Assembly: GCA_943788985.1 (NCBI GenBank)
Contig: CALSSJ010000018.1
Location: 79,093-143,092, forward strand
Length of the DNA: 64,000 nt
Direction: 5' to 3'
Source of the DNA: an uncultured Lentisphaerales bacterium
GTDB taxonomy: Bacteria; Verrucomicrobiota; Lentisphaeria; JABSQK01; UBA12247
Below the pieces are notes generated by a model. The model was not told the origin of the DNA. It did not search any database and was given only the letters and a program-made list of their open reading frames with translations. Each line of letters begins with the position of its first letter. Positions within the stretch are counted from its first letter, which is position 1. Shown here piece after piece: positions 1-64,000 of this stretch. The translations under genes were made by a program, and so were the position numbers.

Positions 1-2
1 CC

Positions 3-1826
3 GGCAGTGAGGTACTGGGGATCGACCTCGGCAAGCGCGCCCAGTGGCAGGACTATCTTGCCCGACTCAGCGACTACCCGACAACCTGCGAGAACGGCAG
101 CCCCATGTTCAAAGAGACCGAGAACCGGCGCGAGGTGGCCATGCACGGCCTGCATGATAATCCCGTCTGCCTCGATCATGTCTACCCAGGGGAGGCCGCC
201 TGCACTCCGGCCTACCAGCTCCTCACCCGCAATACCCTCGACTATCTCGACTCTTGGAAGCAGGAAAATGCCTTCCCCAGGATATTTTCCCAAGCCGTTC
301 GCGGCAAGTACGAACCGGAGGCGATTCTAGGGCATCTCAAGGCCCGGTTTACGCTCGGCCCAGCGCCCTTCGAAACGCTCCGCAACAACTGCACGATTTC
401 ACCCAAGGTCCACGGTATCGAGGCAGTCGGGGCGATCGAAGCAGTCAACGCCATGCTGGTGCGCGACAATGGCGACGGCATCGAGATCTTCAACAACTGG
501 CCCCGACAACGCAATGCAGCCTTTACCCAACTCCGGACCAAAGGCGCGTTCCTGGTCTCGGCTAGACTCGAAGCCGCGGTCGTTGTGGACGTCGCCATCA
601 TCTCCGAACAGGGGCAAGAATGCGCTATCTACAACCCTTGGCCGGACAGCGAGGTCACGGTGACCGGCGCCGATGGCTCGACACAGCGACTCCGCGGCGT
701 AACGCTGCGCTGGACTACCCTCGCAGGTGGACGCTACCAGCTACAACCGAGCACCGCCCTCTACCACCTGGATGGCGACCAACTCACAGCCATGGCAGAC
801 GGTGCCTTAGATCTGCGCAGTCGCACTCCCGGCAGCGGGACCAAGGTGTTGCACGGAGACCAAGTAGTCGCCGAAAGCCGGGAGCAAATCGTCTCGTTCC
901 CTGTTCAAGCCGGGCGGGTCTACACGATTCGGGAATCGCCATTACCCTTGCTGGCCACTGTGCAGATCGACGAGGCCTGTCGCTCGGTTCCGGCTGACTG
1001 CCAGAACACTCTGGACATCCTCTTCGATACGCTCGACGACGCCTGCAGACTGAGGCACCATTTACACCTGAGTGACGGCTCCGTGGCCGAGCAACCCGAC
1101 TCCGTCTGCTACACGCTCAACTCAACCGACGTGGTCGAGATCACGCCAGACCACGTCGTCAGGCCGCTCGCGGCGGGCAAGTGTGAGATCCGCTATACCA
1201 TCTCCAGTCACGGCGTCGAGTTGCGGGGCACGCTCCTGGCCCAGGTAATGTCACGCAAGGTTGTGCGCAACGTCACGGCTACGACCGAGGGCGAGACGCA
1301 GTCCTGGGGTCGCCCGATGCACACGCCCGAGTGCGCCGTAGAGGGCGACGGCATGAGCGGAGCAGACGTCACCGACACCCAGCGCCCAAATCCCTACGGA
1401 ACCGGTCTTTTCGGCACCCAGCTTTCGCCTGGCGCGGAGACCTTGCTGACCTTTGACCTGAAACGAGAGCTCGAGTTGGACCAAATGTGGGTCTGGAACT
1501 ACCACTGTCCGGATGACAACTACCGGCGCCTCTGGTGGCATGGTGGCTCCGCGGTCGGCATCCGCGACGTCCGGGTCTACACCTCACTGGACGGCAAGAC
1601 CTGGACCGAACTCGATAACGCTGGCAAGCCCTTCCGCTTTGCCCGTGCCAGCGGAGAAGACCGCTGCATGGCTGCGACCAATCTCGTTGGCGACAACCTC
1701 CCGGTCTGCTTCCACAGCGTCAAAGCCCGCTACGTCAAGCTAGTCCCCGACCTCCGCCCGTGCGTCGGCAACTGGGGTGCCAAGACCTTCGGCGTAAGTC
1801 AAGTCCGCTTCACAGAGAAGCAATAA
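3..1826 (+). CDS. 5'-partial GH95-like glycoside hydrolase (C-terminal part) with Ig-like and discoidin/DUF4457-like C-terminal domains
   Basis: The frame is open from nt 3 (GSEVLGIDLGKRAQWQDYLARLSDYP...). It contains the GH95-type C-terminal segment IEIFNNWP..FTQLRTKGAFLVSA..ECAIYNPWP and a C-terminal beta-sandwich (LTFDL..MWVWNY..VYTSLDGKTW..ARYVKL..FGVSQVRF). Confidence 0.6.
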   Translation, partial: GSEVLGIDLGKRAQWQDYLARLSDYPTTCENGSPMFKETENRREVAMHGLHDNPVCLDHVYPGEAACTPAYQLLTRNTLDYLDSWKQENAFPRIFSQAVRGKYEPEAILGHLKARFTLGPAPFETLRNNCTISPKVHGIEAVGAIEAVNAMLVRDNGDGIEIFNNWPRQRNAAFTQLRTKGAFLVSARLEAAVVVDVAIISEQGQECAIYNPWPDSEVTVTGADGSTQRLRGVTLRWTTLAGGRYQLQPSTALYHLDGDQLTAMADGALDLRSRTPGSGTKVLHGDQVVAESREQIVSFPVQAGRVYTIRESPLPLLATVQIDEACRSVPADCQNTLDILFDTLDDACRLRHHLHLSDGSVAEQPDSVCYTLNSTDVVEITPDHVVRPLAAGKCEIRYTISSHGVELRGTLLAQVMSRKVVRNVTATTEGETQSWGRPMHTPECAVEGDGMSGADVTDTQRPNPYGTGLFGTQLSPGAETLLTFDLKRELELDQMWVWNYHCPDDNYRRLWWHGGSAVGIRDVRVYTSLDGKTWTELDNAGKPFRFARASGEDRCMAATNLVGDNLPVCFHSVKARYVKLVPDLRPCVGNWGAKTFGVSQVRFTEKQ

Positions 1827-2135
1827 CAGCCATGAACCGATCCAACCTGTCGGAAGCACTACCTGTCAGGGCTCCCAGTTGATGGCGGCAATGGTGGAGT
1901 AATCTAGTGTGGTAGATCGCTAGGGTGACACACCACACTAGGATTCTGTCGGATATGCGTTTAGCGTGTTGGACAACTCAGTCGACGGTTCGTCCGATCG
2001 TGCTGAAGGATATTTCGATTTTGGGGAGCGGATCGTTAGATTTCATAGTCCTCCACCTATTCTGTAAAACGAAAACCAACTATTGATTGGTTTGGTTTAT
2101 CCCAGAAAAAAAGAACGTAAACAACGGTAGACAAA

Positions 2136-3149
2136 ATGAGACAAAGAGCATTTTTCGTAGGATTAGCATTTCTGGCCATGATCGGCCTAGCGGATGCGAG
2201 CTTGCCCAAGAACGTGGTCGTGTATGAAGGAGAAAGCGGCCCGGGCAAAAGCAAGCACGTGGTCTTTATCGCATCCGACCACGAGTATCGAGCTGAAGAA
2301 ACCTGCCCGGCCATTGCCCGTATCCTGGCAAAACACCATGGCTTTAAATGCTCGGTCATCTTCGGCGTCAACGACCAAGGCTTCATTGATCCTGGCAGCT
2401 CGAACATCGCCGGTACCAAGCTGTTGGATGAGGCAGACCTGCTATTTATTTTTACGCGTTTTCTAGACCCCAGCGACGAACAGATGAAGCCGATCGATGA
2501 TTATCTGAATCGGGCAGGGCCGGTTATCGGCCTGCGTACGTCCACCCATGCGTTCAGAAATCCTAAATCTACCTATAAGAAGTATAGCTTCAGGTACCCG
2601 GGCGATGAGTACAAGTTCGGCTTTGGCCGCCAAGTGCTGGGCGAGAGCTGGGCCGGGCACTATGGCCCGAATCACAAGTCCAGTACCCGGCTGGATATTG
2701 TGCCCAAGAACCAGGGCCACGTGGTCCTGAGCGGCTGCAAGGACATGCATGGGATGGCCGGCGCATACAAGGCCGATCCTGAACCTAATTCGGTAGTTCT
2801 TGCGATGTCGCAGCCCCTCAGCGGCATGGAGCCGGACTCGGCCACGGACGAGTCCAAGAAGCCAGTTCCGGGTCTTTGGGTGCGCACCTATCAGGGCGCT
2901 AAAGGCAAGGAAGGACGCGTCTTGGCTACCACCCAGGGAGCCTCCGAGTGCATCCTCAACGACGGTCTCAGGCGCTGCCTGATCAACGGCGTGTTCTGGA
3001 CCATGGGGCTGGAAGAGCACATTACGGATGATCTGGCGATCGATTTCGTGGGCCCCTACAAACCCAAAACCTTCAATTTCAAGGGCCAGAGTAAGGACGT
3101 TCTGCCATCCACCCTGTCTGGGTACGAAAGCGCTATCCTGCCGAAGTAG
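2136..3149 (+). CDS. Secreted ThuA-like (class I glutamine amidotransferase-like fold) protein
   Basis: Signal peptide, then HVVFIASDHEYRAEE, GLRTSTHAF and GESWAGHYG motifs typical of PVC ThuA-domain proteins. Confidence 0.75.
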   Translation: MRQRAFFVGLAFLAMIGLADASLPKNVVVYEGESGPGKSKHVVFIASDHEYRAEETCPAIARILAKHHGFKCSVIFGVNDQGFIDPGSSNIAGTKLLDEADLLFIFTRFLDPSDEQMKPIDDYLNRAGPVIGLRTSTHAFRNPKSTYKKYSFRYPGDEYKFGFGRQVLGESWAGHYGPNHKSSTRLDIVPKNQGHVVLSGCKDMHGMAGAYKADPEPNSVVLAMSQPLSGMEPDSATDESKKPVPGLWVRTYQGAKGKEGRVLATTQGASECILNDGLRRCLINGVFWTMGLEEHITDDLAIDFVGPYKPKTFNFKGQSKDVLPSTLSGYESAILPK

Positions 3150-3229
3150 AGCGGCACTATTTTCCGCCAGTGGCGGCCCAGTGTTCCGCCTTCAACACTA
3201 CGTCTTAACTCATCGATGAATCCCCTCGT

Positions 3230-6182
3230 ATGCTGAAAACCATGTTCATTCTAACGATCCTGTTGTTGGGAACCTTCCGCGCTGCCGCGGTCGACGTACC
3301 CGCCGACACGACGGATCCTCTCCCGTTTACCTTTCACCGCGACGACGTGGTCGCCATGATCGGCAACGCATTGCCCGACCGTATGCAGCACGAGGGCTGG
3401 TTAGAAACCGCCCTGCAGAGCCAACTCGGCGGGCTAAATGTGCGTTTTCGCAACATGGGGTTCTCGGGCGATCTCGTGGACCGCGCGCCCCGGCAAAAAG
3501 GGTGCATGTCGCGGGACGACTATCTCAGCCATGTCAAAGCCGATGTCATCTTTGCCTTCTTTGGCTACAACGAATCGTTTGACGGGCCAGCGAAAGCGGA
3601 TGCCTACCGCAAAGGCTTGGTGAAGTTGGTGCAGCATCTCCGAGCTAGACAGCCCAATGGGACATCCTTCCCGCGTTTCGTGCTATTCAGCCCGATCGCG
3701 TTTGAAGAGACCGGCGACCCCAACCTGCCGGACGGCAGCGAACACAATCCCCGCTTGGCAGCCTACGCCGAAGCCACGCGCCTGGCCGCAGCCGATGCCG
3801 GGGTGGCGTATGTGGACCTCTACACGCCTAGCCTGGACCTATTTGAAAAAAGCGATGCACGCCTGACGGTCAACGGCGCTCACCTAAACGAAGAAGGCCA
3901 TCGTCTTCTGGCGGCCACCGTCGCCACCGCGCTCTTCGAGCGGCCGGTCATGCTTGGTGCTCAGCAGGAAGCTTTGCGGACAGCAGTGAAGGACAAGAAC
4001 TGGCACTGGCATAACCGCTATCGCGCCACCGATGGCAACGACATCTGGGGTAGCCGCGCCCGTCTCACCTTCATGAACAAGCAGAACAACGGCGCCGTAC
4101 TCAAACACGAGATGGTCATGCTGGATAGCCTGGCGGCAAATCGCGATCGCAAGATCTGGGCGGTTTCTCAGGGCCAGGACCATGTCCTTGATGACAGCAA
4201 TGTCCCCGCACCAATCGCGGTCGCCTCGAACATCGGGGGAGGGAGTGGAAGTTCCAGCGCTATAAAGGAAGGCAGCCCGGATTATCTAGCGGCGGCGGAG
4301 AGCGCCAAGCAACTGACCGTGCCGGAAGGCTATGCCGTGAATGTGTTTGCCTCGGAGGAGATGTTTCCCAGCTTGGCCAATCCAGTGCAAATGCAAGTCG
4401 ATGGCAAGGGCCGGATTTGGGCCGCATCCTGGAACTCTTACCCGAAATGGGAACCGCTCACCGAGCTGAAAGACAGTCTGATGATCTTTGAAGACGTGGA
4501 TAAAGACGGCGTGGCAGATAAGCACATCGTTTTCGCGAAGGTACACAACCCCGTTGGCTTCGAATTCTGGAATGGTGGGGTGCTGGTGACCGCCGGGCCC
4601 GATCTACTCTTTCTAAAAGATACCGACGGCGACGACCGTGCCGACGTTCGCACTGTCGTGCTGGGCGGCCTCGGCACGGCCGACACCCACCACTCTGCTA
4701 ATAACCTCACCTATGGTCCTGGCGGCGGCATCTACTGGCAAAGCGGCATCTTTCTGGTCCACAATCATGAGCATCCTTGGGGGAAATCCTTGCAGACGGG
4801 GGCTAGCGGCATGTATCGCTTCGACCCGCGTCGAGCGACCATCAAGTACCATTCCGGAGGCAGCGGCCCCAATCCCCACGGCACCAGCTTCGACTACTGG
4901 GGCTATTGCTACGCGAACGACGGCACGGGGGGGCGGCCCTATCAGGTGCGCCCCGATGGCCAGGGTTTCAAAATGCACAGCCTGCTCAACCGCGAAGTCC
5001 GCCCAGTGGCCGCGAATGTCATCATCTCTTCCCCCCACTTTCCCGATGATATCCAGGGCGATTTTGCAATGTGTAACACAATCGGCTTTCTGGGGCTCAA
5101 GACCTATAAGTTGCACAAGGACGGTTCTGACAAACCGCCCAAGCGCACAGGCGAGGCCTGGGGCACCCGCCGGGAACCGCTGCTCGAGAGCAAGGACCGC
5201 AACTTTCGGCCTACCGACGCGGTCTTTGGCGAAGACGGCGCGCTCTACGTCTCGGATTGGCAGAACGTGATTATCGGGCATATGCAGCACAACGTCCGTG
5301 ATCCCAGCCGGGATAAGAGCCACGGCCGTATTGTGCGCGTGACCTACCCCAGCCGCCCGCTGCAGAAACCAGTGGCGATCGACGGCCAGCCGATCCTGGC
5401 CCTACTTGAAAACCTAAAGCATCCTGCAGATGGCGTACGCCATCGTACCCGGGTTGAATTGAGCGAGCGCGATAGCAGCAAAGTGCTGGAAGCGGCCCGG
5501 CTTTGGGCCAAAGACTTTGACCCGGCCAAGGAAGATGAGGCCCATCACTTGCTCGAAGCGCTGTGGCTCCATCAGCAGCATAATGTTCGCAATGAGCGAT
5601 TACTGGAGAAGCTGCTCGCCTCGCCGATTGAACACGCCCGCATCGCAGCTGGTACCGTAAAGCATTTCTGGCGCACGGTCGATACCGCCACAGGCGGCAC
5701 AGTTTTTATCGAGAAGAAGAAGTCAAAAAAGGTGGCAGCCCCTAAGCATCTTTCTAAGAAAGATGTCAAATCCTACCAGGCTGGCGCAGAAATTTTTTCG
5801 CGCGATGCCCATTGCAGCACCTGCCATCAGGCTGACGGCCAGGGGCCTGGCCAAAGTGTACCCACCGCTGGCTGGGACCAAGTGGGTGTTAGGCGACGAA
5901 GAACGATTGATCAAGCTCACTCTGCACGGCCTGTTTGGAGACATCGAGGTCAAGGGCGTCCCGTACAGCATCAAAACCGGCACGCCGCCTATGACCGCCT
6001 TTGGCGCGCTGCTGAACAATCAGGAAATCGCCGACGTCCTGACCTACGTGCGCAACAGCTGGGGTAACGAGGCACCCGCCATACGCGCTGAAACAGTGAA
6101 GCGCGTGCGCATCGCCACCGAAGGCCAAAGCATGTTCTGGAAGCCTCAAGCTCTACTCAAAGCTCACCCATTTGCCAACTAG
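3230..6182 (+). CDS. PVC-type heme-binding CxxCH protein (SGNH-like domain + glucose/sorbosone dehydrogenase-like beta-propeller + cytochrome c); frameshift near 5845
   Basis: Signal peptide, SGNH-like block ([26 protein letters not shown]), propeller motifs ([36 protein letters not shown]) and CSTCH. The cytochrome c tail ([25 protein letters not shown]) continues in ORF 5763-6182 after an extra base in a G-run. Confidence 0.8.
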
Positions 6183-6192
6183 TCGAGTCTCG

Positions 6193-7440
6193 ATGAAAAC
6201 TACTATTTTCCTTTCTTTTGCCCTCGGGGCATTCTGCGCCGCCGCGGCCGAACCCTTGTCCATCTGGATCAGTTCCTACCAAGACAAGCAGTACTATGAG
6301 AACATGGTTCGGGAGTACAAAAAAGTCGACACCAGTTTCGATGCCGAAGTCCATGCCTTCGGCTTTATGGAAATGGGGGACAAGCTTACCGCGGCGATCA
6401 AAACAGGGAAGGGCGCCCCCGATATTGTCCAGCTTGACGAGATCCCATTCAGCATGTTCCTGCGTGGTGAGGTGCCCTTTGTCGACCTGGCCGAGCGGCT
6501 GCAGCGCGACAAGCTCGCTGACAAATTCCACCCCCAGCGCCTGGCGCTCTTTTCGCAGCAGGAAAAAGTCTACGGCCTGCCCCAGTCGCTCAGTGCCTAC
6601 GTGTTTTACTATCGCAAAGACCAGTTCGAGGAGCTTGAGATCAGCCCGGTAAGCCTTGCGACCTGGGAGAAACTGGCGGAAGTCGGAGAATCGTTGCAGC
6701 AATCCGGCCAGGCCCTCATGGCCTTGGACTCCTCGTTCTTCGAGATCTTGTTGCGCCAGCGTGGTGGGCGCATGTTCGACGAGCAGGGCAAAGCCTTCCC
6801 TGATATGGACTTGGCCGTTGAAGTGCTCACCTTTCTAAAGATGCTCAACGGCCACGGAATCGCCATCGCCCCGGGCCAAGGCTCGATCTATATGCCGCTG
6901 TTTTTTAGCTCAGATGTTATGGACGGCGAGGTGCTTTGCCTGATGGGCGCCGATTGGTATGGGCTGGACATGCTCCAGGTGAACGCGCCAGATATGGCCG
7001 GGAAATGGGGTATCATGCCGCTGCCGACCTGGGCCGACGACCCCGACCATAAAACCACGTTTCCCACTGCTACTTTTGCTGGCCAGGGCCTGATGATTTA
7101 TAGCGGCAGCAAAGCCATCGATCCGTCATGGAATTTCATCAAATGGGTCATGACCGATCTCGAGGCCAACGTCGCGCGCTATGCTCAGGGCAACAGCTTT
7201 CCGGCCTACAAGCCCGCCTGGACCGACCCACGCATCCTGGCCAGTTCGGACTATTTCAGCGGAGACTCCATGGGGAAAACGCTGCTTGATGTCTCCAAAA
7301 GACTCCCAGCGATTGCGATGAATGCTAAGCGAGGCCAAGCGGTGTTCATGCTCCGTGAACAGGTGTTCTCCTCGGTCATCTACGGCGGCACCTCGCCACA
7401 AGAGGCCTTGGCCGAGTTGAAGGCAATTCTCGATAAATGA
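6193..7440 (+). CDS. Carbohydrate ABC transporter substrate-binding protein
   Basis: Signal peptide, GKGAPDIVQLD, YGLPQSL..YYRKD and GKWGIMPLP motifs; directly upstream of two permeases. Confidence 0.85.
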   Translation: MKTTIFLSFALGAFCAAAAEPLSIWISSYQDKQYYENMVREYKKVDTSFDAEVHAFGFMEMGDKLTAAIKTGKGAPDIVQLDEIPFSMFLRGEVPFVDLAERLQRDKLADKFHPQRLALFSQQEKVYGLPQSLSAYVFYYRKDQFEELEISPVSLATWEKLAEVGESLQQSGQALMALDSSFFEILLRQRGGRMFDEQGKAFPDMDLAVEVLTFLKMLNGHGIAIAPGQGSIYMPLFFSSDVMDGEVLCLMGADWYGLDMLQVNAPDMAGKWGIMPLPTWADDPDHKTTFPTATFAGQGLMIYSGSKAIDPSWNFIKWVMTDLEANVARYAQGNSFPAYKPAWTDPRILASSDYFSGDSMGKTLLDVSKRLPAIAMNAKRGQAVFMLREQVFSSVIYGGTSPQEALAELKAILDK

Positions 7441-8402
7441 AGGGGTTGGGTGTGTCTGCACGCCTCGCTTCGCCATATCGCTCTTCCCTAGGCTGGCTGC
7501 TGCTTCCGTTCTTCACCAGCTTGATTCTGTTTTGGCTGATTCCTCTGTCCACCGGCCTCAAGCGCAGTCTTCATGAAGATCCCGCCGCCATCGCGGCGCA
7601 TTCCACCGGGGCACCTGCGAGCGGCCTGACCTTGAAGAACTACCGCGACCTATGGGCTGACAGTCAATACCGCAAAGCGTTCGCCAATACGCTCGTCTAC
7701 GGCACCTCTTCCATTCTGATCATTATTCCGCTGGCCTTTTTCCTGGCTCACTTGCTACAGTTGAGTCACCGGTCCCTTCGTTCGCTGCTGACCTTTGGCC
7801 TGGTTCTACCGGCCCTAGCTCCGCCCGTGATCCTCGGCATCCTCTTTCTGATGGTCTTTCACGGACGCTTTGGCCTACTCAATACACTCTGTGTCTATCC
7901 GCTGCAGCAGGCTCTTCAGATGCTGCAGGACGGCGGAGCTGGTCCCGTGCCGATCCACTGGCTCAAGGATCCTGCGTTCATCATGCCGGCGATGATTCTG
8001 CAAGGCGTATGGCGCTGGACAGGCTTTATCGCGCTCTTCTTCTTGTGCGGCTTGGAGGCAATTCCGAAGACCTACTACGAAGCCGCCCGCCTTGAAGGAG
8101 CGAGCTGGCTGCAGACCATCCGTCTGGTCAGCTTCCCCTATCTCAAGCCCGTCATTGTGTTTGCCATCGTCTATCTGCTGATCGATGCGTTCGCCATGTT
8201 CAGCGGTGCCTACGCCCTGCTGGGAGGCTCAGGTGGGACGGACAATGCCGGTCTGCTGCTGGTCTCCTATGCGTATTTCACTGGGTTCAAGTTTCATGAG
8301 CCTGCCTACGCGTCTGCCATCAGTCTATCCGTGGTCCCGCTCATGCTGGTGGTCATCGGAATTGTGCTGATCATTGCCTCGCGGCGAGAGGCGAAGGCAT
8401 GA
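7437..8402 (+). CDS. Carbohydrate ABC transporter permease
   Basis: Multiple TM helices and an EAA motif (YYEAARLEGAS); ATGA overlap with the previous gene. Confidence 0.9.
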   Translation: MKGLGVSARLASPYRSSLGWLLLPFFTSLILFWLIPLSTGLKRSLHEDPAAIAAHSTGAPASGLTLKNYRDLWADSQYRKAFANTLVYGTSSILIIIPLAFFLAHLLQLSHRSLRSLLTFGLVLPALAPPVILGILFLMVFHGRFGLLNTLCVYPLQQALQMLQDGGAGPVPIHWLKDPAFIMPAMILQGVWRWTGFIALFFLCGLEAIPKTYYEAARLEGASWLQTIRLVSFPYLKPVIVFAIVYLLIDAFAMFSGAYALLGGSGGTDNAGLLLVSYAYFTGFKFHEPAYASAISLSVVPLMLVVIGIVLIIASRREAKA

Positions 8403-9367
8403 AGACGCGATCAGAGCTGTGGGCCACCCTGGTGCTCATTCCCATCGTCTTGCTCGCGGTCTATCCGTTCGTCTGGATGTTCTTCTCCAGCTTCAAGTCC
8501 AATAACGAGATCTACAAACCCACGCAGCTATTGCCTCAGGACCACTCGTTTGACCTGCAGTACGTCGACCAGCTACTGTCGTGGCACAAAGACGAGGCCG
8601 ACCTGCTGAAAGCCCAGGCGGCTGCCATCCGCAGCCGCACGCAGTCGCTAGCCTACGATAGTGAGGCCTTTGCAGCCCTCATCGAGCAGGCGGACGTGAT
8701 CGAAGGCCAGGCCCTTGCGGTCAAGCGTGACGACCTCTTCGATTTCAGAACTGCCTTTTGCAATTCACTCCTGATCGCCGTATTGCAGGCCTTCGGAGCC
8801 GTGGTCCTGTGTGCCTGCGCTGGTTTCGTCTTCGGAAAGTACAGCTTCAAGGGCAAAACCTGTCTTCTGGGCGTGGCGTTGCTGACCATCCTCATCCCGC
8901 GGCAGGTCATCGCCCTACCGTTGTCGGAGTGGCTTATCCAGCTCCAGCTCTACGACAGCTTATGGGCCATAATTTTGCCCGGGACTGTCACCGGAATTGG
9001 CCTGCTATTCTTTGCTAAAATGTTCAGACAGGTGCCCGAGGAGCTACTGGAAGTCGCGCGCACCGAAGGCGCCAGCGAACTCCGGGTGTTCTTCACGGTG
9101 CTGCCGCTGGTCAAGTCCTCATTACTGACCTTTGCCTTTATTCAGTTCACCATGGCCTGGCACGAACATCTGATGCCGCTGCTGATGCTCGAGTCGGACA
9201 ACGAGACTTTACCGTTAGCCCTGAGCAGCTTGCTCAGCAGCAGCTTACGCTTCCCGAGAGCCGTGGTCATGGCAGGCGGCTTTTTCATGATTGTTCCCAC
9301 CATCCTGCTATTCATCTTCCTCTACCGGCAGATCAAGTCCTCCCTGTCAGAGCTGATCCTGCACTGA
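8399..9367 (+). CDS. Carbohydrate ABC transporter permease
   Basis: PFVWMFFSSFKS start and an EAA-type motif (ELLEVARTEGAS); ATGA overlap. Confidence 0.9.
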   Translation: MKTRSELWATLVLIPIVLLAVYPFVWMFFSSFKSNNEIYKPTQLLPQDHSFDLQYVDQLLSWHKDEADLLKAQAAAIRSRTQSLAYDSEAFAALIEQADVIEGQALAVKRDDLFDFRTAFCNSLLIAVLQAFGAVVLCACAGFVFGKYSFKGKTCLLGVALLTILIPRQVIALPLSEWLIQLQLYDSLWAIILPGTVTGIGLLFFAKMFRQVPEELLEVARTEGASELRVFFTVLPLVKSSLLTFAFIQFTMAWHEHLMPLLMLESDNETLPLALSSLLSSSLRFPRAVVMAGGFFMIVPTILLFIFLYRQIKSSLSELILH

Positions 9368-9490
9368 CAGATAATGCCCCGATGACGCCCGACCAGCAGT
9401 AACACCGTCCGGCGTCAACACAGTCATGAGGTCGTCGGGCGTCACCAAGTCATCAAGTCAGCCCGTCCTGCTCTTACGTGGCCACGCCAC

Positions 9491-9514
9491 GCGGAGTGGC
9501 GGAGTGGCGGAGTG
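9491..9514. repeat. Tandem octamer (GCGGAGTG)x3 in a convergent intergenic region
   Basis: Read directly: gcggagtg gcggagtg gcggagtg. Confidence 0.8.
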
Positions 9515-9539
9515 GAATGGGACTGCGTGAGGCCCCTAC

Positions 9540-10241
9540 TTACTCGGTGGCTTCTGGTTCAGACTCGGTTGTAAATCCGAATTCTGAGGAGATATAGGCG
9601 ACGACATCAAGGAGTGCGCGATCGTCGAGGCTGGACAACTGCTCCGCCATGAGGCGCCCCTCTCCGTCATCTGGATGCACCCCGCGACGTCCATTTTTAA
9701 AATGGCGCAGCTGAGAAATCAGGTACCAGTCTTCACACACTGCGAGCGAGCCCGTCTTGAACTCCGCTGATCCTGCCGCACGTGGCCCGTGACAGGGCAG
9801 ACAATTGCCTTCGTAGATGACCTTGCCCTTGGTGGCATCGCCCTTGACGCTGGGCTGATAAGGTTGGGGCGGGAGGCTGGCAAGATAGTCTGCGATGCGC
9901 TCGAGGTCTGCTGTCGCTAGCTCATCGCTGGCTGCTCCCATCAGGGCCTCTTGGCGATGAGCCGAGTTTCTCCCGCGCTGGCCCTGCTTGAATTTCTGCA
10001 ACTGCCGCAACAGGTAATGGCTTTGCTGCCCATCAAGAATTGGTCCCCGTTGGACTTCTCGGTTGCTGTGGCAGAGCAGGCAATCCTGGTAGAGAGACGA
10101 GGTCGTTCGAGGGGCAGGGGAGGGGAACTGTGTACAGCCGACGAGCAGACAGCCCACCAGCAAGAGCACTGTGGCTTGTGCTTGTGGATGGTGGCGCCGC
10201 CGCGTTGCGGAGTCCGCACAGGGCAAGGCTCCTCGCACCAT
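9540..10241 (-). CDS. Di-heme cytochrome c4/c553-like protein, probable lipoprotein
   Basis: CLLCH and CLPCH motifs, each followed by YL..QL..FK.G.RG and a distal Met; lipobox-like LLVGC. Start codon uncertain. Confidence 0.8.
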   Translation of the reverse strand: MVRGALPCADSATRRRHHPQAQATVLLLVGCLLVGCTQFPSPAPRTTSSLYQDCLLCHSNREVQRGPILDGQQSHYLLRQLQKFKQGQRGRNSAHRQEALMGAASDELATADLERIADYLASLPPQPYQPSVKGDATKGKVIYEGNCLPCHGPRAAGSAEFKTGSLAVCEDWYLISQLRHFKNGRRGVHPDDGEGRLMAEQLSSLDDRALLDVVAYISSEFGFTTESEPEATE

Positions 10242-10263
10242 GAGCTGGCGGGTGAGAACTGGC

Positions 10264-11841
10264 CTATTCAATTGAAGGTCTCTGGGTGCGATACTCGTCT
10301 TCGCAAGCCTGCCATTGAGCGCGCATTTCCTGGCATTTATTTGGCATCTGACTGGACTGATCAACCATTTCGCAACGGTCAGTCGAAAGGTCGTAGAGGG
10401 CCCAGGAATTGTCGCTGGCACCCTGGTCGACGAGCGATTCGTTCACCAGTTTCCAGTCGCCCACTCGCAGAGCCCGGTTGCCTGCGTGGTGAAAATAGAT
10501 ATGATCGCGTGTCACGCTGCCGTCTTGTGCGAACGTGGGGACCAGGCTCTTGCCGGGCAGCGTCGGAGCCCCAGCCGGGATGGGAATTTCCGCTGGGTCG
10601 ACGCCAGCCAACTCGAGAATGGTCGGCAGAAAGTCAATCACATGGCCCATGTCGTGGCGCAATGCGCCGCGTGCCTTGATCCCGTTCGGCCAAGACGCTA
10701 CCAGTGCTGTAGACACGCCGCCTTCATGTACCCAGATCTTATGCCGCCGGAAGGGGGCATTGCTGCAGGTCGACCAGCCAGGCCCAAGACACAGGTGGCT
10801 CATTTCCGAGCCCGCAGGTACACTTGGATCATGGCCTTGGCCACGGATCATCATCTCCGCGCTGGCGCCATTGTCCGACAAAAACAGCACCAGCGTATCC
10901 TCACGCACAGCCATCGCCTCAAGCTGGTTCAGCAGCCGCCCGATCTCTCGATCCGTCCGATCGACCATGGCCGCATGAATGGCCATCTTGGTCGCTTGGA
11001 ATCGCTTTTGCTCGGCGCTCAGCGAATCCCACGGGACGGCATACTCGATTTCACCGGGCCCGTACTGGTCGTCCCACTCGTCCTTGCCGGCTAGATAGTG
11101 CGGTGCGGGTACATCTGGCTCGCGTGCCGAGAGATCACAGTTGACGATCCCCAGCGCGCGCAGGCGCTGCCAGCGCCGTTCGCGCATGACATCCCAGCCT
11201 TCTTCATACCGGTCCATATAGTTGTCGATGTCTTCCTGTTCCGCCTGAACTGGAAAGTGGGGTGTGGTGTAGCAGACGTAATGAAAGAAGGGCGTTTCTG
11301 CGTGGCGAGCATGATGCTCCTCCAAGCATTCCAGAGCGTGGTCGGTAATCGCGGTCGCCGAAAACTTCGTGCCGCCATCCTCCTGATGGAAGAAATGACC
11401 GTATTGCTCGATAGTGCCCCCGGAGCTTTTGTCGAAGCCGCCATCCCGTTCGGGATCCTTCGTATTGTGCATGTGCCACTTGCCGGAGTGATAGCTGCGG
11501 TAGCCGCACGGGTCGAGATGCTGGGGGAGCAACTGCTGCCACGGCGGGCGATATCCCGTGGGCGGATCCATGCAGACCTGTGGCGGATAGTAGCCGGTCA
11601 AGATCCCCGCGCGGGACGGCCAGCAGCGACCAGTATTGTAAAACTGCGTGAAGCGCACGCCGGACGAGGCCAGGCGGTCCACGTTGGGCGTTTCGATTTC
11701 GCCGCCATAACAGCCGGGATCGGAGTAGCCCATATCATCCATCACCACCAGCATGATGTTCGGGCGTCGGCCTGCCAATGATTCTGTTGGACTTGGCGTC
11801 GTCATGATATGGGTTCCTTTGGTGTCGCTTATTGTCGCCAC
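10264..11841 (-). CDS. Arylsulfatase (formylglycine-dependent S1 family)
   Basis: RPNIMLVVMDDMGYSD, the CxPxR signature CWPSRAGILTG, GKWH and FLSDNG. Confidence 0.92.
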   Translation of the reverse strand: MATISDTKGTHIMTTPSPTESLAGRRPNIMLVVMDDMGYSDPGCYGGEIETPNVDRLASSGVRFTQFYNTGRCWPSRAGILTGYYPPQVCMDPPTGYRPPWQQLLPQHLDPCGYRSYHSGKWHMHNTKDPERDGGFDKSSGGTIEQYGHFFHQEDGGTKFSATAITDHALECLEEHHARHAETPFFHYVCYTTPHFPVQAEQEDIDNYMDRYEEGWDVMRERRWQRLRALGIVNCDLSAREPDVPAPHYLAGKDEWDDQYGPGEIEYAVPWDSLSAEQKRFQATKMAIHAAMVDRTDREIGRLLNQLEAMAVREDTLVLFLSDNGASAEMMIRGQGHDPSVPAGSEMSHLCLGPGWSTCSNAPFRRHKIWVHEGGVSTALVASWPNGIKARGALRHDMGHVIDFLPTILELAGVDPAEIPIPAGAPTLPGKSLVPTFAQDGSVTRDHIYFHHAGNRALRVGDWKLVNESLVDQGASDNSWALYDLSTDRCEMVDQSSQMPNKCQEMRAQWQACEDEYRTQRPSIE

Positions 11842-11930
11842 ATCAGTCGTGCGACAGAGATACCGCGCCGCGCTATTGGCCCCTTTTGGGATTCACGGCA
11901 AGATGAGCACAGAAATCAAGGAAACTATAG

Positions 11931-12329
11931 ATGATAAAACGACTCTCACTTACCTGCGCCAGCCTGATTTGCGCTGTGATGCTCTTCCCGCAGTTCGTCA
12001 ACGCCCTCGACAGCCCTGCCACCACACTCGCCATTGGCGGGGCTAAAATGCCGGCATATCCTGATGGCCAGAACCTCTTCGGTAAGGACTACAAAGTGGT
12101 TGACTCCGCCTTCAGCGCCCGCGACAGCTGTGACTATACTATCGACCGTATTCGCACCGTTCGCACTGAGACGTTCCGTTACCTGCGCAATTGCTTTCCC
12201 GACTGGCCCCTGTTGCAAGTGCAATATTGGGACAAGCGCCCCGAGGTTGTTGACATGCCCGCCCACAGATCCACCGGCTATTGCCGCGGCGGTCTGTGGG
12301 CACGGGACGATCGGTTGGGGGAGCCATGA
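11931..12329 (+). pseudogene. Internally deleted sulfatase remnant
   Basis: A signal peptide is joined directly to a sulfatase C-terminal segment (ATTLAIGG..DGQNLF..SARDSCDYTIDRIRTVRTETFRYLRN); no CxPxR motif. Confidence 0.65.
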
Positions 12330-12998
12330 TCATTGCTGTGGGTTCAGGGGGGCGCTTTTAAGGAGCGCAGGAATCTCAGTAATAGATCCGAGAACTCGGT
12401 CGGCAGCCGCCCAGTCGGCATTCTCAGTCAACGTCAACGTGCTGGGGATAACCCAGCAGCGCAGCCCGGCAGCCGTCGCAGCCGCCAGGCCGCGTGGCGA
12501 ATCCTCGATCACCAAAGCGCTCGCTGGGGGGCAACCACTGCGCCTAAGGGCTAACAGATACGACTCTGGATCTGGCTTCGACTGCGCATAGTCCTCGCGC
12601 ACGAGCACAAACTCAAAGAAGCGGCGAAACCCGGTCGTCTCGTGAATGGCCTCAAAATGCTCACCACGGGAACTGGTTACCACCGCCATGCGCGTGCTGG
12701 GATACAGAGCCGCCAGCACTGCCTCAGCGCCTGGGCAGACCGTCGAATTCGCGTGGAGTAGTTCGGTATACCGGGCATTGCGCCGCAAGCGCTGTGCCTC
12801 GAGCCAGTTCAAGTCGGCAGCGCAGTCGCCAAGCAGATGCCAGGCACCTCGGTTGTCACGCAGGTAGGTCTCTTCGTAGTCTTGGCGGCTCAGCGTCACG
12901 CCCAGCTCTGCAAACACTTCGCAGGTCGCCTGGAAGTACAGCGGCTCAGTTTCCACCAGAACCCCGTCGTTGTCCCAAAATATCATTTCAATAGCCAT
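12330..12998 (-). CDS. HAD-superfamily phosphatase (beta-phosphoglucomutase-like)
   Basis: Motif I WDNDGVLVETE, VVTSS, SKPDPE, VIEDSPRG. Confidence 0.88.
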   Translation of the reverse strand: MAIEMIFWDNDGVLVETEPLYFQATCEVFAELGVTLSRQDYEETYLRDNRGAWHLLGDCAADLNWLEAQRLRRNARYTELLHANSTVCPGAEAVLAALYPSTRMAVVTSSRGEHFEAIHETTGFRRFFEFVLVREDYAQSKPDPESYLLALRRSGCPPASALVIEDSPRGLAAATAAGLRCWVIPSTLTLTENADWAAADRVLGSITEIPALLKSAPLNPQQ

Positions 12999-13245
12999 GT
13001 TCACACCGTAGCGGCTTGCGAACCCCCGACCACCGAGCCACGTCGGCAATTCGAGCCTGTTGGTGCAGTGTTTTCCTGTGCCTAAATCCTTTGTTGCCCA
13101 TAGCCTGCTCCTTCGTGGCTAGGTTCATACCGCAATTCCTTCCGAACGCTCGCCGCCCATTCTCTTAGCAGCCCGTGGAAAAACTCACGGGGCTGTTGCT
13201 GGCAGGTAACGTTTTGCGGAGACCGCAAAACCTGAAGTGTCTGTG

Positions 13246-14433
13246 ATGTGGAGGGAAGAGCACCTTTCGATCAGCCTATTGTTGGTGATTGTTGCGGTAT
13301 TGCCGGTGCTGGCTGACGACGCAAGGAGCGGTCTTTCCGATGGGCGCCGCAAGACGTTTACGCTCCCCGGCCCCAATCAGGACGGCTGTCTCTAGCTCCG
13401 GCACGTGCACAAGCGATTTCCCGAGATCGACCGGGGGGCGTTGGGTCGACTCTAGCTGCAGGCAGATAACTGATCGTTCATCAAGCTAGGAAATCTCCCA
13501 AAACGCAACGGATCAGCGCTGCTCGTGACCTCCAACACCGGAGCCCGGGTGCGCGTGCGCACCCACGACCTCCACATTGATGATCGCGGCAGAGGGCGTC
13601 TAGCTCGGAAGTCCCCAGGACCAGCCGCAGTTCGCTGCGGCACCGAGTTGATGCAGATCGGCCAGCTGGGAGGAGACACTGAGATCCACCACAATGCTTT
13701 CCTGCTCAGCGTGCTTGCCCGGAAAGATCCGTTCCAGCGGTACCAAGGCATCTTTATTGGCGGTGTCGAAACCCTCCTCAGCTTGCAGCCGTAGGCCGTC
13801 GCCGGTGATTCTCTCGAAGCAGCGGATCTCGGGCATATCCAGCACAACTACTACAGCGACGGGCGCAACCTCGCGGTCTAGATCGGGAACGGGAGCGATG
13901 GCTTTACTACCTATCGGTTCGAGCACAACTGGTTCCGAGCTATGGACTTTTGCTACGCGGAGCTTGTGCCCGATTGGTCTGCGCCCGCGGAATTGATTCG
14001 GCTGCACGACAGGCAAAATAATGCTGTGGAGCTGATTGAAAACAGCTGGCAAAATGGCTATGAGCGGCCGGCAAGCAAGCGGGATGCTGTCCGGGAGAAG
14101 AAGAGTAGCACAGAAAAGAAAGCGCCGGCATTGCCTTTCGAGACGCGGGCTTTTCTGTGGATTTTGATTGGCTCTTCTGCCGCGAAGCTGTCAGGGATAT
14201 TGCGTTCAAGCTTCAGACTCTCAAGGCTTGCCGCGGGCTGGCATGGTCTAGTGTCGGCACGAGCAGAGGTCGTCTGGTGCGAGGCAACGATCTCGCGGGC
14301 GATTCTCCTGAGCGCAACGCACCTGCAGATCGCCGGGGGCAGCCAGCACAATGAAATTGCCGCTGAGAGCACCGCGCCGCTCTTCAGAAACGCAGTCTTT
14401 GAAGAAGGCGTCGGCGCTGGTGCCAAACAGTGA
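13246..14433 (+). pseudogene. Secreted-protein pseudogene: one frame with five in-frame stops
   Basis: ATG 13246 gives a signal-like MWREEHLSISLLLVIVAVLPVLADD. The same frame contains ORFs 13525-13794 and 13942-14433, with stops at TAG 13393, TAG 13453, TGA 13471, TAG 13792 and TAG 13879. Confidence 0.5.
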
Positions 14434-14662
14434 TGCTGTAATCTATCTTGCTGTTTGACTGAATGATCAGATGACACGGTAATTGACATGGTTGACGCGG
14501 TAGGACCATCACCGAGTCACCAGGCCATCAAGTCATCCAGTGATAAGGTCAGTTGCCGGCAGTTGAACAACGCATGGGGGCGCAGTTCTACGCATCGTTA
14601 TGTTGTGTTGCAGAGTCAGCCGTGTAATACGGGAAACTTGTTCTCAATCATCCGTAGGGCCC

Positions 14663-15628
14663 ATGATGCAAAACCGATTTCTTTATTCCGCGCTTTTGGC
14701 GGCTCTCCTGTTCTCGCTGTGCGTATCGCAGGTTTGTGCAAATCCAGACATGCTTCCTAAGATCGATCAGGCGCTGGCTGGGCTAAAAACAAAGGTAGAG
14801 GTGAAAGCACCGTACAAGGTGCTGGTGTACCATCAGGCTTCTGGGTATAAGCACCCTTCCATCCCAACCATCAATACCTGCTTTCAGCGCATGGGCGAAG
14901 TCACGGGTGCCTTCAGTGCGGACCTGAGCGGCGACGCGGCAGAACTGACGGCTGAGAAGCTGAAGGGATACGACTTGGTGATTTTTAATAACACGACGAA
15001 GATTCAAAAGGTGTTTACGACGCCGGAGCATAGGGCAGCGCTGTTGGATTATGTGCGAAATGGGGGCGGCCTCGTGGCGATTCATGCTGCCACGGATGCT
15101 GGGTTCCCGCAGTGGCCGGAGTACACGAAGATGGTAGGCGGTGTCTTCGACGGCCACCCTTGGACGGCCAACGGCACGTGGGGGATTCGCATCGAAGACC
15201 CGAAGCATTGCTGCATGGATCATCTGAATGGCGAAAGCTTCACGCTGAAGGATGAGTTGTACAAGTTCAAGGAATACGATCGCGTGAATCAGCGCGTGCT
15301 GGCGACAGTAGATACACAGGTGTCGCCGAAGGGGGCTAAACAGCGCACGGACAACGATCATGCGCTGGCTTGGCTGCGCGAGTATGGCAAGGGCAAGGTA
15401 TTTGTCTCGGCATTCGGGCACAATCACTCGATTTGCTGGGATCAGCGTATTTTGCAGATGTGGCTGAACGGGATTCAGTTTGCTGCTGGGGATCTAGCCT
15501 GCGAGACCGAGGCGCTGGTGCGGCCAGAGTGGCAGAAGGAGCCAACGCCGGAGGTTAAGGAAGAACCGAAGAAAGCTAAGAAGCGGCGCAAGAAGCCAGC
15601 TCAAGGCAGGAAGAAGGCTAACCAGTAA
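14663..15628 (+). CDS. Secreted ThuA domain protein (trehalose-utilisation family)
   Basis: Signal peptide, GYKHPSI, IFNNTT, GLVAIHAATD, FDGHPW, KDELY and SAFGH motifs; Lys-rich tail. Confidence 0.85.
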   Translation: MMQNRFLYSALLAALLFSLCVSQVCANPDMLPKIDQALAGLKTKVEVKAPYKVLVYHQASGYKHPSIPTINTCFQRMGEVTGAFSADLSGDAAELTAEKLKGYDLVIFNNTTKIQKVFTTPEHRAALLDYVRNGGGLVAIHAATDAGFPQWPEYTKMVGGVFDGHPWTANGTWGIRIEDPKHCCMDHLNGESFTLKDELYKFKEYDRVNQRVLATVDTQVSPKGAKQRTDNDHALAWLREYGKGKVFVSAFGHNHSICWDQRILQMWLNGIQFAAGDLACETEALVRPEWQKEPTPEVKEEPKKAKKRRKKPAQGRKKANQ

Positions 15629-15887
15629 GCTCCCGCGCGGTGTGTCGGACCTAGCGTCGCCAGCTGCAAAACCGTCTCCACCTGCGCAGTTTGCCAGCGA
15701 TTCCGGTTCCGGATTCGCGTCGTGTGCGCTTCAATCGTTTGAATTCTGTGCGAAATCGATACAATATTGGCTTCGGGGATCTCAATCCGACAGGCTTCTC
15801 GCCTGCGTTATTCACACTAATCTACTACGAGCGCCTGATGCATTCACTCTCAGCAATTGACGTTGCTTGCCTGCTTCAGCATCTGTG

Positions 15888-16686
15888 ATGAGCGTTTCCT
15901 ACCAGGCAACTCAAGATCATGTCGGCATGGTGCGACGGCTGCGCCGCGGGATCAATGGTCTAGGGGCACGCTGCCGTTGCTGCTTCTGCGAGACAAGCTT
16001 TTGGAAGTTCTCGAAATATCGAGGTGGCTGGGAAGCGGTTTCTTCGTATCTGCGCGAGCTGGATTGGGTGAGCAGTGAATTCGATCATTTCTGGTGCCCG
16101 TTTTGTCGTAGTCATGATCGCGAACGGCACTTGAAGTACTTTTTTGATGCGCTCGATTTCTGGCGTCGTTTTGAGGGGGCAGTAGTGCTGCATCTGGCAC
16201 CGGAGAAGCACTTGGGCCGTTGCATTGAGTCATGCGGGCCAGAGCGTTATTTGCAGGGGGACCTGGTGCCGGTGCGTGAGACGATCGAGGTAGTGGATGT
16301 GACAGATATTCACGAGGAAGATGATAGTTTTTGACGTAGTGCTGTGTAATCACGTACTGGAGCATGTGCCTGAGGATGCGAAGGCGTTGGGAGAGTTGTT
16401 TCGGGTGCTAAAACCGGGCGGCGTGGCGATTCTGCAGACACCGTTTGCGGCGAAGCTCGGTAAGACGCGCGAGCGCGACCCCGAAGTTACGACAGAGGCG
16501 CAGTGCCTGGAGTTTTATGGCCAGGAGGATCATGTCCGCTTGTATGGCACGGACTTGATGGATCGGATTGGCGCGGCCGGCTTCGAGTTGGATTTGCAGA
16601 CGCATGATGCAGTGCTCCCGGAATTGGATTGTGGTGTGGCCGGTGTGAGCAGGAATGAGCGGTTAATTCTAGCGCGTAAGGCCTGA
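15888..16686 (+). CDS. Class I SAM-dependent methyltransferase with N-terminal Cys cluster; frameshift at the T-run near 16330
   Basis: CPFCRSHDRERH, VLHLAPE, then FDVVLCNHVLEHVPED..ELFRVLKPGG and YGQEDHVRLYG in the next frame. Confidence 0.8.
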
Positions 16687-16726
16687 GATTTTTTGATTTT
16701 CAAACGAAGAGACCGGCGAGGGCAAG

Positions 16727-17965
16727 ATGAAGAGAGTACCACTGGAAAGTTTAAATCGGCGTAGCTTTTTGAAGGTCGCCGGTACGGCGGCTGTCGGGCT
16801 GCCCAATATCATTACGTCGAATGCGCTGGGCGCGAATGGCGTGCCGGCGGCGAGCGGGCGCATCGTCATGGCCGGGCTTGGCATGGGCGGAAGAGGGCAG
16901 GGCGTCTTGGGCGAGTTCCTGAACTTCAAAGAGATCCAGGTGGTGGCTGTCAATGATGTGCAGAAGAACAACCTGAAGGGCGCTGAGAAAAGGGTTAATG
17001 GCAAATACGGCAACACCGATTGCGCAACGTACGAGGACTATCGTGAGGTACTGGCACGCAGCGATATCGACATGGTGTTCTGTGGCGCGCCGGATCACTG
17101 GCATGCCCAGATGATGGTGGATGCCTGCAAGGCTGGCAAAGATGTGATGTGCGAGAAGCCGCTGACTTTGACGATTGGCGAAGGACGTAAGATCGTGGAT
17201 GCGGCGCGTCAATACGGTCGGATTGCCGCTGGCGGGAGTCAGCGTGTGCTGCAGGATTTTGGCCGCGCAGCCTGTGCGGCGAACAGCGGGCGGTTCGGCA
17301 AGGTGCTATCGGCCAACGCCAATCCCGGCGGCCCACCTCGGCCTTGCTATCTACCAGGCCAACCTGTGCCGGACAATATCAACTGGGATCTTTGGTTGGG
17401 GCCAGCACCTTGGGCCGAGTACCATGCGTATCGCTGTGGCCGGGCCTACAACTTGGGCGGCAAGGGATTTCGCACTTGGGAAGACTACTCTGGCGGGATG
17501 ATGACGGATTGGGGCGGCCACAAGTTCGGCGCAGCTCTGCATGGCTTGAAGGTGGATCACACGGGGCCTAGCGAGATTCGTCCGCCCAAGGATGGCGAGC
17601 CTCTGACTTACGTGTTTGCGGACGGGAAGACGCTCAAGGTGCAGGACGGGCCTGCCTTTGTCTGCGAGGACGGCAATGCTGAGAAGAATAGCATCCGCGA
17701 TCTGAAGGTCCCAGCTGGGCTGCGCTGGTACTCAGGCGGGGCGAATTCGCTGGTGGGTGATTTCATTCACTGTGTCAAGACCCGGCAGTCTCCGTTTCGG
17801 GACGTGGAATGGGCGCACCGCACGGCGACGGTTTGCCATCTGGGCAATATCGCGCTGAAACTGAAGCGCCCGCTGAAGTGGGATCCGGTGAAGGAAGATT
17901 TCATCGATGATGCTGAAGCCAGCCGCATGGTCGACCGGCCTCGCCGCGGACCGTGGCAGATTTAA
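16727..17965 (+). CDS. Tat-exported Gfo/Idh/MocA family oxidoreductase
   Basis: Tat motif NRRSFLK; GLGMGGRG, APDHWH, CEKPLT, WDLWLGPAP, DYSGGMMTDWGGH. Confidence 0.9.
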   Translation: MKRVPLESLNRRSFLKVAGTAAVGLPNIITSNALGANGVPAASGRIVMAGLGMGGRGQGVLGEFLNFKEIQVVAVNDVQKNNLKGAEKRVNGKYGNTDCATYEDYREVLARSDIDMVFCGAPDHWHAQMMVDACKAGKDVMCEKPLTLTIGEGRKIVDAARQYGRIAAGGSQRVLQDFGRAACAANSGRFGKVLSANANPGGPPRPCYLPGQPVPDNINWDLWLGPAPWAEYHAYRCGRAYNLGGKGFRTWEDYSGGMMTDWGGHKFGAALHGLKVDHTGPSEIRPPKDGEPLTYVFADGKTLKVQDGPAFVCEDGNAEKNSIRDLKVPAGLRWYSGGANSLVGDFIHCVKTRQSPFRDVEWAHRTATVCHLGNIALKLKRPLKWDPVKEDFIDDAEASRMVDRPRRGPWQI

Positions 17966-17977
17966 GGGAGAGGAAGA

Positions 17978-20440
17978 ATGATGCACACATATAAACTGAT
18001 CTTTTTGGCGTTGGCGATGCTGGCGCAGTTCGCGGTTGCGGACGTCTGGGATGAGCTTGCGAGTTTTAAAGGAACTACAGCGAAGACCGCGCCGCCGACA
18101 GTGGTAGAGGATCTGATCGTCAGTACACCTGCCGATAAGATGGGGCCGATTGAGGCCAAGTTGATTGGGATCGTCACGTCGCCGGAGGCGACGGTGGAGG
18201 CGAAGCGGTTCGCGTGTCGCATGCTGCAGCGTGTGGGGACAGAGACCTGTGTTTCAGCGGTTCAAGGCTTGTTGGGCGATGCTCAGATGGCGCACTATGC
18301 GCGTCTTGTGCTCGAGCGGCTGCCGGAGTCAGCGGTAGCGGGCGATGCCTTGGTGGAGGCTTTGGATAGCGCAGCTGACGGCGCGAAGGCCGGGATTCTG
18401 AGTAGCATCGGGGTGCGTGGGGATGTGCGATCTACTGCCGCTGTTGCCGCGTATGCAGGCAGCGACAATGCGGCCCATGCGGCCGCCGCGCTTCAAGCGC
18501 TCGGGATGTTGGGCGGAGAAGCTGCCCGCGATGCGCTGGTCGCGGTAGATCTCTCGCCTAGCCCGGCGCTGCAGGCTACCCGTGATGGAGCCCTGATTGT
18601 GGCTGCCGACGGTTTGAAGGATGCCAAGACATTGGCGAGGATCTACGGGGCGACGAAGGCCGAAGGGGTGCGTATGGCTGCACTTCGCGCGCTGATTCGT
18701 GCCGATGAGGCGCAGGCTGTGCCGATCGTGAGTGGGCTGATCGCTGGTGAAGATTCCCGCGTGAGAAATGCCGCGTTGTCCGCGTTGGGCCGAGATGGCG
18801 GGGCTGCGCTCACCGCTGCGGCCGTGGCCACGCTGGGGACCCTGCCGACGGACAGGAAACTGGTCGTGATTGCAGTGCTGGGCCAACGAGGTGATGCGAC
18901 AGCTATTCCCGGGATTCAGGCGTATGTGGAAGCGGAAGATGCCGCTGTTGGGGAAGCGGCGTTGATGGCGCTGGCGGCTCTGGGTGATGGCACGACCGTG
19001 CCAATCCTGTTGGACTACGCAGAGGGGAGCCGGAAAACTGCTGCGCTGGAAGCTTTGCAGGCGATGACTCACCCAACTACGAACGGCAGTTTGATCGTTG
19101 AACTGCAGAACAATGACCGCAGTGTGGCGGCATGTGACGCTCTGGCTAGGCGCGCAGCCAAGGAAGCCAAGCCAGCTCTGAAAGCACTCACGACTCACGC
19201 TGATCCGCTGGTGCAGCGTGCTGCCTGGAGCGCGCTGGGCGCCACGGCCACGATCGCCGATCTGGATGAGTTGATGACCCAGGCGCTGTCGATTGAGGAT
19301 GCGAAGACCGCGAGAATGGTGTATGGCTGCGTGCGTGCAGTGAGTGCCGTCGCTACGGACAAAAATGCGTGTATCGAGGCTGTCGGCAGGCACTACGAGA
19401 GTGCAGATCAGTATGCCAAGATGTTTATCCTGGATCTTGCCGCAGCAGGCGGGAGCAGCAAGGGGATTGAGTACGCGAAAAGTGCGCTGGCATCTGGAGA
19501 CGAAAAGCTGTACAACAAGGCGGTGCGCTCGCTGGCAGCCTGGTTTGAACCCGGACCTGCAATAGGAGAACTACTGAATCTGGCGCGCAATGCGCCGGAA
19601 GAGAAAAATCGAATCCTTGCCCTGCGCGGGTATCTGACACTGGCGGGCAAAGAACAGAACGCGACCAAGGCACTTAAATGGTTGAAGGATGGCCGTGAGC
19701 TGGTCCAGCGTGCGGAAGACAAGCGCTTACTGATCGCCGGGACCGACCGCGGGAAAAACCACAAGCTTATCGAGTTGATTTACGGCTACACGGAGGACGC
19801 AGAGGTGTCCGCAGAGGCTCGATTGGTGGTGTTTAAGATGGCAGATCTGCTGCATCGTCGGAAGAGGCCGGTTCCAGCTGAGGCCATCACTGCTCTGAAG
19901 CTGATCGTTGCGGATCCAGCAAGCGATGCTGCGACCGTGAAGCGGTCCAAGGAAATTCTGGAGAAAGCAGCGAGTACGAAAGCCCCGAAGAAGAGGATCG
20001 CCGAGAAGAAGGCCGATATTATGCGTAACTGGCAGCTGGCTGGCCCATTCAGCGGGGCGGAAAAACTGTTTCTACACGCCTTTATCCCGGAAACTGCGGC
20101 GGGCGAGGTGACCTGGCGCGAGGTGACGGATGCGGACTTCTCTGGAGATCAGATTGACTTCATGAAGACGATGAAGGGCGCCAATCGCGTCGCTTATGTG
20201 AAGACCGTGATTCCCACGAAGAGGGCCCGGACAGCCCGGCTGGAACTGGGCAGCGACGATGGCGTGAAAGTTTGGTTGAACGGTACACTGGTGCATGAGA
20301 AAGATGCGAGGCGCGAGTGCAAGATCGGCGACGATGTCCTTAGCCTGTCTCTGGTGGAGGGGCAGAACCAACTTCTGGTTAAGGTTGTGCAGTATGCCGG
20401 GAATTGGGGATTCGGTGCTCGCCTCGCGCTAACTCCATAA
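17978..20440 (+). CDS. Secreted HEAT-repeat protein with C-terminal beta-sandwich domain
   Basis: Signal peptide, Ala-rich helical repeats, and a C-terminal NWQLAGPF..GSDDGVKVWLNG..NQLLVKV domain. Confidence 0.75.
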   Translation: MMHTYKLIFLALAMLAQFAVADVWDELASFKGTTAKTAPPTVVEDLIVSTPADKMGPIEAKLIGIVTSPEATVEAKRFACRMLQRVGTETCVSAVQGLLGDAQMAHYARLVLERLPESAVAGDALVEALDSAADGAKAGILSSIGVRGDVRSTAAVAAYAGSDNAAHAAAALQALGMLGGEAARDALVAVDLSPSPALQATRDGALIVAADGLKDAKTLARIYGATKAEGVRMAALRALIRADEAQAVPIVSGLIAGEDSRVRNAALSALGRDGGAALTAAAVATLGTLPTDRKLVVIAVLGQRGDATAIPGIQAYVEAEDAAVGEAALMALAALGDGTTVPILLDYAEGSRKTAALEALQAMTHPTTNGSLIVELQNNDRSVAACDALARRAAKEAKPALKALTTHADPLVQRAAWSALGATATIADLDELMTQALSIEDAKTARMVYGCVRAVSAVATDKNACIEAVGRHYESADQYAKMFILDLAAAGGSSKGIEYAKSALASGDEKLYNKAVRSLAAWFEPGPAIGELLNLARNAPEEKNRILALRGYLTLAGKEQNATKALKWLKDGRELVQRAEDKRLLIAGTDRGKNHKLIELIYGYTEDAEVSAEARLVVFKMADLLHRRKRPVPAEAITALKLIVADPASDAATVKRSKEILEKAASTKAPKKRIAEKKADIMRNWQLAGPFSGAEKLFLHAFIPETAAGEVTWREVTDADFSGDQIDFMKTMKGANRVAYVKTVIPTKRARTARLELGSDDGVKVWLNGTLVHEKDARRECKIGDDVLSLSLVEGQNQLLVKVVQYAGNWGFGARLALTP

Positions 20441-20537
20441 AAAAAGATGTATTATGATTTGCGTGCTATAGTACCCAGCAATTTGAGTCATGTTCGCGAT
20501 TGCGGGAAAAACGGTTAACAAACGGGGAGAAGGCAAA

Positions 20538-22193
20538 ATGGATAATCAGCAAGATCAAGCGGTAGCCAGTCAGACGGGAAGCCACCACGGGCTTAGTGAA
20601 CGAGAAAAAATAATGTTGTTCTGGGCGAGTTTTCTTGCTCTGACAGCGGCGGGTGTCGGCTTTGTGCTGCGTTCGCTAGCGGGGACTCAACATTGGGGCG
20701 CCGCCTTCGAAATCACCAACGATCAGGTAGGGGCCTTGTTTGGCGCTGGTCTGTGGCCGATCGCGATCACCATGATCCTTTTTAGCCTGGTCGTAGATAA
20801 GGTCGGGTACAAGGCGTCGATGATGTGTGCGTTCGCGCTGCAGGGGATTGCCGCGGTGTTGACGATCTATGCCAACAGCTTTAACACCATGCTTGTGGCT
20901 TGCCTGGTTGCGGGCCTTGGCCATGGTATCGTCGAAGCCTGCATTAACCCGCTCTGCGCCTCCATCTATCGGGACCAGAAGAGCAAGATGTTGAACATCC
21001 TACATGCTTCTTGGCCGGCAGGTATCGTGATTGGCGGCGTGGTCTATCTGACCATGTTTACGGGCGCCACAAGCTGGGCCGAGGTAAGTGGCTCTTTCTG
21101 GTTCATGTTCCTGCCTGTGATCGCCTATGGCGTGATGTTCCTGATGTGCCATCACTACCCGGTCGACGAGCGTGTCGAAGCCAAAGTGCCGATGAGCGAG
21201 ATGCTCAAGGAATTTGGCGGGCTTGGTGCCTTTATCGCCATCACCTTTCTATTCTACGAAATCTCGAACCAGGTCCCCGCACTGGGTGCAGCGCTGGCTG
21301 GCGACATGGGGCCATTGCCTAAAAAGCTAGCAGTCAGTATCATTGTCGGGATCATTGGCGGCGCGTTTTTTGGCGGCGTGGTTAAGTCCCGTGGTAAGAT
21401 TCTGTTCTTTATCCTCTGCCTGATTATGATTCCACTGGCCACTGCGGAGATCGCAACGGACGGTTGGATTCAGAAGCTGATGCGCCCGACCATGGGCGAG
21501 TATGCGGGCTGGGCGCTGGTTTTCTCAGCCGGGATTATGATGGGACTGCGCTTCTTCGCTGGTGTACCGCTGAAGTTTATGTCGCCTCCAGGACTGTTGC
21601 TGCTTAGCTCGGTGTTTTCGATCATCGGCTTGTTCGCGCTATCGATGGCTGACGGTCTTCTGGTCTGGTTTGCCTTTGTCTTCTACGCCATCGGCCAGAC
21701 CTTCTACTGGCCTACGGTTCTTGGCTTTGTCGCCGAGCAGTTTCCGAAGGGCGGGGCGATGACCTTGAATACGGTTTCAGCGATGGGACTGCTGACGGTA
21801 GGCATTTTTGGCTTTCCCTTTCTTGGCGCGGTGCAGGATGCCTACACGACCAAAGCCGTGGAGAAGACTCAGCCAGCGTTGGTCCAGAGCTTGCGGGCTG
21901 AAGGAACCACCTTTACCAACGCCGAGGGCGCAGATGTGCCGATCCTTAACAGGAACCGTCTCTTCGGTGTGAAGTACGATGCGATCAATGCCGAAGAGGT
22001 CAAAAAGCAGATCACAGATGAAGCTGCGCTCGCCGTTCTCGACAAGGATCTCACGCAAGTAGGACGCAGTACGCTGCGAGTCGCGGCTGTATTGCCGAGC
22101 ATCATGGCGATCTCCTTCTTGCTGATCATGATCTGGTATCGCAGTCAGGGTGGATATAAACCTGTGCATCTGGTCCACGAGGAAGACGCCTGA
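20538..22193 (+). CDS. MFS transporter (probable sugar/glycoside permease)
   Basis: 12 or more TM helices; LVVDKVGYK, GLGHGIVEACINPL, LNILHASWPAG, FPKGGA. Confidence 0.85.
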   Translation: MDNQQDQAVASQTGSHHGLSEREKIMLFWASFLALTAAGVGFVLRSLAGTQHWGAAFEITNDQVGALFGAGLWPIAITMILFSLVVDKVGYKASMMCAFALQGIAAVLTIYANSFNTMLVACLVAGLGHGIVEACINPLCASIYRDQKSKMLNILHASWPAGIVIGGVVYLTMFTGATSWAEVSGSFWFMFLPVIAYGVMFLMCHHYPVDERVEAKVPMSEMLKEFGGLGAFIAITFLFYEISNQVPALGAALAGDMGPLPKKLAVSIIVGIIGGAFFGGVVKSRGKILFFILCLIMIPLATAEIATDGWIQKLMRPTMGEYAGWALVFSAGIMMGLRFFAGVPLKFMSPPGLLLLSSVFSIIGLFALSMADGLLVWFAFVFYAIGQTFYWPTVLGFVAEQFPKGGAMTLNTVSAMGLLTVGIFGFPFLGAVQDAYTTKAVEKTQPALVQSLRAEGTTFTNAEGADVPILNRNRLFGVKYDAINAEEVKKQITDEAALAVLDKDLTQVGRSTLRVAAVLPSIMAISFLLIMIWYRSQGGYKPVHLVHEEDA

Positions 22194-22209
22194 CCGGCTG
22201 CGGCAGACT

Positions 22210-23595
22210 ATGCAAAAAAGGAAGAACGAGATGAACGCATCCGAAAGTTCTGAGGGAGTAACTCGCAGAGATTTTGTTCGCTCGGTGGCGGCAGCCGGGG
22301 CTGTGCTTGCAGCCAACGGTGCCCCGCTGGCCCGAGCTACGAATGCCGCTGCGTTGAGTGCAGATACGCTCAATGTGGCTGTGATCGGCACTGGCCAGCA
22401 GGGCAAGGGAGCTTTGATTGAGTCTTCCGTACCTGCGATTCCAGGCATCCGCTACAAAGCGGTTTGTGACATTTGGGATAAGAACCGGAATGCTGCGGTC
22501 GACTATCTGAAGCTCTATGGCCATGAGCCCAAAGCCTACGTGGATTACCAGGAAATGCTCGCTGCGGAGACCGATCTGGATGCGGTGATCGTGGCGACTC
22601 CCGACTGGATGCACGCCGAGCACACTATTGCCGCCCTAGAGGCTGGCCATCATGTGTACTGCGAGAAGGAAATGTCCAACTCGCTTACCGGCGCGCGGGA
22701 CATGGTTCTGGCTGCACGTAAGGCCGGAAAGCTGCTGCAAATTGGGCATCAGCGTCGCAGCAACCCGCGCTATATTCACGCGGTCCAGCGGCTGGTGCAC
22801 GACCAGAAGCTGCTCGGGCGGGTTACCCATGCAAATGCCCATTGGAACCGCTCTATCGCCGCAGCCCGTGACATCGGCTGTAGCTACGCTGATGTGCTGC
22901 CAGCGGCCACGCTGGCGAAGTATGGCTATGCCTCGATGCAGCAGTTCTTGAACTGGCGTTGGTATAAAAAGTACGGTGGTGGTCCGATTGTGGATCTAGG
23001 CTCGCATCAGATCGATCTTTTTGAGTGGGTCTTCGAGACCACACCACGGTCCGTGGTTGCCTCAGGGGGGATCGACTTCCACACGCATCACGAGTGGTAT
23101 GACAACGTCTTGTGCATTTATGAGTACGAGACCGATCACGGCATCTGCCGCGCGTTCTATCAGACGCTCACCACTAGTTCACACGGCGGAAACTCCGAAG
23201 CTTTCATGGGCGAGAACGGCACGCTGCTGATCTCCGAAGTGGAAGCACGCGGTAACGCGGTCGAGAAAGAGAAGCATGCGCCGGATTGGAACATTCTAGT
23301 GCAGCAGGGGCTGCTGAAGGCAGAAGGCCAGAAGGTCGTGCAGACCAAGACCAAGAATACGTGGCTGGATGCTCGCGAGAGTCCCGGATTGCCCGCTTGG
23401 CCGCTGCCGATTGAGCTGGCCAAGAAGCCGCATCAACCGCACATGGAGAATTTCTTTGACACCATTCGTGGCAAGTCGGAGCTGAATTGTCCCGGGGAAG
23501 TCGGCTATGCGACAGCGTTTGCGGTACTGGCGGTCAATGAAGCGGTGCGTACCAATGAGCGCATTATCTTTACGCCCTCCGATTTTCACGTATAA
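22210..23595 (+). CDS. Tat-exported Gfo/Idh/MocA family oxidoreductase
   Basis: Tat motif TRRDFVR; VIGTGQQG, ATPDWMH, YCEKEM, NWRWYKKYGGG..DLGSHQID. Confidence 0.9.
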   Translation: MQKRKNEMNASESSEGVTRRDFVRSVAAAGAVLAANGAPLARATNAAALSADTLNVAVIGTGQQGKGALIESSVPAIPGIRYKAVCDIWDKNRNAAVDYLKLYGHEPKAYVDYQEMLAAETDLDAVIVATPDWMHAEHTIAALEAGHHVYCEKEMSNSLTGARDMVLAARKAGKLLQIGHQRRSNPRYIHAVQRLVHDQKLLGRVTHANAHWNRSIAAARDIGCSYADVLPAATLAKYGYASMQQFLNWRWYKKYGGGPIVDLGSHQIDLFEWVFETTPRSVVASGGIDFHTHHEWYDNVLCIYEYETDHGICRAFYQTLTTSSHGGNSEAFMGENGTLLISEVEARGNAVEKEKHAPDWNILVQQGLLKAEGQKVVQTKTKNTWLDARESPGLPAWPLPIELAKKPHQPHMENFFDTIRGKSELNCPGEVGYATAFAVLAVNEAVRTNERIIFTPSDFHV

Positions 23596-26552
23596 TGCAT
23601 AGAAACCTGATGCCAAAATTTACCGCGGTCGTCCTACTCCTAGCGATTGCCTGGACTGTCTCAGCGGCACACGATTGGGACGGCAGCCCGGTTCTGCCCG
23701 TGCATCGTATTCCGCTGCACGATGAAGATGGCGTGAAGATTCTGTCCGATGCGGAGAACGCCAAGCCGATCTCCGCCCGGGCTACCTGTATCCAGTGCCA
23801 TGACTACGACGCCATCCAGACCGGTTGGCATTTTAGTAGCGAGGGCGATCTCGAAGGACGCGCGACAGAACCTTGGGTGATGGTGGACGAGAAGTCCGGC
23901 ACGCAGTTGCCGATTTCTCGCCGTGGTGCTGCTGGCACTTGGGCACCAGAGCATCTCGGGATGTCGGACTGGGACTTCATCAAGCAGTTCGCGCGTCACA
24001 TGCCTGGCGGCGGGCCAGGGGAGGGCGAGCGTGCCGCTGCGGATCCGGACTCGCGCTGGACCGTCTCTGGGGATCTAGAGATCAACTGCTTTGTCTGTCA
24101 CAACACTGGACCGCATCAGGATATGACCGAGTGGGTCAAACAGATCGCGCGGGAGAATTTTCGCTGGGCGGCCACGGCGGCTGCCTGCCTAGGCGAAGTC
24201 AGCGGCATGGCCGCGCGCCTGCCAGCCACTTGGAATCCCTCCGACGGCCCGGACCCGGATGACCTGATCTATCGCGTACCACCGAGCGTGACCTATCCCG
24301 AGACGCTTTTCGACAGCAAAGACCGCGTGGTTCTCGATTTGGGCAAGCCGACTGACGCTCGCTGTATTCAATGTCACGCTGTTGCCGAAGTCGGCAAAGC
24401 CAAGCATCATGTCACCGGCGATATTCACACGCGGGCCGGAATGGATTGTATAAGCTGCCATAGCAACGGGATCGACCACAAGATCGATCGCGGTTCTACC
24501 GGCGCGTTTTCCTGCGCTGGCTGCCATGGGCTGGAGGACAGCGAGGCTGATATTGGGTCCTATGGGGCACCTATTCCCGAGCACAAAGGCCTGCCACCGA
24601 TCCATCTAGAGAAAATGGCCTGTACCGCGTGCCATTCCGGTGTAGCGATCGACCACGGTCCTTCACTGGTGCGGACGTCCAAGATTAACCGGCTGGGGAT
24701 CCACGGCCGGGCACAGTGGATGATTGAAGCACCGCAGATTCTCGAGCCAATCTTCAAACGCGACGGATCCGGCAAGATTGCCCCGCATCGCATGATGTGG
24801 CCCGCCTTCTGGGCACGGAGTAGTGGCGATGACCTGAAGCCGCTGGACGCGCAGGACGTGATGGCCCAGAGCAGCGACATTCTGGATCCTGCCATGGTTG
24901 TGGCGAGCGTCTTGTCCCGGCTTGGCAAGATCAAGGACCAAGACGGGTATGCTTACGGGCAGCCGGTGTTCGTCAGCGATGGCATCGTCTACCAGTCGAC
25001 AGCGGATGGTGGTCTGGACCAGCACCCGTACAACGGGGAGATTCCAGGAGCGTTTCGTTTCGGCTACATTGTAGATAACGCACTGCTGCCGATTGCGGAG
25101 CCGTACGACGCGGAGGAGGAGAATGGCTTCTATTATCTCGACGAGAGCCGTCAGGAGCATGTGATCAGCGTCTTGACTGCGTTGGCGGAGATCGCGCCCG
25201 ATGGTACTACACCCGCCTGGATTCTGGGCTCGAAGCTGCATAGACTTCAGAATGTAGAGTACGCATTGTTGCCCGCCGAGGAGTTTGCCCAGCTCAAGCA
25301 GGACGCCGAGAAGGCAAAGGTGGCTGTCACGACGCTGGCGACGAAGCTGGACGTCGCTACTGAAGTGGATGGCACCAAGCAGAAGTTCTATCGCAAGAGC
25401 GACAAGACCGAGCTCAAGGCGTCGCGCTCGAAGACGCCAGAGCTCTACAAGCTCAAGGTGCTAATGAAGGAACAGCGCAAGGCCGAAGCGAAGCTGAGCG
25501 AGCTGGAAGTCATTGGCGACAAGGCCTATCGTAACACCTTCCAAAAGAACACCTCGCAGTACCCGGTGATCGAAGAGTTCAAAGGAACATCTAATACTGC
25601 CTGGGGCTGGGTGAAAGATGATCAGGCTCAACCGCTTGTACCGGACTATGTCGGTGCGTTCGTGACCGCGACAGGAGGTGGCGACACCGTTGCATTTACG
25701 GAGAAACAGATCGCCATGGCTTTGGAAAAGCTAGGCGAGGACGTGGTCTACGTTTCAGGGGGAAAGGTCTTTAGTCGCAACGCGGATGGCTCGCTGAAGG
25801 CGTCTGAGCATCAGCGGGCGGAGCCGGTATCCTGGCCGCTCGGTCATGATGTGCGGCCAGCCGCACAATCGCTCGGTGCCAAGGGCTGCGCAGAATGTCA
25901 CAGCGCCGACGCGCCCTTCTTGTTTGCGAACGTTGCAGCGCAGGGGCCGTTGCAGTCAGACCAGACTGCCACAGCAACCATGGCTGCCCACATGCAGCTG
26001 GACAGCAGCTATCATCAGCTCTTCGGCCTGAGCTTCACTACCAGGCCGCTGTTCAAGGCGATCATGCTGGCCCTAGCCATCATCGCCTTGCTGGTGCTGG
26101 CGGCCTACGCCCTGTCTGGCATTCGAGGACTGTCGCAGCGGGCCGAGAAGCCAAAGCTGGCAGCAGCTGCGATGACCGTAGGGGCGATTTCAACTGTGAT
26201 CCTCGCCCTCACCGGTTTTGGCGGAGACTGGACTGGTGGGCTGGGGGGCTATATGCTGCTTGTTCACGTAGGCGTGGGCGGACTGTTTGCTGCCTGCCTT
26301 GCCTTGGTTGCGTTGCTGAAAGCCCACGATCATGGCGCAGGAGGCTCGTGTTACGCTCGGAACGCTAGTTTCTGGACCATGATTGTCTGCGGAATTGTCT
26401 TGATTCTCAGCATTCTCGTGTCGATGGTGCCACTGCTCGGAACTGCCGGGCAGCACAGCGCTCTCCAGGTGCATGAAATCGCCGCGGCGGTGTTCCTGGT
26501 GGCGGCAGCCGTCTACGCGATCTCTAGACGGAGCTGCAAGTCGGGAGCATAG
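23595..26552 (+). CDS. Multiheme (7xCxxCH) cytochrome c, OTR/MmcA-like, with C-terminal multi-TM module
   Basis: Signal peptide; CxxCH at 23787, 24087, 24363, 24447, 24513, 24621 and 25887; about 5 C-terminal TM helices with His residues (LLVHVG, LQVHEI); TAATG overlap with the upstream gene. Confidence 0.85.
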   Translation: MHRNLMPKFTAVVLLLAIAWTVSAAHDWDGSPVLPVHRIPLHDEDGVKILSDAENAKPISARATCIQCHDYDAIQTGWHFSSEGDLEGRATEPWVMVDEKSGTQLPISRRGAAGTWAPEHLGMSDWDFIKQFARHMPGGGPGEGERAAADPDSRWTVSGDLEINCFVCHNTGPHQDMTEWVKQIARENFRWAATAAACLGEVSGMAARLPATWNPSDGPDPDDLIYRVPPSVTYPETLFDSKDRVVLDLGKPTDARCIQCHAVAEVGKAKHHVTGDIHTRAGMDCISCHSNGIDHKIDRGSTGAFSCAGCHGLEDSEADIGSYGAPIPEHKGLPPIHLEKMACTACHSGVAIDHGPSLVRTSKINRLGIHGRAQWMIEAPQILEPIFKRDGSGKIAPHRMMWPAFWARSSGDDLKPLDAQDVMAQSSDILDPAMVVASVLSRLGKIKDQDGYAYGQPVFVSDGIVYQSTADGGLDQHPYNGEIPGAFRFGYIVDNALLPIAEPYDAEEENGFYYLDESRQEHVISVLTALAEIAPDGTTPAWILGSKLHRLQNVEYALLPAEEFAQLKQDAEKAKVAVTTLATKLDVATEVDGTKQKFYRKSDKTELKASRSKTPELYKLKVLMKEQRKAEAKLSELEVIGDKAYRNTFQKNTSQYPVIEEFKGTSNTAWGWVKDDQAQPLVPDYVGAFVTATGGGDTVAFTEKQIAMALEKLGEDVVYVSGGKVFSRNADGSLKASEHQRAEPVSWPLGHDVRPAAQSLGAKGCAECHSADAPFLFANVAAQGPLQSDQTATATMAAHMQLDSSYHQLFGLSFTTRPLFKAIMLALAIIALLVLAAYALSGIRGLSQRAEKPKLAAAAMTVGAISTVILALTGFGGDWTGGLGGYMLLVHVGVGGLFAACLALVALLKAHDHGAGGSCYARNASFWTMIVCGIVLILSILVSMVPLLGTAGQHSALQVHEIAAAVFLVAAAVYAISRRSCKSGA

Positions 26553-26557
26553 GGTTA

Positions 26558-27334
26558 GTGGCCTACAGCTTTCATCATAGCGCCATGAACTCGCCCTTCG
26601 AGATTCACATTGCCGGGCAGGACGAGAACTATGCGCGGCAAGCTGCCGGTGCGTTTTTCCGGGGCATCGACCATCTGGAAAACAATCTCAGCCGCTTTCT
26701 CGAGGACAGCGATATCGCGCGCATTCGACTCTTAATGCCAGGGCAAGTGTTACAAGTGAGCCCAGAGACGATGGAGTGCCTGCTGGTCGCCCTTTGGGCC
26801 TATCGCGAGACCAGTGGAGCTTTCGATGTCATGCTCGGCGAGGGTATGGATGCGTTGCGCCTGGACCCGGAGAGATTGAGCGTGAGCTGCGAACTCCGCA
26901 ACCCGGCCGTAGACCTCGGCGGAATTGGCAAAGGCTTTGCGCTTGATCGGGGTGCCGAGATCATGGCAGAGTGGGATATTGAGCATGCGCTGCTGGTGGC
27001 TGGCCCCAGTACGATGCTGGCGCTGGGATCGCAGGATGGTGTGCCGTGGTCCGTCGGGCTCAACGGCACAGCAGTAGACTTAGAGGATCAAGCGCTGAGC
27101 GCGTCCGGGAAGGATGTCCAGGGCGCTCATGTGCGCGACCCGCGAGCTGGCGTCGAAGCCACAGGTCACGAAAAGGCCTGGGTACTGTGCCCGTCTGCCG
27201 CGCTGGCGGATGCGCTCTCCACAGCCTTTATGGTGATGAATCGCGAAGAGGTCGCAGACTTCTGCCGAACTCATCCAGAAATCCGGAGTCATGTTTTAGA
27301 CCAACATAGTACGTTTACATCTTACAATCAGTAA
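26558..27334 (+). CDS. apbE: FAD:protein FMN transferase (ApbE family), no signal peptide
   Basis: LSRFLEDSDIARI, TSGAFDV, VDLGGIGKGFALDR, HVRDPR, ADALSTA. Confidence 0.88.
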   Translation: MAYSFHHSAMNSPFEIHIAGQDENYARQAAGAFFRGIDHLENNLSRFLEDSDIARIRLLMPGQVLQVSPETMECLLVALWAYRETSGAFDVMLGEGMDALRLDPERLSVSCELRNPAVDLGGIGKGFALDRGAEIMAEWDIEHALLVAGPSTMLALGSQDGVPWSVGLNGTAVDLEDQALSASGKDVQGAHVRDPRAGVEATGHEKAWVLCPSAALADALSTAFMVMNREEVADFCRTHPEIRSHVLDQHSTFTSYNQ

Positions 27335-27359
27335 TCCCACACAAACGACAGGACACACC

Positions 27360-28013
27360 ATGAAGACCACTCTCACACTCGCAGTACTCCTCCTCTTTAG
27401 CGCGCCTGCTATGATGGCCCAAGCCGTAGTCCCGCTGAAGATTGAGTTGCCTAAGCCGATGTTTGTCGGGACGCCGAAGACGGTGAAGTCCGGCAATCTT
27501 GAAGCGGATCGCAAGAAGAAGCCACGCCCACCGGTCATGGTCCCGAAGGACGTCGAAAATGTGGCCGCAGACATGGTCGTGAGCAGCAGCGACATGTTTC
27601 CCGTGATCGGCGATCTTGAGCTGGCAACCGACGGCGACAAGGAAGGTGCCGATGGCAGCTTTGTCGAGCTCGGCCCAGGCAAGCAGTACATCCAGATTGA
27701 TCTCGAAGAAACCCGCGCGATCTACGCCATTGTAATCTGGCACTTCCACAGCCAGGCCCGCGTCTATCGCGACGTGGTAGTGCAGGTTGCCGATGATGAG
27801 GACTTCATCACCAACGTGCGCACGATCTTCAACAACGACCACGACAACTCCTCTGGGCTTGGCATTGGCACGGACAAAGAGTATATCGAGACCTTCGAAG
27901 GCCGGCCGCTGGCAGTAAAAGGCGAGAAGGCACAATTTGTCCGTCTCTACAGCAATGGCAGCACGTCCAGCGAAATGAATCACTACACGGAGGTCGAAGT
28001 CTACGGCAAGTAG
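27360..28013 (+). CDS. Secreted hypothetical protein with discoidin/galactose-binding-like fold
   Basis: Signal peptide; LATDGDKEG, YIQIDLE..IYAIVIWHFH, AQFVRLYSNG, NHYTEVEVYG. Confidence 0.65.
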   Translation: MKTTLTLAVLLLFSAPAMMAQAVVPLKIELPKPMFVGTPKTVKSGNLEADRKKKPRPPVMVPKDVENVAADMVVSSSDMFPVIGDLELATDGDKEGADGSFVELGPGKQYIQIDLEETRAIYAIVIWHFHSQARVYRDVVVQVADDEDFITNVRTIFNNDHDNSSGLGIGTDKEYIETFEGRPLAVKGEKAQFVRLYSNGSTSSEMNHYTEVEVYGK

Positions 28014-28053
28014 GCCGACCACACCGCACGTCGACAGAAACAAGGCCCGCTCG

Positions 28054-29619
28054 ATGAATACAACAGTTTTTCGAGTGGGCTTTGTGGTTTGTGTGCTGGT
28101 TGCCGCGCTGTTTCGGGTCATCGATCTCGAGCAGCGCGTTCTGCACAATGACGAGGCCAATCAAGCCTGTCGAGCGGGGCTCTTGCTGGAAGGCGCTGGC
28201 TACCACTACGATCCAGTAGACCATCATGGGCCGACGCTCTACTACCTCTCTTTGCCGTTCGCTTGGCTCAGCGCTGGTACTGACTTCAGCCGGACTTCGG
28301 CCGTAACCTACCGGCTCCTCCCAGCGCTATTCGGGATTGGCGTTTTGCTGTTGTTGCTGCTATTTCGAGATAGGCTGGGAAGGCCAGCGGTCTTGGCCAC
28401 CGCGGCACTGCTGGCAGTCTCACCAGCGATGGTTTATTACAGCCGCTTCTATATTCAGGAAATGCTCCTAGTCTTCTTTACCGCAGCGGTAATCGTCTGC
28501 GGCTGCCGCTACAGCCGGTTTCCGGGCGTGCGCCAGGCAATGAGCGTCGGACTGTTTCTAGGCCTGATGCATGCGACCAAAGAAACCTGCATCATCGCCT
28601 ATGCCTGCCTCGGCGCCGCGATTCTCCCCGCGCTGATCGACATGATGCGCAAGGGTGCTGAAGCGCGGCGCCAGCTGCTCCAGCACGGTCTAGTTATGGT
28701 GGCCGTGGCTGTCGCCGTTTCCGCCATGATCTTTTCCTCGTTCTTCACCCATCCCATGGGCATCATTCACTCGTATACGGCTTACCTGAACTATCTGCCG
28801 CAAGGGATTGGCGTCGATACAGACCATGTCCAGCCCTTCATGTTCTACCTCAAGATCTTGATTGGGCAGACAAAGGGCGGGCTATTCTGGAGCGAATGGC
28901 CAATCATGCTGCTGGGCCTGACAGGCATCGGATTTTCCGTTACTGGTGCTTCCCGCTGGCTGCCTGACCTTCACCGTGGCTTGGCGCGATTTCTCGTCAG
29001 CTACACCGTGCTGATGACGTTGGCCTACTCGTTGATTGCATACAAAACACCGTGGTGCATGCTCTCTTTTCTCTTCGGCTGGATCCTGCTGGCCGGGATT
29101 GGGGCTGCCGGGCTTTTCGCATCCTGCAAACCACGCGCTCTGCAGGCGGTGCTTGTGGTTCTAGTGTTGGCGGGCGTTTCGCTGCTGGGGCGCTCTGCGC
29201 AGCGAGCGAGTTTTCGGTATGGCGCAGATACGCGAAATCCATACGCCTACTCCCATACGGTCTCCGATCTGCTGAATCTGGTCAAGCGTGTCAATGCCGT
29301 TACGGCACTGGGAGATGGCTACGCTGCAAAGATTGCCATCGTCACCAATGCCCAAGACGCCTGGCCCTTGCCCTGGTACCTGCGTACCTACCCGAACACC
29401 GGATACTGGTCCACGCAGGACGCTATCCCGGAGGCCTTCGCGCCGGACATCATTGTCTGCTCACTCGAGCATGAGCCTGCGGTCACTGAATCTGTGGGAG
29501 ACGACTTCATCTCAGAGTACTGGGGCCTGCGCAACGAGGTCGTTCTCGCTTTGTACTTGCGGCGTGACCTTTGGGATCGCTTCATGGAATCGCGCATCAA
29601 GAGTCATCCAACTAATTAA
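28054..29619 (+). CDS. TIGR03663/Agl23-like GT-C (PMT-like) integral membrane protein
   Basis: LHNDEA, YDPVDHHGPTLYY, SPAMVYYSRFYIQE, HATKET, YKTPW, WPLPWYLR; many TM helices. Confidence 0.78.
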   Translation: MNTTVFRVGFVVCVLVAALFRVIDLEQRVLHNDEANQACRAGLLLEGAGYHYDPVDHHGPTLYYLSLPFAWLSAGTDFSRTSAVTYRLLPALFGIGVLLLLLLFRDRLGRPAVLATAALLAVSPAMVYYSRFYIQEMLLVFFTAAVIVCGCRYSRFPGVRQAMSVGLFLGLMHATKETCIIAYACLGAAILPALIDMMRKGAEARRQLLQHGLVMVAVAVAVSAMIFSSFFTHPMGIIHSYTAYLNYLPQGIGVDTDHVQPFMFYLKILIGQTKGGLFWSEWPIMLLGLTGIGFSVTGASRWLPDLHRGLARFLVSYTVLMTLAYSLIAYKTPWCMLSFLFGWILLAGIGAAGLFASCKPRALQAVLVVLVLAGVSLLGRSAQRASFRYGADTRNPYAYSHTVSDLLNLVKRVNAVTALGDGYAAKIAIVTNAQDAWPLPWYLRTYPNTGYWSTQDAIPEAFAPDIIVCSLEHEPAVTESVGDDFISEYWGLRNEVVLALYLRRDLWDRFMESRIKSHPTN

Positions 29620-29682
29620 ACTGGCCTTGCGCAGGCGAGGCTGTGCGATATTTGTCATATCATTTCAGAAAGGATATTTTTT

Positions 29683-30534
29683 ATGAATAGAACGCTCTCG
29701 ATTTTTCTGTGCACATTCATCGCGATTGGCGTCGCGACCGCCGCGGACAACAAGCCTGTAAAGGCGCCAATTGTTGGCTATTCCGATACACCGCAGCTTC
29801 CATCCGGCTGGCGGGTGCACGACATCGACCGACCGCAGCCCAAGGTGGTCACCCCTGCAGCCAAGCCGGGGGGGGCACCATCCGACGCTATCATTCTGTT
29901 CGACGGGACAGACTTGGCCAGCTGGGTTGGCCGCAAGCAAGAAAACCCTAAGAAGAAGAGGTACAACGCCAAGGGCGAGGCGCTGTGGAAAGTGGCGAAT
30001 GACTATATGGAGGTCACGTCGACTGGCGGGATCAGGACCCGACAGAAGTTTGGCGATTGCCAGCTTCATATCGAGTGGCAGACGGAGAATCCGCCCCGTG
30101 GCGATTCTCAGCACCGCGGCAACAGCGGTGTGTTCTTTATGGGCCGCTACGAGATGCAGGTGCTGGATTGCTACGAAAACCGTACTTACGCTGACGGCTC
30201 CGCCGGTTGTATCTACGGGCAGACTGCACCGCTGGTCAATGCCTGTCGCAAGCCAGGCGAGTGGCAGGTGTACGACATTATTTTTCAGGCCCCCCGGTTC
30301 AAGGATGGCAAGCTTGTTTCACCCGCCTACATGACGACCTTCTTCAACGGTGTCCTGGTGCAGCACAAGACTGAGCTGCTTGGCCCAACCACGCATAAGC
30401 GGCTGCCGAAATACAAAGCCCATGGGGCGAAGGAATCGATTTCCCTGCAGGATCACGGCAATCCCACACGCTTTCGCAATATCTGGATTCGCGAGCTAAA
30501 TCTCGTAGAGAGCACTGGCAAGAAGGGAGAATAA
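29683..30534 (+). CDS. DUF1080 (3-keto-disaccharide hydrolase-like) secreted protein
   Basis: APSDAIILFDG, FGDCQLHIEW, GNSGVF, YEMQVLD, GEWQVYDI, LQDHGNPTRFRNIW. Confidence 0.88.
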   Translation: MNRTLSIFLCTFIAIGVATAADNKPVKAPIVGYSDTPQLPSGWRVHDIDRPQPKVVTPAAKPGGAPSDAIILFDGTDLASWVGRKQENPKKKRYNAKGEALWKVANDYMEVTSTGGIRTRQKFGDCQLHIEWQTENPPRGDSQHRGNSGVFFMGRYEMQVLDCYENRTYADGSAGCIYGQTAPLVNACRKPGEWQVYDIIFQAPRFKDGKLVSPAYMTTFFNGVLVQHKTELLGPTTHKRLPKYKAHGAKESISLQDHGNPTRFRNIWIRELNLVESTGKKGE

Positions 30535-30756
30535 CGGCTCAATTCTTGTTGCTGCAGATGGGATCTACACCAGGCTTGCTGTTTCATCTTGGCTATCGGT
30601 ATGGCCTTGGGACAAACTGTTGCGGCGGTCTGCTCTTTGGCGACAACCGTGGCATTCAACGTGCCAGATCCACCGCCGGACTACCAACCTGGCGATGAGT
30701 GGAGTTTTATCTACAACGCCCGCTGAATCTGGGGGGCATGTTTAGTAAGAGCGCGT

Positions 30757-31000
30757 ATGGACCTGATGCGGTGGGGTAGGGGCCTCTATGAGCATGCTGT
30801 GGGCGGCTGGCTGAACCCGCTTGGGTTGGACGCGCACACTGATGCACGCAAAGTGCTGAAGAAAGATGAGTGGAATCGGATCACCATCCAAGCAGTGGGC
30901 GACACCATCAAGACCTGGCTAAATCACGTGCCAGCTGCGCACTGGAAAACCGATAAATACACGCAGGGCTTCTTTAGTCTGGGAGCGCAGACGGGCCGCC
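30757..31000 (+). pseudogene. DUF1080 fragment
   Basis: GLYEH..GGWL..KDEWNRITIQAVGDTIKTWLN..GFFSL; lacks the N-terminus and the final motifs. Confidence 0.55.
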
Positions 31001-31027
31001 TGCATTCTTCCTCGTTTCGGCGGCAAT

Positions 31028-32125
31028 CTAAATCAGGTCGCGAATGCAGTCCTGCATCTCAGCTTCTGCCTCTTCGATTCGAGCCACTAGCGCAAATTGC
31101 GCCCGAGCCCGATCCAGATTCTGACCAGGGCGATGTGTCCGAAAGTAGCTGTCGCCACTCAGATGGTCCGCTAGAAAGCGCACGCCGATCTCGTACGTGA
31201 TCAATTGCGTCGAGAATGGCAATTGGCGAATTTCCTCGGGCCAAAGCTCGTGCCCGGCCGCTTCCAAGTAGCCACGGGCTAGCGCAGAGAACATCTCCAT
31301 GCGCACGTGCACGCGGCTCACATCGACCTCATCTTCTTCGGCCGGGCTTAGGAACGTGCGGCCCAGGTCGCCAAAGTCGTAGTGGGTCAAGCCAGGCATC
31401 AGTGTATCGAGGTCGATCACACATACCGCCTCATCGGTCTCGCTGTCCAGCAGCACGTTGCCGAGCTTGGCATCGTTGTGGCTCACGCGCTCTGGGATCT
31501 TACCGTCCCGTTGCAGGTCCAACAGGCGCGAGGCCTGGGACTTACGGGCAAGCGCAAAGTCGATCGCGTCGCGCGATGAAGCGACACGTCCTACGGCATC
31601 CGCAGCCACGGCTCGCTCCAGAGCGGAAACGCGTCCCGGTGTATCATGAAAGCCTGGAATCGTTTCATGCAGGCGCTCTCCCGGCAGGTCCGTGAGCCAT
31701 GCTTGCAGCTGGCCAAAGGCTCGTGCTGCCTGATAGGCTTGCTCCGGCCGCTCGCAGACCTCAAAGCTGAGGGTGCGTTCGATAAAAGGAGAAACGCGCC
31801 ACAGCGCACCGGTCTCATCCTCCCACGCAAACCTTCCGTCGCGCGTCGGGATCAGCGATAGCACCCCTCTGCTCGTCCCAACAGGGCAGGGGCCCAGTTT
31901 CGAGCGTACGTGGCGAATCACGCGTTCAAAATTCTCCATGATTGCCCAGCCATCGTGGAACACATCGGGGTTGATGCGCTGCATAATATAGCGCACCTCA
32001 GTCCCCGCCTGGCTAAAGACGGCCAGAAAGCTGTCATTGATGTGACCATTGCCAAAGCGTTCAATAGAGACCAGTTCACCATGCAACCAAAACTGGTCGC
32101 AGACTTTCTCTGGCGAATGAATCAT
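31028..32125 (-). CDS. Aminoglycoside phosphotransferase-family kinase (N-acetylhexosamine 1-kinase-like)
   Basis: GNGHINDSF, QRIN, LHETIPGFHDT, HNDAKLGNVL, IDLDTLMPG, YDFGD. Confidence 0.85.
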   Translation of the reverse strand: MIHSPEKVCDQFWLHGELVSIERFGNGHINDSFLAVFSQAGTEVRYIMQRINPDVFHDGWAIMENFERVIRHVRSKLGPCPVGTSRGVLSLIPTRDGRFAWEDETGALWRVSPFIERTLSFEVCERPEQAYQAARAFGQLQAWLTDLPGERLHETIPGFHDTPGRVSALERAVAADAVGRVASSRDAIDFALARKSQASRLLDLQRDGKIPERVSHNDAKLGNVLLDSETDEAVCVIDLDTLMPGLTHYDFGDLGRTFLSPAEEDEVDVSRVHVRMEMFSALARGYLEAAGHELWPEEIRQLPFSTQLITYEIGVRFLADHLSGDSYFRTHRPGQNLDRARAQFALVARIEEAEAEMQDCIRDLI

Positions 32126-32349
32126 GGGGGAGGCTCGCAAGTGGGGGCGCATCGCATCGCGTCGCGCGCGACGCAAAAGCTAAGAACAGTACAGACGCCT
32201 GCCTCTCTGGCAATTCCAATGCGTCGATTAAGGCAATGTAGGGCCTCGGTACGGCGGGAGCACTTCATCAAAGCGCGCCATCGGTTTCCTCTGCGACCAG
32301 ATCGAGATTACGGCCCATACGGCGTCGATCTGCCAGCGCGGTATCCGCG

Positions 32350-32658
32350 TTAGCGATCCATAGTCACTTCGGTGCGTCGTAGTGCAAACGGCCAGTGAGG
32401 GACTTTGCGGCCAGAAGTCATCAGCATGATGCGGTCAATGGGCTGCTGCGAAATGACGCCGCATTTGCTGAGCACACTCTCCAGCGAGAGATAAAGCAAG
32501 CAGCCATTTCGTAGCTGCGCGGCGGCATGATGAAGCACCAGCGCGGTAGGGACATCCGTCCTTCCATTCAGATAGAGCCCGCGACACACACACACGCTCC
32601 AATATCCCGGTTTTTTCCGCGCGATTGAGCAACGCCGTGCAGCGAGCCGTCCAGACAA
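32350..32658 (-). pseudogene. AbiEi-family antitoxin/regulator remnant (type IV toxin-antitoxin)
   Basis: GILERVC..RGLYLN and YLSLESVLS..GVISQQP.DRI.LMTSGR; frameshifted and truncated, with no adjacent toxin gene. Confidence 0.55.
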
Positions 32659-32877
32659 CTCCGGTAATGCCAGACGAAGATCTGTCGTCGAGAGCAGGTA
32701 CCGCTGCGGGCTTTGGTTGCATGACTAAACTGCACAATAGGTTGCGAACAGTGAAACCTATTGTTCGTCAAGCCCTATGCCTTGCACAACGAGGACGCGA
32801 AAGAGGCATGAAAGCTTGACTCAAAACCTAGTTAAGTTATCATATTCCGGAATAGCAAAACCAGTGTATTAGTTCAT

Positions 32878-34588
32878 ATGTTCGGGCTTGCTGCGGTTGG
32901 TACTTTCGACTCGACGGCAGTCTCGCAACTGTTTCTTGCCGTGGCGCTTATTCTGGGCGTGGCCCGGATTCCCGGTGAAGTTGCGTGCGCGTTTGGGCAG
33001 CCACCGATCGTCGGGGAAATTGCGGCTGGCGTCGTGCTCGGGAAGACGGTGCTGGGACGTGTCAGTCCGGATCTCTATGATCGGTTCTTCGGGGAGCAGC
33101 TTGGTAGTGCAGCGGATATTGGCCTGCAGGCGTTGTTGACGCTGGCGGCGGCGATGTTGCTGCTGGTGGCTGGTCTGGAGGTGGACCTGAGGGCGATCCG
33201 CCGTGAGCGCAAGGCCACGATCTGCGTGTCCTTCGCCAGCATGTTGCTGCCGTTTGGAATCGGTTTTTTGTTCGCCTGGTTCCTGCCTGGCCTGCTCGCA
33301 CATGGCGGCGACAATCGTCTGGTCTTTTCGCTTTTCATTGGTATCGCGCTGTCGATCACCGCCTTGCCTGTAATCGCCAAGATCCTGATGGACCTGGGAC
33401 TGCAGCGCTCAGATATGGGCGTGGTGGTTTTGGCCTCGGCGGTGGTCAATGACTTGGTTGGTTGGATCGGGTTTGCCTCGGTGCTGGCCTTGGCTGGGGC
33501 GGGCACGGGAAATAGCCTCTGGGGGACGATTGGCTTGACGGTCGGGTTTGCGGGAAATGTGCCTGACTATCGGCCGCAAGATGGCAGCGCCGTTTTTGAC
33601 CTGGGTGCAGGCCCATGGTGGCTGGCCGACGGGCGTGTTGGGGACGGTCTTTTTGCTGGCCTTTCTGGCATCAGCGTTTACGGAGTGGATTGGCGTGCAC
33701 GCGATCTTCGGCGCTTTCCTGGCTGGCGTGCTTTTTGCAGACACTGGGCGACTGCGTGGGCGCACATAGCAGAGCATCGAAGACATCGTCGGTGCGGTGT
33801 TCGCTCCGCTGTTCTTCGCATCCATCGCGCTGAAGGTGGACTTTCTCAGCAACTTCAACCTAGTCGCTGTGGTTGTTGTGCTGATTATCGCTGTGACAGG
33901 CAAGCTTGTCGGCGGCTGGGTTGGAGCGCGCATCGCCGGGATGGGGCAGCGCGAGAGCGCAGCGGTCGGCGCCGGCATGACGGCTCGTGGGGCCATGGAG
34001 ATTATTCTGGCGGAGCTCGCGGCGGAGGCGGGCAGCATCGGCGATGATCTGTTCGTGGCGATCGTCATCATGTCGCTCATTACCAGCATCATCGCGGGGC
34101 CGGCGATTGAAGGCATTCTTAGGCGCAGTGGCAAGGTGTCTTGCCTATCCTACCTCACAAGCGACACCATTCGGCTCAAAATGGCGGCCACGAACATAGA
34201 GGAGGCGATCCGTGAGTTGGCGGAAGCAGCCGGTGTGTCGGAGGCGGCGCTTGCCGAAGCACTCAATCGGGAGGATGAGATGCCTACGGGCATGCCGGGC
34301 GGCTGGGCGCTACCGCACTGGCGACACGCAGATATCAAAACGCCAATACTGGCGATTGGCACCTGTCCGAACAGTATCGACTTTATGGCGACAGACGGTA
34401 CGGAGGCGTCAGTCATCGTATTTCTGGCAACGCCAGCGGAGGCCGGTGATACACAGCTGAAGATTCTTGCTGCCCTAGCCCGGGCCTTCAGCCAGAATCG
34501 AACCCGTACCGACCTCCTGACTGCGAACTCGGCAACCGAGGTGAAGGCGGCCCTGCGGGTTGCGGAATCCGCAAACCAGCACAGCTGA
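32878..34588 (+). CDS. CPA2 cation:proton antiporter fused to PTS EIIA domain (frameshift near 33556 and in-frame TAG at 33767)
   Basis: GQPPIVGEIAAGVVLG, ALSITALPVIAKIL, HAIFGAFLAG, GMTARGAMEII; C-terminal REDEMPTG..WALPH..QLKILAALAR. Confidence 0.75.
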
Positions 34589-34651
34589 TCGAAGCAGCAA
34601 AAACCCAAGATCGCTCGCTCCTCAACAACTGTGCCGGCTGAAGTTTTGCTC

Positions 34652-36049
34652 TCAGTGGTCGGGGTGATCACCGAACGTCACCTCGAAGCCCAGCCAGATG
34701 CCATGAGCACGACCGTCGGGGAGAAAGTCGGCGTCGTCCAGGTTGTACTGCAGACGCAGACGCGTGCGCTGCGTAGGGCGATAGGTGAGTAGTGGCGAGA
34801 TGCGGCTCCGGTCTCCACGTGCCGGATCTAGATTACGATCGAAGAGCTGGCCTCCCTCGGCGCTGTCTACAGTTCCGCTGGCGTAGTCGTAGCGCACACC
34901 CAGGCCCCAGGCATCGGTCATGTTGTAGAGAAACTGAGTGTAAATGCCCCAATCCTCGAGTGTCTCCGCAGGCAGGTCGATGTTGATGTCATCCGACGGA
35001 TCAGGGGTGCCGAGGTCGTCGAAGAGGGCGACCGCGTTGGTGTGATACTCACGCTTCATGATCTCGGTCTGCCAACTCCATCGGCCATTGTCGGCGGCAA
35101 CGCGATAGTCGAGACCGTAAATCCAAGTGGCGGTGTCGGACGCATGTCCGTTGCGCCCCCACATGGTCGAGATGCCGAGTTTACCGACCGGCAGTTGGCT
35201 GCCCCAGCGGAGTGTGTACATAAGATCATCCATGCTGCCCACTTCGCTGTCGTGAAACGAGCGGCCGCCGATTCCCTCTTCGCCAAAGCCTGCTGGAAAC
35301 TCTTCTTTCTCCTCTTCCTCGCCATGAGCGTGGCCGCCAGGTTCGCCGCGAAAGCTTAGTGCCTGATCATCGGAATTCTGCGCGGTGAGCGAGAATCCGT
35401 GCCAGCCCAGACGCAGCCCCGAACCGCGGGTTCCTTCGCCGCCAAACAGCCGGCTGTTGACCACGGGTTGGTCCAGAAAGTCCCAGGTTTCCAGATGCCC
35501 TGGGTTGATCCGGCCAAACTCAGTGAAGAAGTAGCCAAGCTTGAGGTCAAGATCGCCAACCTCGGTGGTGACGAACGCTTCTTCGAGCTCTACGCCATCC
35601 TCGCGGAAGATGACATAGCTCTGGGCCTCGAAGGGGCCAACTTTCCCATTTACGGCGAGTTCAAACTGTTGCAGGTTGAAGCCGCGCTTACGTGGATCGT
35701 GCGCGCCAGCCTGGAGTTTTTCCATAACGCTTTGCGCTTCATCACCGCCACCGACAGCGACGTTAAGCACTCCAGACACGGTGACCTGTTCCTCACCGTG
35801 GCCGGCATGGTAGTCATGATTCTCTTCTGCTACACCGTGGGCGGCATGCTCGCAATGAGCATGATCCTCTTGCTCTTCTTCTTGATAATGCGCGAGCTGC
35901 TCTGTCAGGGAGTTGATCTTCCCGTCTTTGGCAGTGACTTGTTGTTGGAGTTGGCGAACAGCGGCCTCGAGGGCAGCCAGGCGATCTTCGACGGGTGCGG
36001 AGTTCGCAAAAATTGAGAGTGTCGCGAATGCAACAAATAGAATACGCAT
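34652..36049 (-). CDS. Outer-membrane beta-barrel resembling zinc-regulated receptors/porins, with coiled-coil and His-rich N-terminus
   Basis: Signal peptide, coiled coil, His/Glu-rich tract, HDP..RGFNLQQFEL, FTEFGRINP.H, RLRLQYN and terminal FGDHPDH. Confidence 0.72.
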   Translation of the reverse strand: MRILFVAFATLSIFANSAPVEDRLAALEAAVRQLQQQVTAKDGKINSLTEQLAHYQEEEQEDHAHCEHAAHGVAEENHDYHAGHGEEQVTVSGVLNVAVGGGDEAQSVMEKLQAGAHDPRKRGFNLQQFELAVNGKVGPFEAQSYVIFREDGVELEEAFVTTEVGDLDLKLGYFFTEFGRINPGHLETWDFLDQPVVNSRLFGGEGTRGSGLRLGWHGFSLTAQNSDDQALSFRGEPGGHAHGEEEEKEEFPAGFGEEGIGGRSFHDSEVGSMDDLMYTLRWGSQLPVGKLGISTMWGRNGHASDTATWIYGLDYRVAADNGRWSWQTEIMKREYHTNAVALFDDLGTPDPSDDINIDLPAETLEDWGIYTQFLYNMTDAWGLGVRYDYASGTVDSAEGGQLFDRNLDPARGDRSRISPLLTYRPTQRTRLRLQYNLDDADFLPDGRAHGIWLGFEVTFGDHPDH

Positions 36050-36118
36050 GGGAAATCCTTTCTAAATAGGGACAGGATCGCTCGCTGGCGATGCGTCACG
36101 TGTAGGATCGCCAGCGAG

Positions 36119-36550
36119 TCAGGTCATTGGGGAAGAGAACGGGGAGACGAGTCGCTTGGGCGGCCCCCGTGCGCAGGGAATGATGACCATGCTGCTGCGA
36201 CCCTGCAGGCGATAGGCGCTGTGGTCGCGGCTTGTTGCGAACTCCGCAAGCTCCGCTGGGGGGACGGCGGTAGCGAGCAGGATGCTTTGGCAGAGCGTGC
36301 AACTCGCGGAGTCATGGCCGTGGCAATCACTGGGAAGAGTAAGACCGTCATCCGCTTCTCGGGCGTGGACATGGTCATGACAATCACTCGGAAGAGAAAG
36401 CCCCTCAGTAACTTCGTGGGCGTGCTCATGCCCGTGGTGAGCGTGACTGTGGACACCGGGATGATGCAGACAGTCGTGTAGAGCAGGCAGTAGCGTGCTG
36501 GCGGAGAAGAGTCCGAGGGCACAGAAAAATGATAGAAGACGTGCTGACAT
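36119..36550 (-). CDS. His/Cys-rich DUF2946-like small protein
   Basis: Hydrophobic N-terminus, HHPGVHSHAHHGHEHAH, a duplicated L(S/T)LPSDCH, CTLCQ and the terminal ARGPP motif. Confidence 0.72.
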   Translation of the reverse strand: MSARLLSFFCALGLFSASTLLPALHDCLHHPGVHSHAHHGHEHAHEVTEGLSLPSDCHDHVHAREADDGLTLPSDCHGHDSASCTLCQSILLATAVPPAELAEFATSRDHSAYRLQGRSSMVIIPCARGPPKRLVSPFSSPMT

Positions 36551-36571
36551 AATGATAATCTATTCTCATTA
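36550..36571. promoter_or_regulatory. Fur-family operator-like inverted repeat
   Basis: TAATGATAAT-CT-ATTCTCATTA is a 10-2-10 inverted repeat with one mismatch. It resembles the Fur box AATGATAAT-N-ATTATCATT and abuts the start codon of the metal-uptake pair. Confidence 0.65.
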
Positions 36572-37144
36572 GTGTCGCGCGCAAGGTGCCTAGCGCCAAC
36601 TATGGCTCGGGTGCTTCGCGACCCTTCGCCACCAGGGCGATCAGCTCACGCACTTATGGCGCCGGTGCAAGCAAAAAAGAAGTAAATAGTTCTATGTTCT
36701 CGCCCAGCACTCATGAGGTATCGCGAACCGACTTGCCGGCACCGCCTGGCAGTTCTTAAAGCGAGAAAGCTATGTGCACGGTCCACTTTGGTGCTGGAAG
36801 CCCGACCGCTCTCATATCGCTGAAATGCCAAACCTTGTAGTGATATCGATCAACAAATTCCTTAAATGCCTTAGGTTTGTTATTTCATGTACCGCCGCCT
36901 TGGGGGAGTCCGATTCACTTCCCGTATGTGCGCGCTTTGTCCGTATTAATCCCAGCAGCCAGATTGGCCGCGACACCGTCAGCATTTTCCGCCCCAGTGC
37001 ACGCCTGCAGGGGCAAACGCGCGGCCCAGATTTCTTTCCCTGAACACGCACACCTCTCGGCTTCCCCCATAAAACGGAGACGCCAATGTGCTAGCTAGGA
37101 ACCGACTTCCAAGGTCCCTGCGAAGGTAACCCAAGGCAGCAAAC

Positions 37145-40100
37145 CTACCAACTGAGAGTAGCAGGCTGCTCGACGTAAATCCAGTAGCCCTTGCCTTCTT
37201 CCAGCACGTCCACTGTTTCGTGCCGATCGCCATTCTGCGCACGGGCGACTGCCCCTGCGGGAACAGCTTGCGTGGCCCCGACCCCGACGACATTCCAGCC
37301 GGGATCCAGTGAGACTGATCCGGAGGACCGCTCACCGAGTAGAGTGACGCTGGTTGCGTTTCCTGAGTGAAAGACCAAGTATCCACTGCCCACTTCGATC
37401 GTATCAGTCTGAGCCCAGTCATCGTCGATGAGAGCCATGACTTGATTCGCGGTTGGGAAGACCAGTGATGCCGCGGGTTGCAAGGGCGTCAGCGGCACGC
37501 TGACCAAGTTCCAGCCTGGGTTGAGCAGGATGGTGGCGGACTCCACTACCGCTTCACTGCTACCGCCTTGCCGCATCGTTCCCGTAAGCATAGTGCTGGT
37601 CTCGAAAGATCGGAAGCTGGCGCCATCAGCAGAACGAATTGGTCTTGGACCATTCGGGTTGGGCTTCACCGTCGTGAGTCCTACCGCGATACTGGAAGAG
37701 CGAACGTCGACGGCACGAATGTTGAAGACGCTCGCACTGGACCAAGAGCCAATGAGATCTGCATCCAAGTCCTCACTGAAGGTAAAGAGGTCGTCCACGA
37801 TCTTCGTTTGCCACAGATTGCCGGCAGCCGGGGGCGTATTTGTTGGCGAGTCAAACGTGATCTCCAAGGAATCGCCATCACTCAGCACACCATCGTTGTT
37901 GCCATCTGAGACAAAGCTGGTGATTCTGGGGGTAGCCGTCGGGTTGGGAATGGTGGCGATGGCGTCCTGCAGAGTCCCAAACAGGATGCTGCCACGAACG
38001 CGGAGTGGGTAGCCGGGGCCTGTCGGTGGCGTGTAGCTGTGCAAGGGGGCACCACCGTTCACAGACACGGTATAGGTGGTCCCGTCCAACGCGACGGTAA
38101 TCTCATCGCCCACAGCGTAGGTACCGATGTGTCTGGTGTAGCGTCCTGGCGGGGTGTGGTAGGTATGCAGGGTGTCACCGCGCTCGAGTGTAACGCCAAA
38201 TTCCAGAGTGGTTACCTCATGGTAGGGCCCGATCACGACATTGGTCTGTGAGGTAAACCCAATGGCCCTAATCTCATCGGTCGCGTTGGCAGTGATGGTC
38301 ACGGACGCACTGCCAGCCGCAAGAATGGAGCTGCTGTGTGCACCGGCCTTCCAGAGATCATCGCCCAGAGCGAATGTTTCGCGCGTAAGAGTGTGCCCAT
38401 AGATCGTGGCATCCACCGCGTCAACCCACGCCACCCGGTTGAGTATGCCGAAGGTGCCTTCGAGCACGGGAGAGGCGCTGTCGGCTGGGCTTCCGGGATC
38501 GACTGCGTCGAGGATCGGCCGGGTTCCAGCAGGCTTGACCCGAAGCTTTCCAATCTCAATACCTGCCGCGTTGGTGACATCTGCAATCTCAATCTGGAAG
38601 GTGTGGGCGTTGATCCAACGACCATTGTACGACGCCCCAAAATTCTGAAGGCCGCCATTGAAGAGGTTCTCGATGGTGAACAACTCGTCTACCCCAGCCT
38701 GACCGACATAGTTGCCGCCATGCCCGCCACGATCTGTATCCGTGCCGAAGGTGATCTGAAAATAGTCGCCCGCGGAATAGGTATCGTCTTGGTGGTCAAA
38801 ATCCCCGGCGATGAAGCTGGAAATTACCGGCCGCTTGGTCCAACTGATGCGCGTGTTATACAGCACGGCGCCTTGCGTCGCCAGATTCGCGCACGCCAAG
38901 ACCGGGTACACGTCATTCGTGACGGCCCGGGGCGATGTATAGAGGCGGATACCGTTCAAGGTAATAATGCGCAGTCCACCGCTGTATTCCATACGAATGA
39001 CGTCATCTGGTGACACGACTGCGAGTGGCTGGCTGACCGTGATCCCGTTGTCGACGGGTAGCAGGTGGCTTGTAGCGTTGGTGATGCGCACGCCAAACTC
39101 GTAGCCTTCGATTACGATGTTTCCATGCTGATTGATCGCGCGGAGGCTTCGAGGCTGGACAAATCCAACCACCAGTGAATGATCAGAGTTCCCAACTGTA
39201 AACTGGACGAAACCATCACCGGCGCTGAGGCTTGAGGAAGAACAACCTAACGGGTCCCATTCATTGGCGCTAGCGCTGCCTACCAAGCTGTTGTCTGCGT
39301 CTACGACTGCCTCACGCACGCCATCCCAAACAATCGGAACGCCGTTCTCGTCTTTCGCAAACAAGCCCTGAAGTACGGCGAAGCCGTTCGCCTGTGGACT
39401 GAAATTTGTAGGCCCTTCCTGCTTGATCGGCAGGGTTCCTGCTGCGGTGACTGTGGTGACTCCCGACTCAAGCGTTGCATCCTCATCATCGGTCACACTA
39501 ATTACGTACGTAGTAGAGTTTGTCCAACCGGCCTGGTATGCGTCGCCGATATCTGCATCAAACGTCCACAACTGATTAACAACGCTGCTGCCGTGCGGTC
39601 CGCTCCCACCTGGCTGGTCACAGGCTCGGGTCATGGTGATCGTCAGCAGATAGTCAATGCCAGCAAGGCCCGGATCGCTCTGGATCAGGCTGCGTGGCTC
39701 AGGCGGCGACGAGATAATGGCATTGGAAACAGTCTGCGCCTCGGTTTTATGGATGTAGGCATCGACATAGAACGGCAGGTCGCGTTCTACGGCTACCGCA
39801 GAGCGCTGGCTTGTGTAGCGTACAGTATCGTTCACAAGATACTGCACCTGTTGCGTACGGGTGAGGGCTACCCGAATCTCATCTCCATCGTTCCAGGTTC
39901 CGAAGGTACCGACGAGTCCCTGATCCTCCCAGACTTGGAACAATCCGCTGCCGGCGAGTTGGGCACCATAGAGAATGTCGGTCTTGAGGACGCCAGTATC
40001 CGCGCGGGTAAAGCCGAAGATCCGGTTACCGCTGCGTGAGGTAGCGATGAACTCGATGTAGGCGTCGGCCCGCGTGCCTCGGGCAATGCACTGTTGCGAG

Positions 40101-43100
40101 ATCGCACCGGTGGCACCTCCGAACGGACTGGTTCGAGCGAGGGTATTACCAGTGGCCGTACCGTTGATGATGTTCGTCCAGACGATTGCTTCACCCAGAT
40201 TGTGGTACACGCCATAGTCGCCGGTTGTCAGCGGGCTCGGGGTCACCCAGCCTTCGAGTGCGGCGTACCCGGCGGGCGGGATTGCCGTCGTGCCTGGATG
40301 CAGGCGGACATCGCCAATCTCCGGCGCGCTATTCCCCTGGCTGTTGAGGATGGTCATGACAAAGATGCTCGTGGAGGTCCAGCGACCGGACAGGTCATTG
40401 CCGAAAACTTCGACAGTATCGTCAGCACTCTTAAAGGTAAACAACCCATTTATGTCGTTGTTGGGCTGGTCTACGAGACCACCGGGCGTTGTCGTAGCCT
40501 TGTTAAACAGGACGGTGATTTCGTCGCCAACGCTTAGGAGGTTTGCCACGCCGTCAGCATCATCTGGGTCGTCGATGGTGACAGAGGTAATTTCAGGCGG
40601 GATCGCTAAAGCGGGATTGTTGATGCGGACTTCGGTAATCTCACCACTCGCGGTGAAGATCATGGCGTAAACTTCCAGCGGATAGGCTGCTTCGTCCAAC
40701 TGCTCTGTAAACCGAACTTCGTCGTTGACCTCAAACGTCACCGCACCGGAGGCAATCCTAATGCGAACGACATCATCATGGCGAACGGTGCCAAATGCAC
40801 CACGACCTAGTCCGCGGATCTTGGGCACGAACAAAAGGTGACGCTCGGAAAAGTCTAGGCTGTACGTGAATGCGGGCTGGCCCACGGTCCGAAAGCCGAT
40901 GTGGAATAGCTGATCAGTGTCCGCGATGCGGAATTCCAGGAACGTGTCACCACTCAGGATCACCTGTGAGCTGTCACCCTCGGCGTCGAAAAGGTCGGCG
41001 GTCCCAGTCTTGCGAATGGTTCCGTTTCCGCCATCCACAGCGTTTGTCAGGTTCTCCCACGTGACGGGAACGCCGGGCTCTTTAAAGATCCCAAAATCGC
41101 CAATGAGAGTGACATCACCATAGGCTGGTGTTGCGTGCCCGCTGGTGTTTGCAGCATTGAGGATAGGCGTGTTACCAGCGACGGCGAACTTTGTGGAATC
41201 CAGAACTAGCTGATTTCCGGTGATGTCCTGAAGTGTGATCGAAAAGACCGATGCATTGGTCCATGACCCGGTGTAGTCTGCGCCTAGCACGTTCCCGGCC
41301 CGGGCTCCGTCGGTAAACGAGGTAAACAGCTGATCTATTGCTGGTCGAAGCTGAACACTGTTGAGTCCACCTGGCGTGTTGGTCCCCTCGCTCATGCGCA
41401 ATGAAATGGTATCCTCGGCGTCGACGGAGCCGTCATCATCACTGTCATCGTTTGCCGTCGCCGCGACGAGCGTGGGCGGATACAAAAGTAGCTCGGAGTC
41501 GTAGCGAACGTTGGACAGGGTGCCATTCTGGATGGACGCCCCTACATAGAGCGGACGCTCGGTGATTGGGAGGGCCACTTCTGATGTATGGAAGATAGTG
41601 TCATTGCGCAGGTAGTGGACTGCTGTTCCCCGCACTTGGATGCAGAACACGTCTCCAGCCACATGGAGCCCCTCGTAAGGCCCGCTTGGCGGAATTGTCA
41701 CGATCAGCTCGGGCGCGACGCGCTCTCGAATCCAATATTGACTCTGCCCGACTGTAATCGCAAACATGATCTGGTCCGGGTGTGAGACGTCATCGGTATT
41801 GGTGATGCCTAGGATCGCTGCTGCCAGAGAATCGTCTGTGCGACCATTGACCTCAAAGTCATCTTCCACCGTGAAGGCAATCGTAAAATCCCCCTCGCGG
41901 AAGACTTCGCTCGAAGTGGCACCTGAGAGAACGTTCGGCACTACATCCGCAGCGCTCACATCACTGTTATTGGGCCCGCCAGTGACCATCTGGCGCAGGT
42001 TGGTCCAGGTAACTGGGACAGTGCTCGGTTTGGTCGTACCGAAGCGTCCTGTCAGCGGTGGGCTGACCTCATTCGCCACAGCGCTGGTATCCGTAGCATC
42101 ACGAATCCCGATGCCGCCGAGATTGGGCGTTACAGTGGTGGAGCCGATGGCAACCGCAGCCCCGCTAGTGTCTGAGACTGTGGCGCAATAGATGCTTGAG
42201 TTAAGCCACGCGCCAGTGAGGGATCCCACCGAGTCACTGAACTGGAAGAGCTGCGCGGCTGTGCCCGCAGGCCGGCTAGTGGCCTTATTAAAGGTGATCG
42301 TAAACTTGTCCCCAATTGAGAAGAAGTTGTCACTCTCATCGGGATCCTGAATATTGAAGCCGGTAATGTACGGGCTGGCTGGCACTTCTGGACAGGTAAG
42401 CACGTTCGAGAGAGTTGCGCCATCCTGTTGCAGACCCGCCTCTATGCGGAAGGGGTAATCGTCCCGCGATACCGGACGGCCGGATGTCGCGAAGACTGTG
42501 CCGTTCAATTTGTAGACGACAGTGGAGCCCACTATGGCCACTTCAACCTCGTCGCCGGCCTGATAAGTCACCGTGTTCCCCTTGAACTCCAGGATCCCAT
42601 CGCGGAGTGTGTTCAGATAGCCACCGCTGCGAATCCAAACCCCGTAGATGAACTCGTCGATGCGGTTATCTCGGTTGTAGACGTCGCCGAATCCCAAAAG
42701 TCGGTCGGTGTCTGTCTCGATGATAGTAGTCCGCACAAAGCAGTCGTCGCCCGCAATTTCCTGCACTGATATGGCGGCTCCCGTCCAGCCAAAATGCGGC
42801 TCCTTGCGGATATCATGGATAAGCTCACTGCCCGACGGATTCGTGACATTTATCAGATCGGTCCAGATCACGCCGACGGTGTCACCAGTTCCAGCCGCCT
42901 GCACAATAATGGTGAGCAGACTGCTATCAGTGGTTGTGCCATCACTGACAACCACGTAGACCGTATAAGTTTGTGCGTCTCCAGCCTGCGGCGCCCATTC
43001 GAAGGCACCACCCGCTGTAATTGTCGGCGATGTTGCACTTGGTGCAGAAGGAGCGAAAGTGCTCAGGCTGAAGACCAACGTATCGGTTGGATCATCACTG

Positions 43101-46100
43101 TCCGTGGCGTTCGCCGCAAAATTCAGAGATGTTCCTTCGTTCACGTACTTCGGCGTACCGATATTGGACAAGATTGGCGCGCTGTTCACGTCACCGACTG
43201 TGATTGCGATCGTCTCGTCGTCGGTAGCCCCTTCCGAGTCGGTTACTGTCACAGTCATGTTGTAGACATTTCCGCCCTGCGCCTCGGTCGGTGTCCAGCT
43301 GAATGCGCCGGTGGTCGGATCGATCTTTGCCTCCAGCGCCGTAGATGCCGCATCAAGACGGAAAGTAAGCGCTTGTGCCGGAAGGTCCGGATCGGCGGCA
43401 GTGGCAGTAAAGGACAACTCGGTAGTTTCGTCTACGGCCTGGGGTCCAATCGCGCTGAGGACGGGGGCCTCATTTACCTCAAACACGGTCACAGTGACGG
43501 TGATGATCGTCGTCTGGGCCTGGTCATCCGTGATCTGAATGGTCAGGCTGAAGTCCTGCGTGCCCTCATAGAAAGCCAGCGGCTGTGCGGCCGTCAGGGT
43601 GCCAGCACTATCGATCGAGAATGCACTGCCAGTATTTCCGGCGATGAACTGGAAGGAGCTGATGCTGCGCTCATCACTGGCCTGAACAATACCAAGCGGG
43701 TTAAAAGCGCCCGAAATTGCGTCTTCGAACGCAGTGAAGGCCTGGTCGGCTGCAATTGGCGGTTCTAGCAAGTCCAGCAGGGAGATAGTCACGTCTGCAG
43801 TGTCAGTGAGGCCGCCGGCGTCCGTCGCCAGCAGGCGCAGCGTGTAGGTGGTGGTGGACTCGAAATCCAGAAGCGCGGAGTCGGCGACTGAGAAGACAAA
43901 AGTCGTTGGATCAAGGATGAACGCGCCGCCGGCATTGCCGCTGGATACCGTGAGCACAAAGCTATCATTCGCATCCGGATCGCTCGCCACTGTGGTACCG
44001 AAAATAGTGCCAGTGGCCTGATTTTCGTTGAGCGTGAACGCTTGATCAGCGACGCTTGGGGCCTCGTTGGCATCCGTGAGGGTGATGGTCAGGAGAGCTG
44101 TATCAGACAAAATGCTGTCGCTGACGCGAGCGTTTAGCGTAAAGCTCGACGACACCTCGAAGTCCAGTGCAGTCGCAGTTTGAACCCGCAGGTAAGCGGT
44201 CCTTGAGTCGCCAGTAGCATAGTCCAAAGTGAATGGCGTGGTATTGGGGTCAAAGATGAAACTGAGCGTATCCGCGGCGTCCTGATCCGATGCGTCCACA
44301 GTGCCCACGATCGTGCCATTCGCAGAGTTCTCGGTGACCGTGAAGGACTGGTCTGCGAACACTGGCGGATCGTTTGCATCTAGGATTTGGATACAGATCT
44401 CGCCTTCGTCCAGATTCTCAAAGTAGACGGCACCCGCGTCCTCATCTGCGATCGCAGGCAGGTTACTGTTATTGGCAAAAGGTGCTGAGACGATCAGCTC
44501 GCTGCCCTGCAGATCCAAGGCTGCCCCATAGGCATCCCCGGTTTCAGCGTCGCCAGCTTGTTCTACAGATTCGGGAAGCCATTCGCCATCGCGGCGCTCG
44601 AAGATAAACACTGCACCAGAGTCCGTGGCGCCGGAATCGTGGCCAGTTGCACCGACCGCTACGATGTCGCCAGAGATCGCTACATCGCCCCCGAAGCGGT
44701 CGCCAGCGGCAACACCCGCTCCGGCAAGTGTTTGCTGTAGATTCCACTCACCCTCCTCCAGTTCAAAGATATAGGCACTGCCAGCATCCGCACCGGTACT
44801 GTCTGCTGTCGGGGCGCCAGCGACCACGATGTCGCCTTCGATTGCCACGGACGCACCCATTGCGTCACTTGCCTCACCGTCTGAAGCCACCAGCTTTGCT
44901 TCCTCACTCCAGCGACCACCGGTCAGCTCAAATACATATACTGCGCCAGCATTGGCGCTGGCCTGATCGTCGCCGGACGCCCCGACCGCGATCCGGGTAC
45001 CGTCAATATCAACGCTGATACCAAAATAATCTGCGGGGTTGAAGTCAGTAGCGAACAGGACCTGCGTAAGGTCCCAGTTAGCCCCGGTCCGGTCGAAAAC
45101 CATGACCGCACCGACGTTATTGACCAGATCGCCATCAAAAACTGGGACGCCGACCACTGCCGTATCGCCATCCAGTGCCACGGATGTGCCGAAGAAGTCA
45201 CCACCCTCACGCACACTCGCGGTCAAACGAGCCTGCTGGATCCAGGAGTCGCCGTCCTTGACGTACACGTATGCCGCACCACGCTGGCCGTCGTGGTTCT
45301 CAGCCCCCACAAGGACGGTTCCATTGCTGACTGCTACGGAGACACCGAAGTGGTCGAGCGCTTCGCCATCACTAGCGACAACCTTCGCTTCCTGACGCCA
45401 GCCAAAGTTGTCGCGCCGGAAAATGTAGGCTGCACCTGCTTCGCTCCCATTGTCATCATCCCGTTGGGCGCCGACGACCACTAGATCACCGTGAATGGCC
45501 ACCGAAGTGCCGAAGAGCTGCTCGAAGAGTTCATCGCAGGGTACGAGCGTCTGCTCAATATAGCTGGGATTGTTCTCTGCCGATCCGTCAGTCGCGAGCA
45601 CCGCCAGTTTCAGTAGATCCGCTGCCTCATGATCGATGAGCGTATCATCAAGAACGCGGACAACTCCGTTTGCATCGATCTCAAATGCGCCTGCGCCAGA
45701 CCCACCCGCGACGCCACCGCGGAGCGCATAACTCAGCGTGCTGTGATCGGGATCCGGATCGATCCCAACGACCGTCCCGACAATGGTTCCGATGGCCGCG
45801 TTCTCGGCCACGGTGAAGGTATGCGCAGCAACCTGCGGGATCGTCCCGATGCTGGTCGAAATGACGGTAGTGTCAGTATCGACAGCCGTCGCGATGCCGT
45901 CGTCCAAGGTGACAGTGAGCGTGCTGACCTCCGTTTGGGTAACGTCCACTCTATCCTCGGCTGGGTCAAACGTCAGAGTCTGCAGCAATTCGCCAATCGC
46001 ATCGCGATTTCCTGAGGCCGTGTACGTCCCGGTATCGACTCCGGTTTCGATCAGATGCTGCCAGTTTGTCGTCAGAATCATGGCTCGGACGGGGTCGCCG

Positions 46101-49100
46101 CCATTGTTACCCGGATCAATGACCGGATTTAACTCAGCGCTGAACTCGGTGGTGGCATCAATGGCTTCGGCCACGCTGAAGGCACAAGTCACGCCGCTGG
46201 TGATATTGATGGTGAGCACTCTGGTCCCAGCATCCCACACTACATCGACACCGCCGTCGCCCCGGGTATCCAGAATATGTACCTGGAAGCCGTCGAACGC
46301 ATCCGTGGGTGTGGTCACCCAAAGGTCGATCTCATCATCATCTTCCTTGCCGGGAATCGTCAGGCGATGTTGCAGTTCACCCTTATCTACGTCGTCGAGC
46401 ACCAAGCTAAGACTTAGCGTCTGCGCTGGCGTAATCACGCGAGCGCCGCGGCAATAGCTGGGATTGCCGAAGTGGTTATCCGCATCGAAAATCAGCGTGT
46501 TCTCAAAGGGCTTGAGGAACTTGTTGTCATCCACGGTTTGGTTTGCAATGGTGCCGGTCAGTTCGGGCGAATCGTTGATCGATAAGGTGCGGACGATTAC
46601 ATCGCTCGTTTGAGCACCCTCTGGCTCGCCGACCGCTGGCACACTGTCAGTGACTGAAACGGTAAAAGTCGTGATGTCGATGCTGGTCGGGAAGATTCTG
46701 TTCTGGATCGGGGTAAACACTAAGCCGCGAACTGCAGCCGTGGCTTCGCTGCGATCACCGCTAAACACGTATCGCCGTATTGTGCTCTCTTCTGGCGTCT
46801 CGTCGTCATAAACCAAGAGCGAATAGGTATTCGGCTCTCCCGCGAAGACTGGGATCCCCGGCGTAGTCTGTCCGCGGCTGAGATTGGTGATCCCAAGAAC
46901 GACCGTCTCGCGACCCTCGACAAGCGCATCATCCAGGACCTCGATCGTCACAAGCTGGGCATCACCGTCACTGGCACCACAGGGGAAGACAATCAGAGTA
47001 TCCGTGAACGCGGTGTAATCGGCCCCGCTGGTCGCCGTCCCATTCAACGTGTCAACTATGTGGAGGTGCAGCGCCGACTGTAGCGTGCCTCCGCTGGGGA
47101 TGGTGAGCTTTGCTTTCACAGGCCACCTCGTATCTGTCTCGCCGATACGATCGAAAGGCGCTTCAAAGCTAACAAAGGCACCATCGTCATCGGTAATCGA
47201 GACCACGTGCTCGCGGATTCCGCCGCGTACACCTCTGTCCACAGCAGTGATCCGCAGGCGAACGGTCTCATTCCCCTCTGTATTCCCATCGTCGATTGGA
47301 TCAATAGTGACCACTTGTGTACTTCCTGCGGCGGCACCAGCAGGGAAGACTATCGCCAGAGTATGGGTGTAGTCCGACCCGTCTGTTGCCGAGCCGCCGA
47401 CCACTTCGACCGTCGCCGTGATCGGATTCGGAATGATGCCGGTGCCGTGAAGCCGAATCGGTACCTGATGGGCCGCTTCTTCGTCTGTCGTGCTACTCTT
47501 GTACTCATCAAACGTAACGTGTGTGGAGATCTCCCGGAAACCGTTCAACGTCGTGAACCTGCCCTTGAAGCAGCTGTCGATGGTCACACTCACGGTCAAC
47601 GTGTCAAGTGGATCGCCGTTGTCCCCGCCAGAGGTGACCTCGTCCACGTCCCAAATCGTCATACCAGTAAAAGGTTGAGCGGTGCTCGGTGCCACACTTG
47701 GATCATCATTGATATCCCAGATGGTCGTCGCGCCCAGCGCGATCGTAGGCTCGTCGTTTACTGCAGTGACGGTGAGGTTCACATCCTCGATCGCGCTGGA
47801 GAATGGCGAAGTGTCGCCGGTTCCAAAGGAGCTGATATCCACCTTGGTCCCCTCCAACCCGTCGGTGGGACAATGCTGATCCCAGGCGCGCACCTGTAGC
47901 TGAGCGGCCGTGCCGTTGTCACTTGCTGGCAAGAAGCGGATCTTGTCTACCGGTCGCAGCAGCAGCGCGCTGTTTGCGTTAACAGTGCCAATGGCCGACC
48001 AAGTGACTCCGTTATCGGTTGAGAATTCGAACTGGCCGAAGCCGCCATAGGTTGCTGAATCCGCCACGTCCCGCTCTTCACCGCTATCATGCAAATGCAC
48101 GATATCGCTGGCGATGATCGCAAGACCTTCTAGCGAGCCGGGATCGACGTCGGTAATCGCATCGCCACCATTTGCAGAGCTGCTCTCGATAATCGCACTG
48201 ACGAAGTCACCGTTGTTAGTGGTTGAATTCTCATCGATCGTCACCATGTCGAAGACGTTATCGTCAACCAAGCTGGGTGCGGAGTTGACGCCAAAACCAA
48301 ACAAAACATCGACCGTTGCGCCGGGTGTCAGCCCGTTTACGGCGACGGGACTGGGAGCTGTCGTGAGCACTCGGCAAGTAATCGCGGCGCTGGCGACGGT
48401 GTAGTTGCCTGGGGCAAGTCCAGTGAATTCATACGTCCCGTCTGCGATGCTGACGGTGGGCGTCGTGTTGCCGTCCGCGAGGCGCTCCAAAGTGACCGTG
48501 ATGCCGGGTAGCCCAGGTTCGCCGACAGGAGAGCCGTCACCATTGAGGTCATCAAAAACCTTGCCTCGGATTGTGCCGGGAAGGAACCCGGTGTTCAGGA
48601 TGAGGTAGGTCCGGTCAGTGCCCGGCTCAGTATTCGGCAGCGCATTGCCAGCTAGGTCGGTGATGTTTTGCCCGCCTGCCAGATCGAGACCTACGGTGCC
48701 GTCCAGCCCGGCGAGGTCGCCGCCAGAAACGGTAACGTCGTAGACGGCGGCCGAGACCTGGTTCACGTTGGATACGGTCGCGGTGGTTCCACTGACAGCG
48801 AAGTCCGCTGGATCAACGCTGGCGACATCCTCGCTGAAGGTGACGCGAAATACCAGTGTATCTGCATTGGTTGGCGACGTGGCCGGGTTATTGCGCTCGA
48901 AGCTGGTAGTGCTGGGTGCCGCAGTGTCAATGGTCACATTCAGGGCATTCGAGGCGGCGCTGGTGTTACCAGCGTCGTCTGTAGACTCGGCAGTGAACGC
49001 ATATGTGCCGGGAGCGAGATCACTGCTGGGCGTAAACGTTGCCACACCGCCACCATCCGCGGTGGTCGTTCCCTGTGAAACGCCATCAATAAACCATTCC

Positions 49101-52100
49101 ACGGTCGCCCCAGGTTCGGTGCTGATTTCAATGGTTGGGGTGGTGTCGTTGGTGATATCGTCGCTATCGGAAGTGCCGGTATCAGACGCCGCCTGTAGAT
49201 CGGCAACTGGCGTGTTGGGTGCGCTGTTGTCGACCAGATAAGTCTGGTCCGTGCCCGGCTCAGTATTCGGCAGCGCATTGCCAGCTAGGTCGGTGATGTT
49301 TTGCCCGCCTGCCAGATTGAGACCCACGGTGCCATCCAGCCCGGCGAGGTCGCCGCCAGAAACGGTAACGTCGTAGACATCGGCCGAGACCTGGTTCACG
49401 TTGGATACGGTCGCGGTGGTTCCACTGACAGCGAAGTCCGCTAGGTCAATGCTGGCGACATCCTCGCTGAAGGTGACGCGAAATACCAGTGTATCTGCAT
49501 TGGTTGGCGACGTGGCCGGGGTATTGCGCTCGAAGCTGGTAGTGCTGGGTGCGCTGTTGTCGACCAGATAAGTCTGGTCTGTGCCCGGCTCAGTATTCGG
49601 CAGCGCATTGCCAGCCAGGTCGGTGATGTTTTGCCCGCCTGCCAGATCGATACCCACGGTGCCGTCCAGCCCGGCGAGGTCGCCGCCCGAAACGGTCACG
49701 TCGTAGACATCGGCCGAGACCTGGTTCACGTTGGATACGGTCGCGGTGGTTCCACTGACAGCGAAGTCCGCTGGATCAACGCTGGCGACATCCTCGCTGA
49801 AGGTGACGCGAAATACCAGCGTATCTGCATTGGTTGGCGACGTGGCCGGGGTATTGCGCTCGAAGCTGGTAGTGCTGGGTGCCGCAGTGTCAATGGTCAC
49901 ATTCAGGGCATTCGAGGCGGCGCTGGTGTTACCAGCGTCGTCGGTAGACTGGGCAGTGAACGCATATGTGCCGGGAGCGAGATCACTGCTGGGCGTAAAC
50001 GTTGCCACACCGCCACCATCCGCGGTGGTCGTTCCCTGTGAAACGCCATCAATAAACCATTCCACGGTCGCCCCAGGTTCGGTGCTGATTTCAATGGTTG
50101 GGGTGGTGTCGTTGGTGATATCGTCGCTATCGGAAGTGCCGGTATCAGACGCCGCCTGTAGATCGGCAACTGGCGTGTTGGGTGCGCTGTTGTCGACCAG
50201 ATAAGTCTGGTCCGTGCCCGGCTCAGTATTCGGCAGCGCATTGCCAGCTAGGTCGGTGATGTTTTGCCCGCCTGCCAGATTGAGACCCACGGTGCCATCC
50301 AGCCCGGCGAGGTCGCCGCCAGAAACGGTAACGTCGTAGACATCGGCCGAGACCTGGTTCACGTTGGATACGGTCGCGGTGGTTCCACTGACAGCGAAGT
50401 CCGCTAGGTCAATGCTGGCGACATCCTCGCTGAAGGTGACGCGAAATACCAGCGTATCTGCATTGGTTGGCGACGTGGCCGGGGTATTGCGCTCGAAGCT
50501 GGTAGTGCTGGGTGCCGCAGTGTCAATGGTCACATTCAGGGCATTCGAGGCGGCGCTGGTGTTACCAGCGTCGTCGGTAGACTGGGCAGTGAACGCATAT
50601 GTGCCGGGAGCGAGATCACTGCTGGGCGTAAACGTTGCCACACCGCCACCATCCGCGGTGGTCGTTCCCTGTGAAACGCCATCAATAAACCATTCCACGG
50701 TCGCCCCAGGTTCGGTGCTGATTTCAATGGTTGGGGTGGTGTCGTTGGTGATATCGTCGCTATCGGAAGTGCCGGTATCAGACGCCGCCTGTAGATCGGC
50801 AACTGGCGTGCTGGGTGCGCTGTTGTCGACCAGATAAGTCTGGTCCGTGCCCGGCTCAGTATTCGGCAGCGCATTGCCAGCTAGGTCGGTGATGTTTTGC
50901 CCGCCTGCCAGATCGAGACCCACGGTGCCGTCCAGCCCGGCGAGGTCGCCGCCAGAAACGGTAACGTCGTAGACATCGGCCGAGACCTGGTTCACGTTGG
51001 ATACGGTCGCGGTGGTTCCACTGACAGCGAAGTCCGCTGGATCAACGCTGGCGACATCCTCGCTGAAGGTGACGCGAAATACCAGCGTATCTGCATTGGT
51101 TGGCGACGTGGCCGGGGTATTGCGCTCGAAGCTGGTAGTGCTGGGTGCCGCAGTGTCAATGGTCACATTCAGGGCATTCGAGGCGGCGCTGGTGTTACCA
51201 GCGTCGTCGGTAGACTGGGCAGTGAACGCATATGTGCCGGGAGCGAGATCACTGCTGGGCGTAAACGTTGCCACACCGCCACCATCCGCGGTGGTCGTTC
51301 CCTGTGAAACGCCATCAATAAACCATTCCACGGTCGCCCCAGGTTCGGTGCTGATTTCAATGGTTGGGGTGGTGTCGTTGGTGATATCGTCGCTATCGGA
51401 AGTGCCGGTATCAGACGCCGCCTGTAGATCGGCAACTGGCGTGCTGGGTGCGCTGTTGTCGACCAGATAAGTCTGGTCCGTGCCCGGCTCAGTATTCGGC
51501 AGCGCATTGCCAGCTAGGTCGGTGATGTTTTGCCCGCCTGCCAGATCGAGACCCACGGTGCCGTCCAGCCCGGCGAGGTCGCCGCCAGAAACGGTAACGT
51601 CGTAGACGGCGGCCGAGACCTGGTTTACGTTGGATACGGTCGCGGTGGTTGCACTGACAGCGAAGTCCGCTAGGTCAACGCTGGCGACATCCTCGCTGAA
51701 GGTGACGCGAAATACCAGTGTATCTGCATTGGTTGGCGACGTGGCCGGGGTATTGCGCTCGAAGCTGGTAGTGCTGGGTGCCGCAGTGTCAATGGTCACA
51801 TTCAGGGCATTCGAGGCGGCGCTGGTGTTACCAGCGTCGTCGGTAGACTGGGCGGTGAACGCATATGTGCCGGGAGCGAGATCACTGCTGGGCGTAAACG
51901 TTGCCACACCGCCACCATCCGCGGTGGTCGTTCCCTGTGAAACGCCATCAATAAACCATTCCACGGTCGCCCCAGGTTCGGTGCTGATTTCAATAGTTGG
52001 GGTGGTGTCGTTGGTGATATCGTCGCTATCGGAAGTGCCGGTATCAGACGCCGCCTGTAGATCGGCAACTGGCGTGCTGGGTGCGCTGTTGTCGACCAGA

Positions 52101-55100
52101 TAAGTCTGGTCCGTGCCCGGCTCAGTATTCGGCAGCGCATTGCCAGCTAGGTCGGTGATGTTTTGCCCGCCTGCCAGATCGAGACCCACGGTGCCGTCCA
52201 GCCCGGCGAGGTCGCCGCCAGAAACGGTAACGTCGTAGACGGCGGCCGAGACCTGGTTTACGTTGGATACGGTCGCGGTGGTTGCACTGACAGCGAAGTC
52301 CGCTAGGTCAACGCTGGCGACATCCTCGCTGAAGGTGACGCGAAATACCAGTGTATCTGCATTGGTTGGCGACGTGGCCGGGGTATTGCGCTCGAAGCTG
52401 GTAGTGCTGGGTGCCGCAGTGTCAATGGTCACATTCAGGGCATTCGAGGCGGCGCTGGTGTTACCAGCGTCGTCGGTAGACTGGGCGGTGAACGCATATG
52501 TGCCGGGAGCGAGATCACTGCTGGGCGTAAACGTTGCCACACCGCCACCATCCGCGGTGGTCGTTCCCTGTGAAACGCCATCAATAAACCATTCCACGGT
52601 CGCCCCAGGTTCGGTGCTGATTTCAATAGTTGGGGTGGTGTCGTTGGTGATATCGTCGCTATCGGAAGTGCCGGTATCAGACGCCGCCTGTAGATCGGCA
52701 ACTGGCGTGCTGGGTGCGCTGTTGTCGACCAGATAAGTCTGGTCCGTGCCCGGCTCAGTATTCGGCAGCGCATTGCCAGCTAGGTCGGTGATGTTTTGCC
52801 CGCCTGCCAGATTGAGACCCACGGTGCCATCCAGCCCGGCGAGGTCGCCGCCAGAAACGGTAACGTCGTAGACGGCGGCCGAGACCTGGTTTACGTTGGA
52901 TACGGTCGCGGTGGTTGCACTGACAGCGAAGTCCGCTGGATCAACGCTGGCGACATCCTCGCTGAAGGTGACGCGAAATACCAGTGTATCTGCATTGGTT
53001 GGCGACGTGGCCGGGGTATTGCGCTCGAAGCTGGTAGTGCTGGGTGCCGCAGTGTCAATGGTCACATTCAGGGCATTCGAGGCGGCGCTGGTGTTACCAG
53101 CGTCGTCGGTAGACTGGGCGGTGAACGCATATGTGCCGGGAGCGAGATCACTGCTGGGCGTAAACGTTGCCACACCGCCACCATCCGCGGTGGTCGTTCC
53201 CTGTGAAACGCCATCAATAAACCATTCCACGGTCGCCCCAGGTTCGGTGCTGATTTCAATAGTTGGGGTGGTGTCGTTGGTGATATCGTCGCTATCGGAA
53301 GTGCCGGTATCAGACGCCGCCTGTAGATCGGCAACTGGCGTGCTGGGTGCGCTGTTGTCGACCAGATAAGTCTGGTCCGTGCCCGGCTCAGTATTCGGCA
53401 GCGCATTGCCAGCTAGGTCGGTGATGTTTTGCCCGCCTGCCAGATTGAGACCCACGGTGCCATCCAGCCCGGCGAGGTCGCCGCCAGAAACGGTAACGTC
53501 GTAGACATCGGCCGAGACCTGGTTCACGTTGGATACGGTCGCGGTGGTTGCACTGACAGCGAAGTCCGCTAGGTCAACGCTGGCGACATCCTCGCTGAAG
53601 GTGACGCGAAATACCAGTGTATCTGCATTGGTTGGCGACGTGGCCGGGGTATTGCGCTCGAAGCTGGTAGTGCTGGGTGCCGCAGTGTCAATGGTCACAT
53701 TCAGGGCATTCGAGGCGGCGCTGGTGTTACCAGCGTCGTCGGTAGACTGGGCGGTGAACGCATATGTGCCGGGAGCGAGATCACTGCTGGGCGTAAACGT
53801 TGCCACACCGCCACCATCCGCGGTGGTCGTTCCCTGTGAAACGCCATCAATAAACCATTCCACGGTCGCCCCAGGTTCGGTGCTGATTTCAATAGTTGGG
53901 GTGGTGTCGTTGGTGATATCGTCGCTATCGGAAGTGCCGGTATCAGACGCCGCCTGTAGATCGGCAACTGGCGTGCTGGGTGCGCTGTTGTCGACCAGAT
54001 AAGTCTGGTCCGTGCCCGGCTCAGTATTCGGCAGCGCATTGCCAGCTAGGTCGGTGATGTTTTGCCCGCCTGCCAGATTGAGACCCACGGTGCCATCCAG
54101 CCCGGCGAGGTCGCCGCCAGAAACGGTAACGTCGTAGACGGCGGCCGAGACCTGGTTTACGTTGGATACGGTCGCGGTGGTTGCACTGACAGCGAAGTCC
54201 GCTAGGTCAACGCTGGCGACATCCTCGCTGAAGGTGACGCGAAATACCAGTGTATCTGCATTGGTTGGCGACGTGGCCGGGGTATTGCGCTCGAAGCTGG
54301 TAGTGCTGGGTGCCGCAGTGTCAATGGTCACATTCAGGGCATTCGAGGCGGCGCTGGTGTTACCAGCGTCGTCGGTAGACTGGGCAGTGAACGCATATGT
54401 GCCGGGAGCGAGATCACTGCTGGGCGTAAACGTTGCCACACCGCCACCATCCGCGGTGGTCGTTCCCTGTGAAACGCCATCAATAAACCATTCCACGGTC
54501 GCCCCAGGTTCGGTGCTGATTTCAATGGTTGGGGTGGTGTCGTTGGTGATATCGTCGCTATCGGAAGTGCCGGTATCAGACGCCGCCTGTAGATCGGCAA
54601 CTGGCGTGCTGGGTGCGCTGTTGTCGACCAGATAAGTCTGGTCCGTGCCCGGCTCAGTATTCGGCAGCGCATTGCCAGCTAGGTCGGTGATGTTTTGCCC
54701 GCCTGCCAGATTGAGACCCACGGTGCCATCCAGCCCGGCGAGGTCGCCGCCAGAAACGGTAACGTCGTAGACGGCGGCCGAGACCTGGTTTACGTTGGAT
54801 ACGGTCGCGGTGGTTGCACTGACAGCGAAGTCCGCTAGGTCAACGCTGGCGACATCCTCGCTGAAGGTGACGCGAAATACCAGCGTATCTGCATTGGTTG
54901 GCGACGTGGCCGGGGTATTGCGCTCGAAGCTGGTAGTGCTGGGTGCCGCAGTGTCAATGGTCACATTCAGGGCATTCGAGGCGGCGCTGGTGTTACCAGC
55001 GTCGTCGGTAGACTGGGCGGTGAACGCATATGTGCCGGGAGCGAGATCACTGCTGGGCGTAAACGTTGCCACACCGCCACCATCCGCGGTGGTCGTTCCC

Positions 55101-56801
55101 TGTGAAACGCCATCAATAAACCATTCCACGGTCGCCCCAGGTTCGGTGCTGATTTCAATGGTTGGGGTGGTGTCGTTGGTGATATCGTCGCTATCGGAAG
55201 TGCCGGTATCAGACGCCGCCTGTAGATCGGCAACTGGCGTGCTGGGTGCGCTGTTGTCGACCAGATAAGTCTGGTCCGTGCCCGGCTCAGTATTCGGCAG
55301 CGCATTGCCAGCTAGGTCGGTGATGTTTTGCCCGCCTGCCAGATCGAGACCCACGGTGCCGTCCAGCCCGGCGAGGTCGCCGCCCGAAACGGTAACGTCG
55401 TAGACATCGGCCGAGACCTGGTTCACGTTGGATACGGTCGCGGTGGTTGCACTGACAGCGAAGTCCGCTGGATCAACGCTGGCGACATCCTCGCTGAAGG
55501 TGACGCGAAATACCAGTGTATCTGCATTGGTTGGCGACGTGGCCGGGGTATTGCGCTCGAAGCTGGTAGTGCTGGGTGCCGCAGTGTCAATGGTCACATT
55601 CAGGGCATTCGAGGCGGCGCTGGTGTTACCAGCGTCGTCGGTAGACTGGGCGGTGAACGCATATGTGCCGGGAGCGAGATCACTGCTGGGCGTAAACGTT
55701 GCCACACCGCCACCATCCGCGGTGGTCGTTCCCTGTGAAACGCCATCAATAAACCATTCCACGGTCGCCCCAGGTTCGGTGCTGATTTCAATGGTTGGGG
55801 TGGTGTCGTTGGTGATATCGTCGCTATCGGAAGTGCCGGTATCAGACGCCGCCTGTAGATCGGCAACTGGCGTGCTGGGTGCGCTGTTGTCGACCAGATA
55901 AGTCTGGTCCGTGCCCGGCTCAGTATTCGGCAGCGCATTGCCAGCTAGGTCGGTGATGTTTTGCCCGCCTGCCAGATCGAGACCCACGGTGCCGTCCAGC
56001 CCGGCGAGGTCGCCGCCAGAAACGGTAACGTCGTAGACATCGGCCGAGACCTGGTTCACGTTGGATACGGTCGCGGTGGTTGCACTGACAGCGAAGTCCG
56101 CTAGGTCAACGCTGGCGACATCCTCGCTGAAGGTGACGCGAAATACCAGTGTATCTGCATTGGTTGGCGACGTGGCCGGGGTATTGCGCTCGAAGCTGGT
56201 AGTGCTGGGTGCGCTGTTGTCCGGGATCCCCGCACCGTAATCTTCGACTTCACCTGAACTCGCGTCGTTCCCGCCAGGTTGATCGACGTTATTAGCACCA
56301 CTGATGCGGAAACGGGCGTACGTTTGCGAAACGCTATTGGCGGGCACGATGGGGAAGGTTACCGGTATGACCGCGTTCGTGCTGCCATCGGGAACGATGG
56401 CGCTCGCCCGCTCGGTCATATCGAATTCGCCACTACCGTCGTAGTCAATCCAGCCGAAGACCGTGCAGTCACTGCCAGTGCGATTGTTCACTATGATGTT
56501 GATGACCGGCGCTACGCCAATCTGGTAGGGCAAGAAGCCATCGGCGAGACAGTCCCTCGTCCGCACCGTCGCCAGAGGCATCCAACGTCGGCACGCCGTC
56601 GTCATCGGCATCCACAGTGGATCCTAAATAGGGGCCATCGATCGCATCAACCAAATGGCGTGGCCCACCACTGGTCTGGAGGGTTTTGATAACTGTCGGT
56701 GTGCGTCGCCGAAATCCCGCGTCGGGGGTTGGTGGGGCAAAGCAAACGGTGGCCGTCAGGCTACAGAGTAGACAGAGCGGGAGTAGAAGAGCGCGGTTCA
56801 T
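37145..56801 (-). CDS. Giant (~6550 aa) secreted adhesin-like protein: GEVED, Ig-like repeats, SdrD-B, Calx-beta, cadherin, FG-GAP and unnamed repeats; N-terminus frameshifted
   Basis: 6488-aa ORF 37145-56611, plus a signal peptide (MNRALLLPLCLLCSLTATVCFA) and a DFGDA..GEVED domain start in shifted frames up to 56801. Confidence 0.88.
48603..56221 (-). repeat. Coding tandem array with a 633-bp period: 13 A units (330 bp) and 11 B units (303 bp)
   Basis: Antisense ORFs recur every 633 bp (49731...55428), with one 963-bp step from 48768. The units are near-identical at DNA level. Confidence 0.95.
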
Positions 56802-57222
56802 CAGTGTGGACTCCGATTATGGAAAGATGATTTGTTAGGGAATGACATTGGAAAGGTGGAAGCTAACATCGCTTAGCGTGCCACTTGTTGAACCTGCCTA
56901 CCTGAAAAGTCAAGCAGACGCGAGGCGCGCACGCCTCGTCTCAGAAGCGAAAGGGGGAGGGCCCCGGTGGCACTGGTGAGTGCTTGCCACCCTATTCGGT
57001 CCCGCCGCCGCTTGTAGGCAGGCCTCCCGCCCGCAACGCAACGGTGCGTCGCGAGAGCACCATGGCTGAGGCGACCCGAAGTGACAACTAGATCTATTTC
57101 GTGCTCGTTTGCTCGACATCCTTACCTGTGAGAATATTTCGGACCAGGCGTCGGAACTGCCTTGCCTGCGGCGAATTTAAACGCGAATGACTAGACTTCA
57201 AGTTGATGGTCGAAGTTAGATC

Positions 57223-57990
57223 ATGAAATTGCTGTGTGACTACGAATTGAAGAGTGATGGCTTTGCGCTTTGGTACAAGCGCCTGGAATCTGGCCGCTTC
57301 CGCTTGCCAGGAACGGGGCAAACGATGGCGTTGCAGCGCAGAGAGTTGACGGCGCTTCTTGAAGGCGTAACACCATTGAAATACGAGCGCAGATTCGGCC
57401 AAAACAGGCAGTAAATCTACGGAAATATGGCTGCTTTTTGCTCGGCAGATTGTACTGTATTTCATGCAGACTGAAGCCGCCATTGATCCTCAAGAAATCA
57501 TCCGCCGACAAGCGGAAGATATTGCTCTGCTCAAAGAAGAAATAGCCTGATTGAAGAAGCAGATCTTTGGCAGGAAAGGCGGGCGACTGGTGGACTTTGT
57601 TGCTGCTCAACCGGAATTAGATCTTGCGCTGCCAATCGAGCCAGAGCCAGCGCCCAGTCCAGAGAAGGGCCCGAGGTACAACCATACGAACGCAAGAGCA
57701 AGAAGCGCCAGCCAAAGCGGTTCGAGATTCCGGACGATCTTCCGTTGAAAGAGGACGGTCTTGGACGTTCCAGAAGAGGATCGCATCTGCTTGGAGACAG
57801 GAAAGCCCCTGGTCAAAATCAGGGATGAAGTCAGCGACAAACTGGCCTTTCGTCCCTGACTACTTCTTCATCAAGCGTACGATCTGACCGCTGTATGTGT
57901 CGCAGGATGCACCGGATGATGGGGTGACGGTCGCTCAACTGCCACCACAGCCGCTCACCAATAGCCGGGTAGATGTCAGTGTTTTGGTCG
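57223..57990 (+). mobile_element. Degenerate IS66-family remnant (tnpB fragment + 5' part of tnpC)
   Basis: TnpB-like DGFALWYKRLESGRF..ELTALLEGV. TnpC-like LKKQIFGRK, IPDDLP..VPEEDRICLETGKPLVKI.DEVSDKL, QLPPQPL, with stops and frameshifts. Confidence 0.8.
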
Positions 57991-58221
57991 CCGTTGATGG
58001 TGAGGCTGGTTGTGGGGTTGACAAATGTGGTGTTCTCGAAGCCTGCGCCTTAAATCCGGCCACTGCCGCCGCCCACATCGACCACTTCGATATTCTGGGC
58101 CGTGGTGAAGGTGAAGACAATGTCGGCCGCGGTCCCAAGATTCGCGATGGGCTCAAAAAACGGCTAGAGCCGTCGGACTACGCGGATGAGAGTCCGCGTA
58201 GCCCGACAGATGCGGTCGCTG

Positions 58222-58886
58222 CTATTTGATTTCCAGCAGCTCGACATCGAACAGCAGAACGGAGTTTGGCGGAATGCCGGGGCGTCCGCCTGGGCCGTAA
58301 GCCATGTCAGGGTGAATGGCGAACCGATACTTTGCGCCAACCGACATGAGCTGCACGCCTTCGGTCCAGCCTTTGATCAACACCATTCAGTGGGAAGGAG
58401 GCCGGCTCATCGCGCTTGTAGGAGCTGTCGAATTCCGAACCGTCAAGAAGCGTGCCAGCGTAGTGCACGCTGACGGTGTCGGTTGGCCTTGGGCTTGGGG
58501 CCTTCAGCTGCGGTGAGAACTTTGTACTGCAAGCCGCTGGCGGTGGTGGTCCAGCCTTCTGCCTTGCCGTTCTCAGCCAAGAATGCTAGTCCGGTGGCGA
58601 GGTTTTCCTTGCCTGCGCCTGCTTGCTGCGCCTCGGAGGCCGCCTGTGCCTTGGCGCTGAGCGCCTGCGTGAGCTGGTTCATTTCCGCCGCTGAGAGTTT
58701 GGGCTTGGTGCCGTTCATGCCAGCAGTGATTCCTTCCATCAGGGCGTCGATGTTAATCTCGTCCTTGACTGGCTGGAGTGAACTACCCATTCGGTAACCA
58801 ATGGTGTAGCTGGTGTTGTCTTTGGCTTCGTCTGCGAGTGTGGTCATAGCGATCATTAACAGGGTGAGGGATAAGCGATAAGTCAT
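58222..58886 (-). CDS. FKBP-type peptidyl-prolyl isomerase (FkpA/FklB-like); two frameshifts
   Basis: [23 protein letters not shown], then in shifted frames [43 protein letters not shown]. Confidence 0.85.
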
Positions 58887-58954
58887 GGAGAGGTCCTTAG
58901 TCCGTTTGTGCTCAATTCGCAGAATTAACAGCATACGCCCTGATTGCAACCAGA

Positions 58955-61245
58955 TTACACGCGGCGACGCTTGGTGCGCAGCAGTAATTCGCGCAAGTGC
59001 TCCGTGGACTCTGCCTGGAACCAACCGGTCTCAAATGCGGGAGACTGCACGATCTGGGCGATCGCCGAAAGGCAGCGGAGGTGCAGGTTCCGTTGGTCGC
59101 GACTGCTGGCCATGACGAACAAGATGTGGACCACGTCCTCGTCTTCGCTAAAGCGGATCCCGCTCTTTGCGCGGGGCAATTAGCAGGTGACTGCGCTCCA
59201 TGCCATCAAGCAGGATGTGGGGGATGGCCACACCTTGTCCGAGCACTGTGCCGCTGGACTGCTCGCGCTCGCGGTAGGCTGCGATGACTTCGGCAGCAGA
59301 CCTGCCGAGTTCTTCAGCCAGGGAGGGCGCAATCTTGCCCCAAAAACGCCTCTAGATCTAGCGCTTCGGGGAAATCAAAAATCTTGGCCTTGGCCACCAA
59401 AAGATCGAATTGATCGACTTCCACTGCCGCCTTCGCCTTCTCGCGAATCAGGGTGACCTGATCGCCTAGCTCGAAGGTTTCGCCAGCGAGTACCGGACGC
59501 AGCGCGTCGTTGCGCTGAAACACGAGAGGAAGGACAACGCCTAATTCCGTCTCCTCGGCTAATCTCGCAGCGCTTTCCGCGTCTTTGATCACTGTGATCT
59601 CGGTCATGTGCTTGTTCTTGGCGACACATCGGCTCCACTCTTCTACGTCCAAGCCGCTGCGAAAAAGCACGCCCAGGTCTCCGCGTTCGAGGACGTTTGC
59701 AATGTTTGATTGCTTGCCGACTGCCAGCGCGACAGCGGTGTTGGGGACCAGGAACTGCTCTTGGGCCAGGCGTGCCCCGACGACATTCAGCTCGGAGTTT
59801 GAGGTGAGCGCGAGAAAACCCAGGCGGTTGATGAGGTCCACCTCGTCGACTAACATACCTTCGTCCAAGGCATTACCTTGAGTGTGACCGGGAGGCCCGC
59901 CTCCCGCGCCATGCGACAGTGGTCTTGGTTAACATCCAGCAGATGGACCGGGTTCTTGCTAGAGAGCATGGTGGCCAGCAGCCGCGCCAAGGGCCCAGCT
60001 CCCATAATGACGTAGCCCTCACGATGGCTCAGGCGCACGAGTTGATCATGCCGCTCGAGCAAGCTGACGCACCACTTCAGCGAGACTGGCACCAAGGCAG
60101 TCGTGAAGATAGCCATGAACACCAGAATGGAGAAGAGCGTCTGGTCAATGAGCCCAGCCTCTAGACCGATTCCGGCGATGATGATCTCCACGGCCCCCCG
60201 CCCATTCATGCCGCAACCAATCGTTAAGCCTTCCCGCCAGCCATGGGCCGCTGGGCAGGTAGAACAGGACGGTGCCGACGATCTTGCCGACGATGGCTAC
60301 GGCCACCACCGCAAACAACAGGCCCCCTGGGGCCTCGGAGAATACGTCGAACCGAAATTCGAACCCGGCAGTGACAAAAAATACCGGTGCAAACAGGCCG
60401 ATTGCCATGTCATGGATGCGCTTGGTGAGCTCGCGGTGTTGCTGGCGATCCGGAATCGACCGTCGGAGAAACAGCCCGGCCATGAATGCGCCCAGGATGT
60501 TGTGCAGTCCCATCAAGTGTGCGATTTCCCCGAAGGTCAGGGCCGCGAGCAGCACAACAGTAAGGGTAGCGGTGAGCCCTTCGATCCCGAGCTTTGGTGG
60601 CAATCGACTGACGATGGGCAGGACATAGAGGCCAAGCAGCGTGCAGATTCCGAAGAATAACAGCGCCTTGCCGCAGACAATACTCAGCATCAGAACGCTG
60701 ACCGTTCCTTCATCCGCAAAGCCAGTGATGCCGGCGAATACGACGAGCGCTGCGGTGTCCGCAAACAGGGCACCGGGCCATCAGGACCACGGCAATTCGC
60801 GTGTCCAGGAGCTTCAAGTCCAACAGAATGCGTGATTTTGCTGCCAGTGAGGTAACTCCAACAGCCATGCCGACAAACAGCCCCCCCCAGAACCGCGCTC
60901 CGCTCCTCCACGCCGCCGCGTTGCAGATACCAGTACGTGACTGCGAATCCCGCTCCGAACGGTACGACGAAACCACCAATGGCCGCGAGGATTGCGTTGC
61001 GCGACGCTTTCAGCAGTTCGCGAGGATCTATCTCAGCCCCGATATAGAGCATCATGATGAAGATCCCGAACTCGGCGATGAACTTCAGCCCCTCGTGATT
61101 GGGCAGCCAGCCCAGCAGCGCTGGACCAAGAATCATGCCAGCCAACAACTCCCCGAGCATAGACGGATAGCCAATGCGATTGGGCGATGACGCCGCCAAG
61201 CCATGCTGCTAGCAGTACTAACAGAAGTGAGATCATAAATTCCAT
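58955..61245 (-). CDS. CPA2 cation:proton antiporter + TrkA-N-like + PTS EIIA fusion; several frameshifts
   Basis: GYPSMLGELLAGMILGP, LHNILGAFMAG, MNGRGAVEII, IMGAGPLARLLA, ALTSNSELN, REQSSGTVLGQGVAIPH..HLRCLSAIAQ. Confidence 0.75.
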
Positions 61246-61418
61246 CAGGTTGTTCCTCCATAGCTCCGACGGGCGAAGTTGGCAAGTTACTTGAAACCTG
61301 CCGAAAGTGCAACTATAGAAATGCGCGTTAGCCACGAATCAAGGGCACAGAACAGCATTCTCGGCGCTTTAGCATATCGTACCGGGCAATCTGATTCAGA
61401 GGATACCGAGAACATCAC

Positions 61419-62443
61419 ATGCAAATAACAATCGTAAAGAAGCGCCTTAGCAATGGCCCAGCCCTGCGATAAGTGCGCGCAGGGCCGAGAATATGCTGCG
61501 TGATCGCGGCCTGTGGAAGCACATTGAACGCGAGGTCTGGGCGCTCGAGGGAGACAGCGAGTCCGAGGGCATGCGCCTGAGCGAAAAGCACAATGTCACA
61601 GTCGCACCCTATTTTATCGTGCAGAAGGACTCCGGGCACGAAGATATTTACACCAGCGTCCTGGCCTTCATCCGCGCCTGTTTTCCAAACGCGCCGAAGC
61701 GTAAGGCCGCCGCCAAACCAGCGAACGACCACGACGAGATCGAGCAGGCTGCAGTCAGCTTGGCCAACGAGCATCCGCGCGAGATCGTGCGCTGGGCACT
61801 GGAACGCTACGGCGAGGACTGCGCAATTTCGTTCAGTGGTGCAGAGGACGTCGCGCTGATTCATCTAGCGGTCGAGACCGGGGCTGCCGTTTTCCACCTT
61901 TTCCCTGGATACGGGGCGTCTGCATCCAGAGACGCTTGCCTTTATTGAGCGTGTCCGCTCCCCACTACGGCATCACCATCGATGTCATGTCTCCGGTCAC
62001 CTCGGAGCTGGAATGGTTCGTGCGTGATCGTGGGCTGTTCAGCTTTTACCAAGAGGGGCATAAGCCGTGTTGCGGAGTTCGCAAAGTGGGGCCGCTGAGG
62101 CGTACATTACAACGTCGTGATGCCTGGATTACCGGCCAGCGCAAGGACCAGAGCCCGAGCACGCGCAGTGATCTGGCGGTGGTTCAGGAGGACGGGGCGT
62201 TTCAAGGGCGGGCATGGATCGCTCATTAAAATGAACCCTTTAGCTAACTGGACGTCTACGCAGGTATGGTCCTACATTCGCAAGAACGACATTCCCTACA
62301 ACGAGCTGCACGATCAAGGCTTTATCTCGATCGGATGTGCGCCGTGCACGCGGGCAGTTCGCCCCGGCGAGCACGAGCGTGCTGCACGCTGGTGGTGGGA
62401 GAGTGAAACGCAACGTGAGTGCGGACTACACCCAAACAGTTGA
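61419..62443 (+). CDS. cysH: Fe-S type adenylylsulfate (APS) reductase with N-terminal thioredoxin-like domain; several frameshifts
   Basis: [19 protein letters not shown] (shifted frame), [36 protein letters not shown]-terminal [13 protein letters not shown] segment. Confidence 0.8.
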
Positions 62444-62507
62444 CCTCATCCCCGGGACGATTTGAATCTGTAATCGTTCGCTGACCACACCTATCTAGGA
62501 ATCCGAT

Positions 62508-63382
62508 ATGCGCTTTGCTATCCTGTTCTCGCTGCTGTTTTCTCTCGCCTCCTTTGGCGGCAATGCCTGGCTGAATGATTTTGCCAAAGCAAAGGAATTG
62601 GCCGCGAAGGAAAACCGTGCTCTGCTCGTAAACTTCACTGGATCTGACTGGTGCGGATATTGCATTCGCTTGCAGGATGCGGTCTTTAGCAAAAGAGAGT
62701 TTACTACGGCCGCTGCCAAAGATTACGTGCTGGTGGCAATTGATCTGCCTCGCCGGAAAAAGCTGGCTCAGCCGCTTCATGAGCAGAATGCAAAGCTGGT
62801 CCATGAGTACGGCATTGAGGGATTCCCACCGTGCTGTTGATGGATGCCGATGGGAATACCTTCGGGCGCCTTGGCTATGAGGAAGGTGGTCCGGACGTGT
62901 ATCTTGAGCACCTGAAAGGGTTCGCGGGCAATCGCAAAGAGCTGGGTGAGCTACGCGCGAAGTCTGTAGCTGGGGACTGAGGCGGAGCAGGCCAAGGCAA
63001 CTGCTGAATTGATTTGGTGGTACGAGACCAGGCAGATTCCGGCAGACAAGGAAGCGCTGCTGAACAAGATCAAGGCCCTAGATCCTGACAACAAGAGCGG
63101 CGCGATTACGCCGTTGAGGACATGGATAAGCTAATAGAACTTTCCAGCCAAGTTCCTGCCGGCCATGACTTTGCCGCCCAAGCCAAGGCTTTTGCCGCTG
63201 TCGACAAGCATGTGAGTGTGCGGTTCAACGCCTATCTTGCCCTTTTCGCGCATTACCAGCGTTCCGGCGATGTGGATAACGTGATTAGTACCCTCGAAGG
63301 GGCTCTGACTGTGGCTCCGGATGAGCAGATGAAACAGCGGATCCACGGAGCGATTGCGCAATTCCAGCAGATAAGAAAGTGA
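62508..63382 (+). CDS. Secreted thioredoxin-family protein with helical C-terminus; frameshifted
   Basis: Signal peptide; WLNDFAKAKELA, NFTGSDWCGYC, YGIEGFP, then MDADG..GRLGY in the shifted frame. Confidence 0.72.
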
Positions 63383-64000
63383 CCGAGCCGTGGCGTTCGC
63401 TATGCGAGTCGCTTGACCGCCACAAGGTCGCCTACGAAGCCAGCTGTGAGCTGGCAGGCTACACCACGTTTCGACTGGGCGGGCCTGCGCCACTGGTAGT
63501 CAGCTGTGGCCAGCCGGACGCGCTTTGTTGCGTCACTGAGCTGACTGCGGCCGCTGGGGTGCCAGTACGGCTGATCGGCGGTGGATCCAATCTGCTGATT
63601 TCCCGACACGGCCTGTCCGAGTGCATAGTGCGGTACGTCGCCGAGGGCAACGCAGCGAAGCCTGTGATCGCTGGCGACGCGTGGGAATTGGACGCATCTT
63701 TACCGTTTGATACCATCGGACGGCTTGCCGCCGAGCATGGCGTGGCTGGCTTGATCAATGCCTCCGGGATTCCCGGGACCATTGGCGGCGCTGTCGTTGG
63801 CAACGCTGGTGCCTTCGGCTGGCAGGTCGGCGATGCCCTGCAGTCCGTGGATTTACTAGAGCCCAGCGGTGCCCGAGTCACGGCGACGCCGAGAGAGCTT
63901 GGCTTCTCCTACCGGCATTCCGCCTTGCGCGATAGCGGCCGGGGCCGTACTTCGGATTCGGCTGCATGCGCCTTCGACCCTTTCACGGGAGCAAGGGCAG
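63379..64000 (+). CDS. murB: UDP-N-acetylenolpyruvoylglucosamine reductase (3'-partial, frameshifted)
   Basis: LAGYTTFRLGGPA, IGGGSNLLI, SGIPGTIGGAVVGNAGAFG, LGFSYRHS. Confidence 0.85.
   Translation, partial: MTEPWRSLCESLDRHKVAYEASCELAGYTTFRLGGPAPLVVSCGQPDALCCVTELTAAAGVPVRLIGGGSNLLISRHGLSECIVRYVAEGNAAKPVIAGDAWELDASLPFDTIGRLAAEHGVAGLINASGIPGTIGGAVVGNAGAFGWQVGDALQSVDLLEPSGARVTATPRELGFSYRHSALRDSGRGRTSDSAACAFDPFTGARA

Follow-up and report, generated by a model that had tools for sequence, protein, structure and literature searches.

The window, by which we mean the whole 64,000-nucleotide stretch of DNA analyzed here, contains a real cluster of nine genes at positions 16727-30534, within which we distinguished a conserved core composed of a Gfo/Idh/MocA dehydrogenase (GfoB), a heptahaem cytochrome c, an ApbE-family protein lacking a signal peptide, a discoidin protein and a GT-C/Agl23-like membrane protein. 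With a confidence that falls a little short of even, and based on sequence comparisons, we propose that this core may constitute a periplasmic sugar or glycoside dehydrogenase:menaquinone oxidoreductase, accompanied by a maturation sub-module and by accessory pathway genes. Glycan-degrading bacteria very commonly have Tat-exported Gfo/Idh/MocA dehydrogenases, and the module may show how such exported enzymes dispose of their electrons, the proposed outlet being a haem wire of their own that leads to the quinone pool. How Tat-exported Gfo enzymes re-oxidize their bound NAD(P)H once in the periplasm is recognized as a gap, as stated for BT2158 in the passages of PMC8121099 that concern this enzyme.

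Gene layout and the conserved core

All nine genes lie on the + strand and, where they are spaced, the gaps range from 5 to 63 nt, in agreement with the co-directional arrangement and short gaps of the sequence-only reading. The first ORF (16727-17965, +) encodes the Gfo/Idh/MocA oxidoreductase GfoA, assigned by both Pfam and NCBIfam, and is followed after 12 nt by the ORF of a HEAT-repeat protein (17978-20440, +; HEAT_2) and, 49 nt further, by that of a 567-aa MFS transporter (20490-22193, +; MFS_1). The GfoB gene (22210-23595, +) begins 16 nt after the MFS gene when counted from the ATG at 22210; its ORF has an alternative GTG start at 22150. We could see directly in the sequence both of the junctions that had been pointed out around the cytochrome ORF (23595-26552, +; Cytochrom_c3_2): this ORF overlaps the GfoB gene by 1 nt within a TAATG at 23593-23597, and the gene for the 258-aa ApbE-family protein (26558-27334, +; Pfam ApbE) has its GTG start at 26558, 5 nt past the cytochrome stop codon (TAG, 26550-26552). 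The gene for the 217-aa discoidin (F5/8 type C) protein (27360-28013, +) then follows after 25 nt, that for the GT-C/Agl23-like membrane protein (28054-29619, +; TIGR03663) after 40 nt, and that for the DUF1080 (3keto-disac_hyd) protein (29683-30534, +) after 63 nt. The families to which the nine genes had been assigned agree with their Pfam and NCBIfam profile matches. Outside the reported nine-gene span there is a gene for a ThuA-family protein (14600..15628, +; Pfam ThuA), and a split methyltransferase-like ORF pair sits between it and the GfoA gene. Scans of the window for sigma-70 promoters and terminators gave signals at shuffle level only and are uninformative on transcription units.

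The cytochrome family is widespread, with at least 552 matching stretches among 185,579 species genomes and 493 clusters at 50% identity (E up to 1e-30). Gene order was compared in a sample of 80 loci from several phyla, labelled Aminicenantes/Acidobacteriota (29), Kiritimatiellia (15), Eubacteriales/Clostridiales (15), Verrucomicrobiota (6), Planctomycetota (4) and Lentisphaerae (2), plus others. The 15 loci with the Eubacteriales/Clostridiales label nest inside the Aminicenantes-type clade of the cytochrome tree and, judging from these sequences, the hosts of the module are PVC bacteria and Aminicenantes. The core order was found in many uncultured and a few cultured bacteria.

The order oxidoreductase-cytochrome-apbE-GT, on which the idea of a cluster had depended, was conserved across the 80-locus sample. 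In all 68 of the 68 loci whose upstream sequence spans 1400 nt or more, the gene immediately preceding the cytochrome encodes an ortholog of GfoB; in 37 of these the GfoB stop and the cytochrome start overlap by 4 nt, and in 14 further loci the gap is no longer than 30 nt. Among loci with enough downstream sequence, the ApbE gene is located downstream of the cytochrome in 57 of 61, and genes for discoidin and GT-C are present in 50 of 57 and 37 of 51, respectively, GT-C being absent from 14. Four loci (L041, L061, L065 and L070) lack ApbE, discoidin and GT-C altogether within 5-10 kb. For GfoB, the cytochrome, ApbE and discoidin, the distance matrices were correlated with one another (pairwise r = 0.79-0.93 over 39 loci), with shared ancestry as a confounder of these values. 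The core order is common to the PVC-type and the Aminicenantes-type clades, which split deep in the cytochrome tree, while the flanks differ. Because it recurs in 80 loci from several phyla, the core arrangement is far above what would be expected by chance.

The nine genes had been regarded as a single unit, a view that we had to narrow: only five or six genes form the conserved core, and GfoA, HEAT, MFS and DUF1080, like the nearby ThuA, are variable. GfoA-like genes occur in 16 of the 80 loci, 15 of which also carry a HEAT gene (19/80 overall), and an MFS relative occurs in 3/80. The ThuA gene and the DUF1080 gene are each found in 15/80 loci, the latter often on the opposite strand. A TIM barrel gene is located near the core in 38/80 loci, a cytoplasmic Gfo also recurs, and a GT2 gene comes right after GT-C in 16/80; the conserved neighbours included neither an aminotransferase nor any other gene for sugar tailoring. 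As for the accessory proteins of the window itself, the ThuA protein scores 161.9 bits against Pfam ThuA and has an N-terminal signal-like segment, the DUF1080 protein scores 143.3 bits against PF06439 and is predicted to be exported from its hydrophobic N-terminus, and the MFS protein matches MFS_1 at 58.8 bits. The HEAT protein is an 820-aa protein of exported type (HEAT_2 at 81 bits), whose C-terminal domain of ~160 aa gave no confident family, with weak GH2_N/PA14 matches only.

The dehydrogenase and the cytochrome

The two oxidoreductases of the window are only distantly similar, sharing 31% identity that is confined to the N-terminal 170 residues. In Pfam, GfoA matches PF01408 and PF19051 (GFO_IDH_MocA_C2) and GfoB matches PF01408 and PF22725/PF02894, all above cut-off. 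We propose from its sequence that GfoB may be the catalytic subunit of the core module. GfoB orthologs encoded beside the cytochrome show 49-84% identity, and in a tree of 131 Gfo-like ORFs the 65 cytochrome-adjacent sequences group with the window GfoB in one 67-leaf clade (support 0.856). Across 55 orthologs the GxGxxG motif (G60, G62, G65) is invariant, as are E152, K153, D262 and D269, with H266 nearly invariant; the catalytic-lysine motif is EKE, not EKP. Both oxidoreductases have RRxF-type Tat-like N-termini. In the GfoB orthologs, R19 and F22 of this motif are invariant and the second R is in the consensus, one ortholog (L012) having RN in place of RR; the match of GfoA to Pfam TAT_signal, at 17.6 bits, is under the cut-off. 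The intact GxGxxG, E-K and D..H..D motifs, together with the Tat motif, were counted in favor of an exported dehydrogenase, while the strict adjacency of GfoB and cytochrome, the 4-nt overlaps and the separate GfoB clade were counted in favor of coupling between the two proteins.

The BT_2158 equivalog model (NF058561, cut-off 750) was matched by GfoA at 117 bits and by GfoB at 81, at model positions 1 to ~255 only, scores that rule out both proteins as BT_2158 equivalogs. The likeness of GfoB to this model is confined to the Rossmann half.

The periplasmic part of the cytochrome (23595..26036, +) comprises a signal peptide, a six-haem N-terminal module, a middle region and the seventh haem. 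The N-terminus is hydrophobic, the middle region carries a lineage-specific insertion, and the protein matches Pfam Cytochrom_c3_2 (PF14537) at 32.7 bits, with no Pfam family matching residues 401-740. Its CxxCH motifs (C65, C165, C257, C285, C307, C343 and C765) are all invariant in 73 homologs. Besides these, six histidines are invariant and two nearly invariant, and the conserved extra histidines, at least seven in number, suffice for bis-His ligation of every haem.

The C-terminal membrane region (26037..26552, +) displays five hydrophobic peaks, which we read as an anchor helix followed by a four-helix cytochrome-b561/FdnI-like domain. The cytochrome had been described as membrane-anchored; an anchor is indeed there, but the C-terminal helices amount to more than an anchor, being a probable domain of cytochrome-b561/FdnI type. 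Such a domain points to the quinone pool, and we propose from sequence that this region could be the quinone-facing end of the protein. When compared directly with PF01292 (Cytochrome b561/Ni_hydr_CYTB), the domain of the window reaches 19.1 bits against a cut-off of 30.1. However, the membrane domain is fused to the cytochrome in some loci and is a separate ORF in many, and two of the separate ORFs (L016 and L019) match PF01292 at 66.6 and 82.2 bits (E 3e-18 and 5e-23) as well as an HMM of the window-type membrane domain at 4e-18 and 6e-15. Since the split ORFs match both models, the homology of the window domain to PF01292 is supported by a transitive argument. The Atlas neighbours are fusions of multihaem-c and Ni_hydr_CYTB. 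Only two histidines are conserved across all forms of the membrane domain, whereas a PF01292-type domain would have four haem-ligating ones; as most members, including that of the window, keep only the two periplasm-side histidines, it is doubtful that a complete redox loop across the membrane would be formed.

ApbE, discoidin and GT-C proteins

The ApbE of the window matches PF02424 (ApbE) at 119.7 bits, and its sequence features indicate that the cluster ApbEs are a divergent subfamily. The motifs AMxT, GKG, H-x-x-DP and D..ST are kept, and the histidine of H-x-x-DP and the D..ST motif align with solved ApbEs and are conserved in 62 orthologs. An 8-residue deletion beside the catalytic histidine takes away the DYxxYF-type segment of solved ApbEs. 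By inspection of N-termini, no signal peptide was found in the cluster ApbE of any lineage examined; a second, lipobox-bearing ApbE is encoded elsewhere in three loci (L053, L059 and L072). Fusion to GT-C was found in 26 of 39 longer ApbE relatives, and further fusions join ApbE to GT2 (once) and to ThuA-DUF1080. The alignments of GfoB, cytochrome, discoidin and GT-C contain no conserved [S/T]GA[S/T] flavinylation site, the maximum at one alignment position being 2/62, 1/73, 0/54 and 1/39, respectively. The notion of a dedicated flavinylation that places FMN onto a redox protein is not supported in that form, given a signal-less ApbE, the lack of such a site and a recurrent fusion partner that is a GT-C protein.

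The presence of an ApbE gene inside an extracytosolic electron-transfer cluster is reminiscent of ApbE flavinylation systems (Nqr, Rnf, NosR, PplA, DUF2271, DUF3570), from which the present loci differ in having no signal peptide on ApbE, no [S/T]GA[S/T] neighbour, the 8-residue deletion and the GT-C/GT2 fusions. A published survey of ApbEs discarded those without a signal peptide (bioRxiv 10.1101/2021.01.07.425746).

The discoidin protein lies under the cut-offs of two Pfam families, with 27.3 bits against PF22633 (F5_F8_type_C_2; cut-off 27.8) and 21.6 bits against PF00754 (cut-off 28.2). The Atlas model of the exact protein has a pTM of 0.85, and its structural neighbours are all F5/8-type (TM 0.90-0.95). 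It is of exported type, its N-terminal motif LPKPMFxGTP is conserved and its identity across phyla is 50-84%. In 478 longer proteins the same unit is repeated in tandem. The GT-C protein matches TIGR03663 at 192 bits (NCBIfam; cut-off 126) and, in Pfam, also PMT (38.9 bits) and PMT_2. It has a DE motif after the first helix, H-h-D-E-A being conserved in 39 orthologs, and its membrane helix count is ambiguous (10 or 11). The ApbE/GT-C fusion in itself suggests a link between flavin transfer and lipid-linked glycosylation.

Proposed function, comparisons and alternatives

From the observed gene order, conservation, domain content, haem motifs, Tat motifs and fusions, we infer that GfoB and the cytochrome may form a physical complex in which electrons would flow from a sugar to a quinone. 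GfoB would fold and bind NAD(P) in the cytoplasm before its export by Tat, and once in the periplasm it would oxidize a hydroxyl of a sugar or glycoside, by analogy that of C3. The next, overlapping gene encodes the cytochrome, whose seven bis-His c-haems would take up electrons from GfoB and pass them through the cytochrome-b561/FdnI-like membrane domain to menaquinone. In its construction the cytochrome resembles Geobacter CbcL, and the fact that CbcL is a quinone oxidoreductase of such an architecture (PMC9129911) was counted in favor of this reading. ApbE, discoidin and GT-C, with GT2 where present, would be a maturation or modification sub-module required by the redox part. Most likely this sub-module would install a covalent flavin and/or a glycan, so that two-electron hydride chemistry could be coupled to one-electron haems. 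GfoA, HEAT, ThuA, DUF1080 and MFS may be interchangeable 3-keto-glycoside accessories that process and import the products, a similar role being conceivable in other genomes for the cytoplasmic Gfo and the xylose-isomerase-like TIM barrel.

The transfer of electrons from NAD(P)H (~-320 mV) to menaquinone (~-74 mV) is downhill. The ThuA, DUF1080, TIM barrel and cytoplasmic Gfo genes and the Tat-type Gfo paralogs nearby were counted as a sugar context. NAD(P)H does not readily reduce haems without a flavin, and the missing [S/T]GA[S/T] sites were therefore counted against the coupling; with an ApbE that has no signal peptide, the installation of a flavin in the periplasm is also hard to account for. 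The physiology is plausible in Pontiella, strains of which produce menaquinones and have genes for fumarate reductase, nrfAH, cydAB and ccoNOP, but the fact that they are described as fermentative growers only was counted against our proposal (PMC7356697). As the family occurs in lineages usually called fermenters, periplasmic sugars may serve these organisms as respiratory substrates. Given the signal-less ApbE, its fusions to GT-C and once to GT2, and the lack of a canonical flavinylation site, we also considered that a flavin might be attached by an undescribed route, lipid- or glycan-tethered or non-canonical on GfoB, and so couple NAD(P)H to the haem wire; we regard this as very improbable. 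In one version, cytoplasmic FMN transfer would target either a polyprenyl-phosphate-sugar carrier or the GT-C protein, followed by flipping and by delivery of the flavin to a periplasmic acceptor, for instance the discoidin protein, GfoB or the cytochrome. In a more modest version, ApbE would act on GfoB while this Tat substrate is still in the cytoplasm, flavinylating it at a non-canonical position.

Full-text literature searches gave no description of a system with this combination, which is consistent with the earlier statement that no characterized one was known. Its overall plan matches those of formate dehydrogenase-N (FdnGHI) and membrane-bound [NiFe] hydrogenase, in which a Tat-exported catalytic subunit is joined to an electron-transfer subunit anchored by a C-terminal helix and to a quinone-facing, four-helix PF01292 cytochrome b; here, however, the wire would consist of c-haems rather than Fe-S clusters and the cofactor would be NAD(P), not Mo or NiFe. 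A succession of periplasmic Tat-dependent enzyme, c-type cytochrome subunit and respiratory chain is likewise found in Caulobacter LacABC and the FAD-dependent glucoside 3-dehydrogenases. The catalytic subunit of LacABC-type systems is an FAD flavoprotein of the GMC type, whereas here it is a Gfo/Idh/MocA Rossmann enzyme, accompanied by a seven-haem cytochrome that includes a cytochrome-b membrane domain; nothing in those systems corresponds to ApbE, discoidin or GT-C. In the parts of PMC8121099 that deal with these pathways, LacABC and ThuAB are called cytochrome c-dependent, and the connection of DUF1080 and Tat-exported Gfo-type enzymes with periplasmic 3-keto-disaccharide catabolism, which had been invoked for this cluster, is in print. 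The same parts describe the Bacteroides thetaiotaomicron locus BT2157-BT2159, where the Tat-exported, Gfo-like BT2158 works with the exported hydrolase BT2157, a DUF1080 protein that hydrolyses 3-keto-trehalose, and with an epimerase/TIM-barrel-type partner (PMC8121099). The window resembles that locus in its Tat-type Gfo enzymes and its DUF1080 protein, and loci related to the window also have the TIM barrel. The window differs in its cytochrome, a partner that these passages do not mention for the Bacteroides locus; they give the electron acceptor of BT2158 as unknown and its partner as "as yet unidentified" (PMC8121099).

Alternatively, the module may serve envelope or glycoprotein biogenesis, building a modified glycan rather than taking part in sugar catabolism, which we consider unlikely. 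GT2 would make a polyprenyl-phosphate hexose, the Agl23-like GT-C would flip or transfer it, and the discoidin protein would be an acceptor or lectin; GfoB would oxidize a lipid- or protein-linked sugar in the periplasm, with the cytochrome only disposing of electrons. A loose parallel to GfoB would be DprE1, which acts on decaprenyl-phosphoribose. The GT-C protein is a confident member of TIGR03663, ApbE is fused to GT-C or GT2, and the discoidin unit is a repeat found generally in surface-type proteins of PVC bacteria, all of which would fit. So would the GT2 gene after GT-C, a pairing that mirrors Agl22/Agl23 of Haloarcula hispanica, makers and users of hexose-phosphate-dolichol in which a TIGR03663 protein likewise has a glycosyltransferase partner acting with hexose-phosphate-polyprenol (PMC11182771), although the bacterial host, the redox cluster and the C-terminal ApbE fusion of many relatives set the present loci apart. 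However, the recurrent neighbours are of catabolic type (ThuA, DUF1080, TIM barrel, cytoplasmic Gfo, MFS) with no sugar-tailoring gene among those conserved, and 14 of 51 loci have no GT-C, while GfoB is never missing.

The same parts and synteny as in our preferred explanation would also be expected if electrons flowed in reverse, with menaquinol reducing the cytochrome and GfoB acting as a periplasmic keto-sugar or carbonyl reductase that provides an electron sink for fermenters. Many of the hosts are fermenters, and the Gfo family includes reductases, 1,5-anhydro-D-fructose reductase being among the PDB matches. Nevertheless, the transfer from menaquinol to bound NAD(P)+ is energetically uphill, by roughly 250 mV, and the DUF1080 and ThuA neighbours point to the formation of keto-sugars and not to their removal, making this direction distinctly unlikely.

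It is quite improbable, in turn, that the cytochrome is a CbcL-like quinol oxidase for extracellular or periplasmic acceptors (e.g., metals, AQDS, sulfur) and that GfoB is merely co-regulated with it, recycling its own cofactor like GFOR. CbcL of Geobacter sulfurreducens is an inner-membrane quinone oxidoreductase (PMC9129911) that, like the window cytochrome, combines a periplasmic multihaem c part (bis-His) with a membrane b-type domain in one polypeptide, a likeness at the level of architecture. CbcL has nine c-haems, six helices and two b-haems, compared with seven c-haems, five helices and two conserved histidines here, and its partners are periplasmic cytochromes, not a dehydrogenase. 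Redox-neutral cofactor recycling has been proposed for BT2158 in the passages of PMC8121099 on that enzyme, and Kiritimatiellales are described as reducers of AQDS, metals and sulfur whose routes are not known, but K. glycovorans can reduce these acceptors although it has neither quinones nor c-type cytochromes (PMC7356697). The adjacency in 68/68 loci, the 4-nt overlaps and the dedicated GfoB clade are, moreover, hard to ascribe to co-regulation alone. Finally, although the evidence is mostly gene order in metagenome-assembled genomes and the distance correlations are confounded by shared descent, an adjacency due to chance or mere inheritance, with no joint function, is hardly credible given an order kept in both deep cytochrome clades while the flanks differ, the frequent gene overlaps, and three kinds of ApbE fusion that link members of the same neighbourhood. 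Three Pontiellaceae records without a MAG label (L012-L014) carry the module, so that genetics and biochemistry of the proposed dehydrogenase:menaquinone oxidoreductase may be possible.

Gene order and conservation of the core

All nine open reading frames between positions 16727 and 30534 lie on the + strand, as the sequence-only reading had described; one pair overlaps by 1 nt, and the other intervals measure 5 to 63 nt. Both close junctions were read directly in the sequence, namely TAATG at 23593-23597 and the 5-nt spacer ahead of the ApbE start codon, a GTG at 26558. The gene names proposed in that reading were borne out by Pfam and NCBIfam: two Gfo/Idh/MocA oxidoreductases with RRxF N-termini, GfoA (16727-17965) and GfoB (22210-23595), a HEAT-repeat protein and an MFS transporter (both within 16727-30534), a 985-residue cytochrome with seven CxxCH motifs (23595-26552), an ApbE-family protein (26558-27334), a discoidin (F5/8 type C) protein (27360-28013), a GT-C-like protein (28054-29619) and a DUF1080 protein, whose family is today named 3-keto-disaccharide hydrolase. 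The GT-C-like protein scored 192 bits against TIGR03663/Agl23, for which the cut-off is 126; the discoidin protein fell slightly below the Pfam cut-off, and its Atlas model neighbours are all F5/8-type. Upstream of the cluster lies a ThuA gene (14600-15628). Two short overlapping ORFs (15867-16334 and 16321-16686, +) are located between ThuA and GfoA; in Pfam the first matched no family and the second matched the C-terminal part only of SAM-methyltransferase models, and the pair may be a frameshifted methyltransferase gene that breaks into the sugar cluster. Scans for promoters and terminators gave chance-level counts (8 versus 6.6 expected and 22 versus 15.1 expected, respectively), and Rfam gave no match over 13500-31500.

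Relatives of the cytochrome are widespread. An exhaustive profile search found 493 clusters of the family at 50% identity (E up to 1e-30), and relatives are encoded in at least 552 stretches of one-genome-per-species contigs; the closest protein match is a partial, 100% identical record from a Lentisphaeria MAG. With an alignment of 23 cytochrome homologs (A1) as query, 80 loci, most of them from MAGs, were fetched from these contigs with flanks of up to 10 kb, and the window proteins were placed on them by tblastn and ORF-level HMMs. The core has a fixed order: GfoB, cytochrome, a four-helix membrane domain (fused or as a separate ORF), ApbE, discoidin and GT-C. All 68 loci having at least 1400 nt of upstream sequence encode a GfoB ortholog (identity 45% or higher) immediately upstream of the cytochrome. 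In 37 of these loci the GfoB stop codon and the first in-frame cytochrome start overlap by 4 nt, and in 14 others they lie no more than 30 nt apart. Downstream of the cytochrome we found ApbE in 57 of 61 loci (it is missing in L041, L061, L065 and L070), discoidin in 50 of 57 and GT-C in 37 of 51. The loci without GT-C belong mainly to a Verrucomicrobia/Lentisphaerae-type group that keeps ApbE together with one or two discoidin genes, and in four loci the gap between cytochrome and ApbE extends to 5-9 kb and is filled by other genes. An ORF of the PD-(D/E)XK nuclease family (PF13366) is inserted between cytochrome and ApbE in some Kiritimatiellales and Pontiellaceae loci (L006 12514-13326 and L013 12531-13244, +).

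A tree built on 131 Gfo-like ORFs of the fetched loci places the 65 cytochrome-adjacent copies and the window GfoB in one clade (67 leaves, support 0.856), indicating that GfoB represents a dedicated ortholog group and not any Gfo paralog. Across 39 loci, pairwise distances in GfoB, cytochrome, ApbE and discoidin are correlated with one another (matrix r = 0.79-0.93). Joint inheritance of the four genes would explain this, but common descent by itself also produces correlation.

The accessory genes behave differently from this fixed core. GfoA-like genes occur in 16 of the 80 loci, HEAT in 19, ThuA and DUF1080 in 15 each, and MFS in 3. Other genomes instead have, immediately upstream of GfoB, a Gfo enzyme of 390 residues that is cytoplasmic, together with a xylose-isomerase-like TIM barrel (the latter in 38/80 loci), and a soluble GT2 glycosyltransferase follows GT-C in 16/80. 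Because the accessories are present in a minority of loci, the nine-gene unit put forward earlier is better described as a conserved five- or six-gene core joined by lineage-specific sugar-pathway genes; a single conserved operon of all nine genes was rejected. Among PDB sequences, the HEAT protein of the window had no matches beyond artificial alpha-repeat proteins and further HEAT proteins, and its C-terminus gave only weak GH2_N/PA14 matches in Pfam.

The dehydrogenase, the cytochrome and a candidate electron path

GfoB shares 31% identity with GfoA, confined to the Rossmann half, and retains the dinucleotide-binding glycines, the E-K motif and the D..H..D motif. R19 and F22 of its Tat motif are invariant, with RN in place of RR in one ortholog. 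In the PDB, GfoB hit generic representatives of its family, for example DgpA and GFOR. The cytochrome begins with a signal peptide. Its seven CxxCH motifs are all invariant, as are six further histidines, and two more histidines are nearly so, a number that would suffice for bis-His ligation at every haem, as expected of an electron wire and not of a catalytic haem. Residues 401-740 matched no Pfam family, a Pfam scan of the 23 homologs revealed no extra domain, and matches to PDB sequences were restricted to short haem-motif stretches of NrfA. Within this region the window cytochrome has a lineage-specific insertion of ~95 residues (about 555-650), rich in charged residues, in common with its closest relatives P0002, P0005, P0006 and P0010; the other family members in the 23-homolog alignment lack it.

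Hydropathy indicates five hydrophobic helices at the C-terminus of the cytochrome, the last four of which make up the domain that stands as a separate ORF in many loci. The separate ORFs of L016 and L019 match PF01292 (cytochrome b561/Ni_hydr_CYTB; E 3e-18 and 5e-23, respectively) as well as an HMM of the window-type domain (4e-18 and 6e-15); the window domain itself reaches only 19 bits on PF01292. Only two histidines, near the periplasmic helix ends, are conserved over all forms of the membrane domain. Among the Atlas neighbours of the whole cytochrome are families with a fusion of multihaem-c and Ni_hydr_CYTB domains. Geobacter CbcL, described as a quinone oxidoreductase of the inner membrane that carries nine c-haems and a b domain with two haems (PMC9129911), has the same architecture.

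Judging function from sequence, gene order and fusions, we tentatively interpret the core as a periplasmic dehydrogenase:menaquinone oxidoreductase that acts on sugars or glycosides, giving this reading a little less than an even chance. The Tat-exported NAD(P) enzyme GfoB would be the catalytic part, the cytochrome would serve as a self-anchored haem wire, and the cytochrome-b-type domain would form the quinone-facing end. Formate dehydrogenase-N and hydrogenase are built on the same three-part plan, with Fe-S clusters where the core has c-haems, and the function would be similar to that of LacABC-type cytochrome c-dependent sugar dehydrogenases. The sugar context of the module supports this reading. 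The DUF1080 protein BT2157 has been reported to hydrolyse 3-keto-trehalose, and the electron acceptor of BT2158, a Tat-exported Gfo-like enzyme, was called unidentified by the authors (PMC8121099). The module-bearing Pontiellaceae are relatives of Pontiella strains that are described as making menaquinones and encoding fumarate reductase, nrfAH and two oxidases, and as having been grown only fermentatively (PMC7356697).

The weak point of the proposed mechanism is the step from NAD(P)H to haem, for which the site and route of flavin attachment are unexplained. A flavin is normally required to pass electrons from bound NAD(P)H to haems, which take up one at a time, and this requirement is the obvious reason for the presence of ApbE in the cluster.

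The ApbE, GT-C and discoidin genes, and alternative readings

The cluster ApbE retains the conserved motifs of its family. Compared with characterised ApbEs, however, it has an 8-residue deletion, and the DYxxYF-type segment beside the catalytic His is gone. In all ApbE orthologs the HRFxHEAMxT segment begins 5-12 residues past a plausible start codon, so that the cluster ApbE, by inspection, would have no signal peptide, and the window ORF has no room for an upstream extension (assignments of signal peptides and topology come from visual inspection and hydropathy). In contrast, a second ApbE with a lipobox signal is encoded ~9 kb upstream of the module in Verrucomicrobia-type loci (L053 3-1124, L059 203-1300 and L072 3-1208, +). 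According to a flavinylation survey, [S/T]GA[S/T] marks all the ApbE substrates described there, and ApbEs without signal peptides were excluded (bioRxiv 10.1101/2021.01.07.425746). We found no conserved [S/T]GA[S/T] site in GfoB, cytochrome, discoidin or GT-C.

Fusions to PMT/PMT_2 (GT-C) domains account for 26 of 39 longer ApbE relatives, with the order GT-C then ApbE and no helix between them in the four fusions scanned. Another longer relative is a GT2-ApbE fusion, also without a helix between the domains, one consists of ApbE followed by a signal-like helix and ThuA-DUF1080, and five weaker matches are ordinary FMN_bind-ApbE fusions. Together, these features tie ApbE to the glycosylation genes and the sugar-pathway accessories, and not visibly to a redox protein. 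We tentatively favour a cytoplasmic side for the fused ApbE, because signal peptides are missing and no helix separates the domains of the GT2-ApbE fusion. Hydropathy of GT-C gave 11 helix peaks with a 15-residue window versus 10 with a 19-residue window. Its family, TIGR03663, is described as that of Haloarcula Agl23, a putative hexose-phosphate-dolichol flippase with Agl22 as partner (PMC11182771). Neither GT-C nor discoidin matched a PDB sequence. Tandem repeats of the discoidin unit, with the conserved LPKPMFxGTP leader, are present in 478 longer proteins of PVC type, and by this distribution the unit is a general exported module, not unique to the cluster.

Several other readings are less likely. 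The module might serve envelope or protein glycan modification; the fusions of ApbE to GT-C and GT2 speak for this, and the absence of GT-C from 14 of 51 loci, with GfoB missing from none, speaks against it. Electrons might also flow in reverse, to a reductase, through the same chain; the DUF1080 and ThuA neighbours point instead to the formation of keto-sugars. A further rival is that the cytochrome is a CbcL-like quinol oxidase and GfoB independent of it. The CbcL-like architecture would fit, and on the other side stand the strict adjacency of the two genes and the dedicated GfoB ortholog group. Chance adjacency was rejected. We would describe the module as a periplasmic dehydrogenase-cytochrome-quinone system, combined with an unexplained ApbE/GT-C/discoidin sub-module.

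Full-text literature searches returned no description of a periplasmic system of Gfo/Idh/MocA and multiheme cytochrome (supplementary tables could still list the genes), nothing joining 3-keto-glycosides, Gfo/Idh/MocA, twin-arginine export and an electron acceptor, and nothing combining Aminicenantes/Kiritimatiellales, multiheme, Gfo/Idh/MocA, ApbE and F5/8 type C. Neither "Gfo" nor "glycosyltransferase" occurs in the searchable text of published flavinylation surveys, and the available text of genome papers with overlapping subject is silent on this cluster.

Taxon labels and other genes of the window

The tree of the cytochrome N-domain separates an Aminicenantes-type clade (19 rows) from a PVC-type clade (20 rows), and the window cytochrome is sister to that of L001. 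All MAGs labelled Eubacteriales/Clostridiales in the tree fall within the Aminicenantes-type clade. Fifteen loci with this label carry an Aminicenantes-type module (L018, L021, L023, L031, L033, L037, L038, L040, L042, L044, L057, L065, L074, L077 and L079), eight of which are covered by the tree; these taxon labels are probably incorrect. L033 is almost identical to L039, as is L044 to L048.

Elsewhere in the window, one ORF (37145-56611, -) extends over about 6,488 residues and contains 11 Big_13 stretches, FG-GAP repeats, Cadherin, Calx-beta and GEVED in its first 5,000 residues, a domain set resembling that of a giant adhesin-like surface protein; its last 1,488 residues matched no Pfam family. 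Two overlapping ORFs (32878-34047 and 33797-34588, +), each in its own frame, together encode a Na+/H+ exchanger (PF00999), and the second runs on into a PTS_EIIA_2 domain; the split is probably due to a frameshift or an assembly error. The window also encodes a GH95-like ORF (105-1826), an ABC sugar transporter (6172-9367) and a sulfatase (10264-11841). A 945-residue protein (3230-6067, +) combines a GDSL lipase, DUF7133 and a weak C-terminal cytochrome c match, and a separate small protein (9540-10421, -) has two cytochrome c stretches, adding two further exported haem-type proteins near the sugar genes of the window.
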